The notes: generated by a model not told the origin, from the letters alone. A DNA stretch of 64,000 nt from an uncultured delta proteobacterium (GCA_963706575.1 CAVPNL010000015.1:416001-480000); one strand, 5' to 3'; shown: positions 1 through 64,000, numbered from the stretch's first letter. A program made the numbers and translations.

Positions 1-737
1 CCCTTGATCTTGACCGGAAAACAACACACCGTAAATCCATATGATCTGCCAATTGCCGATAAATTTGCCAGTTTTTCCATATGACAGTAACCGATCTCAA
101 TGCCGGCAAAATGCGCTTCCCAGATCACTTTCGGATCACCGGTCTTCTTGAATTCTTTAGCCTGAAAAGGCAGCGGTCGATCCCAGCTCCAGGCATCGAT
201 TCCGACCACTTTGACACCTTTTTCGGTCAGAAACAGCGTGCTATCACGGTCCATGCCGGCCCCTTTGACAAGATATTCCTCGGTGCCCCAAACCGCATCG
301 GCCCCGGTTTGGACCAGTACAATGTCGAGAGGTTTTATTTGGTATTGTATACGGTCCAGTTCATTTTTAACGTCTTTCACTGTGATCCGCTCTCCATCTG
401 CTTTGTAACGGAAATCTAAAAGCACACCGTCATTGAAACACCATTCAAGCGGAATCTCATCAATGGTCAAAGCGCGCTGTCCTTTGTCCATCGTAGGGTG
501 ATAATGGTATGGGGCGTCCAAATGGGTGCCAGAATGAGTGGTAAGGGTGATAAACTCCACGGCCCACCCCAGACTGCCAGGCAGTTGTTCCTTTTTTAGT
601 CCCGGGTAAAATTCTTTCATTTGTTCACCGCCCATAATGTGATCAATATAATCAATTTTGGGGATCATCATGGGAGGGTCACTGGGAAGATCAGGTTCAA
701 TGCTGATGCTCAGATCAACAAAACGTTTGGTGGCCAT
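1..737 (-). CDS. Cyclase family (kynurenine formamidase-like) metal-dependent hydrolase, 3' end outside window
   Basis: Absent from the ORF track because it runs off the edge. Manual translation from ATG 737: MATKRFVDLSISIEPDLPSDPP...THSGTHLDAPYHY, which is the HxGTHxDxPxH signature. RBS AAAGGAGGT upstream. Confidence 0.85.
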   Translation of the reverse strand, partial: MATKRFVDLSISIEPDLPSDPPMMIPKIDYIDHIMGGEQMKEFYPGLKKEQLPGSLGWAVEFITLTTHSGTHLDAPYHYHPTMDKGQRALTIDEIPLEWCFNDGVLLDFRYKADGERITVKDVKNELDRIQYQIKPLDIVLVQTGADAVWGTEEYLVKGAGMDRDSTLFLTEKGVKVVGIDAWSWDRPLPFQAKEFKKTGDPKVIWEAHFAGIEIGYCHMEKLANLSAIGRSYGFTVCCFPVKIK

Positions 738-841
738 AACACCTCCTTTATCAAAACCGGAAACTGAATTGCGGAAATGGAGGGCCTCCGTCAATTGCCC
801 GATAGAATCTTGCATCCGGCTTGCAAATAATTAGTTTAATT

Positions 842-855
842 TTGATTTAAATCAA
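842..855. promoter_or_regulatory. FNR/CRP-family binding site
   Basis: Perfect TTGAT-TTAA-ATCAA palindrome about 65-75 bp upstream of the 4Fe-4S membrane protein start. Confidence 0.65.
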
Positions 856-917
856 ATCATATCGATTGCCCCTTTTGTATAGATTATATAAATGCAGAAT
901 AAAAGGTTTTGCTACAG

Positions 918-2051
918 ATGAATGAATTTAACCAGACGTCCAAAAACCGGGTCGATCACAATATTCAAATTTATCGCAAAATAGTCCAGTATCTTTTTCT
1001 GGCCGTCATCGTCTTGATTGGCATACAGTTTACCCTTTTCGTCAACCAGCTGGAAAAAGGGTTGCTGCCGACGATCGCCCGGCCGCCGGGGATCGAAGGT
1101 TTTTTGCCGATCAGCTCCCTGATCAGCTTTAAATACTGGCTGGTCACCGGTATTTTTAACCCCATCCATCCGTCCGGTCTGATCATTTTTTTGGTGATCT
1201 TATCCACCGCAATTTTGCTGAAGCGCGGTTTCTGCAGCTGGGTATGCCCGTTCGGTCTGCTGACCGAGTATTTAAATCGGCTTCATCGCCTTATCTTCAG
1301 GAAAGACATCAGGGTCCCCCGCTGGTTGGATTATCCGCTGCGCAGTTTAAAGTATCTGCTGCTTTTCTTTTTTATCTGGGCCATTATCATCAAAATGAAT
1401 GTCCGCGACCTGGACTATTTTATCTACAGCCCCTACAACATGGTAGCGGATATTAAAATGCTGCACTTTTTTACAGATATATCCGCTTTTGCGTTCTGGG
1501 TGCTGGTGGCATTATTGGTTTTATCCATTTTAATCCGCAACTTCTGGTGCCGCTACCTCTGCCCCTACGGTGCCCTTTTAGGCGGACTCAGTTTTATCAG
1601 TATCTTTAAAATTCACCGCAATGAAGCCACCTGTACCCGGTGCCGACAGTGCACCGGCACCTGCCCGGTGGACATAAAGGTCCATAAAACCACCGGTGTG
1701 ATCTCTGATGAGTGCCATGGGTGCCTGAAATGCGTGGCCGTCTGTCCCGAAAAAGATACCCTCTATATTTCAGCAGCGAAAAGATCCGGCATTTTAAATC
1801 CCCTGCTTTATGCGGCCGTCATCTGCCTGCTTTTTATCGGCGGATCGGTTATCGGCAGATGGGCCGGCCTCTGGCAGACCAGCATCTCAAATTACGAATA
1901 TTCCTTCCATGTCGCCCATCTGGATACGCCGTTTTATCAGCATAACCGCGGTCAGGTGCCGGCATACAATAAACAGGCCTGGATGTTGATGATGGAAAGA
2001 ATCAAGAAATCCAGACGCGCCTGGCGTAAGGGGCAGCGGCTAAAAGATTAG
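918..2051 (+). CDS. 4Fe-4S binding polytopic membrane protein (YccM/NapH-like)
   Basis: Several TM segments, two CxxxCP motifs (CSWVCP, CRYLCP) and two CxxCxxCxxxCP ferredoxin motifs. Confidence 0.85.
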   Translation: MNEFNQTSKNRVDHNIQIYRKIVQYLFLAVIVLIGIQFTLFVNQLEKGLLPTIARPPGIEGFLPISSLISFKYWLVTGIFNPIHPSGLIIFLVILSTAILLKRGFCSWVCPFGLLTEYLNRLHRLIFRKDIRVPRWLDYPLRSLKYLLLFFFIWAIIIKMNVRDLDYFIYSPYNMVADIKMLHFFTDISAFAFWVLVALLVLSILIRNFWCRYLCPYGALLGGLSFISIFKIHRNEATCTRCRQCTGTCPVDIKVHKTTGVISDECHGCLKCVAVCPEKDTLYISAAKRSGILNPLLYAAVICLLFIGGSVIGRWAGLWQTSISNYEYSFHVAHLDTPFYQHNRGQVPAYNKQAWMLMMERIKKSRRAWRKGQRLKD

Positions 2052-2091
2052 CGCTGCCGAGCGGCTTATAAAGGGCAACATTCAAATATGA

Positions 2092-2287
2092 TAGAACCCA
2101 TCTCAAAAATAGGATTTTGGTTCAAGATCGCGGCGGAGCCTGGTTTTCCCCGCTGAGCGGGGCTTCCCTTCTGATCAAATCCTCTTTGTGGGTCGTAACC
2201 GCAGGTCCGCCTGAGGCGGATCGAAGGATTAAAAACCAGGCTCCAACAAAGCTATTGGGCCAAAAGACATTTTTGAGATGGGTTCTA
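2092..2287. mobile_element. MITE-like element with 18-bp perfect terminal inverted repeats
   Basis: TAGAACCCATCTCAAAAA (2092-2109) and TTTTTGAGATGGGTTCTA (2270-2287); internal IR GGAGCCTGGTTTT/AAAACCAGGCTCC; non-coding. Confidence 0.7.
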
Positions 2288-3415
2288 CCGAATGACTCGC
2301 GACAGGCGTTCGACACCTTCCAACAAGTCTGCCTCCCCGTAAAAGGCAAAGCAGAACCGCAGGTAATTACACAAGCCCTTGGCGCTTGAAAACTTGATGC
2401 CGGGTTGAAAACCCACTTGATGTTTGTTTGCCTCGGCAAGTAAGGTTTCGCTATCTGTTCCCTCAGGCAAAAAAGACCAGATAAAGTACCCCCCCTGCGG
2501 GTCGGTAAAACTGAGCGCGGGTATTTGTTGGCGCAGTGCCTCACTCAAGGTGACCATGCGCTTGTGGTAGGTTTTCTTCAGGAAATTCAGGTAATCTTTT
2601 TGCAATCCCAGTTCGATCATACTGTTCACAATACCGGAGACAAATGGATTTAATCCGCCGCCACTCTCAAGATAACCGGATGCGATAAATGGTTCCAGCA
2701 GGGAAGGTTTTGCGTGCATCCACCCTAACCGCAGACCCGGCGCAAGAATTTTGGAAAAAGAGCCCAGTGAAAGAACCCGCGCCGAAGTATCGAAATAAGT
2801 CATTGGCGGTGGTGGCGTAGACGTATAAGCCAGCATTTGATAGACTTCATCGGCAACGATAAGAACACCATATTTCTCGGCTAAACGGACGAGTTTCTCG
2901 CGTCGATTTGCAGATAACGTCACACCTGCCGGATTATGAAAAGCCGGTATGGTATAAATAAAAACCGGCTTGTGTTTTGCCAATTTTTCCTCTAGAACCT
3001 CAATAATTAGTCCATCTTCATCAATGGGCGTGCTGATGACGTTTAATTTATAGTCGGCAAAGATACGCAAAGCCAGAAAGTAGGAGGGCTCTTCAACAAT
3101 CACCGTGTCACCCGATCGGGCATGAAGCGCACAGATTTGATCAAGCGCCTGGGAAATTCCGGCCGTGATAAAAAGATGGTCCGGATCGACTGCATTCTCA
3201 TATTGCGCGCCCAGAAATCGGGCCAGAGCATTCCTGAAGTTGCCGTTGCCCTGTTGCATGCCATACTGTAATATGTTGCGTTCTCCCTGTTCAAACCGAT
3301 GAGTGGCTGCTTCTGCCAGCTGCTCTAACGGAAGAGCGTCCTCATGGGGTTGGCCGACTCCCAGGTCAATCCAGCCTTCCGGAACATTGCTTTGAGCGAC
3401 TTGAATCTTGTCCAT
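2285..3415 (-). CDS. PLP-dependent aminotransferase class I/II (ARO8/MocR-type)
   Basis: HNPAG, ADEVY and SFSKILAPGLRLGW motifs. Confidence 0.9.
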   Translation of the reverse strand: MDKIQVAQSNVPEGWIDLGVGQPHEDALPLEQLAEAATHRFEQGERNILQYGMQQGNGNFRNALARFLGAQYENAVDPDHLFITAGISQALDQICALHARSGDTVIVEEPSYFLALRIFADYKLNVISTPIDEDGLIIEVLEEKLAKHKPVFIYTIPAFHNPAGVTLSANRREKLVRLAEKYGVLIVADEVYQMLAYTSTPPPPMTYFDTSARVLSLGSFSKILAPGLRLGWMHAKPSLLEPFIASGYLESGGGLNPFVSGIVNSMIELGLQKDYLNFLKKTYHKRMVTLSEALRQQIPALSFTDPQGGYFIWSFLPEGTDSETLLAEANKHQVGFQPGIKFSSAKGLCNYLRFCFAFYGEADLLEGVERLSRVIR

Positions 3416-3475
3416 TCCTGCACCTGTTAGGACACCGTTCTTTGAATAATTGAAGAATAAGAGAATCTCGACAAG

Positions 3476-5293
3476 GTGTCAAATAATCAAAAATATCTTT
3501 ACGGTTTTTCCACAACCATGGCATCATTAATTCTTGGGTCGGCTTGCTCATCTGTTGTATGCTTCATGGCGCTTTTCTTGTTTTCAACCTCAAAGTGGTT
3601 ACTCTTTAATATCATAAATTTAAGAATACAAATCCAATCCGCTAAAGGCGAATCAATAATCTGCAAAAAAATACCCGGCCTGGCAACTGGAACCGTCCGG
3701 CGGCTTCTGTATGTCGCATGGATACTTGTCTTGTTGCTGGTTACCAGTGATGATGCCGATGCGCAAACTGCAACAAAGGTCACGCCCAACCGTCTGATAC
3801 AAGAATCCAGCCCTTATCTGCTGCAGCATGCCACCAATCCGGTAGACTGGTATCCCTGGGGTGAGGACGCCTTTGAAAAGGCCAGAAAAGAAGACAAGCC
3901 GATCTTTCTGTCCATCGGATACTCTACCTGCCACTGGTGCCATGTGATGGAGCATGAGTCCTTTGCCGATGAGGAAGTGGCGGCCCTACTAAATCAATAT
4001 TTTGTATCGGTTAAAGTTGACCGTGAAGAGCGCCCTGACATCGATCAGGTTTACATGGCTGTCACCCAGACCATGACCGGCCGGGAAATCCTGGCGTACA
4101 TTTTACGGGATATGACGTCAAAAGAGGGCGGATTCTACAGCGCTGAAGATGCTGATAGCGAAGGCGTTGAAGGTAAATTCTATCTGTGGACCCTTCCCCA
4201 GATTCAACAGGTCATCGGTAAAAATGAAACCGAAATATTGAAAAAAATATATAATCTTGAAGATGCCGGTAATTTCAAATCACAGGAGGCGGAGCAGCCA
4301 GCCGGCAGCAATATTCTGCACCTCAAAAAGACACTGCCGGATTTAGCCGGAGAATTGGGCCTGCCCGAAAAACACTTACTTCAGCGCCTGGAAAAAAACC
4401 GTGAGCAACTTTTTATGATACGCAAGCAACGCGTACATCCCTTTAAAGATGACAAAATCCTCACGGACTGGAACGGATTAATGATTGCCGCTCTGGCCAG
4501 AGCCGGTCTGGCCCTCGACGAGCCCCGCTATACTTCTGCTGCTGTCAGGGCCGCTGATTTTATCATGCACACGCTGCGCGCTAAAAACGGTCGCCTTCTG
4601 AAACGCTACCGGAAAGGAGACGCCGGCTTGCCGGCCCATCTGAACGATTATGCCTTTGTCGTCTGGGGGTTTTTAGAACTCTATGAAGCCAGCTTTAAGA
4701 CAATCTATCTGCAGGAAGCCATTCGTTTAAACAACCAGATGATCAAACGTTTTTGGGATCATCAAAGCGGCGGTCTGTTTATGACAGCCGACGACGGTGA
4801 AAAACTTTTAATCCGCAATAAGGCAATCTACGACGGTGCCATCCCATCCGGCAACTCGGTGGCGGTTTTAAATTTGCTGCGCCTGGGCCACATTACCGGC
4901 AACCAGGACTATCTGCAAAAAGCCGGAAGCATTGGCAAGGCTTTTTCCGGTTCGGTCAATCGATACCCGCAGGGCCATGCACATCTGATGGTCGCTCTGG
5001 AATATGCCCTGCACCCAAATTACGAGGTGGTGATTGCCGGCAAGCCTGGGGCGAAGGATACCCGGGCCATGCTGGCGGCATTGCGTCAGCGGTTTTTACC
5101 CGGAAAAGTTGTTGTACTGCGCCCGGCCGACACAAGGGCGGCGGCTGAAATCATTCGCATGGCGCCCTATACCCAATTTATGGTTCCAAAAGACGGCAAG
5201 GCCACTGCTTATGTCTGCACTGACTTTGTCTGTAAACTACCCACCACGGATATTTCACAGATGCTGGCCAACCTGCAGGTGAAAGGAAAATAA
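3476..5293 (+). pseudogene. YyaL/DUF255 thioredoxin-domain protein with large in-frame internal deletion (start uncertain)
   Basis: [42 protein letters not shown] and [11 protein letters not shown] are present. The GGWP...PKFP...PHFEKMLYD block is missing at the MTG|REIL junction (~4080). Confidence 0.7.
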
Positions 5294-5325
5294 TTCACCA
5301 CAGAGATCACGAAGATCACAGAGAA
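5294..5325. repeat. Short 9-mer tandem repeat (CACAGAGAT/CACGAAGAT family)
   Basis: caccacagagatcacgaagatcacagagaa; the same family occurs inverted at 47518-47550. Confidence 0.55.
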
Positions 5326-5492
5326 TTAATTTTAATAAAGAAGCGCCGGCATCTCGACCTTTACATAAAACTGCATAATATTGATTGTTCCCGCAATTGA
5401 CACTGGATTCTATTTACGATATTTCTTCTTCACTGCTTAAGATTCCTCCATCATTATTCAAACTGCTAACCCGAAGAATGGAGGGCATAAAA

Positions 5493-8400
5493 ATGAAATG
5501 CCCAAAGTGTCAGTTTGAAAATCCTGAAGGGATGAAGTTTTGTGGCGGATGCGGGAAAAAATTGGAACAATTTTGCCCCAGCTGCAATTTTTCAAACCCC
5601 CCTCAATTTTCTTTTTGCGGTAACTGCGGCCAAGATATTAACAAGCCTTCTGTAAAGGCGGTTAAAGATCTCTCCGTGGATGAACAAATTCAAAAGATCC
5701 AACGTTATCTTCCCAAAGGAATTGCGGAAAAAATATTATCCCAAAAAGACCGAATTGAAGGTGAACGGAAACAGGTCACCGTAATGTTCTGTGACATGGA
5801 GGGCTTTACAACCTTATCCGAATCATTAGGCCCCGAAGAAGCTTACGCCATAATGGACCAGATTTACGAAATCCTTATCCAAAAGGTTCATGATTATGAA
5901 GGCACGGTCAATGAAATGACCGGTGATGGGATCATGGCGTTGTTTGGTGCTCCCATAACCTTGGAAGATGCCCCACAGCGCGCTATCCGCTCAGCCCATG
6001 CCATTCATCGCGAGGTGGCCAGGTTCAGTGAAAAGATTAAACGAGAAGGAAGTATTACCACGTCAATTCGGATGCGTGTCGGCATTCACACAGGTCCGGT
6101 GGTGGTCGGCACTTTAGGTAACAACCTGCGAGTTGAATTCAAAGCGGTTGGAGATACAGTCAACCTAGCTTCAAGAATGGAAGGCTTGGCAGCGCCCGGG
6201 ACAACTTATGTTACGGAACAGACATTTAAACAAACAGAAGGCCTTTTTCGATTTGAAGCGCTGGGAAAAAAGATAATTAAAGGCAAAGGAGATCCTGTCG
6301 CCGTCTATCGTGTAATCGCGCCCAGCACCCGGAAAACGCGTTTTGACGTGAGCGCTGAGAGAGGTCTTACGGATTTCGTCGGAAGAGAGCGTGAGCTTGA
6401 ACTTTTGATGGATGGATTTGAACGGGCCAGTTCAGGTAAAGGACAGGCATTCTCAATTATGGCCGAAGCTGGGGTTGGGAAATCCAGACTCTTATATGAG
6501 TTCCGAAAGGCCATCGCAAACGAAGATGTGACCTTTTTGGAAGGACGATGTCTTTCTTACAGCAGAGGTGAAGCTTATCATCCCGTGATCGATATTCTCA
6601 AGGCAAACTTTGATATTCAGGAAGGAGGTGGCGACTTAGACATCAGAAAGAAGATCGCAGCCGGCCTAAAAGCATTGGGGGTTGATGAGTCCTCTAACCT
6701 TCCTTATCTATTGGAGCTTCTATCAATAAAAGAAACGACTTTCCAAAAGACGGGTATGACGCCTGCGATACGGAAAGACAGGATTAATGAAGCATTAAAG
6801 CGAATCTGTCTCAGGGGTTCAGAGGTCAGACCGCTTATCATGGCGTTTGAAGATCTTCACTGGATTGACAAAAGCTCTGAAGATTCCTTGAAGAATTGGT
6901 TGGACAGCATTTTTGGAGCACGGGTTCTGCTGGTATTCACCTACCGCCCGGATTACGTGCTCACCTGGGGTGGAAGGTCCTACCACAACCAGATTAATTT
7001 AAACAGGCTTTCGAATCGCGAAAGCCTGAAAATGGCCTATCATCTTTTTGGAACACAGTCGCTTGATAAAAATCTTGAGGAGTTCCTTCTGGAAAAGACA
7101 GAAGGCGTCCCCTTTTTCATAGAGGAGACGATAAGGTCACTAAAAGATCTTAAAATTATTGAAAGAAAAAACGGCACATATGTTCTTGCAAAAGATATTC
7201 GTGACGTGACCGTTCCTTCCACAATCCATGATGTGATTATGGCAAGAGTCGACACGCTTCCCGAGGGTGCAAAAGAAATGCTTCGAACAGGATCTGCTAT
7301 CGAACGCGAGTTCAGCTACGAATTGATTAGTCGCTTAATGGACATCCCTGAACAAGAATTACTTTCTCATTTGTCCGTTTTAAAGAATTCAGAACTAATT
7401 TACGAGCGAGGAATATACCCTCAATCAATCTGTATTTTCAAACATGCACTGACCCGCGAGGTGGTCTATGACTCCATAATGACCAATAGAAAAAAAATGC
7501 TTCATGAAAAAATTGGCGATGTTATGGTGGAATTTTATAAAGACAACTTAGATGAATATTATGCGATTTTAGCCGAGCAGTATATGAGGAGTGAGAACTA
7601 TTCAAAGTGTGCTGATTACTCTATAAAAGCAGGAGACAAGGCCGTTGGTGTTTTCGCCTGGCATGAGGCCCAAAAACACTATGAGACAGCCTTAATAAAT
7701 TTAGATGAGGAAAATGCAAAGCAAAGGGCTGACATACTAAAAAAACTGGCTGTCGTCACACAATCCGAACTGGATGCCGATGCCAGTCTCAAATACGCTC
7801 AAGCGGCTCTGAATCTTTATGAAAAGCTCGACGACAAATCCAACAAATTAGACGTACTGATGCACATCCAAACTATATATTCAGGCGGATATTTGGATGG
7901 CTCCAAGGAGGACAAGGCCTTGGAATATTTGGAACAGGCTGCAGCCATAGTTGAGAATGAACCTGACACGCAAGAAAAGGGGCTTATTTACCAGCGTACA
8001 GCTCACCTTTACCTTCATCGGGGGCAGCCTGCCACCACCCTTGCCTGGTCCCGGAAGGCCGTTAACCTCTTCACAAAACTAGGGGTGCAGATGGGAACGT
8101 CTCTGGGGACTGCTTTGACATATACCGGATGTATAGAGGATGGATTTATTTACAATGAAAAAAACTGGGATCCTGTTCTCAAGGCCGGCAACCCACTGAT
8201 TATGGCGATACTGGGGCATGAGCTTATACTTACCATGGCTTTGCTGCGAGACGTTCCAGGGGGCCGCGAGTGGGGTGAGCGAGTTCTTCCCGAAGTCGCA
8301 AAGGCCGGTGATAGGTTCGAAGGTTTTATACAGCGTCCATTGGCCTTAATATATGCCCTATCTGGTGAGGCCCTAAAAGCCGATGCAGCTTGCCGGGCGG

Positions 8401-9083
8401 AAAAAAGAATAGAAAGCAAGACGCTTATGAGCTGTTTTTTCGAAGATGCTGCCTGTATCGGATTCCACTTTCTCCGACAAGGCAAATGGAATCAAGCAAG
8501 AAGGTATTTGGAGTGGGCGATTCCGATCCATAAAGAAAGAAACAATGTTGCCGCTATTAGTGCGTGCTATTTCATTTTAGGCAGTCTCGAATTAGCGCAA
8601 AAGAAATATTCTCAAGCCGAAACACATTTATTGTCGAGCCTCGATATCTGCCGCAAGGGGGGTAATATCATTTTCGAGCTTTGGGTGCTTCCGTTGTTGT
8701 GTGAGCTCTATGTAAATACAGTTCAATATGAAAAAGCTTCGGAATGTACGGAGAGGGGCTTTAAACTACTTCATCCTGACCAAAATTGGCATGGTCTTGC
8801 CGCCCCGATATATCTAGCCAAGGCAATGATAAAGACAAAACAACAGAATTGGGAGATGGCAACCAAATTTTTTGATAAAGCCATTCATATCAATAGGCAA
8901 TACGAGCTTTTGTGGGATGAGGCCAAGACGAATTACGAATGGGGACGTATGTATTTTGCAAGGAATCAAAAAGGGGATATGAAAACTGCTGGTGAAAAGT
9001 TTTCATTATCCGTCGATATATTCACAAAAATTGGGGCAAAAAAAGATGTTGATAAAGCCTTGGCGGAGAGAGATCTGCTGTGA
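5493..9083 (+). CDS. Class III nucleotide cyclase with double zinc ribbon, AAA/STAND ATPase and TPR region
   Basis: N-terminal CxxC x4; FCDMEGFT, GDGIMALFG and GDTVNLASRME cyclase motifs; Walker A AEAGVGKS and Walker B FEDLHWID; C-terminal TPR-like helices; RBS GGAGGG. Confidence 0.9.
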   Translation: MKCPKCQFENPEGMKFCGGCGKKLEQFCPSCNFSNPPQFSFCGNCGQDINKPSVKAVKDLSVDEQIQKIQRYLPKGIAEKILSQKDRIEGERKQVTVMFCDMEGFTTLSESLGPEEAYAIMDQIYEILIQKVHDYEGTVNEMTGDGIMALFGAPITLEDAPQRAIRSAHAIHREVARFSEKIKREGSITTSIRMRVGIHTGPVVVGTLGNNLRVEFKAVGDTVNLASRMEGLAAPGTTYVTEQTFKQTEGLFRFEALGKKIIKGKGDPVAVYRVIAPSTRKTRFDVSAERGLTDFVGRERELELLMDGFERASSGKGQAFSIMAEAGVGKSRLLYEFRKAIANEDVTFLEGRCLSYSRGEAYHPVIDILKANFDIQEGGGDLDIRKKIAAGLKALGVDESSNLPYLLELLSIKETTFQKTGMTPAIRKDRINEALKRICLRGSEVRPLIMAFEDLHWIDKSSEDSLKNWLDSIFGARVLLVFTYRPDYVLTWGGRSYHNQINLNRLSNRESLKMAYHLFGTQSLDKNLEEFLLEKTEGVPFFIEETIRSLKDLKIIERKNGTYVLAKDIRDVTVPSTIHDVIMARVDTLPEGAKEMLRTGSAIEREFSYELISRLMDIPEQELLSHLSVLKNSELIYERGIYPQSICIFKHALTREVVYDSIMTNRKKMLHEKIGDVMVEFYKDNLDEYYAILAEQYMRSENYSKCADYSIKAGDKAVGVFAWHEAQKHYETALINLDEENAKQRADILKKLAVVTQSELDADASLKYAQAALNLYEKLDDKSNKLDVLMHIQTIYSGGYLDGSKEDKALEYLEQAAAIVENEPDTQEKGLIYQRTAHLYLHRGQPATTLAWSRKAVNLFTKLGVQMGTSLGTALTYTGCIEDGFIYNEKNWDPVLKAGNPLIMAILGHELILTMALLRDVPGGREWGERVLPEVAKAGDRFEGFIQRPLALIYALSGEALKADAACRAEKRIESKTLMSCFFEDAACIGFHFLRQGKWNQARRYLEWAIPIHKERNNVAAISACYFILGSLELAQKKYSQAETHLLSSLDICRKGGNIIFELWVLPLLCELYVNTVQYEKASECTERGFKLLHPDQNWHGLAAPIYLAKAMIKTKQQNWEMATKFFDKAIHINRQYELLWDEAKTNYEWGRMYFARNQKGDMKTAGEKFSLSVDIFTKIGAKKDVDKALAERDLL

Positions 9084-9143
9084 CACGGCCCATTGCATGA
9101 ATCTGCAATTTCGATGATATTAATACTTTGTGATCTGATGCTT

Positions 9144-10148
9144 CTATAGGTTGTCCAGCAGGGCCCACTCAATAAACTGCCAATCCACCTCCCATGAGTG
9201 CTGCCCGTATCCGCCGGCGGTCACATATGCCCGCGGAATTCTTTTATCTTTTAAGTAATGGTAGACGAGAAGATCTCGTTCTTTTAGCTGCTTCAGCGAC
9301 AGTTTCAGCTCGCCGGTCGAAGGCAGTTCATCTTTCTCATAGGGATCCGATCCAGCCAGGACAATTGCCAGATCAGGTGGTCCGATACCGGCAAGCTTTT
9401 CAAGCCCATCTTGCAGTTTTGTGACATATAAATGCTCCTCGCCGGCGGCGACCGGGATATCAATGTCGCTGGGAACAAACGACGGATTCAATCTACCCTG
9501 GTGATCGTAAGCTTCACCATCCAGCGGCCAGCCCCGGGCCATATGAATACTGAGTGTCGTAATCGAGCTGTCATCCTGGGTTAACACCGCTGTTCCATCC
9601 CCTTTGTGAGCATCCAGATCGATTACCAGGGCGGTGCGAATCAAATTTTCCGCCTGCAACTTGCGCACAGCGACCACGATATCATTTACCATGCAAAAAC
9701 CGGCACCGTAATCTCTTTTGGCATGGTGCATACCACCGCCAAAGGCAAAACAAAATTCTTTTTCAAGGGCCAGCCGGCAGCATTGCACAGTCCCAGCCAC
9801 TTTAAAAAGTAAACGCTCAAAAAGTTCTGTCAGGGGGTGGGTGGCGATATCCGGATTGTAGCGATAGTACCGGCCCTTTTCATCGATCAGTTCAAAGGTT
9901 CTGATAATCTCATCTTCGAGCTTATTGGTGTATAATCGGGTAACATATTCATCGGAATGCACCCGCAGCAGATCCTTGCGGGTGATGGTTTCGGTGATGC
10001 TGCTGATAAGCCACCGGTCGATGTTGGGGCCCAAAATTTCATGTTCCTTCAACTTTTCGAATGTGCGGGCGGCCCGGCTGTGGTGGATCGGAATTTCAAT
10101 GCCGAATTCTGTCAGGCCTTCTTTTAGATTTTTATCATAAATAATCAT
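9144..10148 (-). CDS. Histone deacetylase family (Zn-dependent deacetylase)
   Basis: GGGMHHA, DLDAHKGDGT, GSDP and GGYG motifs. Confidence 0.9.
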   Translation of the reverse strand: MIIYDKNLKEGLTEFGIEIPIHHSRAARTFEKLKEHEILGPNIDRWLISSITETITRKDLLRVHSDEYVTRLYTNKLEDEIIRTFELIDEKGRYYRYNPDIATHPLTELFERLLFKVAGTVQCCRLALEKEFCFAFGGGMHHAKRDYGAGFCMVNDIVVAVRKLQAENLIRTALVIDLDAHKGDGTAVLTQDDSSITTLSIHMARGWPLDGEAYDHQGRLNPSFVPSDIDIPVAAGEEHLYVTKLQDGLEKLAGIGPPDLAIVLAGSDPYEKDELPSTGELKLSLKQLKERDLLVYHYLKDKRIPRAYVTAGGYGQHSWEVDWQFIEWALLDNL

Positions 10149-10157
10149 ATCACTATA

Positions 10158-10420
10158 AGGTTTCAGGTTTCGGGCCTTCGCCGCGTCCCGCTTTGGAGCG
10201 GGACTGCGGCCGCGCAGGCGGATGTTAGGTCTGAAAACATAGGACTGAGTGCTGAGGTCTGAGGTATATCGAAATAAAAAGTGCGGAAATGGCGGTGCCA
10301 GCTCATGACGGAAACCGACACGTCATGTTGATATGGTCGGGGCGCCAAGCAGGCTTTTTTGCTCAGTCTTCAGTCCTCAGCACTCATTACTGATCTATTG
10401 ACCCTGAACACCTGATACTT
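10158..10420. repeat. Nested heptamer inverted-repeat element
   Basis: Outer aggtttcaggtttcggg / ccctgaacacctgatact; inner aggactgagtgctgagg / ctcagtcctcagcactca; includes tcccgctttggagcggga palindrome. Confidence 0.55.
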
Positions 10421-10704
10421 ATCAATATTAGGATATCGCAACCAACAAAAAGAACTTAATACCGAAATAGGGAGCAAACAACCTTCTTTTGACAATCTTG
10501 TGAATATTCTTTATAGTTACAGCAACCAACCTGGCCGTCCCAAAAATAAACCTACACAGAATCGATGCTATAAGCGGGCTGCTTTTTTGAAGCCAATTCA
10601 ATTACATTCTTTTGCCTGAGGTATGTTTAATTGCTGATTTAGTGTTATGCCGCAAAAAATTGTCTAAAATAATATTAAGAAGTACCGAGGCATGTTATCC
10701 ATCT

Positions 10705-10769
10705 GACATTCCCGCGCAGGCGGGAATCCAGGCGTCTTTGAACTGGACTCCCGCCTGCGCGGGAGTGAC
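10705..10769. repeat. REP-like inverted pair (dRS3/RPE-like ATTCCCGC...GCGGGAAT)
   Basis: gacattcccgcgcaggcgggaatccag followed by its near reverse complement ctggactcccgcctgcgcgggagtgac. Confidence 0.75.
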
Positions 10770-10847
10770 CCTCATTTTGTAGCTTATTTGTAGGACACAA
10801 CACTAGCCCCGCATTAAAAAGATCATTGTTGAAATAAGGAGATTTCC

Positions 10848-11813
10848 ATGCCGGACAGGGATAAACAGGATTCGATTCAGCCAGAACTTTCAAAACCAAC
10901 CGGAAATGTCATCGGCACCCTGGAACCGAAGCTTACCGGAAAACAAATTATTAAGGAAGCTGCCAGATATGTGAATGAACATATCAGCCGCCAGCCGCCG
11001 GTGCAGCGGTTTTTTAGCTTTATGCCCACCATGTTGACCCGGGTTTCACCCTTTCATTTTAAAGGCCGCCATAAATCAAACGAATGGCCGCTGGTGCGCC
11101 TGGACTCCGGCGAAAACAATTCCTGGGGAGGCATGCAGGTTGTCGGTGAGCTGCTGATTATTTTCGATGAAACCATCTTATTTTGTCTCCTGGCGCTCAT
11201 GACGAAATATGAAAGAGATGCTTTTGAGACCTCCCACACAGAACTGGCCCGAATGGCCGGCATCGAACCCACACCCAAAAACGCCGCTGAAATCTGGAAA
11301 AGTATTCAACGGCTGGCCGGAACCCGAATTGACCTGCGGCTCTCCAGAGGCAAAGGGAAAAAAAGAAAAACGTTAAAAGAATTGACCGGCTCGATCCTCA
11401 GCTTTGCGGATAAAGATCAGGGCAGCGGAAAAATCCGGATTGTCGTTAACCCTTATTTCCTGGAGATGTATACGGAAAGTTTTGTGACCAACATTGATAT
11501 GGTTTTCAGAAACCGCTTAAAATCGGATATCAGCAAAGCATTTTATCGTTTCTACCAAGGTCAGTACAAGACCGAATCGCAAACCGAAATCACCCGGTTG
11601 GCCCGGGCCGTAAATCTGAATATCGGACAGGAAATGAATCAGTTGAAATCAAAGGTGCGGACAGGGCTAAAAGAACTGAAGGAGAAGGGGTATCTGGAAG
11701 CCTATGAGGTCACCAGGGATGATCGGGTGATGGTTTCGAAAAGCAAGGATGCGGCCGTCAAATTAGAGAGTCAGATTCTGGGCAAAGCCAATATAGAATA
11801 TTTTATCGATTAA
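10848..11813 (+). CDS. Plasmid replication initiator-like winged-helix protein (TrfA/IncQ RepC-like)
   Basis: Pattern G-x-L-x-x-x-D followed by hydrophobic helix, SxxELARMAG...IWKSIQRL, GSILSF...IVVNP, IDxxxRxxLKSDxxKAFYRF, C-terminal LKELKEKGYL; RBS AAGGAG. Confidence 0.55.
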   Translation: MPDRDKQDSIQPELSKPTGNVIGTLEPKLTGKQIIKEAARYVNEHISRQPPVQRFFSFMPTMLTRVSPFHFKGRHKSNEWPLVRLDSGENNSWGGMQVVGELLIIFDETILFCLLALMTKYERDAFETSHTELARMAGIEPTPKNAAEIWKSIQRLAGTRIDLRLSRGKGKKRKTLKELTGSILSFADKDQGSGKIRIVVNPYFLEMYTESFVTNIDMVFRNRLKSDISKAFYRFYQGQYKTESQTEITRLARAVNLNIGQEMNQLKSKVRTGLKELKEKGYLEAYEVTRDDRVMVSKSKDAAVKLESQILGKANIEYFID

Positions 11814-11937
11814 CAGACTACGGTTATGCCGAACACCGCAAATATGGGCGATAATTTGGAGATGACCGCGAAGTTCACGAAGGATATGTGTTCAGCAGAT
11901 TAAAGGATTTAGCAATAATCTTTGTACATCTTTTAGC

Positions 11938-12492
11938 TTACGCTGCCTTGGTCTTGATGATCCGAAAGGTATTCAGAATGTTTCTAAAGTCACCAATATC
12001 CCTTTGAAAGTAAATCCGATCCGCTGCCGTAAACCGGAGGTTAAAAAAAGTATCCTCTTTTATAAAACCATAATAAAGCGTTTTATACACCTGGCCTTCG
12101 GAGTCCTTGTAAGTATATAAGATCTTAAAGCCTTCATGCCCCTTGATGGCGGCCGGCGTATTATTCAGAATCCTTAAACTCATCAGATTCTGATCGGATA
12201 TCAGCTCATCAATAATAATCTGGGCCGCCTCTTCCGGCAACATTTCCTTTTGGATTTTCTTTTTGGTATTCTGAAACGATCTGCTGATGGGGCGGTTTTG
12301 AACCATAATATATTGCAGAAAGGGGTTTTCTTTGGTGACAAACAGATATCGGTTGTTGTCTATTTTTCGCCAGCCTTCGGGGATGTCAATCGTAAAACTG
12401 TAAGAAGCCGGCTTCGATATTCCGCCGGTATGAGCACAGGCCATACAGCCTGCCACAAACAAAAACAGGATGATCCACACATATTTTTTCAT
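11938..12492 (-). CDS. Hypothetical lipoprotein (PsbP/DcrB-like fold possible)
   Basis: Signal peptide with lipobox (VAGC/MAC); IPEGW motif; TAATG overlap with upstream M48 gene. Confidence 0.65.
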   Translation of the reverse strand: MKKYVWIILFLFVAGCMACAHTGGISKPASYSFTIDIPEGWRKIDNNRYLFVTKENPFLQYIMVQNRPISRSFQNTKKKIQKEMLPEEAAQIIIDELISDQNLMSLRILNNTPAAIKGHEGFKILYTYKDSEGQVYKTLYYGFIKEDTFFNLRFTAADRIYFQRDIGDFRNILNTFRIIKTKAA

Positions 12493-13736
12493 TATCCTTC
12501 CTCGCTGAGCGTGCATTGCCTTAAGTATCCCTGAATATAGGCTTTGTCCGGAGCGTTGGGCGAAAGCTGCAGACACGACTCAAAAAATTTTTTGGCCAGC
12601 GCGTGGTGACCTTTTTTATAATGGATTAACCCGATGGCTTTGTGGGGAGCTGCATAACCCGGATCCAGGGTGATGGCGCGGTTGTAGTTTCTGAGCGCCA
12701 TGTGGGTATCTGTAACCTGCCCCTGCTGTCTGTAGATTTCTCCGAGTAAAAAAAAGGCCCGGCTGTCATCCGGTTTAACCTGCAAAAATTTTTCAATACC
12801 CCGCTTGGCGGCCTGAAACCGTCCCAACCGGATATCCAATCTGGCATTATCTAAATACAACTGCCCCAGTTTTGCAAAATATATTTCGCGGTTTTTAATT
12901 GCAGACCTTTTATTTAAGTATACAGGATCGGGCAGATTTTGCAAATTATCAACTCGCTGCCGGACCGTGGGGTGGCTTCCGAAAAAGAAAGGTTCCTCGA
13001 GTTCCTCCCGTTCAATTTCGGTGATCATATGGTCAAAAAGAAAAAATGCCTCCTTCGGATTATAGCCTGCTGCGGTCATCAATTCAATTCCCAACCGATC
13101 CGCTTCAGACTCCAGTTCGCGGGCATATCCGCTGATGGCTGCCATCGCCCCGGTGACACCCAGATAACGGGCCATCTCCTGCAAACCCCTGGTTTTAAGC
13201 AGCGTGTGTTGAACGGCAGTTAAAAGGGCCGGTTGCTCTTTGTACTTTCGAAAGGCCCGCAGGGCGTGTCGTTGGGTGCAGTGGATCAACTCATGCGCCA
13301 GGACAGCTGCCAGCTGGTCTTCACTGTCCATTCGAGCCAACAACCCGGTATGAATATAAATCATTCCATTGGGGTAGGCGAAGGCATTCAGATAGGCATT
13401 CTTGATGACTTTCACTCGGATCACCAGATTTTCCGTTCCAGCTTGAGGCTTCAGCTTGGTCGCCACTGCATTTAAGTAGTCTTCAAGTTCCTGATCCGGG
13501 TAAATAAGGCCATTATCTTCAATGGCGAGTTGCTCTTGTTCAGATTTATGCCAGAGCATTTGCTCATCTTCATTCGTCAGCAGTGCATCAGGCATAAGAG
13601 AAACATTCGGTTTTGAATAGGTTGAGCAATTCGTTGCCAACGTGATGAAAAGCAGACAGGACAGGCAAAAGAAAAAATTGCTGCGTCCCGTGTCTATTTT
13701 TGCCTTTTTGATGAAGGTTGCGTTCCGCATAGCCAA
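12492..13736 (-). CDS. M48 family metalloprotease with C-terminal TPR (BepA-like), probable lipoprotein
   Basis: NAFAYPNG, HELIH (HExxH), ESEAD and SHP motifs; TPR repeats. Confidence 0.9.
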   Translation of the reverse strand: MAMRNATFIKKAKIDTGRSNFFFCLSCLLFITLATNCSTYSKPNVSLMPDALLTNEDEQMLWHKSEQEQLAIEDNGLIYPDQELEDYLNAVATKLKPQAGTENLVIRVKVIKNAYLNAFAYPNGMIYIHTGLLARMDSEDQLAAVLAHELIHCTQRHALRAFRKYKEQPALLTAVQHTLLKTRGLQEMARYLGVTGAMAAISGYARELESEADRLGIELMTAAGYNPKEAFFLFDHMITEIEREELEEPFFFGSHPTVRQRVDNLQNLPDPVYLNKRSAIKNREIYFAKLGQLYLDNARLDIRLGRFQAAKRGIEKFLQVKPDDSRAFFLLGEIYRQQGQVTDTHMALRNYNRAITLDPGYAAPHKAIGLIHYKKGHHALAKKFFESCLQLSPNAPDKAYIQGYLRQCTLSEEG

Positions 13737-13828
13737 AGAAGTAAATCCTATTTATTATTAATATCAACTGGTTAAAATATTTTGTATTTGCTGCAGCAGT
13801 CGGAAAACAATTCTTGCGATATATTAAG

Positions 13829-13844
13829 AGCAAAAGTTGTGCCT
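13829..13844 (-). promoter_or_regulatory. Sigma-54 (-24/-12) promoter for the M48 operon
   Basis: Minus strand AGGCACAACTTTTGCT = GG-N10-GC. Confidence 0.6.
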
Positions 13845-14156
13845 GCCACGCAGAAATTAACGTCGGATGCCCAGTCCAGGTTTATAAGAACGCAGAGCGG
13901 GCATTAATTATTCATCGGTAATAACTGCACCAAACTTAAGGGTGTTATGCGGTCGGAAAAGGAAGGAAACGTCAGGAGGGTCTGTGGGGAATTTTGCTCA
14001 ACACTTCTACTCTTCTATACATATAGAAAAAAATCACTTTTTTTTTCTTCTAATCATTTTTTTTGTTGTCTTTTAGTAATTTATGTTTAATATATTCAGT
14101 ATCAATAATTTTTTTTCGAGCGTTGGGGGGCAGATTTTAAAAAAGGAGGAAAGAAA

Positions 14157-14363
14157 ATGAAAAAGCTAATTGTTTTACTCGCCATTGGGTTATTTCTCGC
14201 AGGATGCAGTTCCGAGTTTTACAAACACGATTCGCTGTTTAAAGACTGGGATCATGTTAAGTTTAGCTGGGGCGGATATAAAAATCCGACCGCCGAGCAT
14301 GCAAAAATGTCAGATGAACGCGGATGGTGGGGAGAAGAAATACCTTACATTCCTGCTGAATAA
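14157..14363 (+). CDS. Small lipoprotein
   Basis: MKK plus hydrophobic stretch plus LAGC lipobox; strong RBS AGGAGG. Confidence 0.8.
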   Translation: MKKLIVLLAIGLFLAGCSSEFYKHDSLFKDWDHVKFSWGGYKNPTAEHAKMSDERGWWGEEIPYIPAE

Positions 14364-14649
14364 CAGCAGCGTCTGGCTAAGAATGGTTAAACCGAATAAA
14401 AAACTTTTCTCTTTCTGCTAAAACCAGCCGCTCAATCTCAAAGATACTCTGGTATGCCGTGTTGGCGGTAAAGCGGTTTATGCAGATAAGATCCTGACGC
14501 CGACATCCGACAATAATCAAATTGTTTTAAAAAGGTGGTTCATGGGAAACGGCAGATGACCGATTTCTGGGGCCACCTTTTTAAGTCTTATCTTAATACC
14601 CATCTGAACCCATTAATATCCTGATTTTCACTTTTACGAATCCACCCAA

Positions 14650-14708
14650 CTACTATATGTTGTGGTCCATCTTTCTTGACCCCCAACTTACATTACCATA
14701 TACTTTTT
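14650..14708 (+). promoter_or_regulatory. Sigma-70 promoter with NrdR-like box
   Basis: CTACTATATGTTGTGG (14650-14665) matches the NrdR consensus; TTGACC (14676)-N17-TATACT (14699). Confidence 0.5.
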
Positions 14709-14806
14709 GACAATTGGTATCGTTTGGCCATATAAATACATTGGAAATGGTTTAAGGCACCAGCAGTGGTTTCAAAACCCCCTTTCAGCGTTTCGAGGCA
14801 TAAGAG

Positions 14807-15685
14807 ATGAGTTTTTCGCGGAATTGGATGGGAATTTTCTCGATCTTCTTTACCCTCGCTATTGCGGCAGCCTGCATCCCCAATAAGCAAATGACCGTGG
14901 GCTCCGCTGCAACGCTTCTGGAAGATGTCTCCAACTCTGCCAATAAGCAATCCGATCTAAGGGTTATCCGCGAAGGGATGCCCGCCTACCTCATGTTGAT
15001 TGACGGCATGGTCGAAGCTGTGCCGGACAATGCGCGCCTGCTGATAACCGCCGCTCAGGCCTACGCCTCATTCGCCTCCGCCTTTGTCGAAGATGCGGAC
15101 ACCGAATACGCGCGCACGCTCTATGAAAAGGCCAAAAAATATGCGCTGCGCGCGCTCGAACAGCGGGGTTTGAAACACCCGGTTTCAAAACCCTTTGACG
15201 GCTTCGAAGAAGCATTAAACCGGCTGGGCAAGGACGATGTCCCCTACATGTTCTGGGCGGCAATGTGCTGGGGAAGCTGGATCCGGTTAAGTTTAGGCTC
15301 GATGGCTGCCCTGGCCGAACTGCCCCGGGTAGAGACCTTAATGAAACGGGTGCTGGTGCTGGATGAACAATTCTACTTCGGCGGCCCCCATCTGTTTATG
15401 GGTATCTGGTTTGCCTCCAGGCCCAAAATGGCCGGGGGTGACTTAACCCGGGCGCAGCACCATTTCCAAAAAGCCCTGGAATTAAGCCAGGGCAAGTTTT
15501 TAATGACCCAGGTTTATTACGCCGACCAGTATGCCCGAAAAACCTTTGACAGGAATCTATTCGTGACCACCCTTCAGAATGTATTGGAGACTCCGGCCGA
15601 CAAAATACCGCAGTTAACATTGCTCAACACCGTGGCCCATAAAAGAGCAAAAGAACTGCTTGAACAGGTAGACGAATATTTTTAG
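14807..15685 (+). CDS. tatT: TRAP transporter TatT component (TPAT lipoprotein)
   Basis: Lipobox AAAC; all-helical TPR-like protein with RPxxAGGD motif; first gene of a dctPQM operon. Confidence 0.85.
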   Translation: MSFSRNWMGIFSIFFTLAIAAACIPNKQMTVGSAATLLEDVSNSANKQSDLRVIREGMPAYLMLIDGMVEAVPDNARLLITAAQAYASFASAFVEDADTEYARTLYEKAKKYALRALEQRGLKHPVSKPFDGFEEALNRLGKDDVPYMFWAAMCWGSWIRLSLGSMAALAELPRVETLMKRVLVLDEQFYFGGPHLFMGIWFASRPKMAGGDLTRAQHHFQKALELSQGKFLMTQVYYADQYARKTFDRNLFVTTLQNVLETPADKIPQLTLLNTVAHKRAKELLEQVDEYF

Positions 15686-15696
15686 GAGACCTTCGT

Positions 15697-16722
15697 ATGA
15701 TCCGATCCGCAGTGATAAAAATAATCTGGCTCGGTTTTATCGCTTTGAGTCTGACGATGCCGCCTGCCGTGAGTGTGGCGAAGACGCTCCAGATCAAAAT
15801 TGCCACCTTGGCCCCGGAGGGAAGTTCGTGGATTAATACCTTTCATGCCATCGATGCAGAGGTGCGCACGAAAACTGATAAGCAGATCGGCTTTAAATTT
15901 TATCCCGGCGGGGTATTAGGGGATGAAAAAGATATGCTTAGAAAGATGCATATCGGACAGATTCACGCTGCCGCACTGACCTCTGCGGGCTTATCCGCTA
16001 TCTTCAGTGAAATGGATGTATTCCAGATCCCTTTTCTTTTTAAGTCGCATCATGAGGTCGATTATGTGATCGAAGAAATGGATGCATTTTTTCGAAAAGG
16101 ATTCGATGAAAACGGCTATGTCCTCTTGGGCTGGTCTGAGGGTGGATTTGTGCGCCTGATGTCAACCACGCCGGTGGCCACCCTGGATGATCTCAGAAAG
16201 GTCAAAGTCTGGACCTGGGAAGATTCACCCATGACCAAAGTGATATTTGACCAGGCCAATGTATCGGCCATTCCGCTTTCGGTGCCGGACGTTTTGGTCG
16301 GACTGCAAACCGGTCTGGTGGATGTGGTTTACGCCCCGCCGAGCGGCGCCATTGTCCTGCAATGGTTTACCAAAACCAAATACATGACCGACGTCAATCT
16401 GATCTACCTGATCGGGGGCCTGGTCATGCAGAAGAACGTATTTAATAAAATTTCGCCCGACCACCAGAAGATTCTTCTGGAAACCTGCCGGCGCCGGATG
16501 ATTGAGCTGAAAGCAACCGTCCGTAAAGAAAACCGGGAAGCGATTCAGGTGATGGTCAAACACGGTGTAAAAATCATTACCCCTACGCCGGCACAGGTCG
16601 CCGATTTTAAAAAAGTATCCGATCAAGCCATGCAGCGTCTGGAGGGCAAAAGCTTTTCTAAAAAGATACGGGATGAAGTCATCAGCAAAATAGAAACTTA
16701 CAGAAAGAATAACCCACAATGA
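15697..16722 (+). CDS. dctP: TRAP substrate-binding protein DctP (TatP type)
   Basis: IKIATLAPEGSSW, YPGGVLGDE and LQTGLVD motifs. Confidence 0.9.
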   Translation: MIRSAVIKIIWLGFIALSLTMPPAVSVAKTLQIKIATLAPEGSSWINTFHAIDAEVRTKTDKQIGFKFYPGGVLGDEKDMLRKMHIGQIHAAALTSAGLSAIFSEMDVFQIPFLFKSHHEVDYVIEEMDAFFRKGFDENGYVLLGWSEGGFVRLMSTTPVATLDDLRKVKVWTWEDSPMTKVIFDQANVSAIPLSVPDVLVGLQTGLVDVVYAPPSGAIVLQWFTKTKYMTDVNLIYLIGGLVMQKNVFNKISPDHQKILLETCRRRMIELKATVRKENREAIQVMVKHGVKIITPTPAQVADFKKVSDQAMQRLEGKSFSKKIRDEVISKIETYRKNNPQ

Positions 16723-17234
16723 ACAGATGGCAAAGATGGGATGAAATCCTTGGCCGGGTAGAAAAATTCCTGGTGACTGCCATGCTGAGCACTATGATCC
16801 TGCTGGCATTTTTACAGATTATACTGCGAAATGTTTTTAGTAGCGGGATTTCCTGGGGGGATCCGCTGGTTCGCTATCTGGTTCTGTGGGTGGGGTTTAT
16901 CGGGGCCAGTCTGGCGACCAAGGAAGGAAAACATATCACCATCGAGGTGTTTTCAAGATGGTTTTCAGGGTCCGGCAACCGGTATCTCAAAGTGATTCCC
17001 CATCTGGTATCGGCCTTTATCTGCGGCCTGCTGACCTTTGCCGGTTGGACGTTTGTTCAAAATGAGGCCCAGATGGGCGGCACCACTTTTCTGGAAATTC
17101 CGGCCTGGATTCCCCAGGTCATTATTCCCACCACCTTTGCCCTGATGACCCTGCGTTTTGGATTCCGCGCTTTCACAAAGTTTGCGATGATTTTTAACCC
17201 CGACAATTTTAGCGAACACGGAAAGCCTTCATGA
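16719..17234 (+). CDS. dctQ: TRAP small permease DctQ
   Basis: 4 TM; QIILRN and HITIE motifs; ATGA overlap. Confidence 0.9.
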   Translation: MNRWQRWDEILGRVEKFLVTAMLSTMILLAFLQIILRNVFSSGISWGDPLVRYLVLWVGFIGASLATKEGKHITIEVFSRWFSGSGNRYLKVIPHLVSAFICGLLTFAGWTFVQNEAQMGGTTFLEIPAWIPQVIIPTTFALMTLRFGFRAFTKFAMIFNPDNFSEHGKPS

Positions 17235-18490
17235 TTCTTCTGGCCGTCCTTGCAGCCGTTCTTTTAATGCTGATCGGTGTGCCCGTTTTTATCGTCATCT
17301 GCGGGCTGGCCGTATATCTGTTTTTTATCAGCGGGATCGACCTGTCGGCCATCATCATCGAAATGCATCGTATGGCCACCACCCCGGTGCTGGTGGCCAT
17401 TCCGCTGTTTACCTTTGCGGGCTATCTTCTTTCAGAAAGCGGCGCCCCCAAACGGCTGATCCGGCTTTCAAACGCCGTCCTTGGCTGGCTGCCGGGAGGA
17501 CTTGCGGTCATCGCCCTGATTTGCTGCGCGATTTTTACAGCCCTGACCGGGGCCACCGGCCTGACCATCATTGCTCTGGGTGGAATCCTGCTGCCGGCAA
17601 TGACCCGGGGGAAATATCCGGAAGTCTTCTCACTGGGCCTATTGACCACCTCGGGAACGCTGGGACTGCTGTTTCCTCCCAGCCTGCCCCTGATCATCTA
17701 TGCCATCGTCGCCAAAGTCAGAATCGATCAGCTTTTCATTGCCGGCATTATACCCGGAATTTTGCTGGTGGTGCTGCTGTCGGTTTTCAGCATCAACCGG
17801 GCCGTTCAAAACAATATACCCAAAACGCGTTTACAGATATCTGAGATTTTGAGCGCCATAAAAGCAGCAGTGTGGGAACTGCCCCTGCCGCTGGTGGTTC
17901 TGGGCGGGATTTACAGCGGAAAGTTTGCCGTCAGCGAGGCTGCGGCAATTACGGCCGTGTATGTGCTGATTGTAGAAATTTTTATTTATCGGGATATTCG
18001 CTGGAAAGACCTGCCGGAAATTATGAAAAAAAGCATGGTCCTGGTCGGCGCGGTCTTGATTATTCTGGGTGCCGCCATGGGTCTGACCAACTATCTGATC
18101 GATGCCGAAATTCCAATGCAGATGCTGGAATTTTTCAAGCTCCACATCGAAAGCAAGATACTGTTTTTGATCGTATTAAATATTTTTCTGCTGGCGGTCG
18201 GCTGTACCATGGGAATTTTTTCAGCCCTGGTTGTGGTCGTCCCGCTGCTCTCGCCGATTGCTCAGGCCTACGGAATCGACCCCATTCACCTGGGAATCAT
18301 CTTTTTAGCCAATCTGGAAATCGGCGCTTCCATCCCTCCGCTGGGTATCAACCTGTTTATTGCCAGCATCCGCTTTGAAAGACCGGTTTTAAGGCTCTAT
18401 GTGGCCTCATTGCCCTTTATCGCCATCCTGCTGCTGGCCTTAGCCCTGATTACTTACATCCCCTGGATGAGTCTTGTATTGCTCAAATAG
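17231..18490 (+). CDS. dctM: TRAP large permease DctM
   Basis: AIPLFTFAG, GTLGLLFPPS, GIDPIHLG and PPLGINLF motifs. Confidence 0.92.
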   Translation: MILLAVLAAVLLMLIGVPVFIVICGLAVYLFFISGIDLSAIIIEMHRMATTPVLVAIPLFTFAGYLLSESGAPKRLIRLSNAVLGWLPGGLAVIALICCAIFTALTGATGLTIIALGGILLPAMTRGKYPEVFSLGLLTTSGTLGLLFPPSLPLIIYAIVAKVRIDQLFIAGIIPGILLVVLLSVFSINRAVQNNIPKTRLQISEILSAIKAAVWELPLPLVVLGGIYSGKFAVSEAAAITAVYVLIVEIFIYRDIRWKDLPEIMKKSMVLVGAVLIILGAAMGLTNYLIDAEIPMQMLEFFKLHIESKILFLIVLNIFLLAVGCTMGIFSALVVVVPLLSPIAQAYGIDPIHLGIIFLANLEIGASIPPLGINLFIASIRFERPVLRLYVASLPFIAILLLALALITYIPWMSLVLLK

Positions 18491-18671
18491 CTTACCGAAA
18501 AATTGATAAGCTTTCCCGGCATACTTTGCCAAAATAACGACCAAAATGATTCCGATCACGGGAACCAGAATTGTTGTGGCCGGTCATAAAGGACCGCTTT
18601 CAAGCGGTAAAAACGAATTTAGATCGGCAAAATTGCTTTGAATCATCACAACTCCTATTCAGACGAATAAT

Positions 18672-18780
18672 TTAGCGATTAAACAAAACCATGCCGCTAA
18701 AAATAAGTATCATTCCGATCAGATGAAAGACCTTGAGATATTCGTCGAGCCAGATAATGGCCATTACCGACGCAAATATC
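18672..18780 (-). pseudogene. C-terminal remnant of an EamA/DMT transporter
   Basis: Manual translation IFASVMAIIWLDEYLKVFHLIGMILIFSGMVLFNR*; no start codon, in-frame stop just upstream. Confidence 0.5.
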
Positions 18781-18861
18781 GAATAATTCCAGCATTAAGT
18801 CAAGCACACCCAGACACATTGATGTTGACAGCAATTAGATTATAGTTAATATCAAATTGTT

Positions 18862-19143
18862 ATGGAAGAATCGCCCCATGAGGAATATGAGGAGCAAGAA
18901 AAGTATCCCCGGGTTAACACTTACTGGTGGATCCGGCAGATCATCTTAGTCGCAATCGCCGGGTTTTATCTGGTCTTCGGTATTCAACTGCTGGTTTCCG
19001 CCTACCAGCTCAATGATCCGACGTCTTTCATCTTTACCTTTTACGCATCCAATTTTATGATCCTGTTCAGCGGCGCCCTGCTGGTGGGCTTTATTTATCG
19101 TTTGGTGGTGACCTATCGCCGAACGCGAAGCAATCTCACCTGA
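18862..19143 (+). CDS. Small 2-TM membrane protein
   Basis: Two hydrophobic helices; TTGACA-type promoter upstream. Confidence 0.65.
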   Translation: MEESPHEEYEEQEKYPRVNTYWWIRQIILVAIAGFYLVFGIQLLVSAYQLNDPTSFIFTFYASNFMILFSGALLVGFIYRLVVTYRRTRSNLT

Positions 19144-19148
19144 GCCGA

Positions 19149-19496
19149 TCACTCCGCTTCCGTCAAACCTTCAACGATTTCAAGCGGAAAAGCAAATAAA
19201 ATGCCCTTGCCGGGCTCACAAAGATCTCCGCAGAAAGATTTGACAATTTCGATGGCTTTATTAAGGGTATCTTTATCCTTTACGACGGTCAGGATGATAC
19301 GGTTGGATGATTCAAGGTCGGTAATGACTTTGTTGATATGGTCCGAAAACTGTAACGACGCTTTTGTTTGCATAAGAATTCTTCCCATACCGGTGGCATT
19401 TATGACCGTTGAGCCTTTAATGCCTGCGTCGGCAAAACCGGCCATAATATCTGACAGCAGCTGAGTTTGTTCTAAAATACTAACCAGCAAATACAT
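19149..19496 (-). CDS. P-II-like (GlnB/K superfamily) protein
   Basis: GIKGSTVINATGMG and GDLCEPGKGILFAFPL motifs; RBS GGAGG. Confidence 0.75.
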   Translation of the reverse strand: MYLLVSILEQTQLLSDIMAGFADAGIKGSTVINATGMGRILMQTKASLQFSDHINKVITDLESSNRIILTVVKDKDTLNKAIEIVKSFCGDLCEPGKGILFAFPLEIVEGLTEAE

Positions 19497-19932
19497 TGAA
19501 CACCTCCATTTTCGATTTAAAAATTTTGGCAGCTAATTTTTTGGAAAAGATTACCGGCACATCCGGCTGTTTGGTGAATTTAAATTTAACAAAATCACCG
19601 AATAAGCGTCTGCTTCCCGCTTCAGTTGATATATCCGTCCACGGGAAAAACAACGGCGGGTGGCCAACCCGAAAAATCGGAAATACCGACAGATAAAGCC
19701 CATATTTGTTGGCGCCAACAGTTACGCAATTGTTGTAATTCGTCCATCGGCGCATGCCAACACTTTTTAACCACATTTTCTGACCGTCAAATGCTGAATT
19801 CGCCCGATAGTCCTGGGACAATATTTTCCAACCACCGACAGCAGATATTACCTTACAAACACCAACCCAAATAATGATGAAAAATAATAAATAGGCCGGT
19901 ACGGAAAACAGCTCAAATTGATTTAGATACAT
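19480..19932 (-). CDS. Hypothetical membrane-anchored protein
   Basis: N-terminal TM; HPPLFFPWTDI; overlaps the next gene in the operon. Confidence 0.65.
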   Translation of the reverse strand: MYLNQFELFSVPAYLLFFIIIWVGVCKVISAVGGWKILSQDYRANSAFDGQKMWLKSVGMRRWTNYNNCVTVGANKYGLYLSVFPIFRVGHPPLFFPWTDISTEAGSRRLFGDFVKFKFTKQPDVPVIFSKKLAAKIFKSKMEVFNVFAG

Positions 19933-19942
19933 GATTAAGCTT

Positions 19943-21109
19943 TCAGCATTGACGGATCGAATGTTTAATTTTTAGGATCCACCTGTTTTGTTCCGCCTGT
20001 TTGACAGCCAGTCTAGAAGTGTCCGCCTTACCGTAATAGCTTTGTAGCCCGGAGTTCATTATCAATTTTCTCAGCACGGGATTGAATATGAAAATAGATT
20101 TTAAATTTTTTAGAAATATATTTTTCCTGAGTTGGCGAGTCTTCTCTTGATACCGTTTTTCAAACCCATCGAGTGTGCTTCGCAAGGCGTCTGCCAGCAT
20201 CAGAGCAGTTTTAAAAGCATAGCTGATTCCTTCTGCTGAACTGGGGCTGATCCAGCCCGCCGCTTCACCCAGCAAGGCAATTCCCTGTCCGCCGGTAAAC
20301 AATTGACTTTGCTTAACCGGCCTAAAAATCAGGGTGCCTTCTCTAAATACGGTTTTGCCAAACTTCATACCGTATCTGGAAAGTGTTGCTTTCAGCAGTG
20401 CAAATTTTTCAGCGGCCCTTTCTTTATAAGGCAGAGCCGCGCCGATCAGCAGATAGTTTCCCTTCGGAATGGTCCAGCAATAATAATCGGTGATGTTGCG
20501 ATCAAAAATTGAAGTGAAGTAAGGAAAATCGTTTTTGCGCTCAACCCATTCCTGAATGGCGACATATTTTTTAGGAAAAAGCTGCCGGGGGGCGGATTGG
20601 GTGCGAATTTTTGATTTGGCCCCGTCTGCGCCGACTAAAATTCTGGCTTTCTCCGCAAAGGTTCTTTTTTGGTGCACAAGTGAGAGCTTGAAACCGTTGT
20701 CTTGCGAAGAATACGATTGCAGCCGGCAATGGGTTCGAATGTCGACAGTGGCGGGTACCAGCGAAAGTAGCCAGGAATCAAACTTTTTCCGGTTCATATT
20801 GATATAGTGGCGCTGATAATATTTTTCCAACCCCTGGCACAAATCTATGGATTTAACAACAAAAAGCTGAGGGTCCTCTAAAACGCTTTTAGGCAGGCCC
20901 AAACCCAGTTTTGACAGCATCATCTGTGCATCCGGGGCCAGAAGCCCGCCGCAGCATTTTATCGAAGAAAAATTTTCAGACCAATCGGGCAGCTGCCGCT
21001 TTTCGATTAATAAAACTTTATAACGGTCCCCGATGAGCCTGGCGAGTGTGGTTCCGGCGGGACCGGCACCTATGATGGCCACATCATACATAAAATCTAT
21101 TTCGCCCAC
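19943..21109 (-). CDS. FAD-dependent oxidoreductase, CbrA/geranylgeranyl reductase family
   Basis: DVAIIGAGPAG, KCCGGLLAPDAQ, GADGA and GEAAGWISPSSAEGIS motifs. Confidence 0.85.
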   Translation of the reverse strand: MGEIDFMYDVAIIGAGPAGTTLARLIGDRYKVLLIEKRQLPDWSENFSSIKCCGGLLAPDAQMMLSKLGLGLPKSVLEDPQLFVVKSIDLCQGLEKYYQRHYINMNRKKFDSWLLSLVPATVDIRTHCRLQSYSSQDNGFKLSLVHQKRTFAEKARILVGADGAKSKIRTQSAPRQLFPKKYVAIQEWVERKNDFPYFTSIFDRNITDYYCWTIPKGNYLLIGAALPYKERAAEKFALLKATLSRYGMKFGKTVFREGTLIFRPVKQSQLFTGGQGIALLGEAAGWISPSSAEGISYAFKTALMLADALRSTLDGFEKRYQEKTRQLRKNIFLKNLKSIFIFNPVLRKLIMNSGLQSYYGKADTSRLAVKQAEQNRWILKIKHSIRQC

Positions 21110-21125
21110 TGATTTTTATACGGCT

Positions 21126-21818
21126 TCACTTCAAACTCGCTGACCGGTGCGACTTGACGTGCAACCAGATGTCCATACCGATTTTGAAAAAAATAAGGAC
21201 GCAAAGCAGCCCGACCGGTGACCCCAGCATCATAACGAACACGCCGCCGGCAATGATGGCCACGTGCATCAAAACAATTCGTTTGTACGGTCGCATCATG
21301 ATTTGATTGATTTTTAGCGACAGGTATTCCTGTCCCAATAAAAAGTTCTTCACAAAAGATATCCCGTGGCTGACGGCCAGCCCCAGAACCGGCCACTCCA
21401 GTCCCGGCGGCCGGCTTTGCCACAGTTGCATGACAACCGAATAGAGCAGTTGCAAAAATATCAAAGGACCCATCCATGGGTCTCCGGGGGTAAGGGCGTT
21501 CCAATCGACCCCGATTTTAAAAAAGGTCAATAGAAAAAAGCCATGAACGGCACAAAAGCCGCCAAAGTGTACACAGAAAAAGGGGATCATAAACAACTTC
21601 TGAAATTGCCCGGCGGCAGATTCAGCTTTTACCAGAATCATCCTGAGGACGTTGAACAATCCGATAATTAAATTCTCGATCCAGTAAAGAAGGACGATAG
21701 CGGCCGCATCCCAGCCCAGAAAAACAACGCCGAACAGGGGCGCCAGATTGGCGACCGTAAGGGCCTGTATGGAAAGTGAGGGCTTTTGCAGATTTTTATG
21801 GGAGATAATTTGCTTCAT
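21126..21818 (-). CDS. DUF6498-type membrane protein
   Basis: ANLAPLFGVVFLGWD...LYWIEN, FFCVHFGGF and PYKRIVLMH motifs. Confidence 0.7.
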   Translation of the reverse strand: MKQIISHKNLQKPSLSIQALTVANLAPLFGVVFLGWDAAAIVLLYWIENLIIGLFNVLRMILVKAESAAGQFQKLFMIPFFCVHFGGFCAVHGFFLLTFFKIGVDWNALTPGDPWMGPLIFLQLLYSVVMQLWQSRPPGLEWPVLGLAVSHGISFVKNFLLGQEYLSLKINQIMMRPYKRIVLMHVAIIAGGVFVMMLGSPVGLLCVLIFFKIGMDIWLHVKSHRSASLK

Positions 21819-22004
21819 GGGTTATGAATATTTTCGCATATCGTGCTCAAAAAAGCAAAAAAAGGAACCTATATCCCTAAATTTACTGACAAATGCTTTT
21901 TAGACACCGGCAGGATCGATTCACCATCACTATTCATGTTTTTTGGAAATTGGTACCCGAATTAAGCCATGGAGGAAAACAACTTCGTGTCATACGAAAC
22001 TGTC

Positions 22005-22742
22005 TCAGCTAACTGTAGGCGGGTCGCTCTCAGGTTTAACCTTCTCTTGATACAGGCAATAGAACCGGAACACTAAAATCAGGCTCAGCCATCCAAATAT
22101 TGAAAAAAGTGAATCGACCAATGTTCCGAAATATAGATTATAAAGCCCGATCTGATTCAGAAACAGTTGAATTAATAATAAGGAGGCGACAAGTAAAAAG
22201 CCGATAATAATGAGAGAATTGGCGATCTGCCAGGTATATCCTTTGGTGACCTGAGCACTTTTCTTTAAGGCATCAACGGGTTTTAGATCATCCAGAACAA
22301 TAAAAAAGCAGTAAAACGACAACCGCACGGCAATGATGATACCGGGGACAATAAATACCAGCAAACCCAGAAAGGTAAAGGAAATGTAAATTAAAGAACC
22401 GACAACCAGGTTAAAGAGACATCTGCGGCTGTCTGTGAAGCATTTTTTAAGATCTATTTTGCTTCCCCGGATAATCATCGCATATAAGGAAATTTGGGCG
22501 CCGGTTGAAAGCGGATAAATAATTAAGGTGGCCATAAGAAGGAGAAGACCGACATTGTTGGAAAATTCAGATGAGGTATTACTGAAATAGTGGATATTTT
22601 GAATCAAAATATAAGGGAACTCAATGGTCAGTGTCAGAATTGAAATCGGCCATATATTTTTTTTAAAAAACTGAAAAATATCTTTAAGCAATTCCAGCAA
22701 AATAGATCCACCTTTGGTTTGAAGTGATTTTCGATCCCGCAA
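22005..22742 (-). CDS. Hypothetical polytopic membrane protein (YciC/DUF7847-like)
   Basis: Multiple TM; LLVFIVPGII...ALKKS...TKG pattern. Confidence 0.7.
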   Translation of the reverse strand: MRDRKSLQTKGGSILLELLKDIFQFFKKNIWPISILTLTIEFPYILIQNIHYFSNTSSEFSNNVGLLLLMATLIIYPLSTGAQISLYAMIIRGSKIDLKKCFTDSRRCLFNLVVGSLIYISFTFLGLLVFIVPGIIIAVRLSFYCFFIVLDDLKPVDALKKSAQVTKGYTWQIANSLIIIGFLLVASLLLIQLFLNQIGLYNLYFGTLVDSLFSIFGWLSLILVFRFYCLYQEKVKPESDPPTVS

Positions 22743-22812
22743 TTTAAAGACGCTGCCAGCAACAAAACAAATGGGCTGCAGCTTCTCATATCATTAATCA
22801 CCCGACTGTCGG

Positions 22813-23766
22813 TTAATCAAGGCTTCGGAAGAACTGCCAGATCTCATCACAGCCATTAATGTCGCGGCTCGTGCGACCGACCCACTTCACCGGCAGGTAC
22901 TGCCGCCCATCGGGCCACGTGTGCCCACCGCCCTCGATACGATAAAGTACCACTTTCGATTCATTTTTGCACTGGGAATATTCAATTTTGGTCACGCGGG
23001 TCCCATCGGCCGCAACGTCCGGAAGCTCGGCTATCACGGCTTCCGGGCTGCAGCGGTTCTTCCGCCGCCAGATGTGGATGGTCTCATCGGTAGAGAGCAC
23101 CACGCCTCTTTGCCGGCGAAAAACCGCGATTTGCCCACCGTTATAAGGCACTAGCGGATCTGCGGTGCCGTTGAAAACCACAAGACTGACCGCGGACTCG
23201 GAATAGCAAAGCGGCGCAATGGCGGCCGGGATCTGGGCGGTAACCGCTGCAATGGCGCGAATGGTATCGGGCAGGCCGCAACCCAGCTGAAATGACATCA
23301 GCCCGCCGTTTGAGATGCCGGTTACAAAAATTCGCTTCGTATCAATCGGGTACCGGGTGATCAGATCCTCGATCAAGGCCCGCAAAAAGCCGACATCATC
23401 GATGCCTTTGCGGTGGGCGCCTGAAATTTTGTCCTGCCGGCCATCATTCCAGGAATTGTCGATGCCCTGCGGGTAAACCACAAAAAAGCCATCGCGGTCG
23501 GCCAGCTCGTTGAACCTTCTGTTTGTCAGCCGGAGCATCCCGCGATTTGTGCCGCCACCACCGTGCAGCACCAGCAACAGCGGCCGCGCGCTGGAATGCT
23601 CAGTCTTAAAGGACGGTTGATACAAAATATATCGGCGCTCCAGCCCACTGTGGCTAAAGGTGCTTTCAGTCTGCTGCGGGGCGTGCGCACACGAAAACAA
23701 AACGAAAAGCAATACGCCCGCTAGGACGATTTCTGCAACAAAATATATGTCTTTAGAACGAATCAA
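22813..23766 (-). CDS. PHB depolymerase/LpqC-type alpha/beta esterase, lipoprotein
   Basis: LHGGGG, GISNGG nucleophile elbow, GTADP and GGGHTWP motifs. Confidence 0.88.
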   Translation of the reverse strand: MIRSKDIYFVAEIVLAGVLLFVLFSCAHAPQQTESTFSHSGLERRYILYQPSFKTEHSSARPLLLVLHGGGGTNRGMLRLTNRRFNELADRDGFFVVYPQGIDNSWNDGRQDKISGAHRKGIDDVGFLRALIEDLITRYPIDTKRIFVTGISNGGLMSFQLGCGLPDTIRAIAAVTAQIPAAIAPLCYSESAVSLVVFNGTADPLVPYNGGQIAVFRRQRGVVLSTDETIHIWRRKNRCSPEAVIAELPDVAADGTRVTKIEYSQCKNESKVVLYRIEGGGHTWPDGRQYLPVKWVGRTSRDINGCDEIWQFFRSLD

Positions 23767-23900
23767 GGCGGTGCACCGAGCTCAGGAAGATTTAGCCATA
23801 CCAACTGATTGAGTATCTCTCATATAGTGCAATGGGCAATCTCGAGTCTAATCAGAGCCCTTGTCGAAACAGGTCAAGAGTGCTGCCTTCCGGCACTGCC

Positions 23901-24335
23901 TTATTTCACTACCAGCCAGACACCCAGCAGCATCATGCAAAGGCCCAGCGAGCGCGATATGTCCATCGGGCGAATAACAGCGCCGAAAAATCCGAAATGA
24001 TCTATCAGGGAAGCAATCAGAAACTGCGAAGTAACGGTCAGTGTAAATCCTTTTGCAACGCCCAAGCGGGGCACGACATAACCGATTGAACCGACAATGA
24101 CCAGGCCCAATATCCCGGTGAAGAGAGCATACCACGGGACGCTCTGCCAGTTTTTTAGATTGCCGCCGCGAAAAGCGATCAAGATCAGCGCAATAATTAA
24201 CCCGCCGCCGACATAGGTCACAAATACGCTGGCTATGGTTCCCAGGGCACGATCCAGCAAACCCATGAACTGGCCCTGCAGGGCGATGGCGATCCCACCC
24301 ATAATTGCAATACAGATCAGAAAAACAGTGCTCAT
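23901..24335 (-). CDS. DMT family transporter (YdcZ/DUF606)
   Basis: GIAIALQG, PWYALFTG and IDHFGFFG motifs. Confidence 0.85.
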   Translation of the reverse strand: MSTVFLICIAIMGGIAIALQGQFMGLLDRALGTIASVFVTYVGGGLIIALILIAFRGGNLKNWQSVPWYALFTGILGLVIVGSIGYVVPRLGVAKGFTLTVTSQFLIASLIDHFGFFGAVIRPMDISRSLGLCMMLLGVWLVVK

Positions 24336-24460
24336 TTGCCAATCCCTCCATTACGGTTCATAAATTAATTGATGTCTTGATCTGATGCGCGCTCTCTGTT
24401 ATTTGACGGGTCTGGTTTAATTTTGCAACAGCAAATACCGCCTTTGGCAAATTAGCGAAC

Positions 24461-25756
24461 ATGACCCTGTTGGAACACATACCGGCCATCGTTAAAATGA
24501 TATTGATCTTTTTTCTGGTGCTGATATGCATCCGAAAAAAGCTTTCTCTGGGCAATGCCTTTTTGCTGGGAAGCCTGTTTTTAAGCTTTTTATTCGGGCT
24601 GAAACCCCAGGCAACATTAACGTCCATTTTCGCATCCATTACCGATCCCAAAACCCTGTCCATTGCCGTGGTCGTTTCCCTTATTCTGGTCCTTAGCAGC
24701 AGTATGGAGCTGGCCGGCCAGATGCAGCGTATGCTGAAAAACTTTCAAGGCCTGGTTGCGAGTCCGCGGCTGAATCTGATCGTTTTCCCGGCTCTGATCG
24801 GATTGTTACCCATGCCGGGAGGCGCCATCTTTTCGGCGCCCATGGTCAAAGAACTGGGAATGCGATCAAAACTTACCGAAGCCCAGTTGAGTTTTGTCAA
24901 TTACTGGTTTCGCCATATCTGGGAACACTGGTGGCCCCTTTATCCAGGAATTCTTTTGACCACCGTTATCACTGAAATCAGCCTTCTTGCCATCATTGCA
25001 ATCATGTGCCCGTTTACGGCCGTTGCCGTATGGCTGGGTTACCGCGCCTTAAAAGGTCCCGGCAGCCTCCCAGCAAACGATAACAAAAATCTGCGCCTGC
25101 CGCTGTGGCCTTTTATCAAAGAGCTGCTGCCTATTCTTGTGGTGATATTTCCGGGCCTGGGGATGGGGGTCCTTTTGTCAAAATTATTTCCAGCGTTGCC
25201 GGTATCAAAGGAAATCGGTCTGATCCTGGCCCTCTGTATGGCGATTGCCTGGGTTTGGTATCAAAACGGAACATCTAAAAAACAGATTATATCGACGCTG
25301 ACCAATCCTCAGCTCCTAAAAATGATGTACATGATCGCCGGCATATTGATCTTTAAAGGCATCTTAACTGACAGCCGGGCTGCTGCTGCCGTCAGTCAGG
25401 AGCTCATCCAGATGCATATCCCCCTGGTGCTGATCGCCGTGATGCTGCCGCTTCTGGTTGGCATGTCGGGTGGCATTGTTATCGCCTTTGTGGGCAGTAC
25501 CCTTCCCATTTTAGTGCCCATGATCCAGTCTCTGGGTGAAGCGCAGTTCCTGCCGGCCTATGTCATGCTGATCCTTGTCAGCGGCTTTACGGGAGTCATG
25601 CTTTCGCCGATGCACCTGTGTTTCCTTTTATCCAATGAGTACTTCGGTGTCCCCCTGGGATCCGTCTATCGGCATCTGTGGAAACCCTGCGCTTCACTGG
25701 TCGCCGCCGCTATGGTCTATTTTTGGATTCTGCACGCGTTGTGGGGCTGGATCTAG
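24461..25756 (+). CDS. DUF401 family membrane protein (ion-transporter superfamily)
   Basis: PALIGLLPMPGGAIFSAPMV, NYWFRHIWE and LSPMHLC motifs. Confidence 0.85.
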   Translation: MTLLEHIPAIVKMILIFFLVLICIRKKLSLGNAFLLGSLFLSFLFGLKPQATLTSIFASITDPKTLSIAVVVSLILVLSSSMELAGQMQRMLKNFQGLVASPRLNLIVFPALIGLLPMPGGAIFSAPMVKELGMRSKLTEAQLSFVNYWFRHIWEHWWPLYPGILLTTVITEISLLAIIAIMCPFTAVAVWLGYRALKGPGSLPANDNKNLRLPLWPFIKELLPILVVIFPGLGMGVLLSKLFPALPVSKEIGLILALCMAIAWVWYQNGTSKKQIISTLTNPQLLKMMYMIAGILIFKGILTDSRAAAAVSQELIQMHIPLVLIAVMLPLLVGMSGGIVIAFVGSTLPILVPMIQSLGEAQFLPAYVMLILVSGFTGVMLSPMHLCFLLSNEYFGVPLGSVYRHLWKPCASLVAAAMVYFWILHALWGWI

Positions 25757-25765
25757 CTTTGTGGT

Positions 25766-25969
25766 TAGAAGTGGTTTCAAAACCTCAGATCAGGTTCAAG
25801 GGCAAGGCGTCAGGCCGATCGGGAAAGTCGTTGTTCTCAGCATACATGGGTATGTGAGCATTTACCGGAGGCCTGTGCTGCACCCTAGTGCATAAAATTA
25901 GATGCGAATCCCGCGCTAGCGGGGCAACGCAGCCATTGGGCCTTAGATGGGGTTTTGAAACCACTTCTA
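25766..25969. mobile_element. MITE-like element with 19-bp perfect terminal inverted repeats
   Basis: TAGAAGTGGTTTCAAAACC / GGTTTTGAAACCACTTCTA; shares subterminal GGTTCAAG and CAAC..AGC.ATTGGGCC motifs with the 2092-2287 element. Confidence 0.7.
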
Positions 25970-25972
25970 GCG

Positions 25973-27103
25973 TTATCGGGCCGGCAGATCAATCAAGACG
26001 ATAAGACCGCTGCCGCGCCTGCGGGTATCCGGCCGGTGGGTGATGACCAGGCCCATGATCTGGCTGCCGTCCGGACTCCAGTCGAAATCGGCCGCCACCG
26101 CAAAGGATCTGGCGAGATAGTGCGGGTGCCGGGGTGTATGAAATCGGGTCAGGCGCTCTTTCCGGCTGCCGTCTAAATTCATTACCCAGAAATCCGTTTG
26201 AAGATCAAACGGTTTGATCCTGAATCTCAGATCCTTGCTCGACATCCAGACAATTCTTTTGCCGTCCGGAGCATAGTGCGCATGTTCGTCCCAGGTCAAC
26301 GGCGCGTGGTGCGTCAAACGCCGGGTGCTTCCGTTTGCCACATTCATTTCGTAGATTTCCAGCGGCCCGTCCTGGTTGCCGGTAAATAAGACATGACGGT
26401 CGTCCGGGCTGAAATTGTGGCTCTCAAAAAAAGCGCTTTTGCCGCCGGGATTGTAATCCCTGATGGTGCCCAGCCGGGGCCCGCTGTTTTCATCGTAGTA
26501 AAAGTCGGCGATTCGCAGGATCCATTCGCCAAAAGGCCGTCGATTGTTGCGGATGCGCTCGGCCCAGAACAGCCGGGTGCCGTCGTTTGAAAAGTGCGGA
26601 TGAAGGACGCCGGCCGCATCCTTTGAGACCGCATCGCGCACCGCATAAATTCTCCAGGCCTGGCTTCCGTCCACCGTGATAACCCACAGATCGTTGAGCG
26701 CGCCGGCGCCCGGTGTGCATTTGGTATCGGCATAGCGGGGCACATGTGCCTTCTGGGCCTGGATGACGAGCAGTTTGCCGCCCGGGTGCCAGGCCGGCTG
26801 TCCGATATGTTTATTCGGCAGCAGGGGATGATTTGCGGTCAGGCATTTCTGCCCGCTTCCGTCGGGATTCATTACCCACAGATCAAAATAACCGTCTTCG
26901 CCGAGCCGGTCAAAAGCGATTTGATTTGTTTTTTTGCTCCAGGCCAGGTGGCCGCCGTCTTCGGTAATAATTTGAATCCCGGCCGTATTTATTCCCTGCG
27001 GAGCCAACACTTCGGGTAAAGGCGCTTCGACCGGCCCCACACAGGCAGTCGATAAAATCAAAAAACTAAAACAAAAATTCCTCACAAGCGGTGCATTTAT
27101 CAT
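25973..27103 (-). CDS. TolB-like/PD40 beta-propeller lipoprotein
   Basis: Lipobox STAC; repeated PxW/FSPDG motifs. Confidence 0.8.
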   Translation of the reverse strand: MINAPLVRNFCFSFLILSTACVGPVEAPLPEVLAPQGINTAGIQIITEDGGHLAWSKKTNQIAFDRLGEDGYFDLWVMNPDGSGQKCLTANHPLLPNKHIGQPAWHPGGKLLVIQAQKAHVPRYADTKCTPGAGALNDLWVITVDGSQAWRIYAVRDAVSKDAAGVLHPHFSNDGTRLFWAERIRNNRRPFGEWILRIADFYYDENSGPRLGTIRDYNPGGKSAFFESHNFSPDDRHVLFTGNQDGPLEIYEMNVANGSTRRLTHHAPLTWDEHAHYAPDGKRIVWMSSKDLRFRIKPFDLQTDFWVMNLDGSRKERLTRFHTPRHPHYLARSFAVAADFDWSPDGSQIMGLVITHRPDTRRRGSGLIVLIDLPAR

Positions 27104-27297
27104 TCAGAATTCGATTCCTTTTTTCCTGCCGGAATTAAATATTCGGTTTTTATTGATTTAAGATACTGCCAGTGGGTTTTACGAGCCCGAGGCGTACGGG
27201 TATCCATGCAGCAAGCCTCACACAAAATTTTTGAATGATGATGATGTTCTTCTCCCCTTTTCATTTCGGTATGGCATTTGCTGCATTTTATCTGCAT
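27100..27297 (-). CDS. Small zinc-finger-like protein
   Basis: CxxC...LCEAC; ATGA overlap with the downstream gene. Confidence 0.65.
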   Translation of the reverse strand: MQIKCSKCHTEMKRGEEHHHHSKILCEACCMDTRTPRARKTHWQYLKSIKTEYLIPAGKKESNSE

Positions 27298-27342
27298 TTT
27301 CTTGATGAATTCTTTATTTTGTCTAGAAGTGGTTTCAAAACC

Positions 27343-28302
27343 TCAATTAAGGGTGATTTTCGAACCCACGCTGTTGAGAACAAATGATGACGCAAACTCC
27401 CGGGAAAACATCTCCATGGCCTTTCGGCCGGTACAGTGCATCGGAACAACCACAGCCGGTGACAGTGCTTTTAATTCATCAATGGTTTTCTTCAATATCT
27501 TTTCAAAAAAGGCGCCCGAGAGATGAAAGCCGCCCAGTACCGCATATACCTTCTCAACACCCGTGAGTTTTTTCGCATACTTTACGGTATTAATGATCCC
27601 CGCATGGCTGCAGCCCGAGATGACCACCAGTCCCTTCCCGCGTAAATTGATTATCAGTGCCTGATCATCCTTAATGGGATCCGGCTCCAGATTGCCATCC
27701 CTTTCAATCAGGGCATTGGGCATTCCCTTTTCAAACGCCGTTGTCCGTTCTATTTCACCGGTCACCAGAATCGACGCATTCAAGATCGGGGTTGGGGTCC
27801 CGCTCTCAACGATTTTAACATTTCTTTGGTCTAGATCCTGCCTTACAAGGGTCCTCGGAAATCTCTTTTTCGACCCGTCTTTTTCTTCAAGAAATCGAGG
27901 ATGTAAAAAGGCATCCGGATGAACCACCAGCGGTATGGTATCGGATATCTTCCCCAGAATGGCATGTAAAGAGCCGGTATGGTCCATGTGGGCATGGCTC
28001 AAAACAATCGCCTCCATCTCATTCGGATCTACGGCGAGTTTATCCATATTGTGCAGAACGCCCATTTTGCTATACCCCGTATCAAGTAGGATCGTATGCT
28101 TCTCGGTGCCTCGCTGCACCCGGACCAGCAGGCAAAGACCGTGCTCGGCCAGCAGGGTATCCGTGGGGATTTCTTCGCCTACCGCCATGGGGGGTCTTGT
28201 AACCACCGCTGTATCCTCCAGAAGGACGTCCACAAAGTTATCCATCAGCGTCAAAACCTCTACGCGGTCTACTTCTTTCAATGGGACAGATAAAGGATCC
28301 AT
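27343..28302 (-). CDS. MBL-fold metallo-hydrolase (DHPS-like/MJ0448 group)
   Basis: AEHG, LSHAHMDHTG, GCSHAG, GGFHL and PMHCTG motifs. Confidence 0.9.
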   Translation of the reverse strand: MDPLSVPLKEVDRVEVLTLMDNFVDVLLEDTAVVTRPPMAVGEEIPTDTLLAEHGLCLLVRVQRGTEKHTILLDTGYSKMGVLHNMDKLAVDPNEMEAIVLSHAHMDHTGSLHAILGKISDTIPLVVHPDAFLHPRFLEEKDGSKKRFPRTLVRQDLDQRNVKIVESGTPTPILNASILVTGEIERTTAFEKGMPNALIERDGNLEPDPIKDDQALIINLRGKGLVVISGCSHAGIINTVKYAKKLTGVEKVYAVLGGFHLSGAFFEKILKKTIDELKALSPAVVVPMHCTGRKAMEMFSREFASSFVLNSVGSKITLN

Positions 28303-28524
28303 ATCAACTCCTTTCTTTTAATGTAAAAAGGGCCAACCCTTGAAGTGTGAAGACAGTTGAAGTCTCAAAGATGGCAGATTACCTTCAGGAGCCCCGCTGC
28401 TCATCGGAAATTTACAGCTAAACGGAAATATGCTATTTTTTGCATACTATTACCGCAAACATCAGATCATTACAAAATAAAACCGCATTCATCATTTTTG
28501 ATCGAACAGGGTGATCCTCGACAA

Positions 28525-28615
28525 ATGAACTTCCAAACATTGCTGCTGATAGCCCCGCCGATTCTGCTGGCATTGACCTTTCACGAGTATGCCCATGCCT
28601 ATGCGGCCTACCGGC
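28525..28615 (+). pseudogene. N-terminal fragment of a site-2 protease (M50)
   Basis: MNFQTLLLIAPPILLALTFHEYAHAYAAYR carries the HExxH motif. Similarity stops abruptly where LGDxT is expected. Confidence 0.65.
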
Positions 28616-28732
28616 GTATCTGTTCTGGGTGGACTCATCTGGCCCTTTGTAGATTTTTTCCGGGCGCTCTTCGCCGGGATATAAGCTCAATCTTCAAAAC
28701 GAAACGCTGTCGCGCAAGGCTGCCAAGCGAAG

Positions 28733-28904
28733 CGGATTTAACCGGGGATCTGGCCGGTACGGTGGCCTGCCCTATTCGAACATCATCCATTCCCATGAGT
28801 CGTCGTTTTCCGCCATGAACTGTCCTCCTGGGACCATGAGCTGTCCTTTTGCGTCATGACTCGCCTCGTTAAATCTTTCCAGAGGAAAACGGATTTAACC
28901 GGGG
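28733..28904. repeat. 15-bp direct repeats flanking four ~20-21-bp CATGA units
   Basis: CGGATTTAACCGGGG at 28733 and 28890; (C/T)CATGA units at 28793, 28813, 28834 and 28854. Confidence 0.5.
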
Positions 28905-28912
28905 TGAAAAAA

Positions 28913-30463
28913 CTATTTGATGGGTGGAACCGGCTTGCCTTCTAAACGGTCGGAAACCAGGCGACCGAGAAACCTCGCAAACGGCGCGATATCCTGGTCC
29001 ACGCTCGCGCTTTCCAATGCCGCCATATAGTCGTTTCGCTTTTGCAGGGGAATAACAGTCCAGGGGTACCCGCCTGCGGCGAGCATCACGTTCATCAGAA
29101 ATCGTCCCATACGGCCATTGCCGTCCATGTACGGATGGATATATACGAACATAAAGTGCCCCAGAACAACACGCACCGCCGGTTCCGGCTCTTCTTTCAA
29201 CAAATCAATGAAGGCCGGCATGCAGTTCCGCACCGCTTCATGGCGCGGCGGCACGTGCATTGAGCGGCGGATATATACCTGACCAGCGCGATAGCCGGCG
29301 AGGTCCGCTGTCTGCAAAAGGCCGGCTGCTGCGCCCGGTCCAAACATCTCGCGGTACCAGTCACCGTGGTCATCATCGCTGACGGCCCCGGGATTATGAC
29401 CCTTAAGTACTTTGTGCACGCTTTTGCGAACCGCCTGATAGGCCTGCCAGTACCCGCGTGCGGCCAGGGCATTACGGTGTTCGCGATCATTTTCGTTTTC
29501 ATCCGGGTTCCACTTGCCACCACGGATCCGCTCGATCAGCCCTGAACTGACCCGGTAGCCTTCAATGGACAACGAGTGATAGGCGTCGGTAACATAAATG
29601 TCGTCGGCTGCCTTGAGATAGGAGGCGATAGCGGAAGGGCGGCCGGGGGCGGCCGGAAATTGTTTTAGGATGGTTGTTCGCATCTGCTGCCACATCAGAC
29701 GTATACGGTTCACATAGGGCGACTGTTCGCGTGCCGGCAGGATCAGATTTATGGTGTCTTCGAATGGATCTTCTTCACGAATGTCGTAGTCTGCGGTTTT
29801 CATCGTTTTTATAATATCGTCGGCCATACGGTTACGTCCGATATTTCGGAACGCACCTGCCAGACGGCCGGCGACCGTGGTGTGTCCGCCTTCCAGCAGC
29901 AATGCAAGCACATCAGATGCATCGCGCACCATGGCCAGAGCCGCCCTTGCGTCCATGGCGTGCTGTCGAAAGAATTCAGGTCGGCAGCTTACCAGCCCTG
30001 CCGGTACGGAGAAAAGACGCTGGCCGTCCTTCTCTGTTATTTGCTCGGCCCCGGGCAGGGTCGCACGCGTATCGAATAACGAGGTGCCGTACGGCAGTGT
30101 TGTAATATTGTTGCCGGCCTTTGGTGAACGCACAAGCAACTGGCGTGGAACCGTCAAGTTGTCGGCATGCAGTAACAGTGACTGCTCGGGGGAGAGGCTC
30201 CAATTTGTCCCGAAACGCTCCTGTAAATAGGCGGCGCAAAAACTCCAGAAAGATGCGTACCATGCCGTGCTCTCTCCTGTGGCATCTTCCGGGCGGACAG
30301 GGATGTACCAGCCCTTCATGACCTCCAGCAGGAAGCCGTTTTTGACCAGGCGTTCCTGATGCGTCCGGGTCAGATCGCCCGAACGCACGGCGACGATACC
30401 TCGATCCTGCAGTTCTCTCAGGATCTCAAGAGACTTTGCCAGTTTTTCATGCGGGCTTGCCAT
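28913..30463 (-). CDS. Fic family protein with N-terminal AbiEi-like domain
   Basis: Fic motif HPYMDGNGRMGR; N-terminal RLVKNGFLLEVMKGWY...LSPEQSL...VPRQLLV resembles AbiEi antitoxins. Confidence 0.88.
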   Translation of the reverse strand: MASPHEKLAKSLEILRELQDRGIVAVRSGDLTRTHQERLVKNGFLLEVMKGWYIPVRPEDATGESTAWYASFWSFCAAYLQERFGTNWSLSPEQSLLLHADNLTVPRQLLVRSPKAGNNITTLPYGTSLFDTRATLPGAEQITEKDGQRLFSVPAGLVSCRPEFFRQHAMDARAALAMVRDASDVLALLLEGGHTTVAGRLAGAFRNIGRNRMADDIIKTMKTADYDIREEDPFEDTINLILPAREQSPYVNRIRLMWQQMRTTILKQFPAAPGRPSAIASYLKAADDIYVTDAYHSLSIEGYRVSSGLIERIRGGKWNPDENENDREHRNALAARGYWQAYQAVRKSVHKVLKGHNPGAVSDDDHGDWYREMFGPGAAAGLLQTADLAGYRAGQVYIRRSMHVPPRHEAVRNCMPAFIDLLKEEPEPAVRVVLGHFMFVYIHPYMDGNGRMGRFLMNVMLAAGGYPWTVIPLQKRNDYMAALESASVDQDIAPFARFLGRLVSDRLEGKPVPPIK

Positions 30464-30479
30464 GATAATTGTGTTTTTG

Positions 30480-30575
30480 TTAGTTTATTGTGTTGTGCAA
30501 TTTTTAGATTTTCTTGTAGTATGATATTTAGTTTATTTAGTTGTATCATTCTTAGTTTATTTTGTCGAGCACAAA
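30480..30575. repeat. Four degenerate 24-bp tandem repeats upstream of the Fic gene
   Basis: TTAG(T/A)TT(A/T)T units start at 30480, 30504, 30528 and 30552, each with GT at +12. Confidence 0.7.
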
Positions 30576-30894
30576 TTCGTTTTTTCTGCGGACGGTAAGT
30601 TTCAAATGCGGATTAATGAAATGGCCGGCGGATAAAATTCAGATCAATCAGAGTGCATAAAATCACACATACATGTCTACTATTTTAATTTTTCCAGCCC
30701 AACAGCCGTTTAAGGGCTTTACTAACTGTATGAAATTATGATTTATTTATAAAAATCGAAGCTCGCACAATACTTGCATCTGCAGATTTAGCAAAATAGA
30801 CACTGAAAATAAGGATTCAGCTATTTTTTTGCCATATTATCCGCGGAAGAGACAAGATAAGAATGGGCGGAATAAAAGGAGGTGGAAAGATACC

Positions 30895-31581
30895 ATGTTA
30901 AAACGTTTTCCCGAAAAACCCTTCACTTTATTAATGGTTGCAATCATGCTGCTTTTTGTTGCATGCGCAAACAACAATAAAAAATATGCGGATGAGTATT
31001 ATGAACAGGGTTTGGTTTTTTATAACAGCATGGAGTATGATCGATCAATCGATAATTTTTCAAAAGCGCTGGAAATAAACCCCAAAGATTGGGAAAACCA
31101 CAAAGTCTACTATATGAGGGGACGGTCATATCTAAAAAATCGACAATATGACCCGGCGATTAACGATTTTACCAAAGCCATTGAAATATGCCCTGATACG
31201 GATAAGAAAACCAAATTTTTAATTCTTGAATCAAGAGGCAATTCCTATCATGCCTTAAATAAAAATGATGCCGCAATAAAGGATTTTTCAGATGCGATCG
31301 CCCTAAATCCCCAGCACGAAAACATTAAATATGTTTATTACAATAGAGGGTGGGTCTGGCAAAATAAGGCCGAGTATCAAAAAGCATCTAAAGATTTTTA
31401 CGCGGCGCTGGCCATTGATTCGGCGTTCGCTCCGGCCTACTTCGCAAGGGCACATTCCTGGGAGAAATTGGGAAATCTTGCCAGAGCCCTGGAGGATGCC
31501 AAAGAAGCCCTGCGGCTGGCGCCTGCAACTAAAAAATATGAAGATTTAGTGTTTGAGCTTAGATCGAAGATAAAAAAATAA
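30895..31581 (+). CDS. TPR-repeat lipoprotein
   Basis: Lipobox FVAC; five TPR-like repeats (A..DF.KA.E..P). Confidence 0.85.
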   Translation: MLKRFPEKPFTLLMVAIMLLFVACANNNKKYADEYYEQGLVFYNSMEYDRSIDNFSKALEINPKDWENHKVYYMRGRSYLKNRQYDPAINDFTKAIEICPDTDKKTKFLILESRGNSYHALNKNDAAIKDFSDAIALNPQHENIKYVYYNRGWVWQNKAEYQKASKDFYAALAIDSAFAPAYFARAHSWEKLGNLARALEDAKEALRLAPATKKYEDLVFELRSKIKK

Positions 31582-31609
31582 AAGAGCTGCAGGCAATTAA
31601 ATTAGAACC

Positions 31610-31996
31610 TTAATTCTGAATGCCGGGGGAAATGGCCAGGCGGGATTTTTCTTTTTGGTAGTAGTAGGATTTTACCAATGCTCTTACAAATCGAAGGTTT
31701 TCTGCTTCGTTTCCGATGAAATTGATACCAATATTAAACTGGCCGGATTCGTTTTTTCTGCAATAAACAACCTTGCCTTTAACCTCAATCTGGTTTTTAT
31801 GCATATCGAAAAACATTAAGGAGAGCTTTTTTGATTTGACCTCCACGAAGGCTTCCATCTGAATTCCGGTCTGGCTAATGTCGCGAACAACGGCTACATT
31901 TTGATGTATTGTTTTACCATCTGAATCTAGACTTAAATAGGAAATCGGATCGAATATTTGAACTCTCGGATATTTTCGTCTCTCTTCATTTTCCAT
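31610..31996 (-). CDS. PilZ domain protein
   Basis: RRKYPR and DISQTG motifs. Confidence 0.85.
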   Translation of the reverse strand: MENEERRKYPRVQIFDPISYLSLDSDGKTIHQNVAVVRDISQTGIQMEAFVEVKSKKLSLMFFDMHKNQIEVKGKVVYCRKNESGQFNIGINFIGNEAENLRFVRALVKSYYYQKEKSRLAISPGIQN

Positions 31997-32160
31997 AATT
32001 TATTTATCGGCCTTGAAGCTAAAATCTTTATTTTATTTAACACATTAAGAATTTTATTGGTTTTGCCGATAATAAATCTGTCTTTTTCATGGCTGCGCCG
32101 CATATGGATTACACTCAAAAACCGCCAAATTCCGATAGAACTGCGGAAAGGTGATCAAAT

Positions 32161-33324
32161 TTGAAAGTGCCTGAATTTATAAAGAAATCTTCATCACAAC
32201 AATTCAAAATAGATCGAAATACCGTTGAGCACATTATCGACGGTTCCATCGTGATCAATTCAATTGATTTGATGCTCGACATTTTGAAAAAATTTCCGGC
32301 CGAACCGTATCTCGTCAGGATATATGCGGACTTAATTTTAAAATATAAGATGCATGAGGCGGCGGCGAAAGCCTATAACCGGGCCGCCGTCCTTTTTTTG
32401 AACAGCGGTAAGATGCTGCCGGCGATCGTGGCAAAAATTTCTCAATGGCACATAGAAATGCCTTCCGATCAACATGTAAAATCATTTTTATCCGAGCTCG
32501 ACAATAACCATAACCGGGAGCTGCCGATCGGCCATTTCTTTTCCAAATTATCCATCCACGAGTTAAAGGCGCTTTGCTCCCTTTTTGAAAATATCCGCTT
32601 GCCTGCCGGGAAGGTCGTTAAAGAGATTGGAGATCCGGAAGATCATTTATTTTTTATTGTATCGGGACGATTGAAAGATTCCATTTACCTGACGCTGCAA
32701 AATCAAAGAAAGGTATTCAGAAAGCCCACACTAACGCTGTCGGAAAATGATTACTTCGGAGATATCTACCCGTTTAACAAAGAGCAGCAGTCTCAATCCT
32801 ATATAGAGACTCTCGAACCGGTAGAGCTGGCCAAAATCCCCAAAGAAAAACTCATGCGGATCTGCCGCAAATACCCGAATATTGAACTGGGGATTATCGA
32901 CTTGCTCAGCATTCGATCAATTGCCGACAAAGAAGCACCGGCTGACGAAATTCGAAAGGAAACTCGCTACAAATTCACCTTAAGGCTGGAACTTGAAATT
33001 TATCCGGAGAATGACCCTGAGCAGGCCATTTACCTGGAAGGCGATTCCGAAGACATTTCGATCGGCGGCATGAGTATTAACATTGAACCAACCAATATCC
33101 GCGAGCCGCACACGGTTTCCAGTCTTGAAAAAACTATCTCAGATCTCAAAATAAACGTCAGTGTTGTAACCCAAACCCTGTTGTTGAAAATCTCCGGTAA
33201 GATCGCCTGGCATCGTGAAGTTGTCCATAACGGGGCCAAAACAGTGGCGCTGGGTATGCAGTTTGATGAAATGTCTCCCAAAGTTCGCGGTCTGCTGTTT
33301 GCCCTGTTTAACAGTCTGGATTGA
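32161..33324 (+). CDS. Cyclic nucleotide-binding plus PilZ domain protein
   Basis: cNMP core (EIGDP...LFFIVSG...YFGD); C-terminal RKETR and DISIGG. Confidence 0.8.
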   Translation: MKVPEFIKKSSSQQFKIDRNTVEHIIDGSIVINSIDLMLDILKKFPAEPYLVRIYADLILKYKMHEAAAKAYNRAAVLFLNSGKMLPAIVAKISQWHIEMPSDQHVKSFLSELDNNHNRELPIGHFFSKLSIHELKALCSLFENIRLPAGKVVKEIGDPEDHLFFIVSGRLKDSIYLTLQNQRKVFRKPTLTLSENDYFGDIYPFNKEQQSQSYIETLEPVELAKIPKEKLMRICRKYPNIELGIIDLLSIRSIADKEAPADEIRKETRYKFTLRLELEIYPENDPEQAIYLEGDSEDISIGGMSINIEPTNIREPHTVSSLEKTISDLKINVSVVTQTLLLKISGKIAWHREVVHNGAKTVALGMQFDEMSPKVRGLLFALFNSLD

Positions 33325-33595
33325 TTTTGCTTGACATTTAAACGGGTTTCAAAATAAGAAGAATCGTATCGTGTGATCTCTATGGTTCAATCTCACTTTT
33401 AAAGCTTACTCCCATTATCAATTCTTGAAACGACTATGATTTTACCTGCAGGACACCTCCGAAAGCGCTGATTTCTTCTCCCACAGAAATGTTTGGTTTC
33501 CGGTTAACTTGAAATTAAAAATCCAGGTTATGAGACCGAGGTATGTTTTTATGAAATACCTCACACTTTAAACCCTGTAGTGAAAGGAGGGTGTT

Positions 33596-33946
33596 ATGGC
33601 TAACCAGGCAATATTTTTAGGCTGGAATCGTCCCGCTCGAGGCCGCGAAGAGCAAGCGATGAAACTGTGGGGAAAAACGATGGAGTATTATGGAAAATTG
33701 CAGGCTGAAGGTCGAATTGAAAGCTTTGAACCGGTGATTCTGACGGCACATGGCGGTGATTTGAATGGTTTTTTTCTCATCAGAGGTGATGCTGAAAAGC
33801 TCAGTGAGATCCGGCGTGAAGATGATTTTGTTAACTTCGCTATCGAGGCGGGTTACTGTCTGGATGGTTTCGGAATCGTCAACGGCTATATCGGAGAAGC
33901 ATTAAACGATGCTTTTACTCGCTGGTCGAAACTTGTTTCCGGGTAA
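33596..33946 (+). CDS. Hypothetical protein
   Basis: Strong RBS AAGGAGG; followed by a terminator. Confidence 0.75.
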   Translation: MANQAIFLGWNRPARGREEQAMKLWGKTMEYYGKLQAEGRIESFEPVILTAHGGDLNGFFLIRGDAEKLSEIRREDDFVNFAIEAGYCLDGFGIVNGYIGEALNDAFTRWSKLVSG

Positions 33947-33986
33947 TCGATTTAATTTTAAAGTTATTTTAAAAAACAAAGTGAAT

Positions 33987-34016
33987 GGGCAGAGTCATTA
34001 GTGGTTCTGCCTTTTT
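33987..34016 (+). terminator. Rho-independent terminator
   Basis: GGCAGAGTCA-ttag-TGGTTCTGCC hairpin followed by a T run. Confidence 0.65.
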
Positions 34017-34436
34017 CATAACCAGCCACAGCCCATCTTCGCTTTAAAGAGCTTCCGTCTTCGTTAAAACTTCGCCGGACAAGTCGCCGCAGCAGACCTC
34101 ACACGGACACACCCAAACATCTGGCCGAACGACCAGAATTTTCTGCTACTCTGCGCGCTTTTTTATGTTCTTCCATAACAGCCTTCTTTTTTGCAGGAAA
34201 ATCGCCTTGATGATGTTCAAATTAGAAAGTAAGCCGATTCTTTCCTTTTTATTTGACCCGGTATATCTATATATAATATAGAGTTTAGAAGGGGCACAGA
34301 TCTTTCATGATACCTGACCTAAAACAAGTTTTATCACCTGGCGCAAAACATCGGTCTGTTTCCGGCAGACTATTTACTTTCTTCTTCTTTCAGAGTCGCC
34401 CCAATCATTAATTTTTATTCAGACAAGGAGGACAAG

Positions 34437-34799
34437 ATGGCAACACAGGACAAATGCTGTACGATCGTACCTTACTTCAAAGTTCAGAGCGATCAACTTG
34501 GTGCTTTTAAGGAAATATGCGAGCAATTTGTTGAAAAATCCAGCACGGAGCCGAAATGCCTGTTTTACGGATTCAGTTTCGACGGCGACACGGCCCATTG
34601 CCGTGAAGGCTATCAAGATGCCGAGGGTGCGCTGGCCCATCTTGAAAATGTCGGTGCGCTGCTGCAAGAAGCCCTCAAGATTTCCGAAATCACGCGTCTG
34701 GAAATCCACGGCCCCGAAGAAGAACTGGCAAAGCTGCGTGAGCCGCTGGCTGATTTGCAGCCCCAATTTTTTACGCTGGAGTATGGTTTCCGCCGATAG
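34437..34799 (+). CDS. ABM/dimeric alpha-beta barrel protein (quinol monooxygenase-like)
   Basis: EPKCLFYGF...CREGYQDAEGALAHL; RBS AAGGAGG. Confidence 0.7.
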   Translation: MATQDKCCTIVPYFKVQSDQLGAFKEICEQFVEKSSTEPKCLFYGFSFDGDTAHCREGYQDAEGALAHLENVGALLQEALKISEITRLEIHGPEEELAKLREPLADLQPQFFTLEYGFRR

Positions 34800-35342
34800 G
34801 GGGACCACAGCAGATACGCCCGGCTATTCTTTTCTCATTTAAGTCCCGCCTTAAGAAGGGCAGCAATATAGCGCTCGATATCGGTTTTATTTTTGTAAGG
34901 AAGTGTTTTTGAAAAGGACGTAGTACCGGATCAGAATAAAATGATAATTTGCTTGTAATCCGATCCCGAAGCGATTATGCTATTTAGTGGGGGACAAGAG
35001 TTTCATCCGTTGATCGAATACTAGTAGCGGCAAACCGTATTTCACCTACAAACCGGCCTGGTTTTTTCGCAAAGCGACTTCTCACCGTTCATCATCACAT
35101 CGAATCATTGACAACAGCGACAACAGCGCATCGCAAACGATTTTACGTCACGCTGAATAAAACATCGCACTCTCTGTCTCTGGCCTATTTTCACCAAATC
35201 ATTGCTTTCCCTTGTTGAACTGTTCGGCAGGGTAACCCGACATTCTCGACTGCCCCTCGGAACCGGGAAAACAAAGCGGTGGTGCGTGGAAATTCCTTAG
35301 ACCCCCGTCAGGCATTTCACCACTAAAAGAAAGGAGGTTACC

Positions 35343-35972
35343 ATGGACAAGCCCACCGTTAATTACGAAACCCTTATTCGTATCACCAAGGCGATTTCCA
35401 TGATCCGGGATCCGGAAGAAATCGTTCTGATCACGGTGGAGGGCGTCACCCATGCCCTGAACGTCAAAGGTTGCACGCTGTTTCTGTTTAGTCCCAGGAG
35501 CCAGGAGCTCAAACTTGCCGGCAGTTATGGCCTGAGCAACAATTATCTGGACAAGGGTCCCGTGAGCGCGCTGCGTTCGATTGCAGCAGCCCTTCAGGAT
35601 GGCCAGCCGGTAGCCATATTCGATGTTGCCGATGATCCCCGCATTCAATATCCGGATGCCGCCATAAAAGAGAGCATCGCTTCAATCCTTTCGGTGCCGA
35701 TCATTATTGGAGAAAAACTGGTCGGCTGCATGCGGGTTTACACCGCCGAGCCCTGGGAATTCACTTTAAACGACGTTAATTTCGTTCAGGCAGTTGCCCA
35801 GATCGTCGGCATGAGCCTGGAAATGTGCCGGGTCAACAAGGGCCTAAAAGACAGCATCGACATTTTAAAGACCATGCGGGATCCCAAGACCTTGAAATCC
35901 AAAAGGCGAACACCGTACGAGGGGGTCCCCAGGAGCTTCGGTAACGAGGAGATGCCACAGACCGGTGCCTGA
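35343..35972 (+). CDS. GAF domain protein
   Basis: SYGLS.YL.KG, DVADDPRIQYP and SILSVP motifs; RBS AAGGAGG. Confidence 0.88.
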   Translation: MDKPTVNYETLIRITKAISMIRDPEEIVLITVEGVTHALNVKGCTLFLFSPRSQELKLAGSYGLSNNYLDKGPVSALRSIAAALQDGQPVAIFDVADDPRIQYPDAAIKESIASILSVPIIIGEKLVGCMRVYTAEPWEFTLNDVNFVQAVAQIVGMSLEMCRVNKGLKDSIDILKTMRDPKTLKSKRRTPYEGVPRSFGNEEMPQTGA

Positions 35973-36096
35973 TAATGGGTAGTGGCTCATGGAACGTGCA
36001 AAAAAAAACACAGGTCTGTTAAATTTTGTATAATTTTAAGTCGACAAATAGACGCTGAATTTATAAAAACACAGAAAATTCAGGCAGTTAAGGGTT

Positions 36097-36112
36097 TGGC
36101 ATATTATTTGTA
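36097..36112 (+). promoter_or_regulatory. Possible sigma-54 promoter (variant -12)
   Basis: TGGCATATTATTTGTA: GG-N10-GT instead of GC. Confidence 0.35.
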
Positions 36113-36174
36113 TTGCTAACTGATATTATTAAATAATACGGGAATAATGTTAAACGCACAGGGAAACCTTCAAA

Positions 36175-36489
36175 ATGTACAGCAATTACATCCCCAATGG
36201 CCAAACCCAGAATTCAGAGAGAAGAAAAGATGCCCGCAAAAAAGTCAACGGAATCCGGCTGCTGGTTGCAGATTGCCGGACCATGGAAAGCGACTTTCAG
36301 GCGCCCATTAACAATATCAGTTCAGGCGGTGTTTTTATTGACACCAGGCAACGTCTGTTCGTCGGCCAGGAGATCGCGATAACTTTTGATTTCCCCGGCA
36401 CCCGAAAAACGATAATGGCAAACGGTGAAATTGTTCGAACCTCGTTTGAAGGCGCCGGCATCCGATTCAGGATGTTTTTTAAAAAATAA
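36175..36489 (+). CDS. PilZ domain protein
   Basis: RRKDAR and NISSGG motifs. Confidence 0.85.
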   Translation: MYSNYIPNGQTQNSERRKDARKKVNGIRLLVADCRTMESDFQAPINNISSGGVFIDTRQRLFVGQEIAITFDFPGTRKTIMANGEIVRTSFEGAGIRFRMFFKK

Positions 36490-36519
36490 ATCGACTTTAT
36501 TAAACCTTTTATTTGCTAA

Positions 36520-36558
36520 AATAAAGGCAGTCACAATTTTATGGCTGCCTTTTTATTT
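36520..36558 (+). terminator. Rho-independent (possibly bidirectional) terminator
   Basis: AAAGGCAGTCA...TGGCTGCCTTTTTT. Confidence 0.65.
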
Positions 36559-36737
36559 GACCATTTGCCAATTAATGAGTATAAATATTTGTAGCTAAAC
36601 ATTGATTTCTCACGACATCTGACCTGCACTGCGTTTTTGATCTGTTAAACCGGACCAGGTCTCACTTCACTCTTCTCCGAAGACTCTCGACTCTGATTTT
36701 TTGCGTTGTGAAAACCTTAACCAAAGGGGAGGACCCC

Positions 36738-36815
36738 ATGGCCATCAGGGTTTTAAACGCAAACATGCTGCCCTCCTCGCCGTCGATGTCGTCCGTTACG
36801 GCCCTCTGATGAACG
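36738..36815 (+). pseudogene. Remnant of a class III adenylate/guanylate cyclase N-terminus
   Basis: RBS GGAGG, ATG GCC, then frame-shifted QGFKRKHAALLAVDVVRYGPLM, resembling KRKLAAILxADVVGYSRLM. Confidence 0.55.
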
Positions 36816-36853
36816 GCATCAACATAAGGTCTCCAAAGGGAGGGAACAAATCT

Positions 36854-37243
36854 ATGACAAAAGAAATTCTAATCGTAGATGATGAGCCCGGTGTCGTGGT
36901 GGCTATTCAGTTTCTAATGGAGCAGCAGGGTTACAATGTCCTGGTCGCAAATAGCGGCGAAGATGCCCTGGAGGTGATTTATAAATACAAGCCGGATCTT
37001 GCGATTCTGGATATCATGCTTCCCGGAATTAGTGGCTGGGAGGTTTGTGAAATTGTGCGTTTAAATCCCGATTATCGAAACGTGAAAATCGTTTTTTTAA
37101 CGGCCCGGGGCGATGAGGCGGAAATCGCCAGGGGCCTGGCCCTGGGGGCGGATGCCTATATTACCAAGCCATTTTCCAATGACCAGCTTATCGCCGAAGT
37201 CAACACACTATTAGAAAATGCCCTAGAGAAGACTGGAAATTAA
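36854..37243 (+). CDS. Single-domain response regulator (REC)
   Basis: ILIVDDE, LDIMLP, FLTA and ITKPF motifs. Confidence 0.92.
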   Translation: MTKEILIVDDEPGVVVAIQFLMEQQGYNVLVANSGEDALEVIYKYKPDLAILDIMLPGISGWEVCEIVRLNPDYRNVKIVFLTARGDEAEIARGLALGADAYITKPFSNDQLIAEVNTLLENALEKTGN

Positions 37244-37336
37244 ATTTCGCGGAACTTGTGTGCCTTTGGAGGCGTTGCGGATGAATCGCAAACTTTAAAT
37301 TTTTAAAAGTTTAATAATTAAGAAAGGGGGGGCAAC

Positions 37337-37888
37337 ATGAAAAAGCAACTCATCAATTACGAAACGCTTCTCAAGGTAACCAAGGCGATGTCCATGTCCA
37401 ACAGACCCGAAGAGGTTGTCCAGTTAACCGTGGATAGCGTAAAAGCATCACTGGAAATAAAGGGCTGTGCGCTGTTTCTGATTGACCCCCAAAAAAAAGT
37501 ATTGGAAGTCGCCGCTTCCTGCGGGCTGAGCGCTGAATATTTAAAAAAAGGACCTTTGAGCTCGATACGCTCCATTGGCGAATCTATGACGGACGGACCG
37601 GTGGCGATTTACGATGTGAGCGATGACCCCAGAATCCAATACCCGGACGCTGCAAAAAAAGAAGGCATCGCATCGATTTTGGCCGTGCCCATTTACAGTC
37701 GCGGAAACATTATCGGTTCTATGCGCGTATATTCCGCAGAACAATGGGAGTTCACCCTGGAGGATGTAAATTTTGTACAGGCCGTGGCTCAAATCGCCGG
37801 GATTCTCATCGATATGTGCCGACTCTATCAGGGGCAAAAAGAATTTAACGAAGTTTTAATGGAAATGCGAGAAGCGCGAGCAATGTGA
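37337..37888 (+). CDS. GAF domain protein (paralog of 35343-35972)
   Basis: Shares NYETL, DDPRIQYPDAA and WEFTL.DVNFVQAVAQI. Confidence 0.88.
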   Translation: MKKQLINYETLLKVTKAMSMSNRPEEVVQLTVDSVKASLEIKGCALFLIDPQKKVLEVAASCGLSAEYLKKGPLSSIRSIGESMTDGPVAIYDVSDDPRIQYPDAAKKEGIASILAVPIYSRGNIIGSMRVYSAEQWEFTLEDVNFVQAVAQIAGILIDMCRLYQGQKEFNEVLMEMREARAM

Positions 37889-38001
37889 ATTCTATCAAGC
37901 ATTGGGAATACGGATAGCCAACAAAAAGAAAAGTGTTGGCCTGAAATCATTTCGTAGAATCTAATTTTTCTGACAAACAGATATCGGCTTAATTATTCGA
38001 A

Positions 38002-39876
38002 ATGGAAACCATCGCTGCTGACAACTGGGAATCGGCAGTCGTTTCCCCGGAAATCGTGACCGGCAAAATTAAGCCCGGGATGAGTATATTTTTAGGGACA
38101 GCAGGGGCCGAACCGCGTACCATGGTTCGACATCTGATGACCGCTGACACCAAAAATTTAGAAGATCTCGAGCTGATTCAGCTGGTCAGCTTCGGGGATG
38201 CCGTTTCCCTGCAAACGCTGCAATCCCAGAAGTTCCGTTTAACAACTTTCTTTTCCGGCTGGGTAGCAAATGAAGCCATCGAAGAGGGTCGGGTGGACAT
38301 GATCCCCAGTCGGTTCGTAAAGATTCCCCAATTAATCGAATCCCGCCTGGCACCGGTTGATGTTGCAATCGTTCAGATTACACCTCCCAATGAAGCCGGA
38401 TATTGCAGCCTCGGCATCGCTGTTGATGTGGCCCGGGAAGCTCTGGAACAGGCCACCATTTGCGTGGGTGAAATCAACACGCAAATCCCCCGTACCCTGG
38501 GGGATACATTTATTCACCTATCCGAATTTGACTTTTTGGTCCGTTCAACAGACGCACCGATATATTTCGACCGCTGGAAAACCAATGAAATCTGGGATCA
38601 GGTCGCTTTAAATGCCGCCTCATTAATTGAAGATGGAAGCTGCCTGGCATTTTCAATCGGTCCCTTATACGAGTCGCTGGCCAAACAATTGAGGAATAAG
38701 CGCCATCTGGGAATCCACTCACCCTTTTTTACGGACCCGCTGATGGATCTAATGCAAAGTGGGGCGGTCACCAATCGTCGCAAAGACACCTATCGCGGCC
38801 AATCCCTGACGTCTTATGCTCTGGGTACACCTGAGCTCATGCACTGGCTGGACAACAATCCCCTGGTAGAGTTCCAGCGAATCGATAAGGTGTTTAACCC
38901 GTTGATCATCGGCCGCAACCCTAAATTTGTCACCGTCGTTGCTGCCAGAAAGGTGGATTTATACGGCCGAATCGGGCTCTATGTAGGGAAAGGCAATGTG
39001 GCCTCCGGACCTGCCGAGGTGATGGATTTTTTAAGTGGTGCGGAACTGTCAGATGGCGGGCGCTCCATCTTTGCCCTGACCAGCCAGGATCCAAAGGGGT
39101 TGCCGAACATTCTGCTGTCTATCGCCGATCTGCCCAACCAGTTTAGCGCATTCGAATCTGTGGGTGCCATCGTTACGGAATACGGTGTGGCCTTCTTGCA
39201 GGGACGCAGTATCAGGGAGCGGGCGCAGGCCCTGATTGATATCGCCCATCCGGACGACCGGGCAATCCTTGTGCAAAAAGCAAAAGAGAATAGGATCTTA
39301 TACCAGGACCAGATTTTTCTGGCAGAAAGTGGGCGCCTCTATCCGGCAGACATTGCTGAAACCTATACGGTCAGAGATGATCTTAAGTTAAGGTTTAGAG
39401 CCATCAAACCCTCTGATGAGGAAGGCATGCGTCATCTGTTTTATCGGTTTTCAGAAAAAACGGTATACTACCGCTATTTTCAAACCGTCAGAAGCATGCC
39501 GCATGCCAAAATGCAAGAATACGTCAATGTGGACTGGAATCAGGTCATGTCCATCGTCGGTCTGGTTGGGGAGGAGGGCAAAGGTCGCATCATCGCCGAG
39601 GCGCGCTATATCAAAATTCCAGGAAATCCGTTTGCCGAGGTGGTTTTTGTGGTGGACGAAAATTATCAGGGTTTTGGAATTGCCACTTTTTTATACCGGA
39701 TGTTGATTCGTGTAGCCAGGGAGCGCGGCGTCAGGGGATTCGTGGCCGAAGTCTTATATTCCAATATCGGTGGCATTATGAAGGTTTTTAAAAAAGGGGA
39801 TTTACCGGTAAAGGCGCATCTGGAAGGCGGTGTCTATCACCTTGAAATCCCATTCAATTCGGTGACGAAGGTTTGA
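38002..39876 (+). CDS. Acetyl-CoA hydrolase/transferase fused to C-terminal GNAT acetyltransferase
   Basis: CSLGIAVD, HLGIHS, IVTEYGVA and LIDIAHPDDR motifs; GNAT part FRAIKPSD...YQGFGIA. Confidence 0.9.
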   Translation: METIAADNWESAVVSPEIVTGKIKPGMSIFLGTAGAEPRTMVRHLMTADTKNLEDLELIQLVSFGDAVSLQTLQSQKFRLTTFFSGWVANEAIEEGRVDMIPSRFVKIPQLIESRLAPVDVAIVQITPPNEAGYCSLGIAVDVAREALEQATICVGEINTQIPRTLGDTFIHLSEFDFLVRSTDAPIYFDRWKTNEIWDQVALNAASLIEDGSCLAFSIGPLYESLAKQLRNKRHLGIHSPFFTDPLMDLMQSGAVTNRRKDTYRGQSLTSYALGTPELMHWLDNNPLVEFQRIDKVFNPLIIGRNPKFVTVVAARKVDLYGRIGLYVGKGNVASGPAEVMDFLSGAELSDGGRSIFALTSQDPKGLPNILLSIADLPNQFSAFESVGAIVTEYGVAFLQGRSIRERAQALIDIAHPDDRAILVQKAKENRILYQDQIFLAESGRLYPADIAETYTVRDDLKLRFRAIKPSDEEGMRHLFYRFSEKTVYYRYFQTVRSMPHAKMQEYVNVDWNQVMSIVGLVGEEGKGRIIAEARYIKIPGNPFAEVVFVVDENYQGFGIATFLYRMLIRVARERGVRGFVAEVLYSNIGGIMKVFKKGDLPVKAHLEGGVYHLEIPFNSVTKV

Positions 39877-39924
39877 TGTATTCATTTCTGCGATCTATGC
39901 GTCTTTACGGTCAATAAATTGACC

Positions 39925-41136
39925 TTATCCTTCTTTATTGCTTCGAAAAAGCTTTAGCCACGCGGCGCCGCTCATCGCCACCAGCCCTAAAGTTGCAAAC
40001 GCCACCCCCCATCCAACGGTTCCGTTACCGGCTATATCCAACACGGCGCCAACCGCAAGCGGTGCCAGAAATCCCATCGAAAGCCCGATAAATGAGTACA
40101 ATGCCATCGTTCGGCCTGTCTCTTCAGCCCTGGCTGCGGATACCAAACCCGCAGTCAGAGAACCGCTGTCTGTAATAATTGCAATCCAGTATGCAAAACA
40201 AAGACCGGTCACCATTATAAATGTCAGACTGGCTGCAAATCCGATGAGACATCCGATAAGACCGGAAATGAGCATGACGATGGTAATAAAGCGTCTTCGA
40301 CCCCAGTGCAAAGCGCCTTCATTGCCGAGAATGCTTGCCGGCACACCGGCTAAAAGGATTAGCGTTACAAGGCTCTGAGGGCTGAGCCTAAGATTGATCT
40401 GTGGTTGGAGACTCAGACTGAAAAACATAAATGCGACCATCCATGAACGAAAACCGAAAAGTTCCCAGCAATGGGCAGCATAGCCCAGCATATATCCTAT
40501 GGCCGAACGGTTTCGAAGGGCAGGCCGGAAATCCAAAAAGGATGTTCCGGCCGCTTGATCGACTGTCTGCGGCGGCTTGGGTCTGACGGCCAACGCAAAG
40601 AGTACAACCCCAGCAACCGGAAACAGCCCCATTAATATCGCCGCCCAGCGCCAGCCGAAATAGCCGGTCAGCCATCCCGCCAAAAATACGGACAGGGCGT
40701 TTCCAACACCAATGGAAGCCGTATAGAATGATATTGCCCGGCTTTGATTTGCACCGCTAATCCTGTCACTCAGCGCCCTCACGCCCGGCATATAGGTGCC
40801 GGCAAAGCTGATTCCTGCCAGAAGGCGAAATGCCGTTGCCGTCCAGATACCCTGCGCCACTAACCCAAAGCCCATCAAAGAAACCGCGCCTAATCCTGCG
40901 GAGAGCAAATAAATTTTGCGTGGGTCCACGCGGTCTGTTAAACTCGCCAAAATAGGCACGCTGGCAGCATACCCGCCGAAATAGATGCCACTGATCCAGC
41001 CGGCCTCCGTATTGGTAAGCCCCCATTCGGCCTGAAAATTCGGCAGCAGCGCCGGAAAATAGTTAATCGCCGCAATAGAAAAAATTTGAGAAAGGCAGAC
41101 ACGGATAATTAAAGAATTCATCTTCGAATAGGCCAA
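39925..41136 (-). CDS. MFS transporter
   Basis: About 12 TM; LTDRVDPRKI motif A; YMPG and HCWELF. Confidence 0.88.
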   Translation of the reverse strand: MAYSKMNSLIIRVCLSQIFSIAAINYFPALLPNFQAEWGLTNTEAGWISGIYFGGYAASVPILASLTDRVDPRKIYLLSAGLGAVSLMGFGLVAQGIWTATAFRLLAGISFAGTYMPGVRALSDRISGANQSRAISFYTASIGVGNALSVFLAGWLTGYFGWRWAAILMGLFPVAGVVLFALAVRPKPPQTVDQAAGTSFLDFRPALRNRSAIGYMLGYAAHCWELFGFRSWMVAFMFFSLSLQPQINLRLSPQSLVTLILLAGVPASILGNEGALHWGRRRFITIVMLISGLIGCLIGFAASLTFIMVTGLCFAYWIAIITDSGSLTAGLVSAARAEETGRTMALYSFIGLSMGFLAPLAVGAVLDIAGNGTVGWGVAFATLGLVAMSGAAWLKLFRSNKEG

Positions 41137-41154
41137 AGGAAGGAAGTTTTAAAA

Positions 41155-42540
41155 TTAGCCCTGATCTTTTAACAAAAGCAGCGAAAAAACCTTTAAATCC
41201 TGTTCGTTCTCCAAAGATTTTACCCTTTCTATTATTTCGTTTTGTTTTACTTCAAAAAAAACCGGTGAAACCAGATTTCTGAATTTATCGATTAGCTCAT
41301 CCCATGTCAGCGAGTTCTCAGGGTCACCTTTTGGATAATCGATTCTGGTCGAATAGGTTTTTCCATCTTTTGTCAACAGGGTTACAGCGGCCGGCCACTT
41401 CTTCGGAAATTCCTTTTCCAGTTCAGGATCCTCTACACAGGAAATTTTTCCCATCAACTTCCTAACCCGGGCTGAATTGATACTTTCCAGCGTGTATTCA
41501 TCCAGCGTCGCCTTTCCATACAAAATGGCCACTGCAGCGCCAAAGGGCATGCTAAACTGGGCATCAACAACTGACTTTGGATTGGATTTCTGTTCTTCCG
41601 GCACTGCGATGAGGGCAAAGCCAGCTTTAAGGATTCCTATAATTACTTTTTCAATCTGAGAGGCATCTATATTATTTTCGCGCACAATCTTCAATATGCC
41701 GTCAATCGGGCCCTGCTTATATCGGCAGCAGGCGTGCGGCTTAATACTGGTACGCAATACCTCCCAGGGATCTCCCCAATCCTGCAAGACTTTGCCGGAT
41801 TTTGAACCGGATGAATAGGCATGCAAAAATCCAAACCTGCCCTCTATAATTGTGCCGGGTCCGGTAAAATTTTCGCGCGCGAGCAAAGCCGCAATTATAC
41901 CGCTATGCGCGGCCCAGCCGGGGTGCAGTCGTTTGGTAAAGGCTCCGTCAGATAAAAATTCCATAGATCCCGCCGCCTGACTGCCGGCGATGCCTAAGGC
42001 ATTGATCATTGCTTTTTGATCGAGTTTAAGTATTTTTGCTGCGGTGATGGCAGCTCCCATTGTTCCGCAGGTTCCGGTGGGATGAAAGCCCCGAGCATAA
42101 TGCGCTGCCGGATCCAGCGCCACCCCCAGTTTGATCATCACTTCGTAACCCGTGGCTATGGCTGCAATTAATTCTTTAGCGGAACAACCGGCAAGATGCG
42201 CTGCGGCCAAAGCCGCCGGCATGATCGCTACCGCCGGATGGAGTGAAGCTTCATTAACGACATCATCCAACTCCAGAGAATGTGCGGCTGTGCCGTTGGC
42301 CATGGCTGCATAAGATGGACTGGCCTTAAGATGGGTCCCGATGACAACCGCACCATCCCGGGCTTCATCAAAATTTAAGATATACTTTTGAAGCGGGCCG
42401 CTGGATTCGCTCAAGGCACCCCGCGCCGCAACCCCGATGAAGTCAAGAACAAGGTATTTAACACGATCAACGACATCGTCTGTTAATGCATCGTAATTGA
42501 GGTCATGACACCTTTGAACCAAATCTTTTGTTACTTCCAT
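41155..42540 (-). CDS. MmgE/PrpD family protein
   Basis: HSLELDD, HP, GFHPTG, KPHACC, QFSMP and PKGDPEN motifs. Confidence 0.92.
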   Translation of the reverse strand: MEVTKDLVQRCHDLNYDALTDDVVDRVKYLVLDFIGVAARGALSESSGPLQKYILNFDEARDGAVVIGTHLKASPSYAAMANGTAAHSLELDDVVNEASLHPAVAIMPAALAAAHLAGCSAKELIAAIATGYEVMIKLGVALDPAAHYARGFHPTGTCGTMGAAITAAKILKLDQKAMINALGIAGSQAAGSMEFLSDGAFTKRLHPGWAAHSGIIAALLARENFTGPGTIIEGRFGFLHAYSSGSKSGKVLQDWGDPWEVLRTSIKPHACCRYKQGPIDGILKIVRENNIDASQIEKVIIGILKAGFALIAVPEEQKSNPKSVVDAQFSMPFGAAVAILYGKATLDEYTLESINSARVRKLMGKISCVEDPELEKEFPKKWPAAVTLLTKDGKTYSTRIDYPKGDPENSLTWDELIDKFRNLVSPVFFEVKQNEIIERVKSLENEQDLKVFSLLLLKDQG

Positions 42541-42618
42541 TTTAAATTCCAATCTTTGGTTAAAAAGTAATCACCAAAAGACGAAAGCACGAAATTATCC
42601 TTTCTTTTTCCGGGTTTC

Positions 42619-42999
42619 TTAATCGTAAACGGCGACCTCAATCAAATTCTGATCCGGATCCCGAATGTAAATTGAGGTCATCGGACCCATGGCACCGGTT
42701 CTTTCTACGGGTCCCTCAATAATTTTTACACCGCAGAGGTCCAAATGGCTCATGATTTTCATAAGGGAATCACGGGCCACAAGGCAAAGATCGGCGGAAC
42801 CCGGGGTTGGGCGTAACGCTTTGGGATCAAACTCTTTCCCGGATTCATGAAAGTTGATTTTCTGGTTGCCAAAGACGACGGCTTTACGCCCGTTTTGAAA
42901 AGCAACCGCCTTCATTCCCAGGACCTTTGTATAAAAAGCGCAACTGGCTTTAATATTCTGAACGGTTAAAACCAGATGATCGATACGCTCTATTTTCAT
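42619..42999 (-). CDS. VOC/glyoxalase family protein (GLOD5/PA0880-like)
   Basis: IDHLVLTV, QKINFH, PTPGSADLC, GPVERTGA and RDPDQNLIE motifs. Confidence 0.9.
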   Translation of the reverse strand: MKIERIDHLVLTVQNIKASCAFYTKVLGMKAVAFQNGRKAVVFGNQKINFHESGKEFDPKALRPTPGSADLCLVARDSLMKIMSHLDLCGVKIIEGPVERTGAMGPMTSIYIRDPDQNLIEVAVYD

Positions 43000-43055
43000 G
43001 AGGAGCCCCTTGGTGTCATAAAATTAGACGCTTCATCCCGCGAAGCGGGGCAAAA

Positions 43056-43796
43056 TTAACTTTCGTCAATGATCCGTCCTTCTTTGGCCAAGGCAATAAA
43101 ATGGGCCACATCGATTTCTTTGGGGCAAACAAAGGAACATGCCCGGGAGGAATGACACCGATAAACCCCCTGGTCGCTGTACAATATTTTCAACCGCTCG
43201 GCTTTTTCCTGCTCACGTGGGTCCATTACGCGCACGATGCTTGCCAGCATCGCATTGGGTCCCAGAAAATTATGGTGACTGCTGATACAGGCCGAGGCAC
43301 AACAAAAACAATTGATACAGCGGGTGGCATTGACATAATGTTCCAATCTCTGAGGCATTATCGGATACGCATCCTGCTCTGATGACGGAGAGCCGGGCTC
43401 GATAACATAAGGTTGAACCCGGTCTATTCTTTCATAGGCACGGGTAAAATCCACCACCAGGTCACGCACCACCGGGGCCACATTCAGCGGTTCAATCGTG
43501 AAGGTGTCGGTTTTAAAGTATTGGACCGCGTTTTCGACAAGAAGTTCACAGGCCAACAGCGGTTTCCCATTGACTTTGACCGAACACGTTCCACACTGGC
43601 CATGTTCGCAGGAGGAGTTCCAGGCCAGAGTCGGATCCTGCTCATCGTTTATTTTGCGAAAGAGATCCACAAACCGCAGGATTCGACCGGCTTCTAAATG
43701 ATAGGCTTGAACCCAGGATCGTTTCTCCTCCGGATCGTAGCGCTGAATCTTCAGCGTAAGCTTATAAACTTGCGAGTGAGCGTTTTCTTTACTCAT
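43056..43796 (-). CDS. sdhB: Succinate dehydrogenase/fumarate reductase-like iron-sulfur subunit
   Basis: CEHGQCGTC...LAC (2Fe-2S), CINCFCCASAC and CHSSRACSFVCP. Confidence 0.88.
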   Translation of the reverse strand: MSKENAHSQVYKLTLKIQRYDPEEKRSWVQAYHLEAGRILRFVDLFRKINDEQDPTLAWNSSCEHGQCGTCSVKVNGKPLLACELLVENAVQYFKTDTFTIEPLNVAPVVRDLVVDFTRAYERIDRVQPYVIEPGSPSSEQDAYPIMPQRLEHYVNATRCINCFCCASACISSHHNFLGPNAMLASIVRVMDPREQEKAERLKILYSDQGVYRCHSSRACSFVCPKEIDVAHFIALAKEGRIIDES

Positions 43797-43827
43797 AAAA
43801 GCGAACTTCCTATTCCGGTGATAGATT

Positions 43828-43912
43828 TCACGCAAAGCCGCTAAGCCCGCAAAGAAAAGCGATTAAAAATAAACAGATTTAATATGCTTTGCGACTTTGC
43901 GACTTTGCGTGA
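43828..43912. repeat. Inverted short-unit repeat element (CGCAAAG/CTTTGCG)
   Basis: tcacgcaaagccgctaagcccgcaaag ... ctttgcgactttgcgactttgcgtga. Confidence 0.7.
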
Positions 43913-43941
43913 GGCTAATTCGAGCTTTGTTTCAGCATAAT

Positions 43942-45744
43942 TCAGTATCTGCGCTCTATAATTCCAAACTTCTCTGCAAACTCCCCGCCTTCTTCTAAAA
44001 TACTCATATCCACATTGCACTTGCTGATTTCAACTTTACCGAACTGCTTCATGGATACGAGCGTATGATGGTTAAAGGTATCGCTTCTTTCGGGAAAATC
44101 TTCGCGAAAATGAGCACCACGGGATTCTTTTCTATTCAGCGCGGCCTGAGCAACGGCCATGGAAACCGTTAGAAGGTTGTCCAGTTCCCAATGCTGAACC
44201 AGTTCCTGATTCATGCGCAGACTCTGGCTGGATAACGCCGTCTGATCGGCACGCTCTTTTAATTCATTTAAAATATCGATTGCCTTGGCAAGCCCTTCTG
44301 CGGTTCTAAAAACACCGACATTTGCGGTCATCATCGTGCACAGGGCATCGCGGATATGCCCGATGTTGTCCTTTCCCTTTGCTTCGAAGTAGCCTTTAAA
44401 TTGCGAAACAGAATGACGGCTCTCGGCTTGCGGGATTTTTTCAGACAGCTGGGTTAGATACGCCAAGATGCTGTTACCGACGAATTTGCCCATGGTAATC
44501 AGCTCTAATAAGGAATTGGTGCCCAGTCGGTTAAAACCATGAAAGCTGGCTGCTGCACATTCACCGATGGCATACAATCCCGCAATGCTTTGCCCGTTGA
44601 TGTCCTGCACTTCACCATATTCACTGGTGGGAATACCGCCCATGTGGTAGTGATTGCTCGGATGCACCGGGCAAAGCCTCTTTTTCGGATCAAGGTTCAG
44701 GTATTTTTTAAAAAAGCCGCTTACCTCTGGAATCTGCTGGTCATGGACCGCATCCGGCAGGTGTCTTAAGTCGATCCAAATATGTTCAACATTATGGTCG
44801 GGGTTCAATATGCCTCTTCCCTCACGAATTTCAGAGGCAATCGCCCGCGACACCAAATCCCGGGGCGCCAGTTCCTTCATTTTGGGTGCATAGCGCTCCA
44901 TAAAAGCGTGCTCATCCCTGTTGCGCAGAATACCTCCCACCGACCGCAGGGTTTCACTGGCCAGAATACCGGGGCCTACAATTCCGGTGGGATGAAACTG
45001 GACGGCCTCTGGATCCATCACGGGCAGCCCGGCCTGGAGAGTAAGCGCCAGACCGTCTCCTGTATTTTGGCGACAATTGGTTGTGACCTTGAAAATCTGG
45101 CCGCTTCCCCCGGTGGCTAAAACGGTGGCCTTTGCTAGAATCCGGATGAATTCGCCTTCTTTTTGTTTGAAAACAATGCAACCCACACACTGGCGGTCAT
45201 TAAAGAGAAGCTCAGTGGCAATACCCTGATTGATAAAGGAAATGTTTCGCTTCAAAGATTCCCCCCAGCAGGTATCCATAATTCCTTTGCCGGTACGATC
45301 GGCCTCAAAAACGGCCCGATAGGCCGAAGATTGCCCAAAATTGACGGTATGGCCGCCAAAAGTTCGTTTAGCGGGCGTCCCATCAGTATCACGGCTAAAA
45401 TGCATTCCTTTATTTTCCAGCCATACAATCTGCTCCCAGGCGGCATTGCAAATTTTGCGGATAATGTTCTGATCGGCGGTACAATCGGATCCTTTCCAGG
45501 TGTCGAACATGTGATAAACGGGTTTGTCCGTCGGATCCTTTGGATCGACGGCGGCCAGCCCACCCTGAGCGGTTGAGGTGTGTGATTTTTGAGGATGAGC
45601 ACTTTTGGTTATTGCAATGATCCGGGTTTGTGGCCTTTTATCGAATACCTCAGCCGCACAGCGCAACCCGGCACCGCCGGCACCAACAATAAGCAGGTCG
45701 CATTCAATTGTTGAGTTTATTCTCAGTGCTTTATTCAAAGTCAC
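43942..45744 (-). CDS. sdhA: Succinate dehydrogenase/fumarate reductase-like flavoprotein subunit (start approximate)
   Basis: GAGGAG, SHTSTAQGG (FAD His), QFHPT, ELAPRD, HYHMGG, NRLGTNSL and ESRGAH motifs. Confidence 0.92.
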   Translation of the reverse strand: MTLNKALRINSTIECDLLIVGAGGAGLRCAAEVFDKRPQTRIIAITKSAHPQKSHTSTAQGGLAAVDPKDPTDKPVYHMFDTWKGSDCTADQNIIRKICNAAWEQIVWLENKGMHFSRDTDGTPAKRTFGGHTVNFGQSSAYRAVFEADRTGKGIMDTCWGESLKRNISFINQGIATELLFNDRQCVGCIVFKQKEGEFIRILAKATVLATGGSGQIFKVTTNCRQNTGDGLALTLQAGLPVMDPEAVQFHPTGIVGPGILASETLRSVGGILRNRDEHAFMERYAPKMKELAPRDLVSRAIASEIREGRGILNPDHNVEHIWIDLRHLPDAVHDQQIPEVSGFFKKYLNLDPKKRLCPVHPSNHYHMGGIPTSEYGEVQDINGQSIAGLYAIGECAAASFHGFNRLGTNSLLELITMGKFVGNSILAYLTQLSEKIPQAESRHSVSQFKGYFEAKGKDNIGHIRDALCTMMTANVGVFRTAEGLAKAIDILNELKERADQTALSSQSLRMNQELVQHWELDNLLTVSMAVAQAALNRKESRGAHFREDFPERSDTFNHHTLVSMKQFGKVEISKCNVDMSILEEGGEFAEKFGIIERRY

Positions 45745-45760
45745 GTCCCTGGGGCACTTA

Positions 45761-45858
45761 GGATTTCGGATTGCAGATTGCGGATTGCGGATTTTGAATA
45801 CGCGATATGTTTGATATTGCAATCTGCAATCTGCAATCCGCAATCTAAAATCCGCAAT
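45761..45858. repeat. Heptamer inverted-repeat element (GATTGCG/CGCAATC)
   Basis: ggatttcggattgcagattgcggattgcggatt ... aatctgcaatctgcaatccgcaatctaaaatccgcaat. Confidence 0.75.
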
Positions 45859-45896
45859 TGATTTTACTCCAATGCTCCAAAATTAATTGATGCGCA

Positions 45897-46724
45897 TTAT
45901 ATCATCAGGGTCAGTCTGATGCCGACCCAACCAAAAACAACCATCACCAAAAAAATTAAACCGGTCAAGCCTGTCTGCAGCAGCCCGGACTTCAGGTAAT
46001 CCCTGATGATGGCCGTTAAACCATATCCGGCGTGATACAACCCAATGATCACCAGCGTCAGGTCGATAAATTTAATAAAAATGCTTTGCATTCTAGCAAT
46101 CACAACGCCAGCTTCGTGGCCAACTGCGGGTTGAAGATGCATAAAAAGAAGATGGGCTGGAATCATGACGATCAAATATGCGCCGCTGATACGCTGAAAC
46201 TTCCAGGTAATCGAAGCCGCGATATTCCAAACTTTGGCGGCTACCAGATAGCAGGGGAGGATGCCGAGAATAAAAATGATTAACCAAAAAAATATCGGCG
46301 ATACCGTCTGATTCCCCATGACCATCAACAGTCCGAGCAATGAAAAATAAATAGCGGAAAGTCCCAGCACCCAGCGAATCATAGATTCATCATTACGAAT
46401 CCCGAAGATTTCATAAAGGATCAACCGGCCGCCATTGAGGGCGTGGAAGATTACCGGCGCAGCCAACAGCCACTCCAGAAAAGAAAAAGGAAAAAAACTG
46501 AAGAGTTTCATTTTCGCATCAAAGGCATCAGGTGTGGCCAGAAAAGAAAGCGTGTAAATGTGGATCCCGATATAAAGTACCATGAGCAGGCCGCTGATTC
46601 GATGCGTCCAGGCAATCACAAAGGGCCAGCCCCGTGTTTTGGCGTAAAATGATACCACGGGCACATTTTCAAGCCCTGAAAGAATCCGTTTCACAAGCGA
46701 TGTTTTAGAAAAATAGGCAATCAT
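45897..46724 (-). CDS. sdhC: Fused SdhC-SdhD-like cytochrome b membrane anchor
   Basis: SdhC half HRISG...HALNG.R and SdhD half QRISG...H...HAGYGL..II.DY in one polypeptide. Confidence 0.8.
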   Translation of the reverse strand: MIAYFSKTSLVKRILSGLENVPVVSFYAKTRGWPFVIAWTHRISGLLMVLYIGIHIYTLSFLATPDAFDAKMKLFSFFPFSFLEWLLAAPVIFHALNGGRLILYEIFGIRNDESMIRWVLGLSAIYFSLLGLLMVMGNQTVSPIFFWLIIFILGILPCYLVAAKVWNIAASITWKFQRISGAYLIVMIPAHLLFMHLQPAVGHEAGVVIARMQSIFIKFIDLTLVIIGLYHAGYGLTAIIRDYLKSGLLQTGLTGLIFLVMVVFGWVGIRLTLMI

Positions 46725-46728
46725 TCCG

Positions 46729-47478
46729 CTAGCTTCTGTCTTCAGTCATCTGGCGACTATCTTCTGTCTTCCGGCTACGATTGTCTTGCTCATCCAAATA
46801 GGCTAAAAAAGACCGGTGAGCCACCTGGATATGCTCTTGCACCAAATTTCCGATCACCTGTTGATCTGCGTCTTGTTTCCTGAAATGAGCAAAAATCTTT
46901 TGATGCACATCTAGCGATCTAAATAAGTCTTCCTTGTAATATTGGTATGAAAACCGATACCACAAACTGTGCATTCTCAATGTTTTCAATACGTTTATGA
47001 GGAGGTCATTGGTCGAAGCCTCTATAAAAATGTCGTGAAATTCAATGTGATTTCTCCAATACGCCTTCGTGTCATTTTTCTTTACCGCCGTTGCCATTTC
47101 ATCCAGCACATGCGACATGGCTTCAAGGGCGTTTTCCGTCATTTTTTGATAGGCTTCCTGGGCTGCCAGACCTTCAAGCACGGCCCTGACCGGAAAATTT
47201 TCTTCAATATCTTTGCGCGTGATGCGTTTAACAAATGTGCCTCTCCTGGGGATAATGACCACCAGACCTTTCTTTTCGAGATCGCGAAACGCCTCGCGCA
47301 GCGGGGACCGGCTGATACCGAACTGCTTCTGCAATTCAGCCTCCACGAGCTGGTCGCCGCCTTTCAGAACGCCCTCCAATATCGCTTCTGTCAGGATACG
47401 CGAAACCTGTTCCCCGAGCACATGGGGCTGGAAATTTAGGTTTTTAATTTTCCCGTTAAGTTTTTCTGATTCCATCAA
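46729..47478 (-). CDS. GntR family transcriptional regulator (FCD domain)
   Basis: FGISRSPLREA HTH; RAVLEG, FH and H..I motifs of the FCD domain. Confidence 0.92.
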   Translation of the reverse strand: MMESEKLNGKIKNLNFQPHVLGEQVSRILTEAILEGVLKGGDQLVEAELQKQFGISRSPLREAFRDLEKKGLVVIIPRRGTFVKRITRKDIEENFPVRAVLEGLAAQEAYQKMTENALEAMSHVLDEMATAVKKNDTKAYWRNHIEFHDIFIEASTNDLLINVLKTLRMHSLWYRFSYQYYKEDLFRSLDVHQKIFAHFRKQDADQQVIGNLVQEHIQVAHRSFLAYLDEQDNRSRKTEDSRQMTEDRS

Positions 47479-47579
47479 ATGAAGTAATAATTATTTTGTT
47501 AATTGCCATATTTTAATCATTCTTTGTGTTCTTCGTGATCTTCGTGGTTAATTCCGTTTTGTTTGCAAACCCGTTTAGA

Positions 47580-47798
47580 TTATTCTTCATAAAGCTTATG
47601 AATCGTAATGGCTCCTTGAGGAAATGACTCGACACAGAGCATACACAAGGTGCATTCATCCTCATTTTCTGGGACCACCACCGGCCGATTGCCCTCCATT
47701 TTAAAAATATTCACCGGGCATACCTGAACCCACTCGGCAATTTTCTTGCTGCCGGCACACTTGGACATATTGATTTCTACCTTGATAAATTCACCCAT
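47580..47798 (-). CDS. Ferredoxin (probably one 4Fe-4S cluster)
   Basis: VCP plus CTLCMLC; the second cluster motif is degenerate. Confidence 0.8.
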   Translation of the reverse strand: MGEFIKVEINMSKCAGSKKIAEWVQVCPVNIFKMEGNRPVVVPENEDECTLCMLCVESFPQGAITIHKLYEE

Positions 47799-47825
47799 AT
47801 TCAATCACTTCCTAATACCCAACAG

Positions 47826-47928
47826 GTCGGGATTGCTGATCCTTATCCGCTCAGGCGGATTATAGCATCTGCCCGATAGCGGGATCTTACGAGCGGCAAT
47901 CCTCCAAAGGCGGATAAACCCCGACAAT
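47826..47928. repeat. Structured palindromic intergenic element
   Basis: gtcggg...ttatccgc / gcggataa..cccgac with internal atccgctcaggcggat. Confidence 0.5.
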
Positions 47929-47955
47929 CGCTCAGTTTAGGTAATAAATATTCAG

Positions 47956-48840
47956 TTAAGATATTTTGGTTGCTATATTTAAAATCCTCTTTGCCCGCTC
48001 CACCACCGGGCGGTCAACAAATTTGCCTTCCAGTTGGAATACGCCGCTGCCGCCGGCTTCAGCCTCATCAAAGGCTTGAATCACTTTTTGGGCATATTGG
48101 ATTTCTTTTTTTGATGGCGAAAACAGTCGGTTACAAATATCGATCTGGTTGGGGTGAATACACAGCTTGCCCTGAAATCCAAGCAGGCAGGCGCGTTTAA
48201 TGTCGGCTTCTAGCGCTTCAAGGTCCTTGAGATCAATCATAAATGGTGTGTCCAGGGGCGGCTCCACACCCGCGGCCCGGCAGGCAACCGCAATCCGCGC
48301 ACGCGGGTAAAAAAGCTCTTCTCCGGATTTGGTGATTTCAAATCCCATATCCAGGGTAAAATCGGCTGCACCAAAAGCAACCGTGAAGAGTCTTTCCGGA
48401 TCGGTTCTTTGCGAAACGATTTGGAAAATGTTTTCAACGGCCAGAGCCGATTCAATCAACGGCATAATTGAAACGCTCCCCGGCTGCAGACCGATGTTTT
48501 CCTCCACTTTTAGCAATTCACGATTGATTTCCAGGACCTGGGCCGCCGTCTCGACTTTTGGAATCATGATGCAGGAAAGCCCCTCGATCACCACCGCATT
48601 CAGGTCGTCCTGAAAAAATTCCGTATCCAAAGCATTAATCCGTACTAAGACCGGCCGCTTTCGATAATTCAGAAGCTTTTCGCGAACAACAGGCCGGGTT
48701 TCTTTTTTTTGTGAGTAGGGTACGGCATCTTCCAGATCGATGATGACCACATCGGCGGCGGTATTGACGGCTTTGTCGACTCGGTCCGGCCGGTTGCCCG
48801 GAACAAAAAGGGCCGTTCGTATAAATTCAAATGCTTGCAT
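47956..48840 (-). CDS. CitE-like CoA-ester lyase (HpcH/HpaI aldolase/citrate lyase family)
   Basis: RTALFVPG, DLEDAV, VRIN, PKVE, IESA, FGAADF and GKLCIHP motifs. Confidence 0.92.
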   Translation of the reverse strand: MQAFEFIRTALFVPGNRPDRVDKAVNTAADVVIIDLEDAVPYSQKKETRPVVREKLLNYRKRPVLVRINALDTEFFQDDLNAVVIEGLSCIMIPKVETAAQVLEINRELLKVEENIGLQPGSVSIMPLIESALAVENIFQIVSQRTDPERLFTVAFGAADFTLDMGFEITKSGEELFYPRARIAVACRAAGVEPPLDTPFMIDLKDLEALEADIKRACLLGFQGKLCIHPNQIDICNRLFSPSKKEIQYAQKVIQAFDEAEAGGSGVFQLEGKFVDRPVVERAKRILNIATKIS

Positions 48841-49734
48841 TTAGAGATATTCCTTTGTAATTTTCACGATATCGGAAAACGATTCTGCCACCCGGATGCC
48901 GACCTTCTGAAACATGGCGATTTTTCCTGTAGTTGTCCCGCGGTCACCTTCAACAATAGTGGCCGCGTGACCGAAGCGCACGCCCGGCATGCCATCAACA
49001 AATCGGCCGGCAATAAAGGCGATGATGGGCAGCGTAATATTTTCAGCGATTACGCGTTCGGCAAGCGTTTCCTCAATAATTCCACCCGGCTCACAAAAAA
49101 GCACAACGGCTTTTGTTTCTGGGTCCTTTGCAAACAAAGGGATTAAATCCAAAAAATTTGAGCCGACCACGGGATCGCCGCCAACGCCGATACAGGTGCT
49201 CTGGCCGATACCGTTGGTCGTCAGCAAATTTGCAATCTCGGTCGTCATGCCGCCACTTCGGGAAGCAATTCCTACCGGGCCCGGCATATAGGCTTTGTTG
49301 ACATCCTCCACCGGCCCACCCGCCATACCCAGTTTAAGAATTTGAGGCGAAATTAATCCCAGGGTATTGGGCCCGATGACACGCACGTCTTTTTCGCGGG
49401 CGGCTTCCAAAAATGCCAATGTATCTTTTCTGGGAACCCGCTCGGAAACAACCACCAAAAGACCGATACCATTGTCCAGGGCTTCCAAAACAGCCCCTTT
49501 GACAAGGGCCGGCGGTACGGAAATAACGGAAGCTTCAGCCGGATGATCTTTTAATGCCTGACGAACCGTATCATAGACCGGTATCCCGTGGACTTGCTGG
49601 CCTTTTTTTCCCGGCGTAACACCGGCCACCACACGGGTTCCGTAATCAACCATGTCTTTTGTAAAAGTGGCTGCCTCACGCCCGGTTATGCCCTGTATGA
49701 TGACTCTGGTATTTTGATCAGCTAATATCGCCAT
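48841..49734 (-). CDS. Succinyl-CoA synthetase alpha-like CoA ligase subunit
   Basis: QGITG, GVTPGK, IGPNT, SRSGG and GGD motifs; phospho-His motif RFGHA. Confidence 0.9.
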   Translation of the reverse strand: MAILADQNTRVIIQGITGREAATFTKDMVDYGTRVVAGVTPGKKGQQVHGIPVYDTVRQALKDHPAEASVISVPPALVKGAVLEALDNGIGLLVVVSERVPRKDTLAFLEAAREKDVRVIGPNTLGLISPQILKLGMAGGPVEDVNKAYMPGPVGIASRSGGMTTEIANLLTTNGIGQSTCIGVGGDPVVGSNFLDLIPLFAKDPETKAVVLFCEPGGIIEETLAERVIAENITLPIIAFIAGRFVDGMPGVRFGHAATIVEGDRGTTTGKIAMFQKVGIRVAESFSDIVKITKEYL

Positions 49735-49772
49735 CTTTATCCCTTTTTAAAGTATTTTAAATGCGCAGGAAA

Positions 49773-50957
49773 TTAAAGCTTTGATTTTTCGACTGCAATC
49801 CGAGCGGCATCATCAATGGATATCGTACGGTCACAATATGTGACGCCGTATTTGTTCAGGATCTTGAAACCTTCTTCTTCCCAGGCACCGGGGATGCGAA
49901 AAACGGCCACGGTTTCAGAAGGTACTTTCCCGGCTTCCAGAATGCCCTTAATGATTCCGCGGGCGACCAGATCAACCCGGGTGTTGCTCACCACATTCAT
50001 GATGATCGCAATTGTTTGAACATTGGGCTTTGAAAGAATCAACTTTGTCAACTCGGCAACCTTTTGAACCGACGGATTGCCTCCGATTTCACAATAATTT
50101 GCCGGCACCCCTCCATGGGCACGAACCGCATCAAAAGCAGTCAATGAAGCCCCCCCGCCACCGATGATCAAACCCATGGTGCCATCGAACTCGATCATGC
50201 GGCCGGCCACGCCTCGATGGTCGATCTGATCGATCTCTGCGGCTTTACGTTCAAATTCAGTAACATTACGAGAAGCTTTGAACCGGCTGTGATCCTCCCC
50301 CAGTTGAACGAACTCCTTGTGTCGAAAAGTGGCATCATCATCAATTTCAAGATGGCAATCCAGTGCAATCAACCGGCCATCGCCGGTTCGTGCCAGCGGA
50401 TTGATCTCAGCCAGTGTTGCGTCATAATCAATAAAAATTTCTGCCAATTTCGAAAGGATTGCAGCCAGGCCCAGCAGTTGTTTGCCGGTAACACCGGTTT
50501 CAGAAATAATTTCTCGGGCCCGGTACTGTGGCAGTCCGGATCGCAAAGAAAAGGTTTCTTGAGATACCTTACCCGGTGTACTGGCAGCGATACCCTCGAC
50601 GTCCACTCCTCCCTCTTTGGAAAAAATGGCAAGCGGCGCCTTTGTGACGGTATCGTAAGTAACGGCCATGAAAAATTCCTCTTCGACCGCCAGTTTCTCT
50701 TCAATCAGGATCTTATTGGCTTGATAACCTTTCAGTGGTGTGGCGAGCAGATGTTGCATATGGATTTTAGCATCATCGTATGTTGCCGCCGTTAGAATTC
50801 CACCGGATTTGGCCCGGCCACCGATGGGAATCTGGGCTTTTAGCATGGCCGGATATTTGATATCCAGCGGATCATCTTTTGAAACGACAACACCGGTGGG
50901 TGTTGTAATTTTGTATTTCCTTAAAATTTCTTTAGATTCAAATTCCAGTAGTCTCAT
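49773..50957 (-). CDS. Succinyl-CoA synthetase beta-like / ACL-like ATP-grasp CoA ligase subunit
   Basis: KAQIPIGGRAKSGG and EINPL; acid-binding loops GGGGAS and PANYCEIGGNP. Confidence 0.88.
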   Translation of the reverse strand: MRLLEFESKEILRKYKITTPTGVVVSKDDPLDIKYPAMLKAQIPIGGRAKSGGILTAATYDDAKIHMQHLLATPLKGYQANKILIEEKLAVEEEFFMAVTYDTVTKAPLAIFSKEGGVDVEGIAASTPGKVSQETFSLRSGLPQYRAREIISETGVTGKQLLGLAAILSKLAEIFIDYDATLAEINPLARTGDGRLIALDCHLEIDDDATFRHKEFVQLGEDHSRFKASRNVTEFERKAAEIDQIDHRGVAGRMIEFDGTMGLIIGGGGASLTAFDAVRAHGGVPANYCEIGGNPSVQKVAELTKLILSKPNVQTIAIIMNVVSNTRVDLVARGIIKGILEAGKVPSETVAVFRIPGAWEEEGFKILNKYGVTYCDRTISIDDAARIAVEKSKL

Positions 50958-50969
50958 CAGCCCTCCATT

Positions 50970-51012
50970 TGGTCGATTGTCGACTATTTGCATATTGGTT
51001 GATTGGTGTCAA
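50970..51012. promoter_or_regulatory. Putative GntR operator overlapping the minus-strand promoter
   Basis: Near-palindrome ATTGTCGACTAT (50976-50987) within repeated TGGT(C/T)GATTG; TTGACA on the minus strand at ~51007-51012. Confidence 0.45.
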
Positions 51013-51294
51013 GAAAAATAAGCCGGATGAAAGCGCTTAGCGCCCGTCCGTCACCGGCATGTCTGGGGAGACGGATGTCTACTTTTATTCAACTTGACTT
51101 TCCCACTATTTTACTGATATTCAACCCCTGTTTGAGTGAAAATTTTTAATAATAACCAATAGATTCCGGATTGTTTGATGGGTAGATCGGCTATGATTCA
51201 AACGTATTAAATGCCCCGCTTCTTTGAACGAGAGCGGGGTTTTATTTTGAAAAGGGGAACAGGCCGATTAGTTAACTTATTAAAATAAGGAGGT

Positions 51295-51720
51295 ATGAGG
51301 ATGAAGAAATTGAAAAAAGTGATCCCAATCCTGATTTTGTGTCTGGCTATGGGTGTCTGGCTTGCTGGCTGCGCCGGCAAAGGTGCGCCTGAAAAGACCA
51401 ATTGTGATGCCAGCATCAAATGGGATGTGACTGATCAGGCCAAGCTCACCCAGTTTGACTGTGCGGTGGGCAAACACGGCGGCCAGCCATCTTTGATTTT
51501 TACCATCGGCATCGAAAATCCAACCGAACAGCCCTATCGGTACCGGGTCAACGTTTTTCTGGAGGACATGGACAAAGCCGCCGGACATTACGTGCCGCGC
51601 AAAGGCAAACCACCGGTCGTAAATCCCGGCAAAACAGAAACCGTCAAGATCCCTTTTATCGGAACCGACCAATTGTCGAAAAAAGTCCTGGTAGTGGTGA
51701 CGACGATGAGCCGGGATTAA
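51295..51720 (+). CDS. Lipoprotein, beta-sandwich-like, first gene of the TAXI operon
   Basis: LAGC lipobox; RBS AAGGAGG. Confidence 0.8.
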   Translation: MRMKKLKKVIPILILCLAMGVWLAGCAGKGAPEKTNCDASIKWDVTDQAKLTQFDCAVGKHGGQPSLIFTIGIENPTEQPYRYRVNVFLEDMDKAAGHYVPRKGKPPVVNPGKTETVKIPFIGTDQLSKKVLVVVTTMSRD

Positions 51721-51767
51721 ATTGAGATCACATCAAATGATAGCAGATATGAAGGAGGAAGTTTAAG

Positions 51768-52751
51768 ATGAAAAAGCTGAATATGAAATGTGTCCTTGCG
51801 GGCATTTTTATTTTATGCACGGTTTTATTGATCAGCGGTCCGGCTCTGGCCCGCACCGAATTTATTTCCCTCGGAACCGGGGGAACCGGCGGTATTTACT
51901 ATCCCTACGGCGGCGGTGTGGCAGAAATCTGGAACCGGCATGCCCCCGGCGTCAGAGCGGTAGCCGAGGTGACCGGGGCCAGTGTCGAAAACGTCAAGCT
52001 GGCCCATAAAGGTGAAACCGTCATTGGGGAAGTTATGGGTGATGTGGCGGTGGACGGTTTTAAGGGTCTCACCAAATTTAAAGGCAAAAAACACGATATC
52101 CTCTCCATGGCCATCATGTATCCCAACCTGCTGCAAGTGGTCACTCTTAAAAAATACGGGATTACCAATATTGAACAGATCAAAGGCAAAAAGATCAGCT
52201 CCGGCAGTCCGGGCAGCGGCACCAACTTCATGGCCGAGGCCGTGTTTGAGGCCCTGGGCATACCGAAAGATTCATACAAAGACAGCCGCCTGTCTTTTAC
52301 CGAAAGTGCCAATGCGTTGAGAGACGGCACCATCGAAGTGGGGGTGTGGTCCGTGGGACCCGGAACCAGCTCAATTCTGGATCTGGCCACCACCCATGAT
52401 ATTCACATCATTAATTTTACACCCGAACAGCAAAATAAAATTTTGGCTACCCGAAAAGAATATTCGGCGGTGGATCTGGCCGGCGGTGTGTACCGCGGGG
52501 TGGACAAGGCCGTACCTACCATCGGTGTGTGGAACGTGATGATTTGTCAAACGGGTCTGAGCACAGACCTGGTCTATAAGCTCGCGAAAGCCCTATATGA
52601 GCACCAGGACTATCTGCTCAAGATTCACCCGTCGGCCTCGTACACGACACCTGAAAATGCGGTGAAGTACTCACCGATTCCTTTGCATCCGGGCACGATC
52701 AAATATCTGAAAGAAAAGGGTGTCGCCGTGCCGGCCAAGCTGATGCCGTAA
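51768..52751 (+). CDS. TAXI family TRAP solute-binding protein
   Basis: GTGGTGGIYYPYG, TGASVEN, GSPGSGT and PIPLHPG motifs. Confidence 0.93.
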   Translation: MKKLNMKCVLAGIFILCTVLLISGPALARTEFISLGTGGTGGIYYPYGGGVAEIWNRHAPGVRAVAEVTGASVENVKLAHKGETVIGEVMGDVAVDGFKGLTKFKGKKHDILSMAIMYPNLLQVVTLKKYGITNIEQIKGKKISSGSPGSGTNFMAEAVFEALGIPKDSYKDSRLSFTESANALRDGTIEVGVWSVGPGTSSILDLATTHDIHIINFTPEQQNKILATRKEYSAVDLAGGVYRGVDKAVPTIGVWNVMICQTGLSTDLVYKLAKALYEHQDYLLKIHPSASYTTPENAVKYSPIPLHPGTIKYLKEKGVAVPAKLMP

Positions 52752-53294
52752 ATGAAAGAATCGACCGGGAAAAGCCGGCTGCCGCTGATGGTGGCAGCCG
52801 GCCTGGTAGCTGTCTTTTTTTTGGTCAGCTGGCGCGTACCCGGTGGTCTGGAATTAACCGTTACACCGCTAAAAGGCGGTCCACCGCTGCTGACTCTGCC
52901 CCTGCAGCCCGGTGAGCGCTTTACCCTGCATTATTATCATTCGGTCGAAAAGGCCCCGATCTGGGAAGAGCACAGCCTGGACACCGCAGGCCGTATTTAC
53001 ATTGAAGAGGAGCGCTATTTGAAATTCGGCGCCGGCATGGGCCGCATGCCCGGTGTGGGCCGCATGGTCCGGCGGGGCAAGTATGAGGTTATCGAAGATA
53101 TGCACATGCCCACCGGGGATTTTGTACTGCGGGTGGGCAGCCCCGGTGTCGATCATACCGTTATCTGGCGCGGCCGCCGTAAAAACCTGTCGGCAGTGGC
53201 CCCGCACGCAGCGGTCCAGTTTTCCGCCCGACCTGTGAGTTTGTTGTACAACCTGTGGCGTCGAATAGTACCGCATCCGGCAACGCCAAAGTAA
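52752..53294 (+). CDS. DUF1850 domain protein
   Basis: F.LHYYHSVEK.P..E and FGAGM motifs; located between TAXI and permease. Confidence 0.85.
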   Translation: MKESTGKSRLPLMVAAGLVAVFFLVSWRVPGGLELTVTPLKGGPPLLTLPLQPGERFTLHYYHSVEKAPIWEEHSLDTAGRIYIEEERYLKFGAGMGRMPGVGRMVRRGKYEVIEDMHMPTGDFVLRVGSPGVDHTVIWRGRRKNLSAVAPHAAVQFSARPVSLLYNLWRRIVPHPATPK

Positions 53295-53310
53295 CGGCCG
53301 GAGCACAAAA

Positions 53311-53466
53311 ATCGTGGTGGAAGCCACTCCCACAGCTATCGGCAATCAGCGCAGATTTCTCATGTTCTTATCGAAATAATTTGTGGGAGCGGCATATTGC
53401 CGCGATACTCGAGTAGGGTCGGCCATCGTGCCGACCAGACCAGCGGCCACTGTGGACCGCCCTATG
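53311..53466. repeat. Cluster of GTGG/GTAG-type REP sequences (REPIN/BIME-like)
   Basis: atcgtggtggaagccactcccaca / tgtgggagcggcatattgccgcgat and gtagggtcggccatcgtgccgacc / ggaccgccctat. Confidence 0.65.
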
Positions 53467-53519
53467 CCAACACTTCAAATTCAGATCGAACGTTACGAAA
53501 ACCTCGCAAGGAAATTTTA

Positions 53520-55442
53520 ATGGCGAAGCCTGAATCAGCAGAAACCAAAACCCCCACTGCCTGGCTGATTGCCAAAAGCCTGACAATCATCGGTGTGGTC
53601 CTTAGCCTTTTTCAGCTGTATACTGCCGGTATGGTGGCCATGACCGCCATGCGCCACCGGTCCGTTTTTTTAACCTGCATTCTGGCAATGACCTTTTTAA
53701 TTAAACCCCTGTACAAAGGGGCCCGTAAAGATAAATTAAACTTTGCTATGGTTGTCGATCTGATTTTAATCGCCATGACGGTTTTCATCGGGCTTTACAT
53801 TTTTATCGATTTGCAGGGCATCTTCGAGCGCCAGGGGGACTGGAGCCCCTGGGATTTTCGGGTGGGCGTTGCACTGGTGATCCTGGTGCTGGAGGCCACC
53901 CGCCGGGTGATCGGTTTGAATTTAACGATCATTGCCATTATGGCTCTGCTTTTTGGCTATTTCGGCCCCTGGATGCCGGAGCTGATCGTTCACAAGGGGT
54001 ACAGTGTCGAGCGCATCGCCACCACCCTTTCGCTGACCACCGAGGGTATCTTCGGTTTGCCCCTGGGGGTGGCATCCACCTTTGTTTTCATATTCATCCT
54101 GTTCGGGGCCTTTCTGGATAAAACCGGGGCGGGCAAATTTTTTATCGACCTTTCTTATTCCATTACCGGGCGCTTTTCCGGCGGCCCCGCCAAGACAGCG
54201 GTGGTGGCCAGCGGGTTTATGGGCTCGGTGGCCGGCAGTGCCGTGGCCAACGTGGTGGCCACCGGATCCTTTACGATCCCCATGATGAAAAAAATCGGCT
54301 ACCGCAAACATGTGGCCGCGGCGGTGGAAGCCGCCGCTTCGACGGGGGGACAGCTGATGCCGCCCATTATGGGTGCCGGCGCCTTTCTGATGGCTGAATT
54401 TACCCAGACGCCCTATCTCGAAATCGTTAAAATTGCATTTATTCCGGCGGTACTTTACTTTTTTTCGGTCATCTTGTTCGTGCATTTTGAGGCCCAGAAA
54501 CAGGGTATCTGGGGGCTACCAAAGGACCAGTTGCCGAACATCGTTCAAACCCTTAAAGCGGGGATTCACTTTATTATCCCGGTGGCCATTCTCATTACCG
54601 TGCTGGTCATGAACTACAGCCCGATGATGGCCGGATTTATTGCCATTTTAGCCGTATACTGCACCGCCTTGATACGCAAAGGCTCCCGGATTTCTTTTGC
54701 CACCCTGATTAAGACCCTGGAACAGGGGGCCCGCAACGCTATCGTTGTAGCGGTGGCCTGCGCGGCCGCCGGCATCATCGTGGGGATTGTGAACTTAACC
54801 GGCACCGGGCTGCGCTTTTCTTCTCTGGTGGTTTCGCTTTCCCAGGGTATTCCGCTGCTCGCCCTGTTACTGGTCGCATTGACCTCTCTTTTTCTGGGAA
54901 TGGGATTGCCGGTGACGGCTTCTTATATTGTTTTGATCATTCTGGCCGGCCCCGGACTCATGGATCTGGGGATACCGCTGCTCACCGCCCACATGGTGGT
55001 TTTCTGGTACAGCCAGGATGCCAATGTCACGCCCCCGGTGGCCCTGGAATCCTTTGCCGCCTCCGGAATTGCCGGTTCAAGCCCGATGAAAACTGCGTTT
55101 ACGTCCTGGAAACTGGCCAAGGGCCTGTATATCATTCCCATCATTATGGTCTACCATCCGCTGCTTTTAAACGGGCCCACCCCAGAGGTCATCAAAACGG
55201 TTATTTTTTCGGTTTTTTCGATCATCGCCTTTGTGGTCTGTATGGAACGTTATTTTCTAACACACCTGACCTGGCCGGAAACGATTTTGCAGGGCGCCAG
55301 CGCCCTGTTGCTCATCTGGGCCAATCCGACTTACAATTATATCGGTCTGGTCATATTCATTATCCTGGTCGTTTATCAAATTATCCACAAGAAAAAACAT
55401 CCAGGACCGCAACCGCCACCATCCAAACCATCTCCAGTGTAA
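53520..55442 (+). CDS. TRAP transporter fused 4TM/12TM permease
   Basis: LEATRR, GGPAK, ASTGGQLMPPIMGAGAF, LGMGLP and TPPVAL motifs. Confidence 0.93.
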   Translation: MAKPESAETKTPTAWLIAKSLTIIGVVLSLFQLYTAGMVAMTAMRHRSVFLTCILAMTFLIKPLYKGARKDKLNFAMVVDLILIAMTVFIGLYIFIDLQGIFERQGDWSPWDFRVGVALVILVLEATRRVIGLNLTIIAIMALLFGYFGPWMPELIVHKGYSVERIATTLSLTTEGIFGLPLGVASTFVFIFILFGAFLDKTGAGKFFIDLSYSITGRFSGGPAKTAVVASGFMGSVAGSAVANVVATGSFTIPMMKKIGYRKHVAAAVEAAASTGGQLMPPIMGAGAFLMAEFTQTPYLEIVKIAFIPAVLYFFSVILFVHFEAQKQGIWGLPKDQLPNIVQTLKAGIHFIIPVAILITVLVMNYSPMMAGFIAILAVYCTALIRKGSRISFATLIKTLEQGARNAIVVAVACAAAGIIVGIVNLTGTGLRFSSLVVSLSQGIPLLALLLVALTSLFLGMGLPVTASYIVLIILAGPGLMDLGIPLLTAHMVVFWYSQDANVTPPVALESFAASGIAGSSPMKTAFTSWKLAKGLYIIPIIMVYHPLLLNGPTPEVIKTVIFSVFSIIAFVVCMERYFLTHLTWPETILQGASALLLIWANPTYNYIGLVIFIILVVYQIIHKKKHPGPQPPPSKPSPV

Positions 55443-55639
55443 GGTTTTGTTCAGTAAATTTGACGCCCTGTCTATAAAATTAGACGCTTTTACGACACCC
55501 GGTTACCGCTGCCGGTTATCCTTCATTCTAACCTGCTGAAAATTCACAACTTAATATTATCCGCCCGTTTCTGGAATACTTCTTGCTTTAATTCAAGGAT
55601 TGCCCGAAAATTATAATATGAAACTTTGCACAAGGAGAT

Positions 55640-58507
55640 ATGATGAAAAAAACAATACCTTTCGTGTTTGCCGCTATGATGCTTCTGTATGGAATCAGCT
55701 GCCCGGCCGCGGAACTCCTTGAGGTCATTACACCGGGCCACAAGGCCAAGCTGACGCATCAAGTAATCAATGAAAACAGCCTGCTGGTATCGGTTAAAGA
55801 TACGCAGAACAATCCCATTAAAGGGTTGAAGCTTGAAGATTTTGTAATCAAAAGCGGAAAAAGAGAAGCCCAGATCCAGTCCATCGAAGCCCTGGAGACC
55901 AGTGAGTCGGTACCGTTGAACATCGTGCTGGTAGTGGACAATTCATTTTCAATGAAAGAGCGCAGCGCCATCAAACCGCTGCTGGCTGCGCTGGACGAAT
56001 TTTTAAACAGCCTGCGCCCCATCGACAACGTCTCCATCGTTGTTTTCAATGCAAAAGACGGCATGAACGTCAAAGCCTACCGGCTGCATACCAAAGCCGC
56101 CAGCTCAAAATCGATACCGGAGTTGAAGCAGTTTTTAGATGAAGCCTTTGACGAAGGATTGACAAGCACCACCTATCTTTACGAAGCCATGGTGGCCGGC
56201 CTCAGTCTCATCCGTAAAATGCCCCCGGAAGACAATAAATTTCTGGTGGTTTTCTCCGATGGCGAGGACTTGAACAGTGATTTTAAAAGCTATGTGGTTG
56301 AGTCCGAGGCTCACGGGATCCGAAACCTGGAAATCTTTGCAGTCGATTATATGCCCCGCAAAAAAATGGATACGTTTCTGAAATCCTTTACCGAAGCACA
56401 CAATGGGCAGATCTGGAAGGCGCAATCCGCCTCTGAGCTGCTGCCCATATTTAAATCTTTTTCGACTACCCTGCTTTACCGTTACGTGGTCAATTACCGT
56501 TTTTTTGAGCCGCCCAGCGGCACAGTAAGCCTGGAGCCGGCGGCGCTAAATTTTGACATGCTGACCCTGCTGGATGGAACTCCGGTAACCAATCAGATCT
56601 TTTTTGAGACGGGTCAAAGCGAAATTTCCGATGGCTATGTGCTTTTGAAAGACCGCGCGCACACTGCCGCTTTTAACGAGAATGTGTTGACCAACTCTCT
56701 GGACCGCTACAAAAATGTGCTGAACATTGTCGGCCGGAAGTTAAACGAGATCCCGGAAGCCAATATCCGCATTGTCGGCTGTAACTCGGATAGCGGCATT
56801 GAGATTGGCAATCTGGATCTTTCCAGAGCCCGCGCCGAGACCGTAAAAAATTATCTTTCCTCTATCTGGGGCATTGCCGGCGATCGCATGAACGTCGAAG
56901 CGCGTAATTTGCCGGAAAGGGCGGCACCGGCAGACGCGCTGGGAAGCCGTCCGGAAAACCAACGCGTTGATATTATATATGACTCCAGCGACATGCAGGC
57001 AATGGCCGCCAATCAGTTTATTGCCGAAAGCAGCAACCTGACCAAAATAAAGATCCTCCCCCAGATTCTGGCCGAATACGGGGTGGCCGATTGGGAGCTG
57101 AACATCCAGGGGGATAATCAGACGATCAAGAGCTTGACGGGTGCCCAAATACTCGATCCCGTATTGGTCCTATCTCTGGATGATATCGGCCGGGATAAAC
57201 TGGCGGCCTGCACCAACCTGCAGGCACGCATCAAGGTGACCGACACCAATCAAGACACCTATGAGACGGCAACAGCCTTGTGTCCGGTTACGGTAACCCG
57301 TAAACAATTGATCCATGAGATGGTTGCCCCCCCCAAGGGAACCGTAGCCATTCTACCCGAAACGCTCACCATCGAAGAAGTGACAACCATCGACAGTTCC
57401 CCCCTGCTAAATTACGTTTTTTTTGAAACGGCTCAAAGTGACATTCCTTCCCGCTATGCGACCCTTTCCGGCCAGGCCGAAACCCGGTCATTTAGTGAAA
57501 GCAAATTAAAAGACACGACCGAAAAGTATGCGCATACCCTCAATATCATCGGTCGCCGTCTGCGCGATAATCCCGCAGCGCATATTAAAATTGTCGGCTG
57601 CAACTCCGACCGCGGGGAAGAGCACAACCGAAAGGACCTTTCCCGCAGCCGCGCCGAATCGGTTAAAGCATATTTAAAGTACATCTGGGGCATCGAAACA
57701 TCCAGAATGGAGATCGAAGCTCGCAGTCGACCCGCGGTTGCCAGTGCCAGCAGTGTCGCTGAAGGCCGTGCTGAAAACCAGCGGGTGGAAATCTACTCTG
57801 AATCCCCGGCTATTCTTGACACCGTCAAAAGCACCTACGTAACGGAGATCAGCAACAGCGAAGAAGTTAAGATCATGCCGCAAATCCGAACCGGTTATGA
57901 GCTGGAACGTTGGAGCGTTGCGCTGATAGGTGATGGAACGCTTATCGACTCTACTGCAGGACAGGGCGATTTGATGCCGGTGTATCCGTTTAATTTGAAA
58001 GCGCTCGGTTTGGCTAAAATCGGCGGATATGAAAATATCGGAGCCGATATTGAAGTCGAAGACAGAAAAGGCCGGACCTATAAGACCCATGCCAGCACCA
58101 GCGTACGCTTTATCAAACGCGAAGAGCGCGTCGCTAAAAAAGAAGGCTATAAGGTCATGGAAAAATATGCGCTGATTCTATTTGACTTTGACCGTGCCGA
58201 TATCAAAGACCGCAATCAGGCCGTAATGGATCGGATTATTGCCCGAATCAAAGAGGTTCCTACCGCAACGGTCAGTATTGTCGGCCATACCGATACCATC
58301 GGTAAAGAAGCTTATAACGTCGATCTTTCCAAGCGTCGGGCCAAGGCCGCATTTGAAATGATCGTTGCCGGTGGCGGTGTTAACAGCGGCAATATTTCCT
58401 ATGAAGGCGCCGGGCCCCATAACCCGCTGTTTGACAATGAGCTGCCGGAAGGCCGGGCGCTAAATCGCACGGTAACGGTGACGCTGGAATACGAACGACA
58501 GGAATAA
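55640..58507 (+). CDS. Secreted VWA-domain protein with three OmpA-like domains
   Basis: MIDAS DNSFS...T...SDGED; two LSR.RAE.VK.YL...NQRV repeats and one canonical GHTD...LSKRRA...NRTV domain. Confidence 0.85.
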   Translation: MMKKTIPFVFAAMMLLYGISCPAAELLEVITPGHKAKLTHQVINENSLLVSVKDTQNNPIKGLKLEDFVIKSGKREAQIQSIEALETSESVPLNIVLVVDNSFSMKERSAIKPLLAALDEFLNSLRPIDNVSIVVFNAKDGMNVKAYRLHTKAASSKSIPELKQFLDEAFDEGLTSTTYLYEAMVAGLSLIRKMPPEDNKFLVVFSDGEDLNSDFKSYVVESEAHGIRNLEIFAVDYMPRKKMDTFLKSFTEAHNGQIWKAQSASELLPIFKSFSTTLLYRYVVNYRFFEPPSGTVSLEPAALNFDMLTLLDGTPVTNQIFFETGQSEISDGYVLLKDRAHTAAFNENVLTNSLDRYKNVLNIVGRKLNEIPEANIRIVGCNSDSGIEIGNLDLSRARAETVKNYLSSIWGIAGDRMNVEARNLPERAAPADALGSRPENQRVDIIYDSSDMQAMAANQFIAESSNLTKIKILPQILAEYGVADWELNIQGDNQTIKSLTGAQILDPVLVLSLDDIGRDKLAACTNLQARIKVTDTNQDTYETATALCPVTVTRKQLIHEMVAPPKGTVAILPETLTIEEVTTIDSSPLLNYVFFETAQSDIPSRYATLSGQAETRSFSESKLKDTTEKYAHTLNIIGRRLRDNPAAHIKIVGCNSDRGEEHNRKDLSRSRAESVKAYLKYIWGIETSRMEIEARSRPAVASASSVAEGRAENQRVEIYSESPAILDTVKSTYVTEISNSEEVKIMPQIRTGYELERWSVALIGDGTLIDSTAGQGDLMPVYPFNLKALGLAKIGGYENIGADIEVEDRKGRTYKTHASTSVRFIKREERVAKKEGYKVMEKYALILFDFDRADIKDRNQAVMDRIIARIKEVPTATVSIVGHTDTIGKEAYNVDLSKRRAKAAFEMIVAGGGVNSGNISYEGAGPHNPLFDNELPEGRALNRTVTVTLEYERQE

Positions 58508-58710
58508 AAATATCGAAATTGAGTCCGCGGGCCCGTTAAGCCCGTTGAGCCGGTAGAACAAAAATAACATCGAATGAATAATAATCGATAAATACCTCGC
58601 TTAAATGATATGCCCGTTCAGAGCCTGAGTTCAAAACGGCGTTTTTCAAAAGAACGGGCGAAACATTGCTCGGTCATTGCTCGATTATTCAATCCGATAC
58701 ACCCCGATTC

Positions 58711-59512
58711 TTAACGGAGATCCTTAATCCAGGATGGATTTTTAAACCAGTGATCACTTCAGCTGTCGTAACTGGCCGCTGCCATCGAGCATTTTCATGT
58801 AGTTGTTCAGCCAGTTTATTAACAAGGTGTCTTCTTTGACGGCGATCCCCAGGGGCTCAAAGGTGAGGCGCGACTGTCCGGCAACCAGCCCTTTTTCCTG
58901 ATAACGGAATGCCGTAAAGGCACAGAACGGATAGTCGGCGATCAGCGCATCAATTTTATCCTCAAACAATAGGCCCAGGGCTTCATCGTAGGATTTGGCG
59001 GTCACCAGCTTGGCCTGGGGGGCGGTCTTCTCAACAAATGACTGGCTGGTAGAGGCTTTAAGGGCGGCCAGTTTAAATTGCGGATCATTTAGACTTTCAG
59101 CGGCCTGCAGGGTGGCAATCGTCTGTGTTTTGGTCAGCATACCCTTGCCGGAAATGTAATAGGGACCGATGAAGGCTACTTTCAGATTGCGCTCCGGCGT
59201 CATGGTCATGCTGGACAAAATCATGTCAATTTTATCGGCATGCAGGGCCGGGAGCAGTTCCGCAAACGGCATGGTTTCAAAGTGCACTTTTACGCCCATG
59301 CCGAGGGCGATTCGTTTGGCGATATCGGCATCCAGACCGATAATTTTACCATCTTTGGTGGTAGCGTTCAGGGGCGGTTGCGTGCCGGTCGTACCGACGA
59401 CCAGTTCACCTTTTTTCAAAATGCGGTCCAGTATACTTCCCGCCGGTGCACTGGCAACAAACGCCAGTAGCAGCAGCGATACAAGTGTGGCAATAAATAT
59501 GGTCTTTCTCAT
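58711..59512 (-). CDS. Amino-acid ABC transporter substrate-binding protein (family 3); 1-nt frameshift near the 3' end
   Basis: ILKKGELVVG, GLDADIA, SSMTMTPER and EPLGIAV motifs. The ORF stops at 58754 but DHWFKNPSWIKDLR* continues in the shifted frame to 58711. Confidence 0.85.
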
Positions 59513-59582
59513 CGATGTTCTCCTCTGTTTAAGGTTTGATGTGGATCGTCAAGATAGTTGAAATTCTTCGGTGATGCAAGAA

Positions 59583-60107
59583 CTAATCTTCAAGATGAAA
59601 GCGGCTCAGATAATCTTCAAGTCTGCGCCTGGCTTCCTTTGACAGTTCGGGGCAGTCCGGGGCGGCTTTGACACCCTGCGCCAGGCGGGTGGCAAAGACC
59701 AGGCAGGTGGGCGCGTTGCATTTTCGGCAGTTGGTTCTGGGCAGCCATCTGAGGATCTCAAGGATGCCGGGCCTCGGAAATCCTTCAAAGCGAGGCTCAA
59801 TTTCGTAGCGCTTTTCCCAGGCCGTGTTGATCTCTACCATCAGCCAGCGCAAGATCTTTTCAGCTTCATCCTTATCCTTAAGGGCGTTAATGGCAATCTT
59901 GCGCGGATGAAGTGTAATCAAGCGTCCCCGGGATTTAAGAATTAAGGCCGGCGGATCTTTTAAATAGTCAAATCCGCCCAGTTGGGAATTGAGGTAAGGC
60001 AATACATCGGAGATATCCTGCTCCAGGTGCGCAATGCAGTGCAGCGACTCGAATTCCGGATTCTGCTCCGGCCTGAAAATTTCAGTTTTGTATCCCTTTA
60101 GCAGCAT
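59583..60107 (-). CDS. (Fe-S)-binding protein with C-terminal putative FeS domain
   Basis: LPRTNCRKC...TCLVFA...CPEL. Confidence 0.85.
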   Translation of the reverse strand: MLLKGYKTEIFRPEQNPEFESLHCIAHLEQDISDVLPYLNSQLGGFDYLKDPPALILKSRGRLITLHPRKIAINALKDKDEAEKILRWLMVEINTAWEKRYEIEPRFEGFPRPGILEILRWLPRTNCRKCNAPTCLVFATRLAQGVKAAPDCPELSKEARRRLEDYLSRFHLED

Positions 60108-60368
60108 TGCCGACCTTCCATCAGCATTTCATTTATTTTTACAATAAATGCCCTCCCGGTAAATATCAAAGCGGCATCGGCAGGTCAAACACTTCACGAA
60201 CCCGGGCATTGTCTATCATCCTAAAAGCCTTGACCATTGCAAAGATGCCATGATATTAAGCAGTTAATGCCAGAAAAATGCGAACCCCATTAAGGGATTG
60301 TCATGAATCCAAAAAATACAGCCCCGTTATTCAGATAGAAAGGCGGGGTTCTGTGTTTAAGGGCGCTT

Positions 60369-60566
60369 ATGAACACGCTATCGTTGGATATGGTGTTTAA
60401 GCTCTTAGGAACCCAGAACATACCGGGTTCCCTAAAAGAATTGGAAATTCTGTGTATCCGGGTTTCAGAACTGGTCGAACTCAATGGTGAGGAGTGGATC
60501 CGTGAAAACCGGCAGAAGCTGATCGACGAATGGTACTATATTGTGCGTCAGGGAATCATCCACTAG
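60369..60566 (+). CDS. Small hypothetical protein
   Basis: Plausible helical ORF with RBS-like AAGGG. Confidence 0.55.
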   Translation: MNTLSLDMVFKLLGTQNIPGSLKELEILCIRVSELVELNGEEWIRENRQKLIDEWYYIVRQGIIH

Positions 60567-60627
60567 AAGCCTTCTTAAAATTAGCAGTTCTTCTTGGAAG
60601 ATAGAGAAAAAAAGTTCCAAGGGTGCT

Positions 60628-60765
60628 CTAAAATTAGAAGTGCCTAAAATGACTAAAATGAGCTAAAATGCCTAAAGTTAAGGTTTCGCTCGCGCTCCAT
60701 CTTTATTTAATATAATAAAATTCCTCAACTTTAGGCATTTTAGCTCATTTTAAATTTTAGTGCAT
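60628..60765. repeat. Inverted 9-10-mer repeat element (CTAAAATG/CATTTTAG)
   Basis: tgcctaaaatgactaaaatgagctaaaatgcctaaagtt ... aactttaggcattttagctcatttt. Confidence 0.75.
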
Positions 60766-60868
60766 TTGTTGTTATAAGCACCTTTTTTTAGGTTTTAAAC
60801 TTTTGCATCCGATGTTAAATGATGCATTTTTGAGATAGGTTCTAATCAGGGAATCAGGGAGGTGCCAG

Positions 60869-61606
60869 ATGGTTAAACAAATTCTCTTTATTGGTTTGCT
60901 ATGCATATCACTGGAAACAGCAGGGTTCGCCGGAAACAATTTTGAGACCGATGTGGTTAAAACCGCCGGAGGCAAGTTGGAAATCACATTCATCGGCCAC
61001 GGTACCCTGATGTTTAGCTTTGGCGGTAAAATTATCCATGTTGACCCATTTTCACGCCTGGCAGATTATTCAAAGCTGCCGCAGGCCGACTTGATTCTTT
61101 TAACGCATGAACACCGTGACCATCTCGACTTGAAAGCGCTGGACAACCTGCGAGCAGACAAAACCAAAATCATTCTAACAGAAAATTGCGCCCAACAGGT
61201 TAAAGGCGGGATTATTATGCAAAACGGTGATGTGAAGACGGTTGATGGGTTGAAAATAGAGGCCGTGCCGGCTTATAATCTCGTACACATGCGCAGTGAG
61301 GGGGTTCCTTTTCACCCAAAAGGCAATGGAAACGGTTATGTGATCACTTTTGGTGATAAAAGAATCTATGTGGCAGGCGATACCGAGAACATTCCTGAAA
61401 TGAAACAACTTATAGACATTGACTATGCGTTTTTACCGATGAACCTGCCCTACACCATGACACCTGAAATGGTGGCCGACGCCGCAAGGGCATTTAAGCC
61501 CAAAGTCCTGTACCCGTATCATTACGGCAAAACAGATCCGTCAAAGTTAGTTGAATTAATGAAGGATACGCCGCAAGTCGAAATCCGCATCCGCAAGATG
61601 GAGTAG
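60869..61606 (+). CDS. MBL-fold metallo-hydrolase with signal peptide
   Basis: GHGT, VDP, THEHRDH, YVAGDT and PYHYG motifs. Confidence 0.88.
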   Translation: MVKQILFIGLLCISLETAGFAGNNFETDVVKTAGGKLEITFIGHGTLMFSFGGKIIHVDPFSRLADYSKLPQADLILLTHEHRDHLDLKALDNLRADKTKIILTENCAQQVKGGIIMQNGDVKTVDGLKIEAVPAYNLVHMRSEGVPFHPKGNGNGYVITFGDKRIYVAGDTENIPEMKQLIDIDYAFLPMNLPYTMTPEMVADAARAFKPKVLYPYHYGKTDPSKLVELMKDTPQVEIRIRKME

Positions 61607-61772
61607 CTAAGAGAATCAATCCCGAATTGATCATAATTAAAATGAGAAACAGAGGTAGGATAACGGTTTGGCAGGTATCCTTGATTTTTAGCGGAAAATA
61701 GATAACTTTAATAATACACACCGGAATGTGGTTTGTAGAACCCATCTCAAAAATATTCGAGAGGAGACGGAA

Positions 61773-62921
61773 ATGAGCAAATTGTTCGAACCGGGTGAAA
61801 TTAACGGTATGAAACTGAATAATCGATTTGTGCGCTCGGCAACCTGGGAGGGAATGGCGGCCGATGACGGATCTTGCACGCCTAAACTCATAAGCCTGAT
61901 GGCAGAGCTCGCCAGAGGAGGTGTGGGTTTGATCATCAGCAGTCATTCGTATGTGCAAAAAATCGGGCAGGCCAGCTTCAGGCAGATCGGAATCCATAGC
62001 GACGATATGATTCCCGGGCTAAAAAAGATGACCGCTGCGGTCCACGACCAGCGCGGCAAAATCGTCTGCCAGCTGGCCCATGCCGGTTTTTTTGCCAATA
62101 CCAAATTGTCCGGCCAAACGCCGATGGCCCCATCCAGCGTGGAAGGCATCGCTGAAGGTCCCCGCAAGGAAATGACTCAAGAAGATATTGCGGGGGTTAT
62201 TAAAGCGTTTGCAAGCGCAGCCGGCAGGGCGAAAAGCGCCGGCTTTGACGGTGTTCAAATTCATGGCGCCCACGGTTATCTATTGAGCCAATTTATCTCT
62301 CCCATGTTCAATCATCGCACCGATGAATACGGCGGCTCCATCGAAAATCGCGCCAGACTGCCGCTTGCGGTGCTGCAGGCCATTCGGGAGGCCGTCGGAG
62401 CCGATTATCCGATTTTAATCAAAATAAATTGCAGGGAATTTGTCGACGAAGGGATTCAGCCGGTGGAATTCGTTCAGGTGGGTAAGATGCTGGCAGATGC
62501 CGGCATTGATGCCATTGAAGTCAGCGGTGGTCTTCCGACCAGCCCCAAGGTAAAAGCCAGCCAGTTAGGCATCAACAAAGAAGAAAAAGAAGCCTACTTT
62601 CAGGAAGAAGCCAGGGCACTCAGGAAACAAACCGACGTCACACTCATTCTGGTGGGCGGCAATCGCTCCTTTCATGTTGTTGACCGCCTGGTCGCTGAAG
62701 GCGTGGCTGACTATATTTCCATGAGCCGACCGCTGATCCGCGAGCCCCATTTGATCAATCGCTGGAAAGCCGGGGATCTGACCAAATCGGCCTGCGTGTC
62801 GGACAACATGTGTTTTCAGCCGGCAATTGAAGGCAAGGGAATCTACTGCGTCACCGAAAAAAGAGAAAGCTCAAAAGAAATTAATTGCCCAGCCGTGAAA
62901 CTTGCGGGCACTCACAATTAG
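61773..62921 (+). CDS. NADH:flavin oxidoreductase (Old Yellow Enzyme family)
   Basis: NRFVRSATWE, QLAHAG, GFDGVQIHGAHGYLLSQF and RPLIREP motifs. Confidence 0.93.
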   Translation: MSKLFEPGEINGMKLNNRFVRSATWEGMAADDGSCTPKLISLMAELARGGVGLIISSHSYVQKIGQASFRQIGIHSDDMIPGLKKMTAAVHDQRGKIVCQLAHAGFFANTKLSGQTPMAPSSVEGIAEGPRKEMTQEDIAGVIKAFASAAGRAKSAGFDGVQIHGAHGYLLSQFISPMFNHRTDEYGGSIENRARLPLAVLQAIREAVGADYPILIKINCREFVDEGIQPVEFVQVGKMLADAGIDAIEVSGGLPTSPKVKASQLGINKEEKEAYFQEEARALRKQTDVTLILVGGNRSFHVVDRLVAEGVADYISMSRPLIREPHLINRWKAGDLTKSACVSDNMCFQPAIEGKGIYCVTEKRESSKEINCPAVKLAGTHN

Positions 62922-63111
62922 CCAGCAGACCTTCGTCTGTGTGTGGAGGCGAGAAAATAGTCGAAATTTGGGTCTGTGGCTAAAAACATTATTCTTCTCA
63001 TCAACGCCTCATCAGCACTTCCAAGTGATTTTTGACCTATCCTTGATTTTAGGTTAACATTAAAGTTTATAATTCAATGTATATCCAACAGACCGATTTG
63101 CGCTTTAAGGA

Positions 63112-63609
63112 TTGGTACTTTTTAAAATGCACCTTTTGGCTCGACATATAAAATTCTGGGCAATCGCCCTCTGCTTTTTGATGGGTCTCATCCTGGTGCT
63201 GGGTAATGTGCCCGTTGCAACCGCCGATCAAACCCAAGAACAAAAAGCCAGGCAAAAGATGCTCAATTTGGAGGCAGCCAATGCCCTCTGGCGCTTAAAA
63301 AGAGCGCTGGAAAAAGACGGTTTTTACAGCGGGCGGGTCAGGCTCAATGTCTGGCGGGCGGCTGCCATCGACGCCGGTAAATTCGACCCGAAAAAGTATG
63401 AAGAATTTAAACTGCAGCTCTATGAAAAATCCCTGAATGATTCTTTGAAGTGCTTCGAATATTATATCGAACAGAACAGCCACCACGACGCCAATATGTG
63501 CCTGCAAACCTGGAAGATGCGCGCCAAAGAAATCGACCGGTTCGATGAACCCACCTACCAGGAGCTTGTCAAACAGCTCAACAGTTTAAAGGAAAAGCAA
63601 TCCGAATAA
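63112..63609 (+). CDS. Hypothetical exported protein (start uncertain)
   Basis: Signal-peptide-like N-terminus followed by a helical domain. Confidence 0.65.
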   Translation: MVLFKMHLLARHIKFWAIALCFLMGLILVLGNVPVATADQTQEQKARQKMLNLEAANALWRLKRALEKDGFYSGRVRLNVWRAAAIDAGKFDPKKYEEFKLQLYEKSLNDSLKCFEYYIEQNSHHDANMCLQTWKMRAKEIDRFDEPTYQELVKQLNSLKEKQSE

Positions 63610-63791
63610 CATTTATTTGACAATGCCGGCTGCTTTTTAGTATTTTATACCCTGCCTATTTCTCTTCCATTCATTTATTTTATACCCGAAAACAATATGT
63701 GATGCCTCGTTGCTGCTCCGAAAGCGCTTAACGCAACATGCTGCTCCATTGGCGGTAATGTGTCTATCGATATCGTAGGGAGGACTGCGCC

Positions 63792-64000
63792 ATGCGAAAT
63801 AAAAAAGCCGGTTTCATCATTGGTTTTCTATTACTTGCCCTTTTAGGGGCGCTGCTGTCATGCGCCACCGATAAGGCCCCTCTGCAGGTCGAAAACAGCC
63901 TTCCGCAAAGCGAGCTTGAATATTATAATGACGCTTTTGATAAAATGCGCGAAGATCTCTGGGACAGGGCCGGGTATTTGTATCGCGAAGAGCAGGTAAA
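63792..64000 (+). CDS. Hypothetical lipoprotein, truncated by window end
   Basis: RBS GGAGG; MRNKKAGFIIGFLLLALLGALLSC lipobox; open to the end of the window. Confidence 0.7.
   Translation, partial: MRNKKAGFIIGFLLLALLGALLSCATDKAPLQVENSLPQSELEYYNDAFDKMREDLWDRAGYLYREEQV

Follow-up and report, generated by a model that had tools for sequence, protein, structure and literature searches.

In this study, eleven minus-strand genes (39.9-51.0 kb) of an uncultured delta proteobacterium were recognized by sequence comparison as an inserted cassette within the window, i.e. the whole 64,000-nucleotide stretch of DNA analyzed. We propose with moderate confidence that the cassette directs the breakdown of a 2-substituted succinate as the free acid, most likely methylsuccinate, to pyruvate and acetyl-CoA. 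In this route, the MmgE/PrpD protein would interconvert (R)- and (S)-methylsuccinate, and the SdhAB-CD paralog would pass electrons from (S)-methylsuccinate to menaquinone, giving mesaconate. A class I fumarase encoded outside the locus would hydrate mesaconate to (S)-citramalate, which the alpha/beta ligase, probably joined by the small 4Fe-4S protein, would activate to (S)-citramalyl-CoA at the expense of ATP; cleavage by the CitE-family lyase would supply the sulfate-reducing host with pyruvate and acetyl-CoA. The sequence itself shows which genes are present, their paralogy and conservation, the insertion boundaries and the active-site residues, and the enzyme activities are proposals. The methylsuccinate-mesaconate-citramalate route, already put forward in the original prediction, is the best supported of the readings weighed, for example by the methylsuccinate isomerase (Msi)-clade PrpD proteins in the cassettes of relatives. 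The only published version of the route that was found is an engineered module.

All 15 genes of the locus (39925..55442) were found to be real, with the predicted ORFs present, intact and oriented as described, and profile searches agreed with the described families (Table 1). The first plus-strand ORF is lipoprotein-like and has no Pfam match. Probable starts lie downstream of the longest-ORF starts for the ligase beta subunit (50957, in agreement with the 394-aa database call), SdhA (45738), SdhB (43796), the small ferredoxin (47798) and the permease (53520).

Table 1 Features of the cassette and the neighbouring operon
Feature	Position	Strand	Basis
MFS transporter, last gene of the cassette, lineage-specific	39925..41136	-	profile
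MmgE/PrpD protein (type A); proposed (R)/(S) isomerase of the free acid	41155..42552	-	profiles, alignment, tree
GLOD5/PA0880-like VOC (glyoxalase) protein, possible lactonase, accessory	42619..42999	-	profiles, similarity
SdhB paralog with 2Fe-2S, 4Fe-4S and 3Fe-4S motifs	43056..43796	-	profiles, motifs
SdhA paralog, 598 aa; proposed methylsuccinate dehydrogenase flavoprotein	43942..45738	-	profiles, alignment
Fused SdhC-SdhD membrane anchor, 275-aa ORF	45897..46724	-	TIGR02970 and TIGR02968 in one ORF
GntR-FCD regulator	46729..47478	-	profiles
Small single-[4Fe-4S] protein (Fd), 72 aa; candidate third ligase subunit	47580..47798	-	co-occurrence, structure model
CitE-family acyl-CoA C-C lyase, 294 aa; proposed (S)-citramalyl-CoA lyase	47956..48840	-	profiles
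Ligase alpha subunit with catalytic His motif, 297 aa	48841..49734	-	profiles, alignment
Ligase beta subunit, ADP-forming acid-CoA ligase, citryl-CoA-synthetase-like, 394 aa; proposed (S)-citramalate-CoA ligase	49773..50957	-	profiles, alignment to 6HXQ_B
GntR(FadR)-type palindromic operator candidate, 5' edge of the cassette	50977..50986	.	motif search, function inferred
Lipoprotein-TAXI-DUF1850-fused TRAP permease operon; resident neighbour, outside the cassette	51295..55442	+	genome comparisons

The minus-strand genes lying between 50957 and 39925 most likely constitute a mobile catabolic operon under its own GntR repression. A sigma-70-like promoter (-35 at 51012-51007, -10 at 50988-50983, minus strand; match 10/12) precedes the ligase beta gene, and its -10 box is overlapped by the GntR-type palindrome, which is the sole strict match in the window (37 matches in the 5.67-Mb genome). 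The same motif precedes the first gene of related cassettes, and 10 of the 29 close ligase loci contain a GntR gene. The TAXI-TRAP operon, which had been regarded as dedicated to the pathway, is shown by genome comparisons to be a resident of the insertion site and not part of the cassette: it occurs without the cassette in six same-genus genomes, and TAXI was found neither in the 91 loci of the SDH paralog (at >50% identity) nor in the 80 ligase loci. VOC and MFS were likewise removed from the predicted core, the former being present in 3/29 close ligase loci and 8/91 SDH loci, and the latter in same-genus cassettes and 3/91 SDH loci, with none in the close (0/29) or total (0/80) ligase loci.

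The genome was found to possess a separate SucCD, adjoining methylmalonyl-CoA genes, and two further sdh/frd loci (SdhA/FrdA), so that the cassette enzymes are paralogs, as predicted. The automatic annotations (succinate dehydrogenase, succinyl-CoA synthetase) would suit ordinary housekeeping TCA genes clustered by chance, and another SdhA of the genome, on contig C5, is truncated by the contig end and frameshifted. Such a chance cluster was largely ruled out and keeps a negligible probability, given the separate loci, the patchy distribution (ligase paralog in 10/60 relatives, SdhA paralog in 11/400 genomes of the phylum), the insertion boundaries, and the failure of both ligase subunits to reach the NCBIfam equivalog cut-offs of SucC (beta, 261.3 vs 370) and SucD (alpha, 294.4 vs 336). 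The beta and alpha subunits are 29% and 42% identical to the SucC and SucD of the genome, respectively.

The cassette core recurs in many uncultured anaerobes, and the predicted conservation of the catabolic core was borne out in both ligase-anchored and SdhA-anchored loci. Among the 29 close ligase loci, in which many contigs end early, ligase alpha was present in 27, Fd in 21, CitE in 20, PrpD in 15, SdhCD in 14 and SdhA in 13. No other gene accompanies the SDH paralog as regularly as MmgE/PrpD, which occurs in 18 of 21 long SdhA-anchored loci. In one relative (G049), a family III CoA-transferase occupies the place of the ligase.

The ATP-dependent CoA ligase of the cassette is previously unstudied. 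Its label of ACL-like was appropriate, as the organic-acid domain of the beta subunit found its best PDB match in citryl-CoA synthetase (6HXQ_B). The acid-binding loops differ from those of the SucC of the genome and of E. coli and are invariant within the ligase family. In the alignment to 6HXQ_B, a citrate-binding loop ending in Asn-Thr is present, and the position of the second arginine (CcsA R363, equivalent to ACLY R379) is Ile in the cassette protein and Ile or Val in 79/79 aligned homologs. The replacement of this arginine, which binds the third carboxylate of citrate, would suit a 2-substituted malate that has no third carboxylate. A hydrophobic residue stands there in SucC as well; the Ile would exclude citrate, yet gives no pointer to a methyl group. 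Tricarboxylates, rated as equally possible substrates in the original prediction, were demoted by the missing arginine. A route from tricarballylate through aconitate (SDH-like), citrate (PrpD hydratase) and citryl-CoA (ligase) to acetyl-CoA and oxaloacetate (CitE) would require no outside gene, and it draws on the likeness of the acid-binding domain to citryl-CoA synthetase and on the presence of 2-methylcitrate dehydratase in the PrpD family. It is highly improbable, considering also that the PrpD protein lies far below the dehydratase models (85.5 vs 950; 37.7 vs 575) and has the epimerase Tyr, that the SdhA pocket is a dicarboxylate pocket and that fumarase co-occurs with the cassette.

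The substrate loop of the ligase recurs almost unchanged in 51 more distant, SDH-free loci next to Mcl-like lyases, in which malate would be as likely a substrate; this counts against the methylsuccinate route. It suits a C4 route, in which a malyl-CoA lyase and a malate-CoA ligase would combine glyoxylate and acetyl-CoA, with energy conserved as ATP, and in which fumarase and the Sdh paralog would then either carry the product on to succinate by reduction or oxidize succinate. No malate synthase was found in the genome, and anaerobic glyoxylate use through malyl-CoA has been proposed (PMC8092247, in the part available). The cassette is preceded by a gene for a GlcD-like dehydrogenase in L015 and by one for PEP carboxylase in L019, but these neighbours amount to one locus each. 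The C4 route is clearly unlikely, as it leaves unexplained both the constancy of MmgE/PrpD beside the SDH paralog and the retention of a separate SDH with an altered invariant hinge beside ordinary SDHs, and the score of the beta subunit with the NCBIfam malate-CoA ligase model, 179.5, lies below the cut-off of 604. The gene for the small 4Fe-4S protein was present in 68/80 ligase loci, and a structure model placed the protein on the beta subunit through conserved contact residues; it is probably a third ligase subunit. The CitE-family lyase is the only copy in the genome (tblastn), scored below the citrate lyase cut-off (248.4 vs 443.4), and had no CitD/CitF partners among the locus proteins.

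Profiles and alignment revealed the complex II features of flavoprotein catalytic residues, Fe-S subunit motifs and a haem-binding anchor. SdhA exceeded the TIGR01812 cut-off (579.8 bits vs 567.3) and fell below that of the housekeeping equivalog TIGR01816 (551.3 vs 727.35). All dicarboxylate-binding residues are kept, so that the substrate should be succinate-like. After the catalytic Glu, an invariant Thr-Leu-Arg-Ser-Val hinge replaces the Gly/Ala-x-Arg-Gly-Glu of aligned SDH/FRD sequences. The fused anchor has four His positions, from which a di-haem, menaquinone-type complex is inferred. The third cluster motif of SdhB carries an SDH-type His. Complex II enzymes are reversible, and the same C5 acids could be used in the reverse net sense, mesaconate or citramalate being dismutated partly to pyruvate and acetyl-CoA and partly to methylsuccinate as electron sink. 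This is very unlikely in view of the SdhB His and of the saturated-acid isomerase, which would serve the uptake of both enantiomers and not the excretion of one. Consistent with dismutation are the di-haem-type anchor, which suits menaquinol, the anaerobic host with dsrA, the occurrence of ligase and lyase without SDH in some loci, and the reduction of itaconate to methylsuccinate known from gut anaerobes (PMC12290011, in the part available).

Phe is found at E. coli SdhA position 119 in 121/121 rows, and the Leu252 and His242 equivalents of the pocket are also kept. According to the available parts of two preprints (bioRxiv 10.64898/2026.01.16.699985, 10.1101/2025.11.12.688011), Sdh, FumA and citramalate lyase allow engineered E. 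coli to grow on methylsuccinate, whose use is hindered by F119 and improved by F119L. The retained Phe thus counts against methylsuccinate. So does the window PrpD, which shares only 35% identity with the P. aeruginosa isomerase and, in a 27-row tree, belongs to a distinct 10-row clade outside Msi. In six other cassettes the PrpD slot is filled by a type B protein that groups with the Msi-cluster proteins (98/99 support), and type B was present in 22/91 SDH loci. Types A and B are interspersed along the SdhA tree with the hinge motif constant (84/90 rows), and the two types therefore look interchangeable. The window protein keeps the catalytic His, Tyr and two Lys assigned to two-base epimerases (PMC12290011, available part), a set common to much of the family and hence not diagnostic.

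Rather unlikely is the same chemistry and direction with another 2-substituted succinate (hydroxymethyl-, ethyl- or similar) as main substrate, perhaps derived from a lactone such as paraconate and yielding acetyl-CoA and another 2-oxo acid handled by DHDPS-family/reductase genes. Besides the PrpD clade and the changes beside the catalytic Glu, the PA0880-like lactonase homolog of the operon speaks for it, as do recurrent accessory genes that the methylsuccinate route does not account for (DHDPS-family 17, PcaC-like 19 and HD 12 in 91 SDH loci); tartronate-semialdehyde-reductase-like genes recur as well. However, the kept Phe119, Leu252 and His242 equivalents leave little space for larger groups, VOC is confined to 8/91 loci, and PrpD proteins of the isomerase clade recur, as do itaconyl-CoA-hydratase homologs; the characterized members of both groups use C5 acids.

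For the methylsuccinate route, the absence of a hydratase gene among the 15 locus proteins, as originally reported, counts against the proposal, as does the failure to find methylaspartate ammonia-lyase or another C5-acid source in the genome (92% complete). In P. putida, class I fumarase hydrates mesaconate and SucCD is apparently without activity on (S)-citramalate (PMC9875883, available part). The hydration step most probably falls to a class I fumarase encoded elsewhere in the genome, in line with one of the options originally named. In L029, G012 and G049 such a fumarase gene is part of the cassette or adjoins it, and one was also present in 6/91 SDH loci. An itaconyl-CoA-hydratase homolog was found in G012 and in 6/91 loci, and another (41%) on contig C6 of the window's genome.

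Several known systems resemble the cassette in part. Malate thiokinase MtkAB and malyl-CoA lyase Mcl, the serine cycle pair, likewise couple an ADP-forming hydroxy-acid ligase to a CitE-superfamily lyase, but the cassette ligase does not reach the MtkA model, has no serine-cycle context and is tied to an SDH paralog and MmgE/PrpD. Hydrogenobacter CcsAB (6HXQ) and ATP-citrate lyase share acid-binding-domain motifs not found in SucC and the order of ligase then lyase; the cassette differs in the Ile/Val for the second Arg of the CcsA strand, a CitE-type lyase, a conserved 4Fe-4S partner and an identity of about one third. Complex II (best PDB match 6LUM) shares the covalent-FAD His, the catalytic His/Glu/Arg/His/Arg, three Fe-S motifs and four anchor His, whereas the cassette enzyme has a fused anchor and altered residues after the catalytic Glu and is patchy and operon-linked. 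The itaconate/methylsuccinate cluster of Pseudomonas aeruginosa (PA0878-PA0886) and Cupriavidus necator, as described in the available parts of PMC12290011 and PMC9875883, has the same predicted end products, a CitE-family lyase (35% identical), a VOC protein (60%, the cassette VOC being equally close to human GLOD5 and STM3117) and MmgE/PrpD (35% in the window, 40-43% in six related cassettes). Its CoA-transferase Ict and acyl-CoA dehydrogenase Mcd had no matches among the 15 locus proteins, and its itaconyl-CoA hydratase and DctPQM are absent from the cassette locus. Unlike that cluster, the cassette resides in an anaerobe, has GntR instead of LysR, and would rely on a membrane-bound SDH paralog to oxidize the acid in its free form, with ATP-dependent activation after hydration. 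The engineered CoA-independent module of E. coli (bioRxiv 10.64898/2026.01.16.699985, 10.1101/2025.11.12.688011, available parts) likewise uses SDH from methylsuccinate to mesaconate, class I fumarase to (S)-citramalate and then C-C cleavage, relying on SdhA F119L and a citramalate lyase that yields acetate; the cassette keeps the Phe, would add an isomerase, and would use a ligase followed by a CoA-ester lyase to yield acetyl-CoA.

All fifteen ORFs listed by the original prediction were found intact and in the families claimed, and their start sites were subsequently refined. Eleven form a minus-strand cassette (ligase beta and alpha, CitE-like lyase, small Fe-S protein, GntR, SdhCD, SdhA, SdhB, VOC, MmgE/PrpD and MFS) and four a resident plus-strand operon. 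Nearest homologs of the window genes carry labels of Desulfobacterales and other deltaproteobacterial MAGs, and dsrA is present in the genome with a score above the cut-off. Separate housekeeping genes also exist: a second SucCD on contig C6, adjoining methylmalonyl-CoA genes (29% and 42% identity to the cassette ligase subunits), a further Sdh operon (C3; 25%) and a fragmentary SdhAB (C5; 45%, frameshifted and broken by the contig end), so the cassette enzymes are paralogs, as predicted. Another MmgE/PrpD is encoded elsewhere (28% identity). The ligase paralog (at least 68%) was detected in 10 of 60 relatives, once partially, and SdhA at full length in 14 of 60 plus one fragment and in 11 of 400 genomes sampled from the phylum, many of the genomes behind these counts being incomplete. 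A housekeeping role is hardly credible, the TCA-cycle reading being rejected on the separate SucCD and Sdh copies together with this patchy distribution. No cultured carrier occurred among the named matches; the best plasmid match of the ligase reached 32.8%. The ESM Atlas search returned SucC-like clusters only, and sequencing runs yielded no more than low word shares and contigs that were short and diverged, which are uninformative on expression. The cassette is real, conserved and apparently uncharacterised.

Conservation of the catabolic core across genomes was borne out from two anchors. Among 29 close loci (ligase beta 56-78%), many on contigs that end early, alpha was found in 27, the Fe-S protein in 21, CitE in 20, PrpD in 15, SdhCD in 14, SdhA in 13, GntR in 10, VOC in 3 and MFS in none. 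The SdhA-anchored set comprised 80 metagenome and 11 genome loci; 21 of them extended 5 kb or more upstream and 2.5 kb or more downstream, and these carried MmgE/PrpD in 18 cases, ligase beta in 10 and CitE in 9. The counts indicate two modules, PrpD+SDH and ligase+Fe-S+lyase, which frequently occur together. The remaining 51 of the 80 ligase loci (Thermoleophilia, Dehalococcoidia, Myxococcota) gave no SDH match; they carry Mcl-like lyases and, in the case examined, a RipB/Ich-like MaoC gene; clustering of these distant loci is confounded by shadow ORFs in high-GC DNA, and their accessory-gene counts were omitted. Accessory genes in the 91 SDH loci encode DHDPS-family (17), PcaC-like (19) and HD (12) proteins, all unexplained by the route proposed below; the DHDPS-family neighbour is close to PDB 3EB2, itself of unknown function. 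Variants in which other flavoproteins occur beside or in place of the SDH are listed in the table, and locus L037 has an OYE-family oxidoreductase and DctPQM downstream of the ligase module instead.

Coordinates of the cassette, its surroundings and related features (plain numbers, window, which corresponds to G000:C15:416001-480000; G000, source genome; C, its contigs; L, compared loci)
Feature	Location	Observation
Cassette	39925-50957, minus strand	eleven genes
Resident operon	51295-55442, plus strand	lipoprotein, TAXI, DUF1850, fused TRAP permease
Resident neighbour	38002-39876	acetyl-CoA hydrolase/transferase fused to GNAT domain
Resident neighbour	55640-58507	VWA and three OmpA-like domains
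Small Fe-S protein	47580-47798	ligands of one cluster lost here and in distant loci; many close deltaproteobacterial copies keep two extra Cys in the N-terminal region
Tandem repeats	45740-45895 and 43836-43941	short, 7-8 bases, intergenic; prolong the SdhA frame upstream, match other genome sites
Palindrome	50977-50986	overlap with the -10 box; sigma-70 match 10/12
C6 gene set	G000:C6:154725-160804 (L096 8726-14805)	TAXI, fused permease, DJ-1/PfpI, DHDPS-family, itaconyl-CoA-hydratase homolog
C6 TAXI	C6:154725-155801	
Two glycyl-radical (PFL-like) genes	G000:C3:435388-437331 and C15:69413-71353	
Fusion ORF in G022	L111 12582-14204	first 120 residues of ligase-beta paralog fused to AMP-binding enzyme; same TAXI/DUF401 site; possibly a cassette remnant
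Lone Wolinella-type FrdA	L024 4889-6754; L036 12464-14308	above PRK08626 cut-off; fills the SDH slot, no B or C subunits nearby
Second flavoprotein, TfrA/NadB-like	L139 9716-11305; also L140, L141, L142, L146, L148, L201	between SdhB and DHDPS-family gene

The inclusion of the TAXI-TRAP transporter in the system did not survive comparison. In six same-genus loci (G004, G010, G012, G013, G015 and G016) the cassette is absent: the upstream CoA-transferase/GNAT gene is followed by the lipoprotein-TAXI operon, and the match of their DNA to the window stops at 39854-39863 and resumes at 51082-51137. Of 60 relatives, 25 have a TAXI ortholog (at least 75%), and in 19 of these 25 a full-length SdhA paralog was not found; TAXI, DUF1850 and the lipoprotein had no match in 80 ligase loci, nor was there a TAXI above 50% identity in the 91 SDH-paralog loci. 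The cassette-free loci and these absences contradict the assignment of the transporter. L107 (G001:C2) and L109 (G011:C112) have ligase-less cassettes in the vicinity of this TAXI operon, separated from it by a DUF401 gene; both keep CitE and SDH, and PrpD is retained in G001 only. This proximity is not independent support, because site and genus are the same. DUF401 is a membrane protein and a possible transporter; in G019 and G023, too, it borders the cassette. The better candidate is the TAXI protein on C6, which is linked to the cassette at >60% in 8 of the 91 SDH loci and in L017; in relative G012 the cassette is located between the hydratase gene and the DHDPS gene. Other genomes have the C6 genes and the cassette joined, and in the source genome the C6 set may represent the cassette's second half.

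Scanning for promoters and terminators gave results at chance level overall (22 vs 19.5 and 26 vs 23.0), and the analysis relies solely on the site bearing the conserved palindrome. The strict pattern, defined after the site was seen and based on a FadR-type consensus, matches the window at this site only and the genome 37 times. Upstream regions were inspected in 26 cases: 16 from cassettes that have GntR or share the lineage gave 10 strict, 3 core and 3 null results (one region of merely 62 bases, one not at a cassette start), and 10 from GntR-less loci gave no strict and one core match.

Conserved in the SdhA paralog are the His that binds FAD covalently and the residues corresponding to E. 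coli H242, E255, R286, H354 and R399, so its substrate would be a succinate-like dicarboxylate. The hinge residues that come next after the catalytic Glu are altered and near-invariant (119-121 of 121 rows; 84 of 90 in the SDH-locus set), showing that selection maintains something different from the ordinary SDH state. In most of 15 rows each half of the membrane anchor contains two His, a di-haem pattern associated with menaquinone. The complex might also handle C5 acids in the reductive direction, which we consider very unlikely. Phe119 is retained in 121 of 121 rows and counts against methylsuccinate, since the accessible text of two preprints (bioRxiv 10.64898/2026.01.16.699985 and 10.1101/2025.11.12.688011) describes F119L as arising in E. 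coli evolved on methylsuccinate, with efficiency up about two-fold. A different 2-substituted succinate is unlikely; methylsuccinate is the probable substrate.

The window MmgE/PrpD retains the His, Tyr and Lys set used by two-base epimerases and scores far under PrpD dehydratase models. One reference MmgE/PrpD came from a P. aeruginosa record whose genes follow the PA0878-PA0886 order, and four others came from comparable clusters. A tree of 27 rows places six cassette proteins (type B) with these references at support 98/99, and the window protein with nine others (type A) forms a separate clade (98/96); in a 29-row SdhA tree type A occurs in three distinct supported groups amid type B. From this indirect evidence we infer that both types would serve the same role for the same SDH. 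Identity between the VOC protein and PA0880 is weak proof of shared function, human GLOD5 and STM3117 being equally close.

The acid-binding domain of the ligase has its best match in citryl-CoA synthetase (6HXQ_B), with which it shares loops absent from SucC. We take ACLY R379 to bind the non-reacting carboxylate of citrate; with methyl in place of that arm the molecule is (S)-citramalate, its spatial arrangement unchanged. The position of CcsA R363, equivalent to ACLY R379 by the numbering in the accessible part of PMC13670275, is Ile or Val in all 79 aligned ligase homologs. This argues against citrate and makes citrate or tricarballylate an unlikely substrate; the tricarboxylate option of the original prediction, despite the citryl-CoA synthetase match, becomes highly improbable. 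The substitution is compatible with (S)-citramalate and equally with malate; a malate/glyoxylate route is quite unlikely. The small Fe-S protein occurs in 68 of 80 ligase loci, most absences being cut contigs, and four invariant or near-invariant Cys suffice for one cluster. A three-chain model docks it on the beta subunit with a score of 0.75 (best control 0.00), a value attained by 51 of 78 solved complexes vs 2 of 108 mismatched pairs, calibration pairs that this job did not resemble. Between model runs at least 92% of contacts agree, and partner pLDDT is at least 86. Of the contact residues of the Fe-S protein, Phe4, Asp47, Glu48, Leu51 and Tyr70 are conserved in 67-68 of 68 rows; several beta-subunit contacts are conserved within the family and different in the genome's SucC. 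Model and conservation support the predicted binding of the Fe-S protein to the beta subunit.

For hydration, a class I fumarase is the candidate. It follows SdhB as a two-subunit enzyme in L029, flanks the cassette in G012, and in relative G049 lies between SdhB and PrpD, followed by a family III CoA-transferase; no ligase paralog was found in G049. Class I fumarase occurs in 6 of the 91 SDH loci, at least one perhaps housekeeping because malate dehydrogenases are adjacent, and the source genome has one, on C4. Type A PrpD alongside fumarase in G012 and G049 disfavours PrpD as the missing hydratase. According to the accessible text of PMC9875883, class I fumarase of P. putida converts mesaconate to (S)-citramalate, which SucCD apparently does not activate there; this would explain the need for a dedicated ligase.

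We give about even chances to a route, putative at every enzymatic step, in which MmgE/PrpD would act as methylsuccinate isomerase, the SDH paralog would follow, fumarase would hydrate, and the ligase and then the lyase would yield pyruvate and acetyl-CoA. The joint claim is more tentative, falling somewhat short of even: that anaerobes including sulfate reducers possess a natural CoA-late methylsuccinate pathway, with a menaquinone-linked complex II paralog as methylsuccinate dehydrogenase solving the methyl problem without F119L, two interchangeable MmgE/PrpD isomerase clades, and a new three-subunit [4Fe-4S] ADP-forming citramalate-CoA ligase from the citryl-CoA synthetase line. If true, an anaerobic sink for methylsuccinate would be identified, whose environmental turnover was left open in 2025 work on the Pseudomonas pathway. 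Builders of synthetic C1/CO2 pathways would gain a so far lacking natural free-acid methylsuccinate dehydrogenase (the engineered version gained only about two-fold) and a likewise lacking citramalate-CoA ligase that is reversible and ATP-coupled. Further consequences would be a complex II with shifted substrate, an iron-sulfur subunit added to the SCS/ACL family, and re-annotation of thousands of proteins labelled SucC or SdhA; for the ligase, 7466 of 8000 scored candidates lie at E<=1e-90, an upper bound, as genuine SucC proteins may be counted.

Our literature search, covering few subscription papers, found for a natural route or its enzymes only the Pseudomonas/Cupriavidus cluster and engineered modules, and the CoA-late methylsuccinate pathway is known in print so far solely as an engineered module. 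The accessible part of PMC12290011 places the isomerases almost exclusively in Pseudomonadota, always adjoining an acyl-CoA dehydrogenase, and its main text does not mention succinate dehydrogenase. The cassette would work similarly to the Pseudomonas/Cupriavidus methylsuccinate pathway, but the transferase, acyl-CoA dehydrogenase and hydratase of that pathway are missing from the window locus and, judged by gene content, the cassette is not a member of it.
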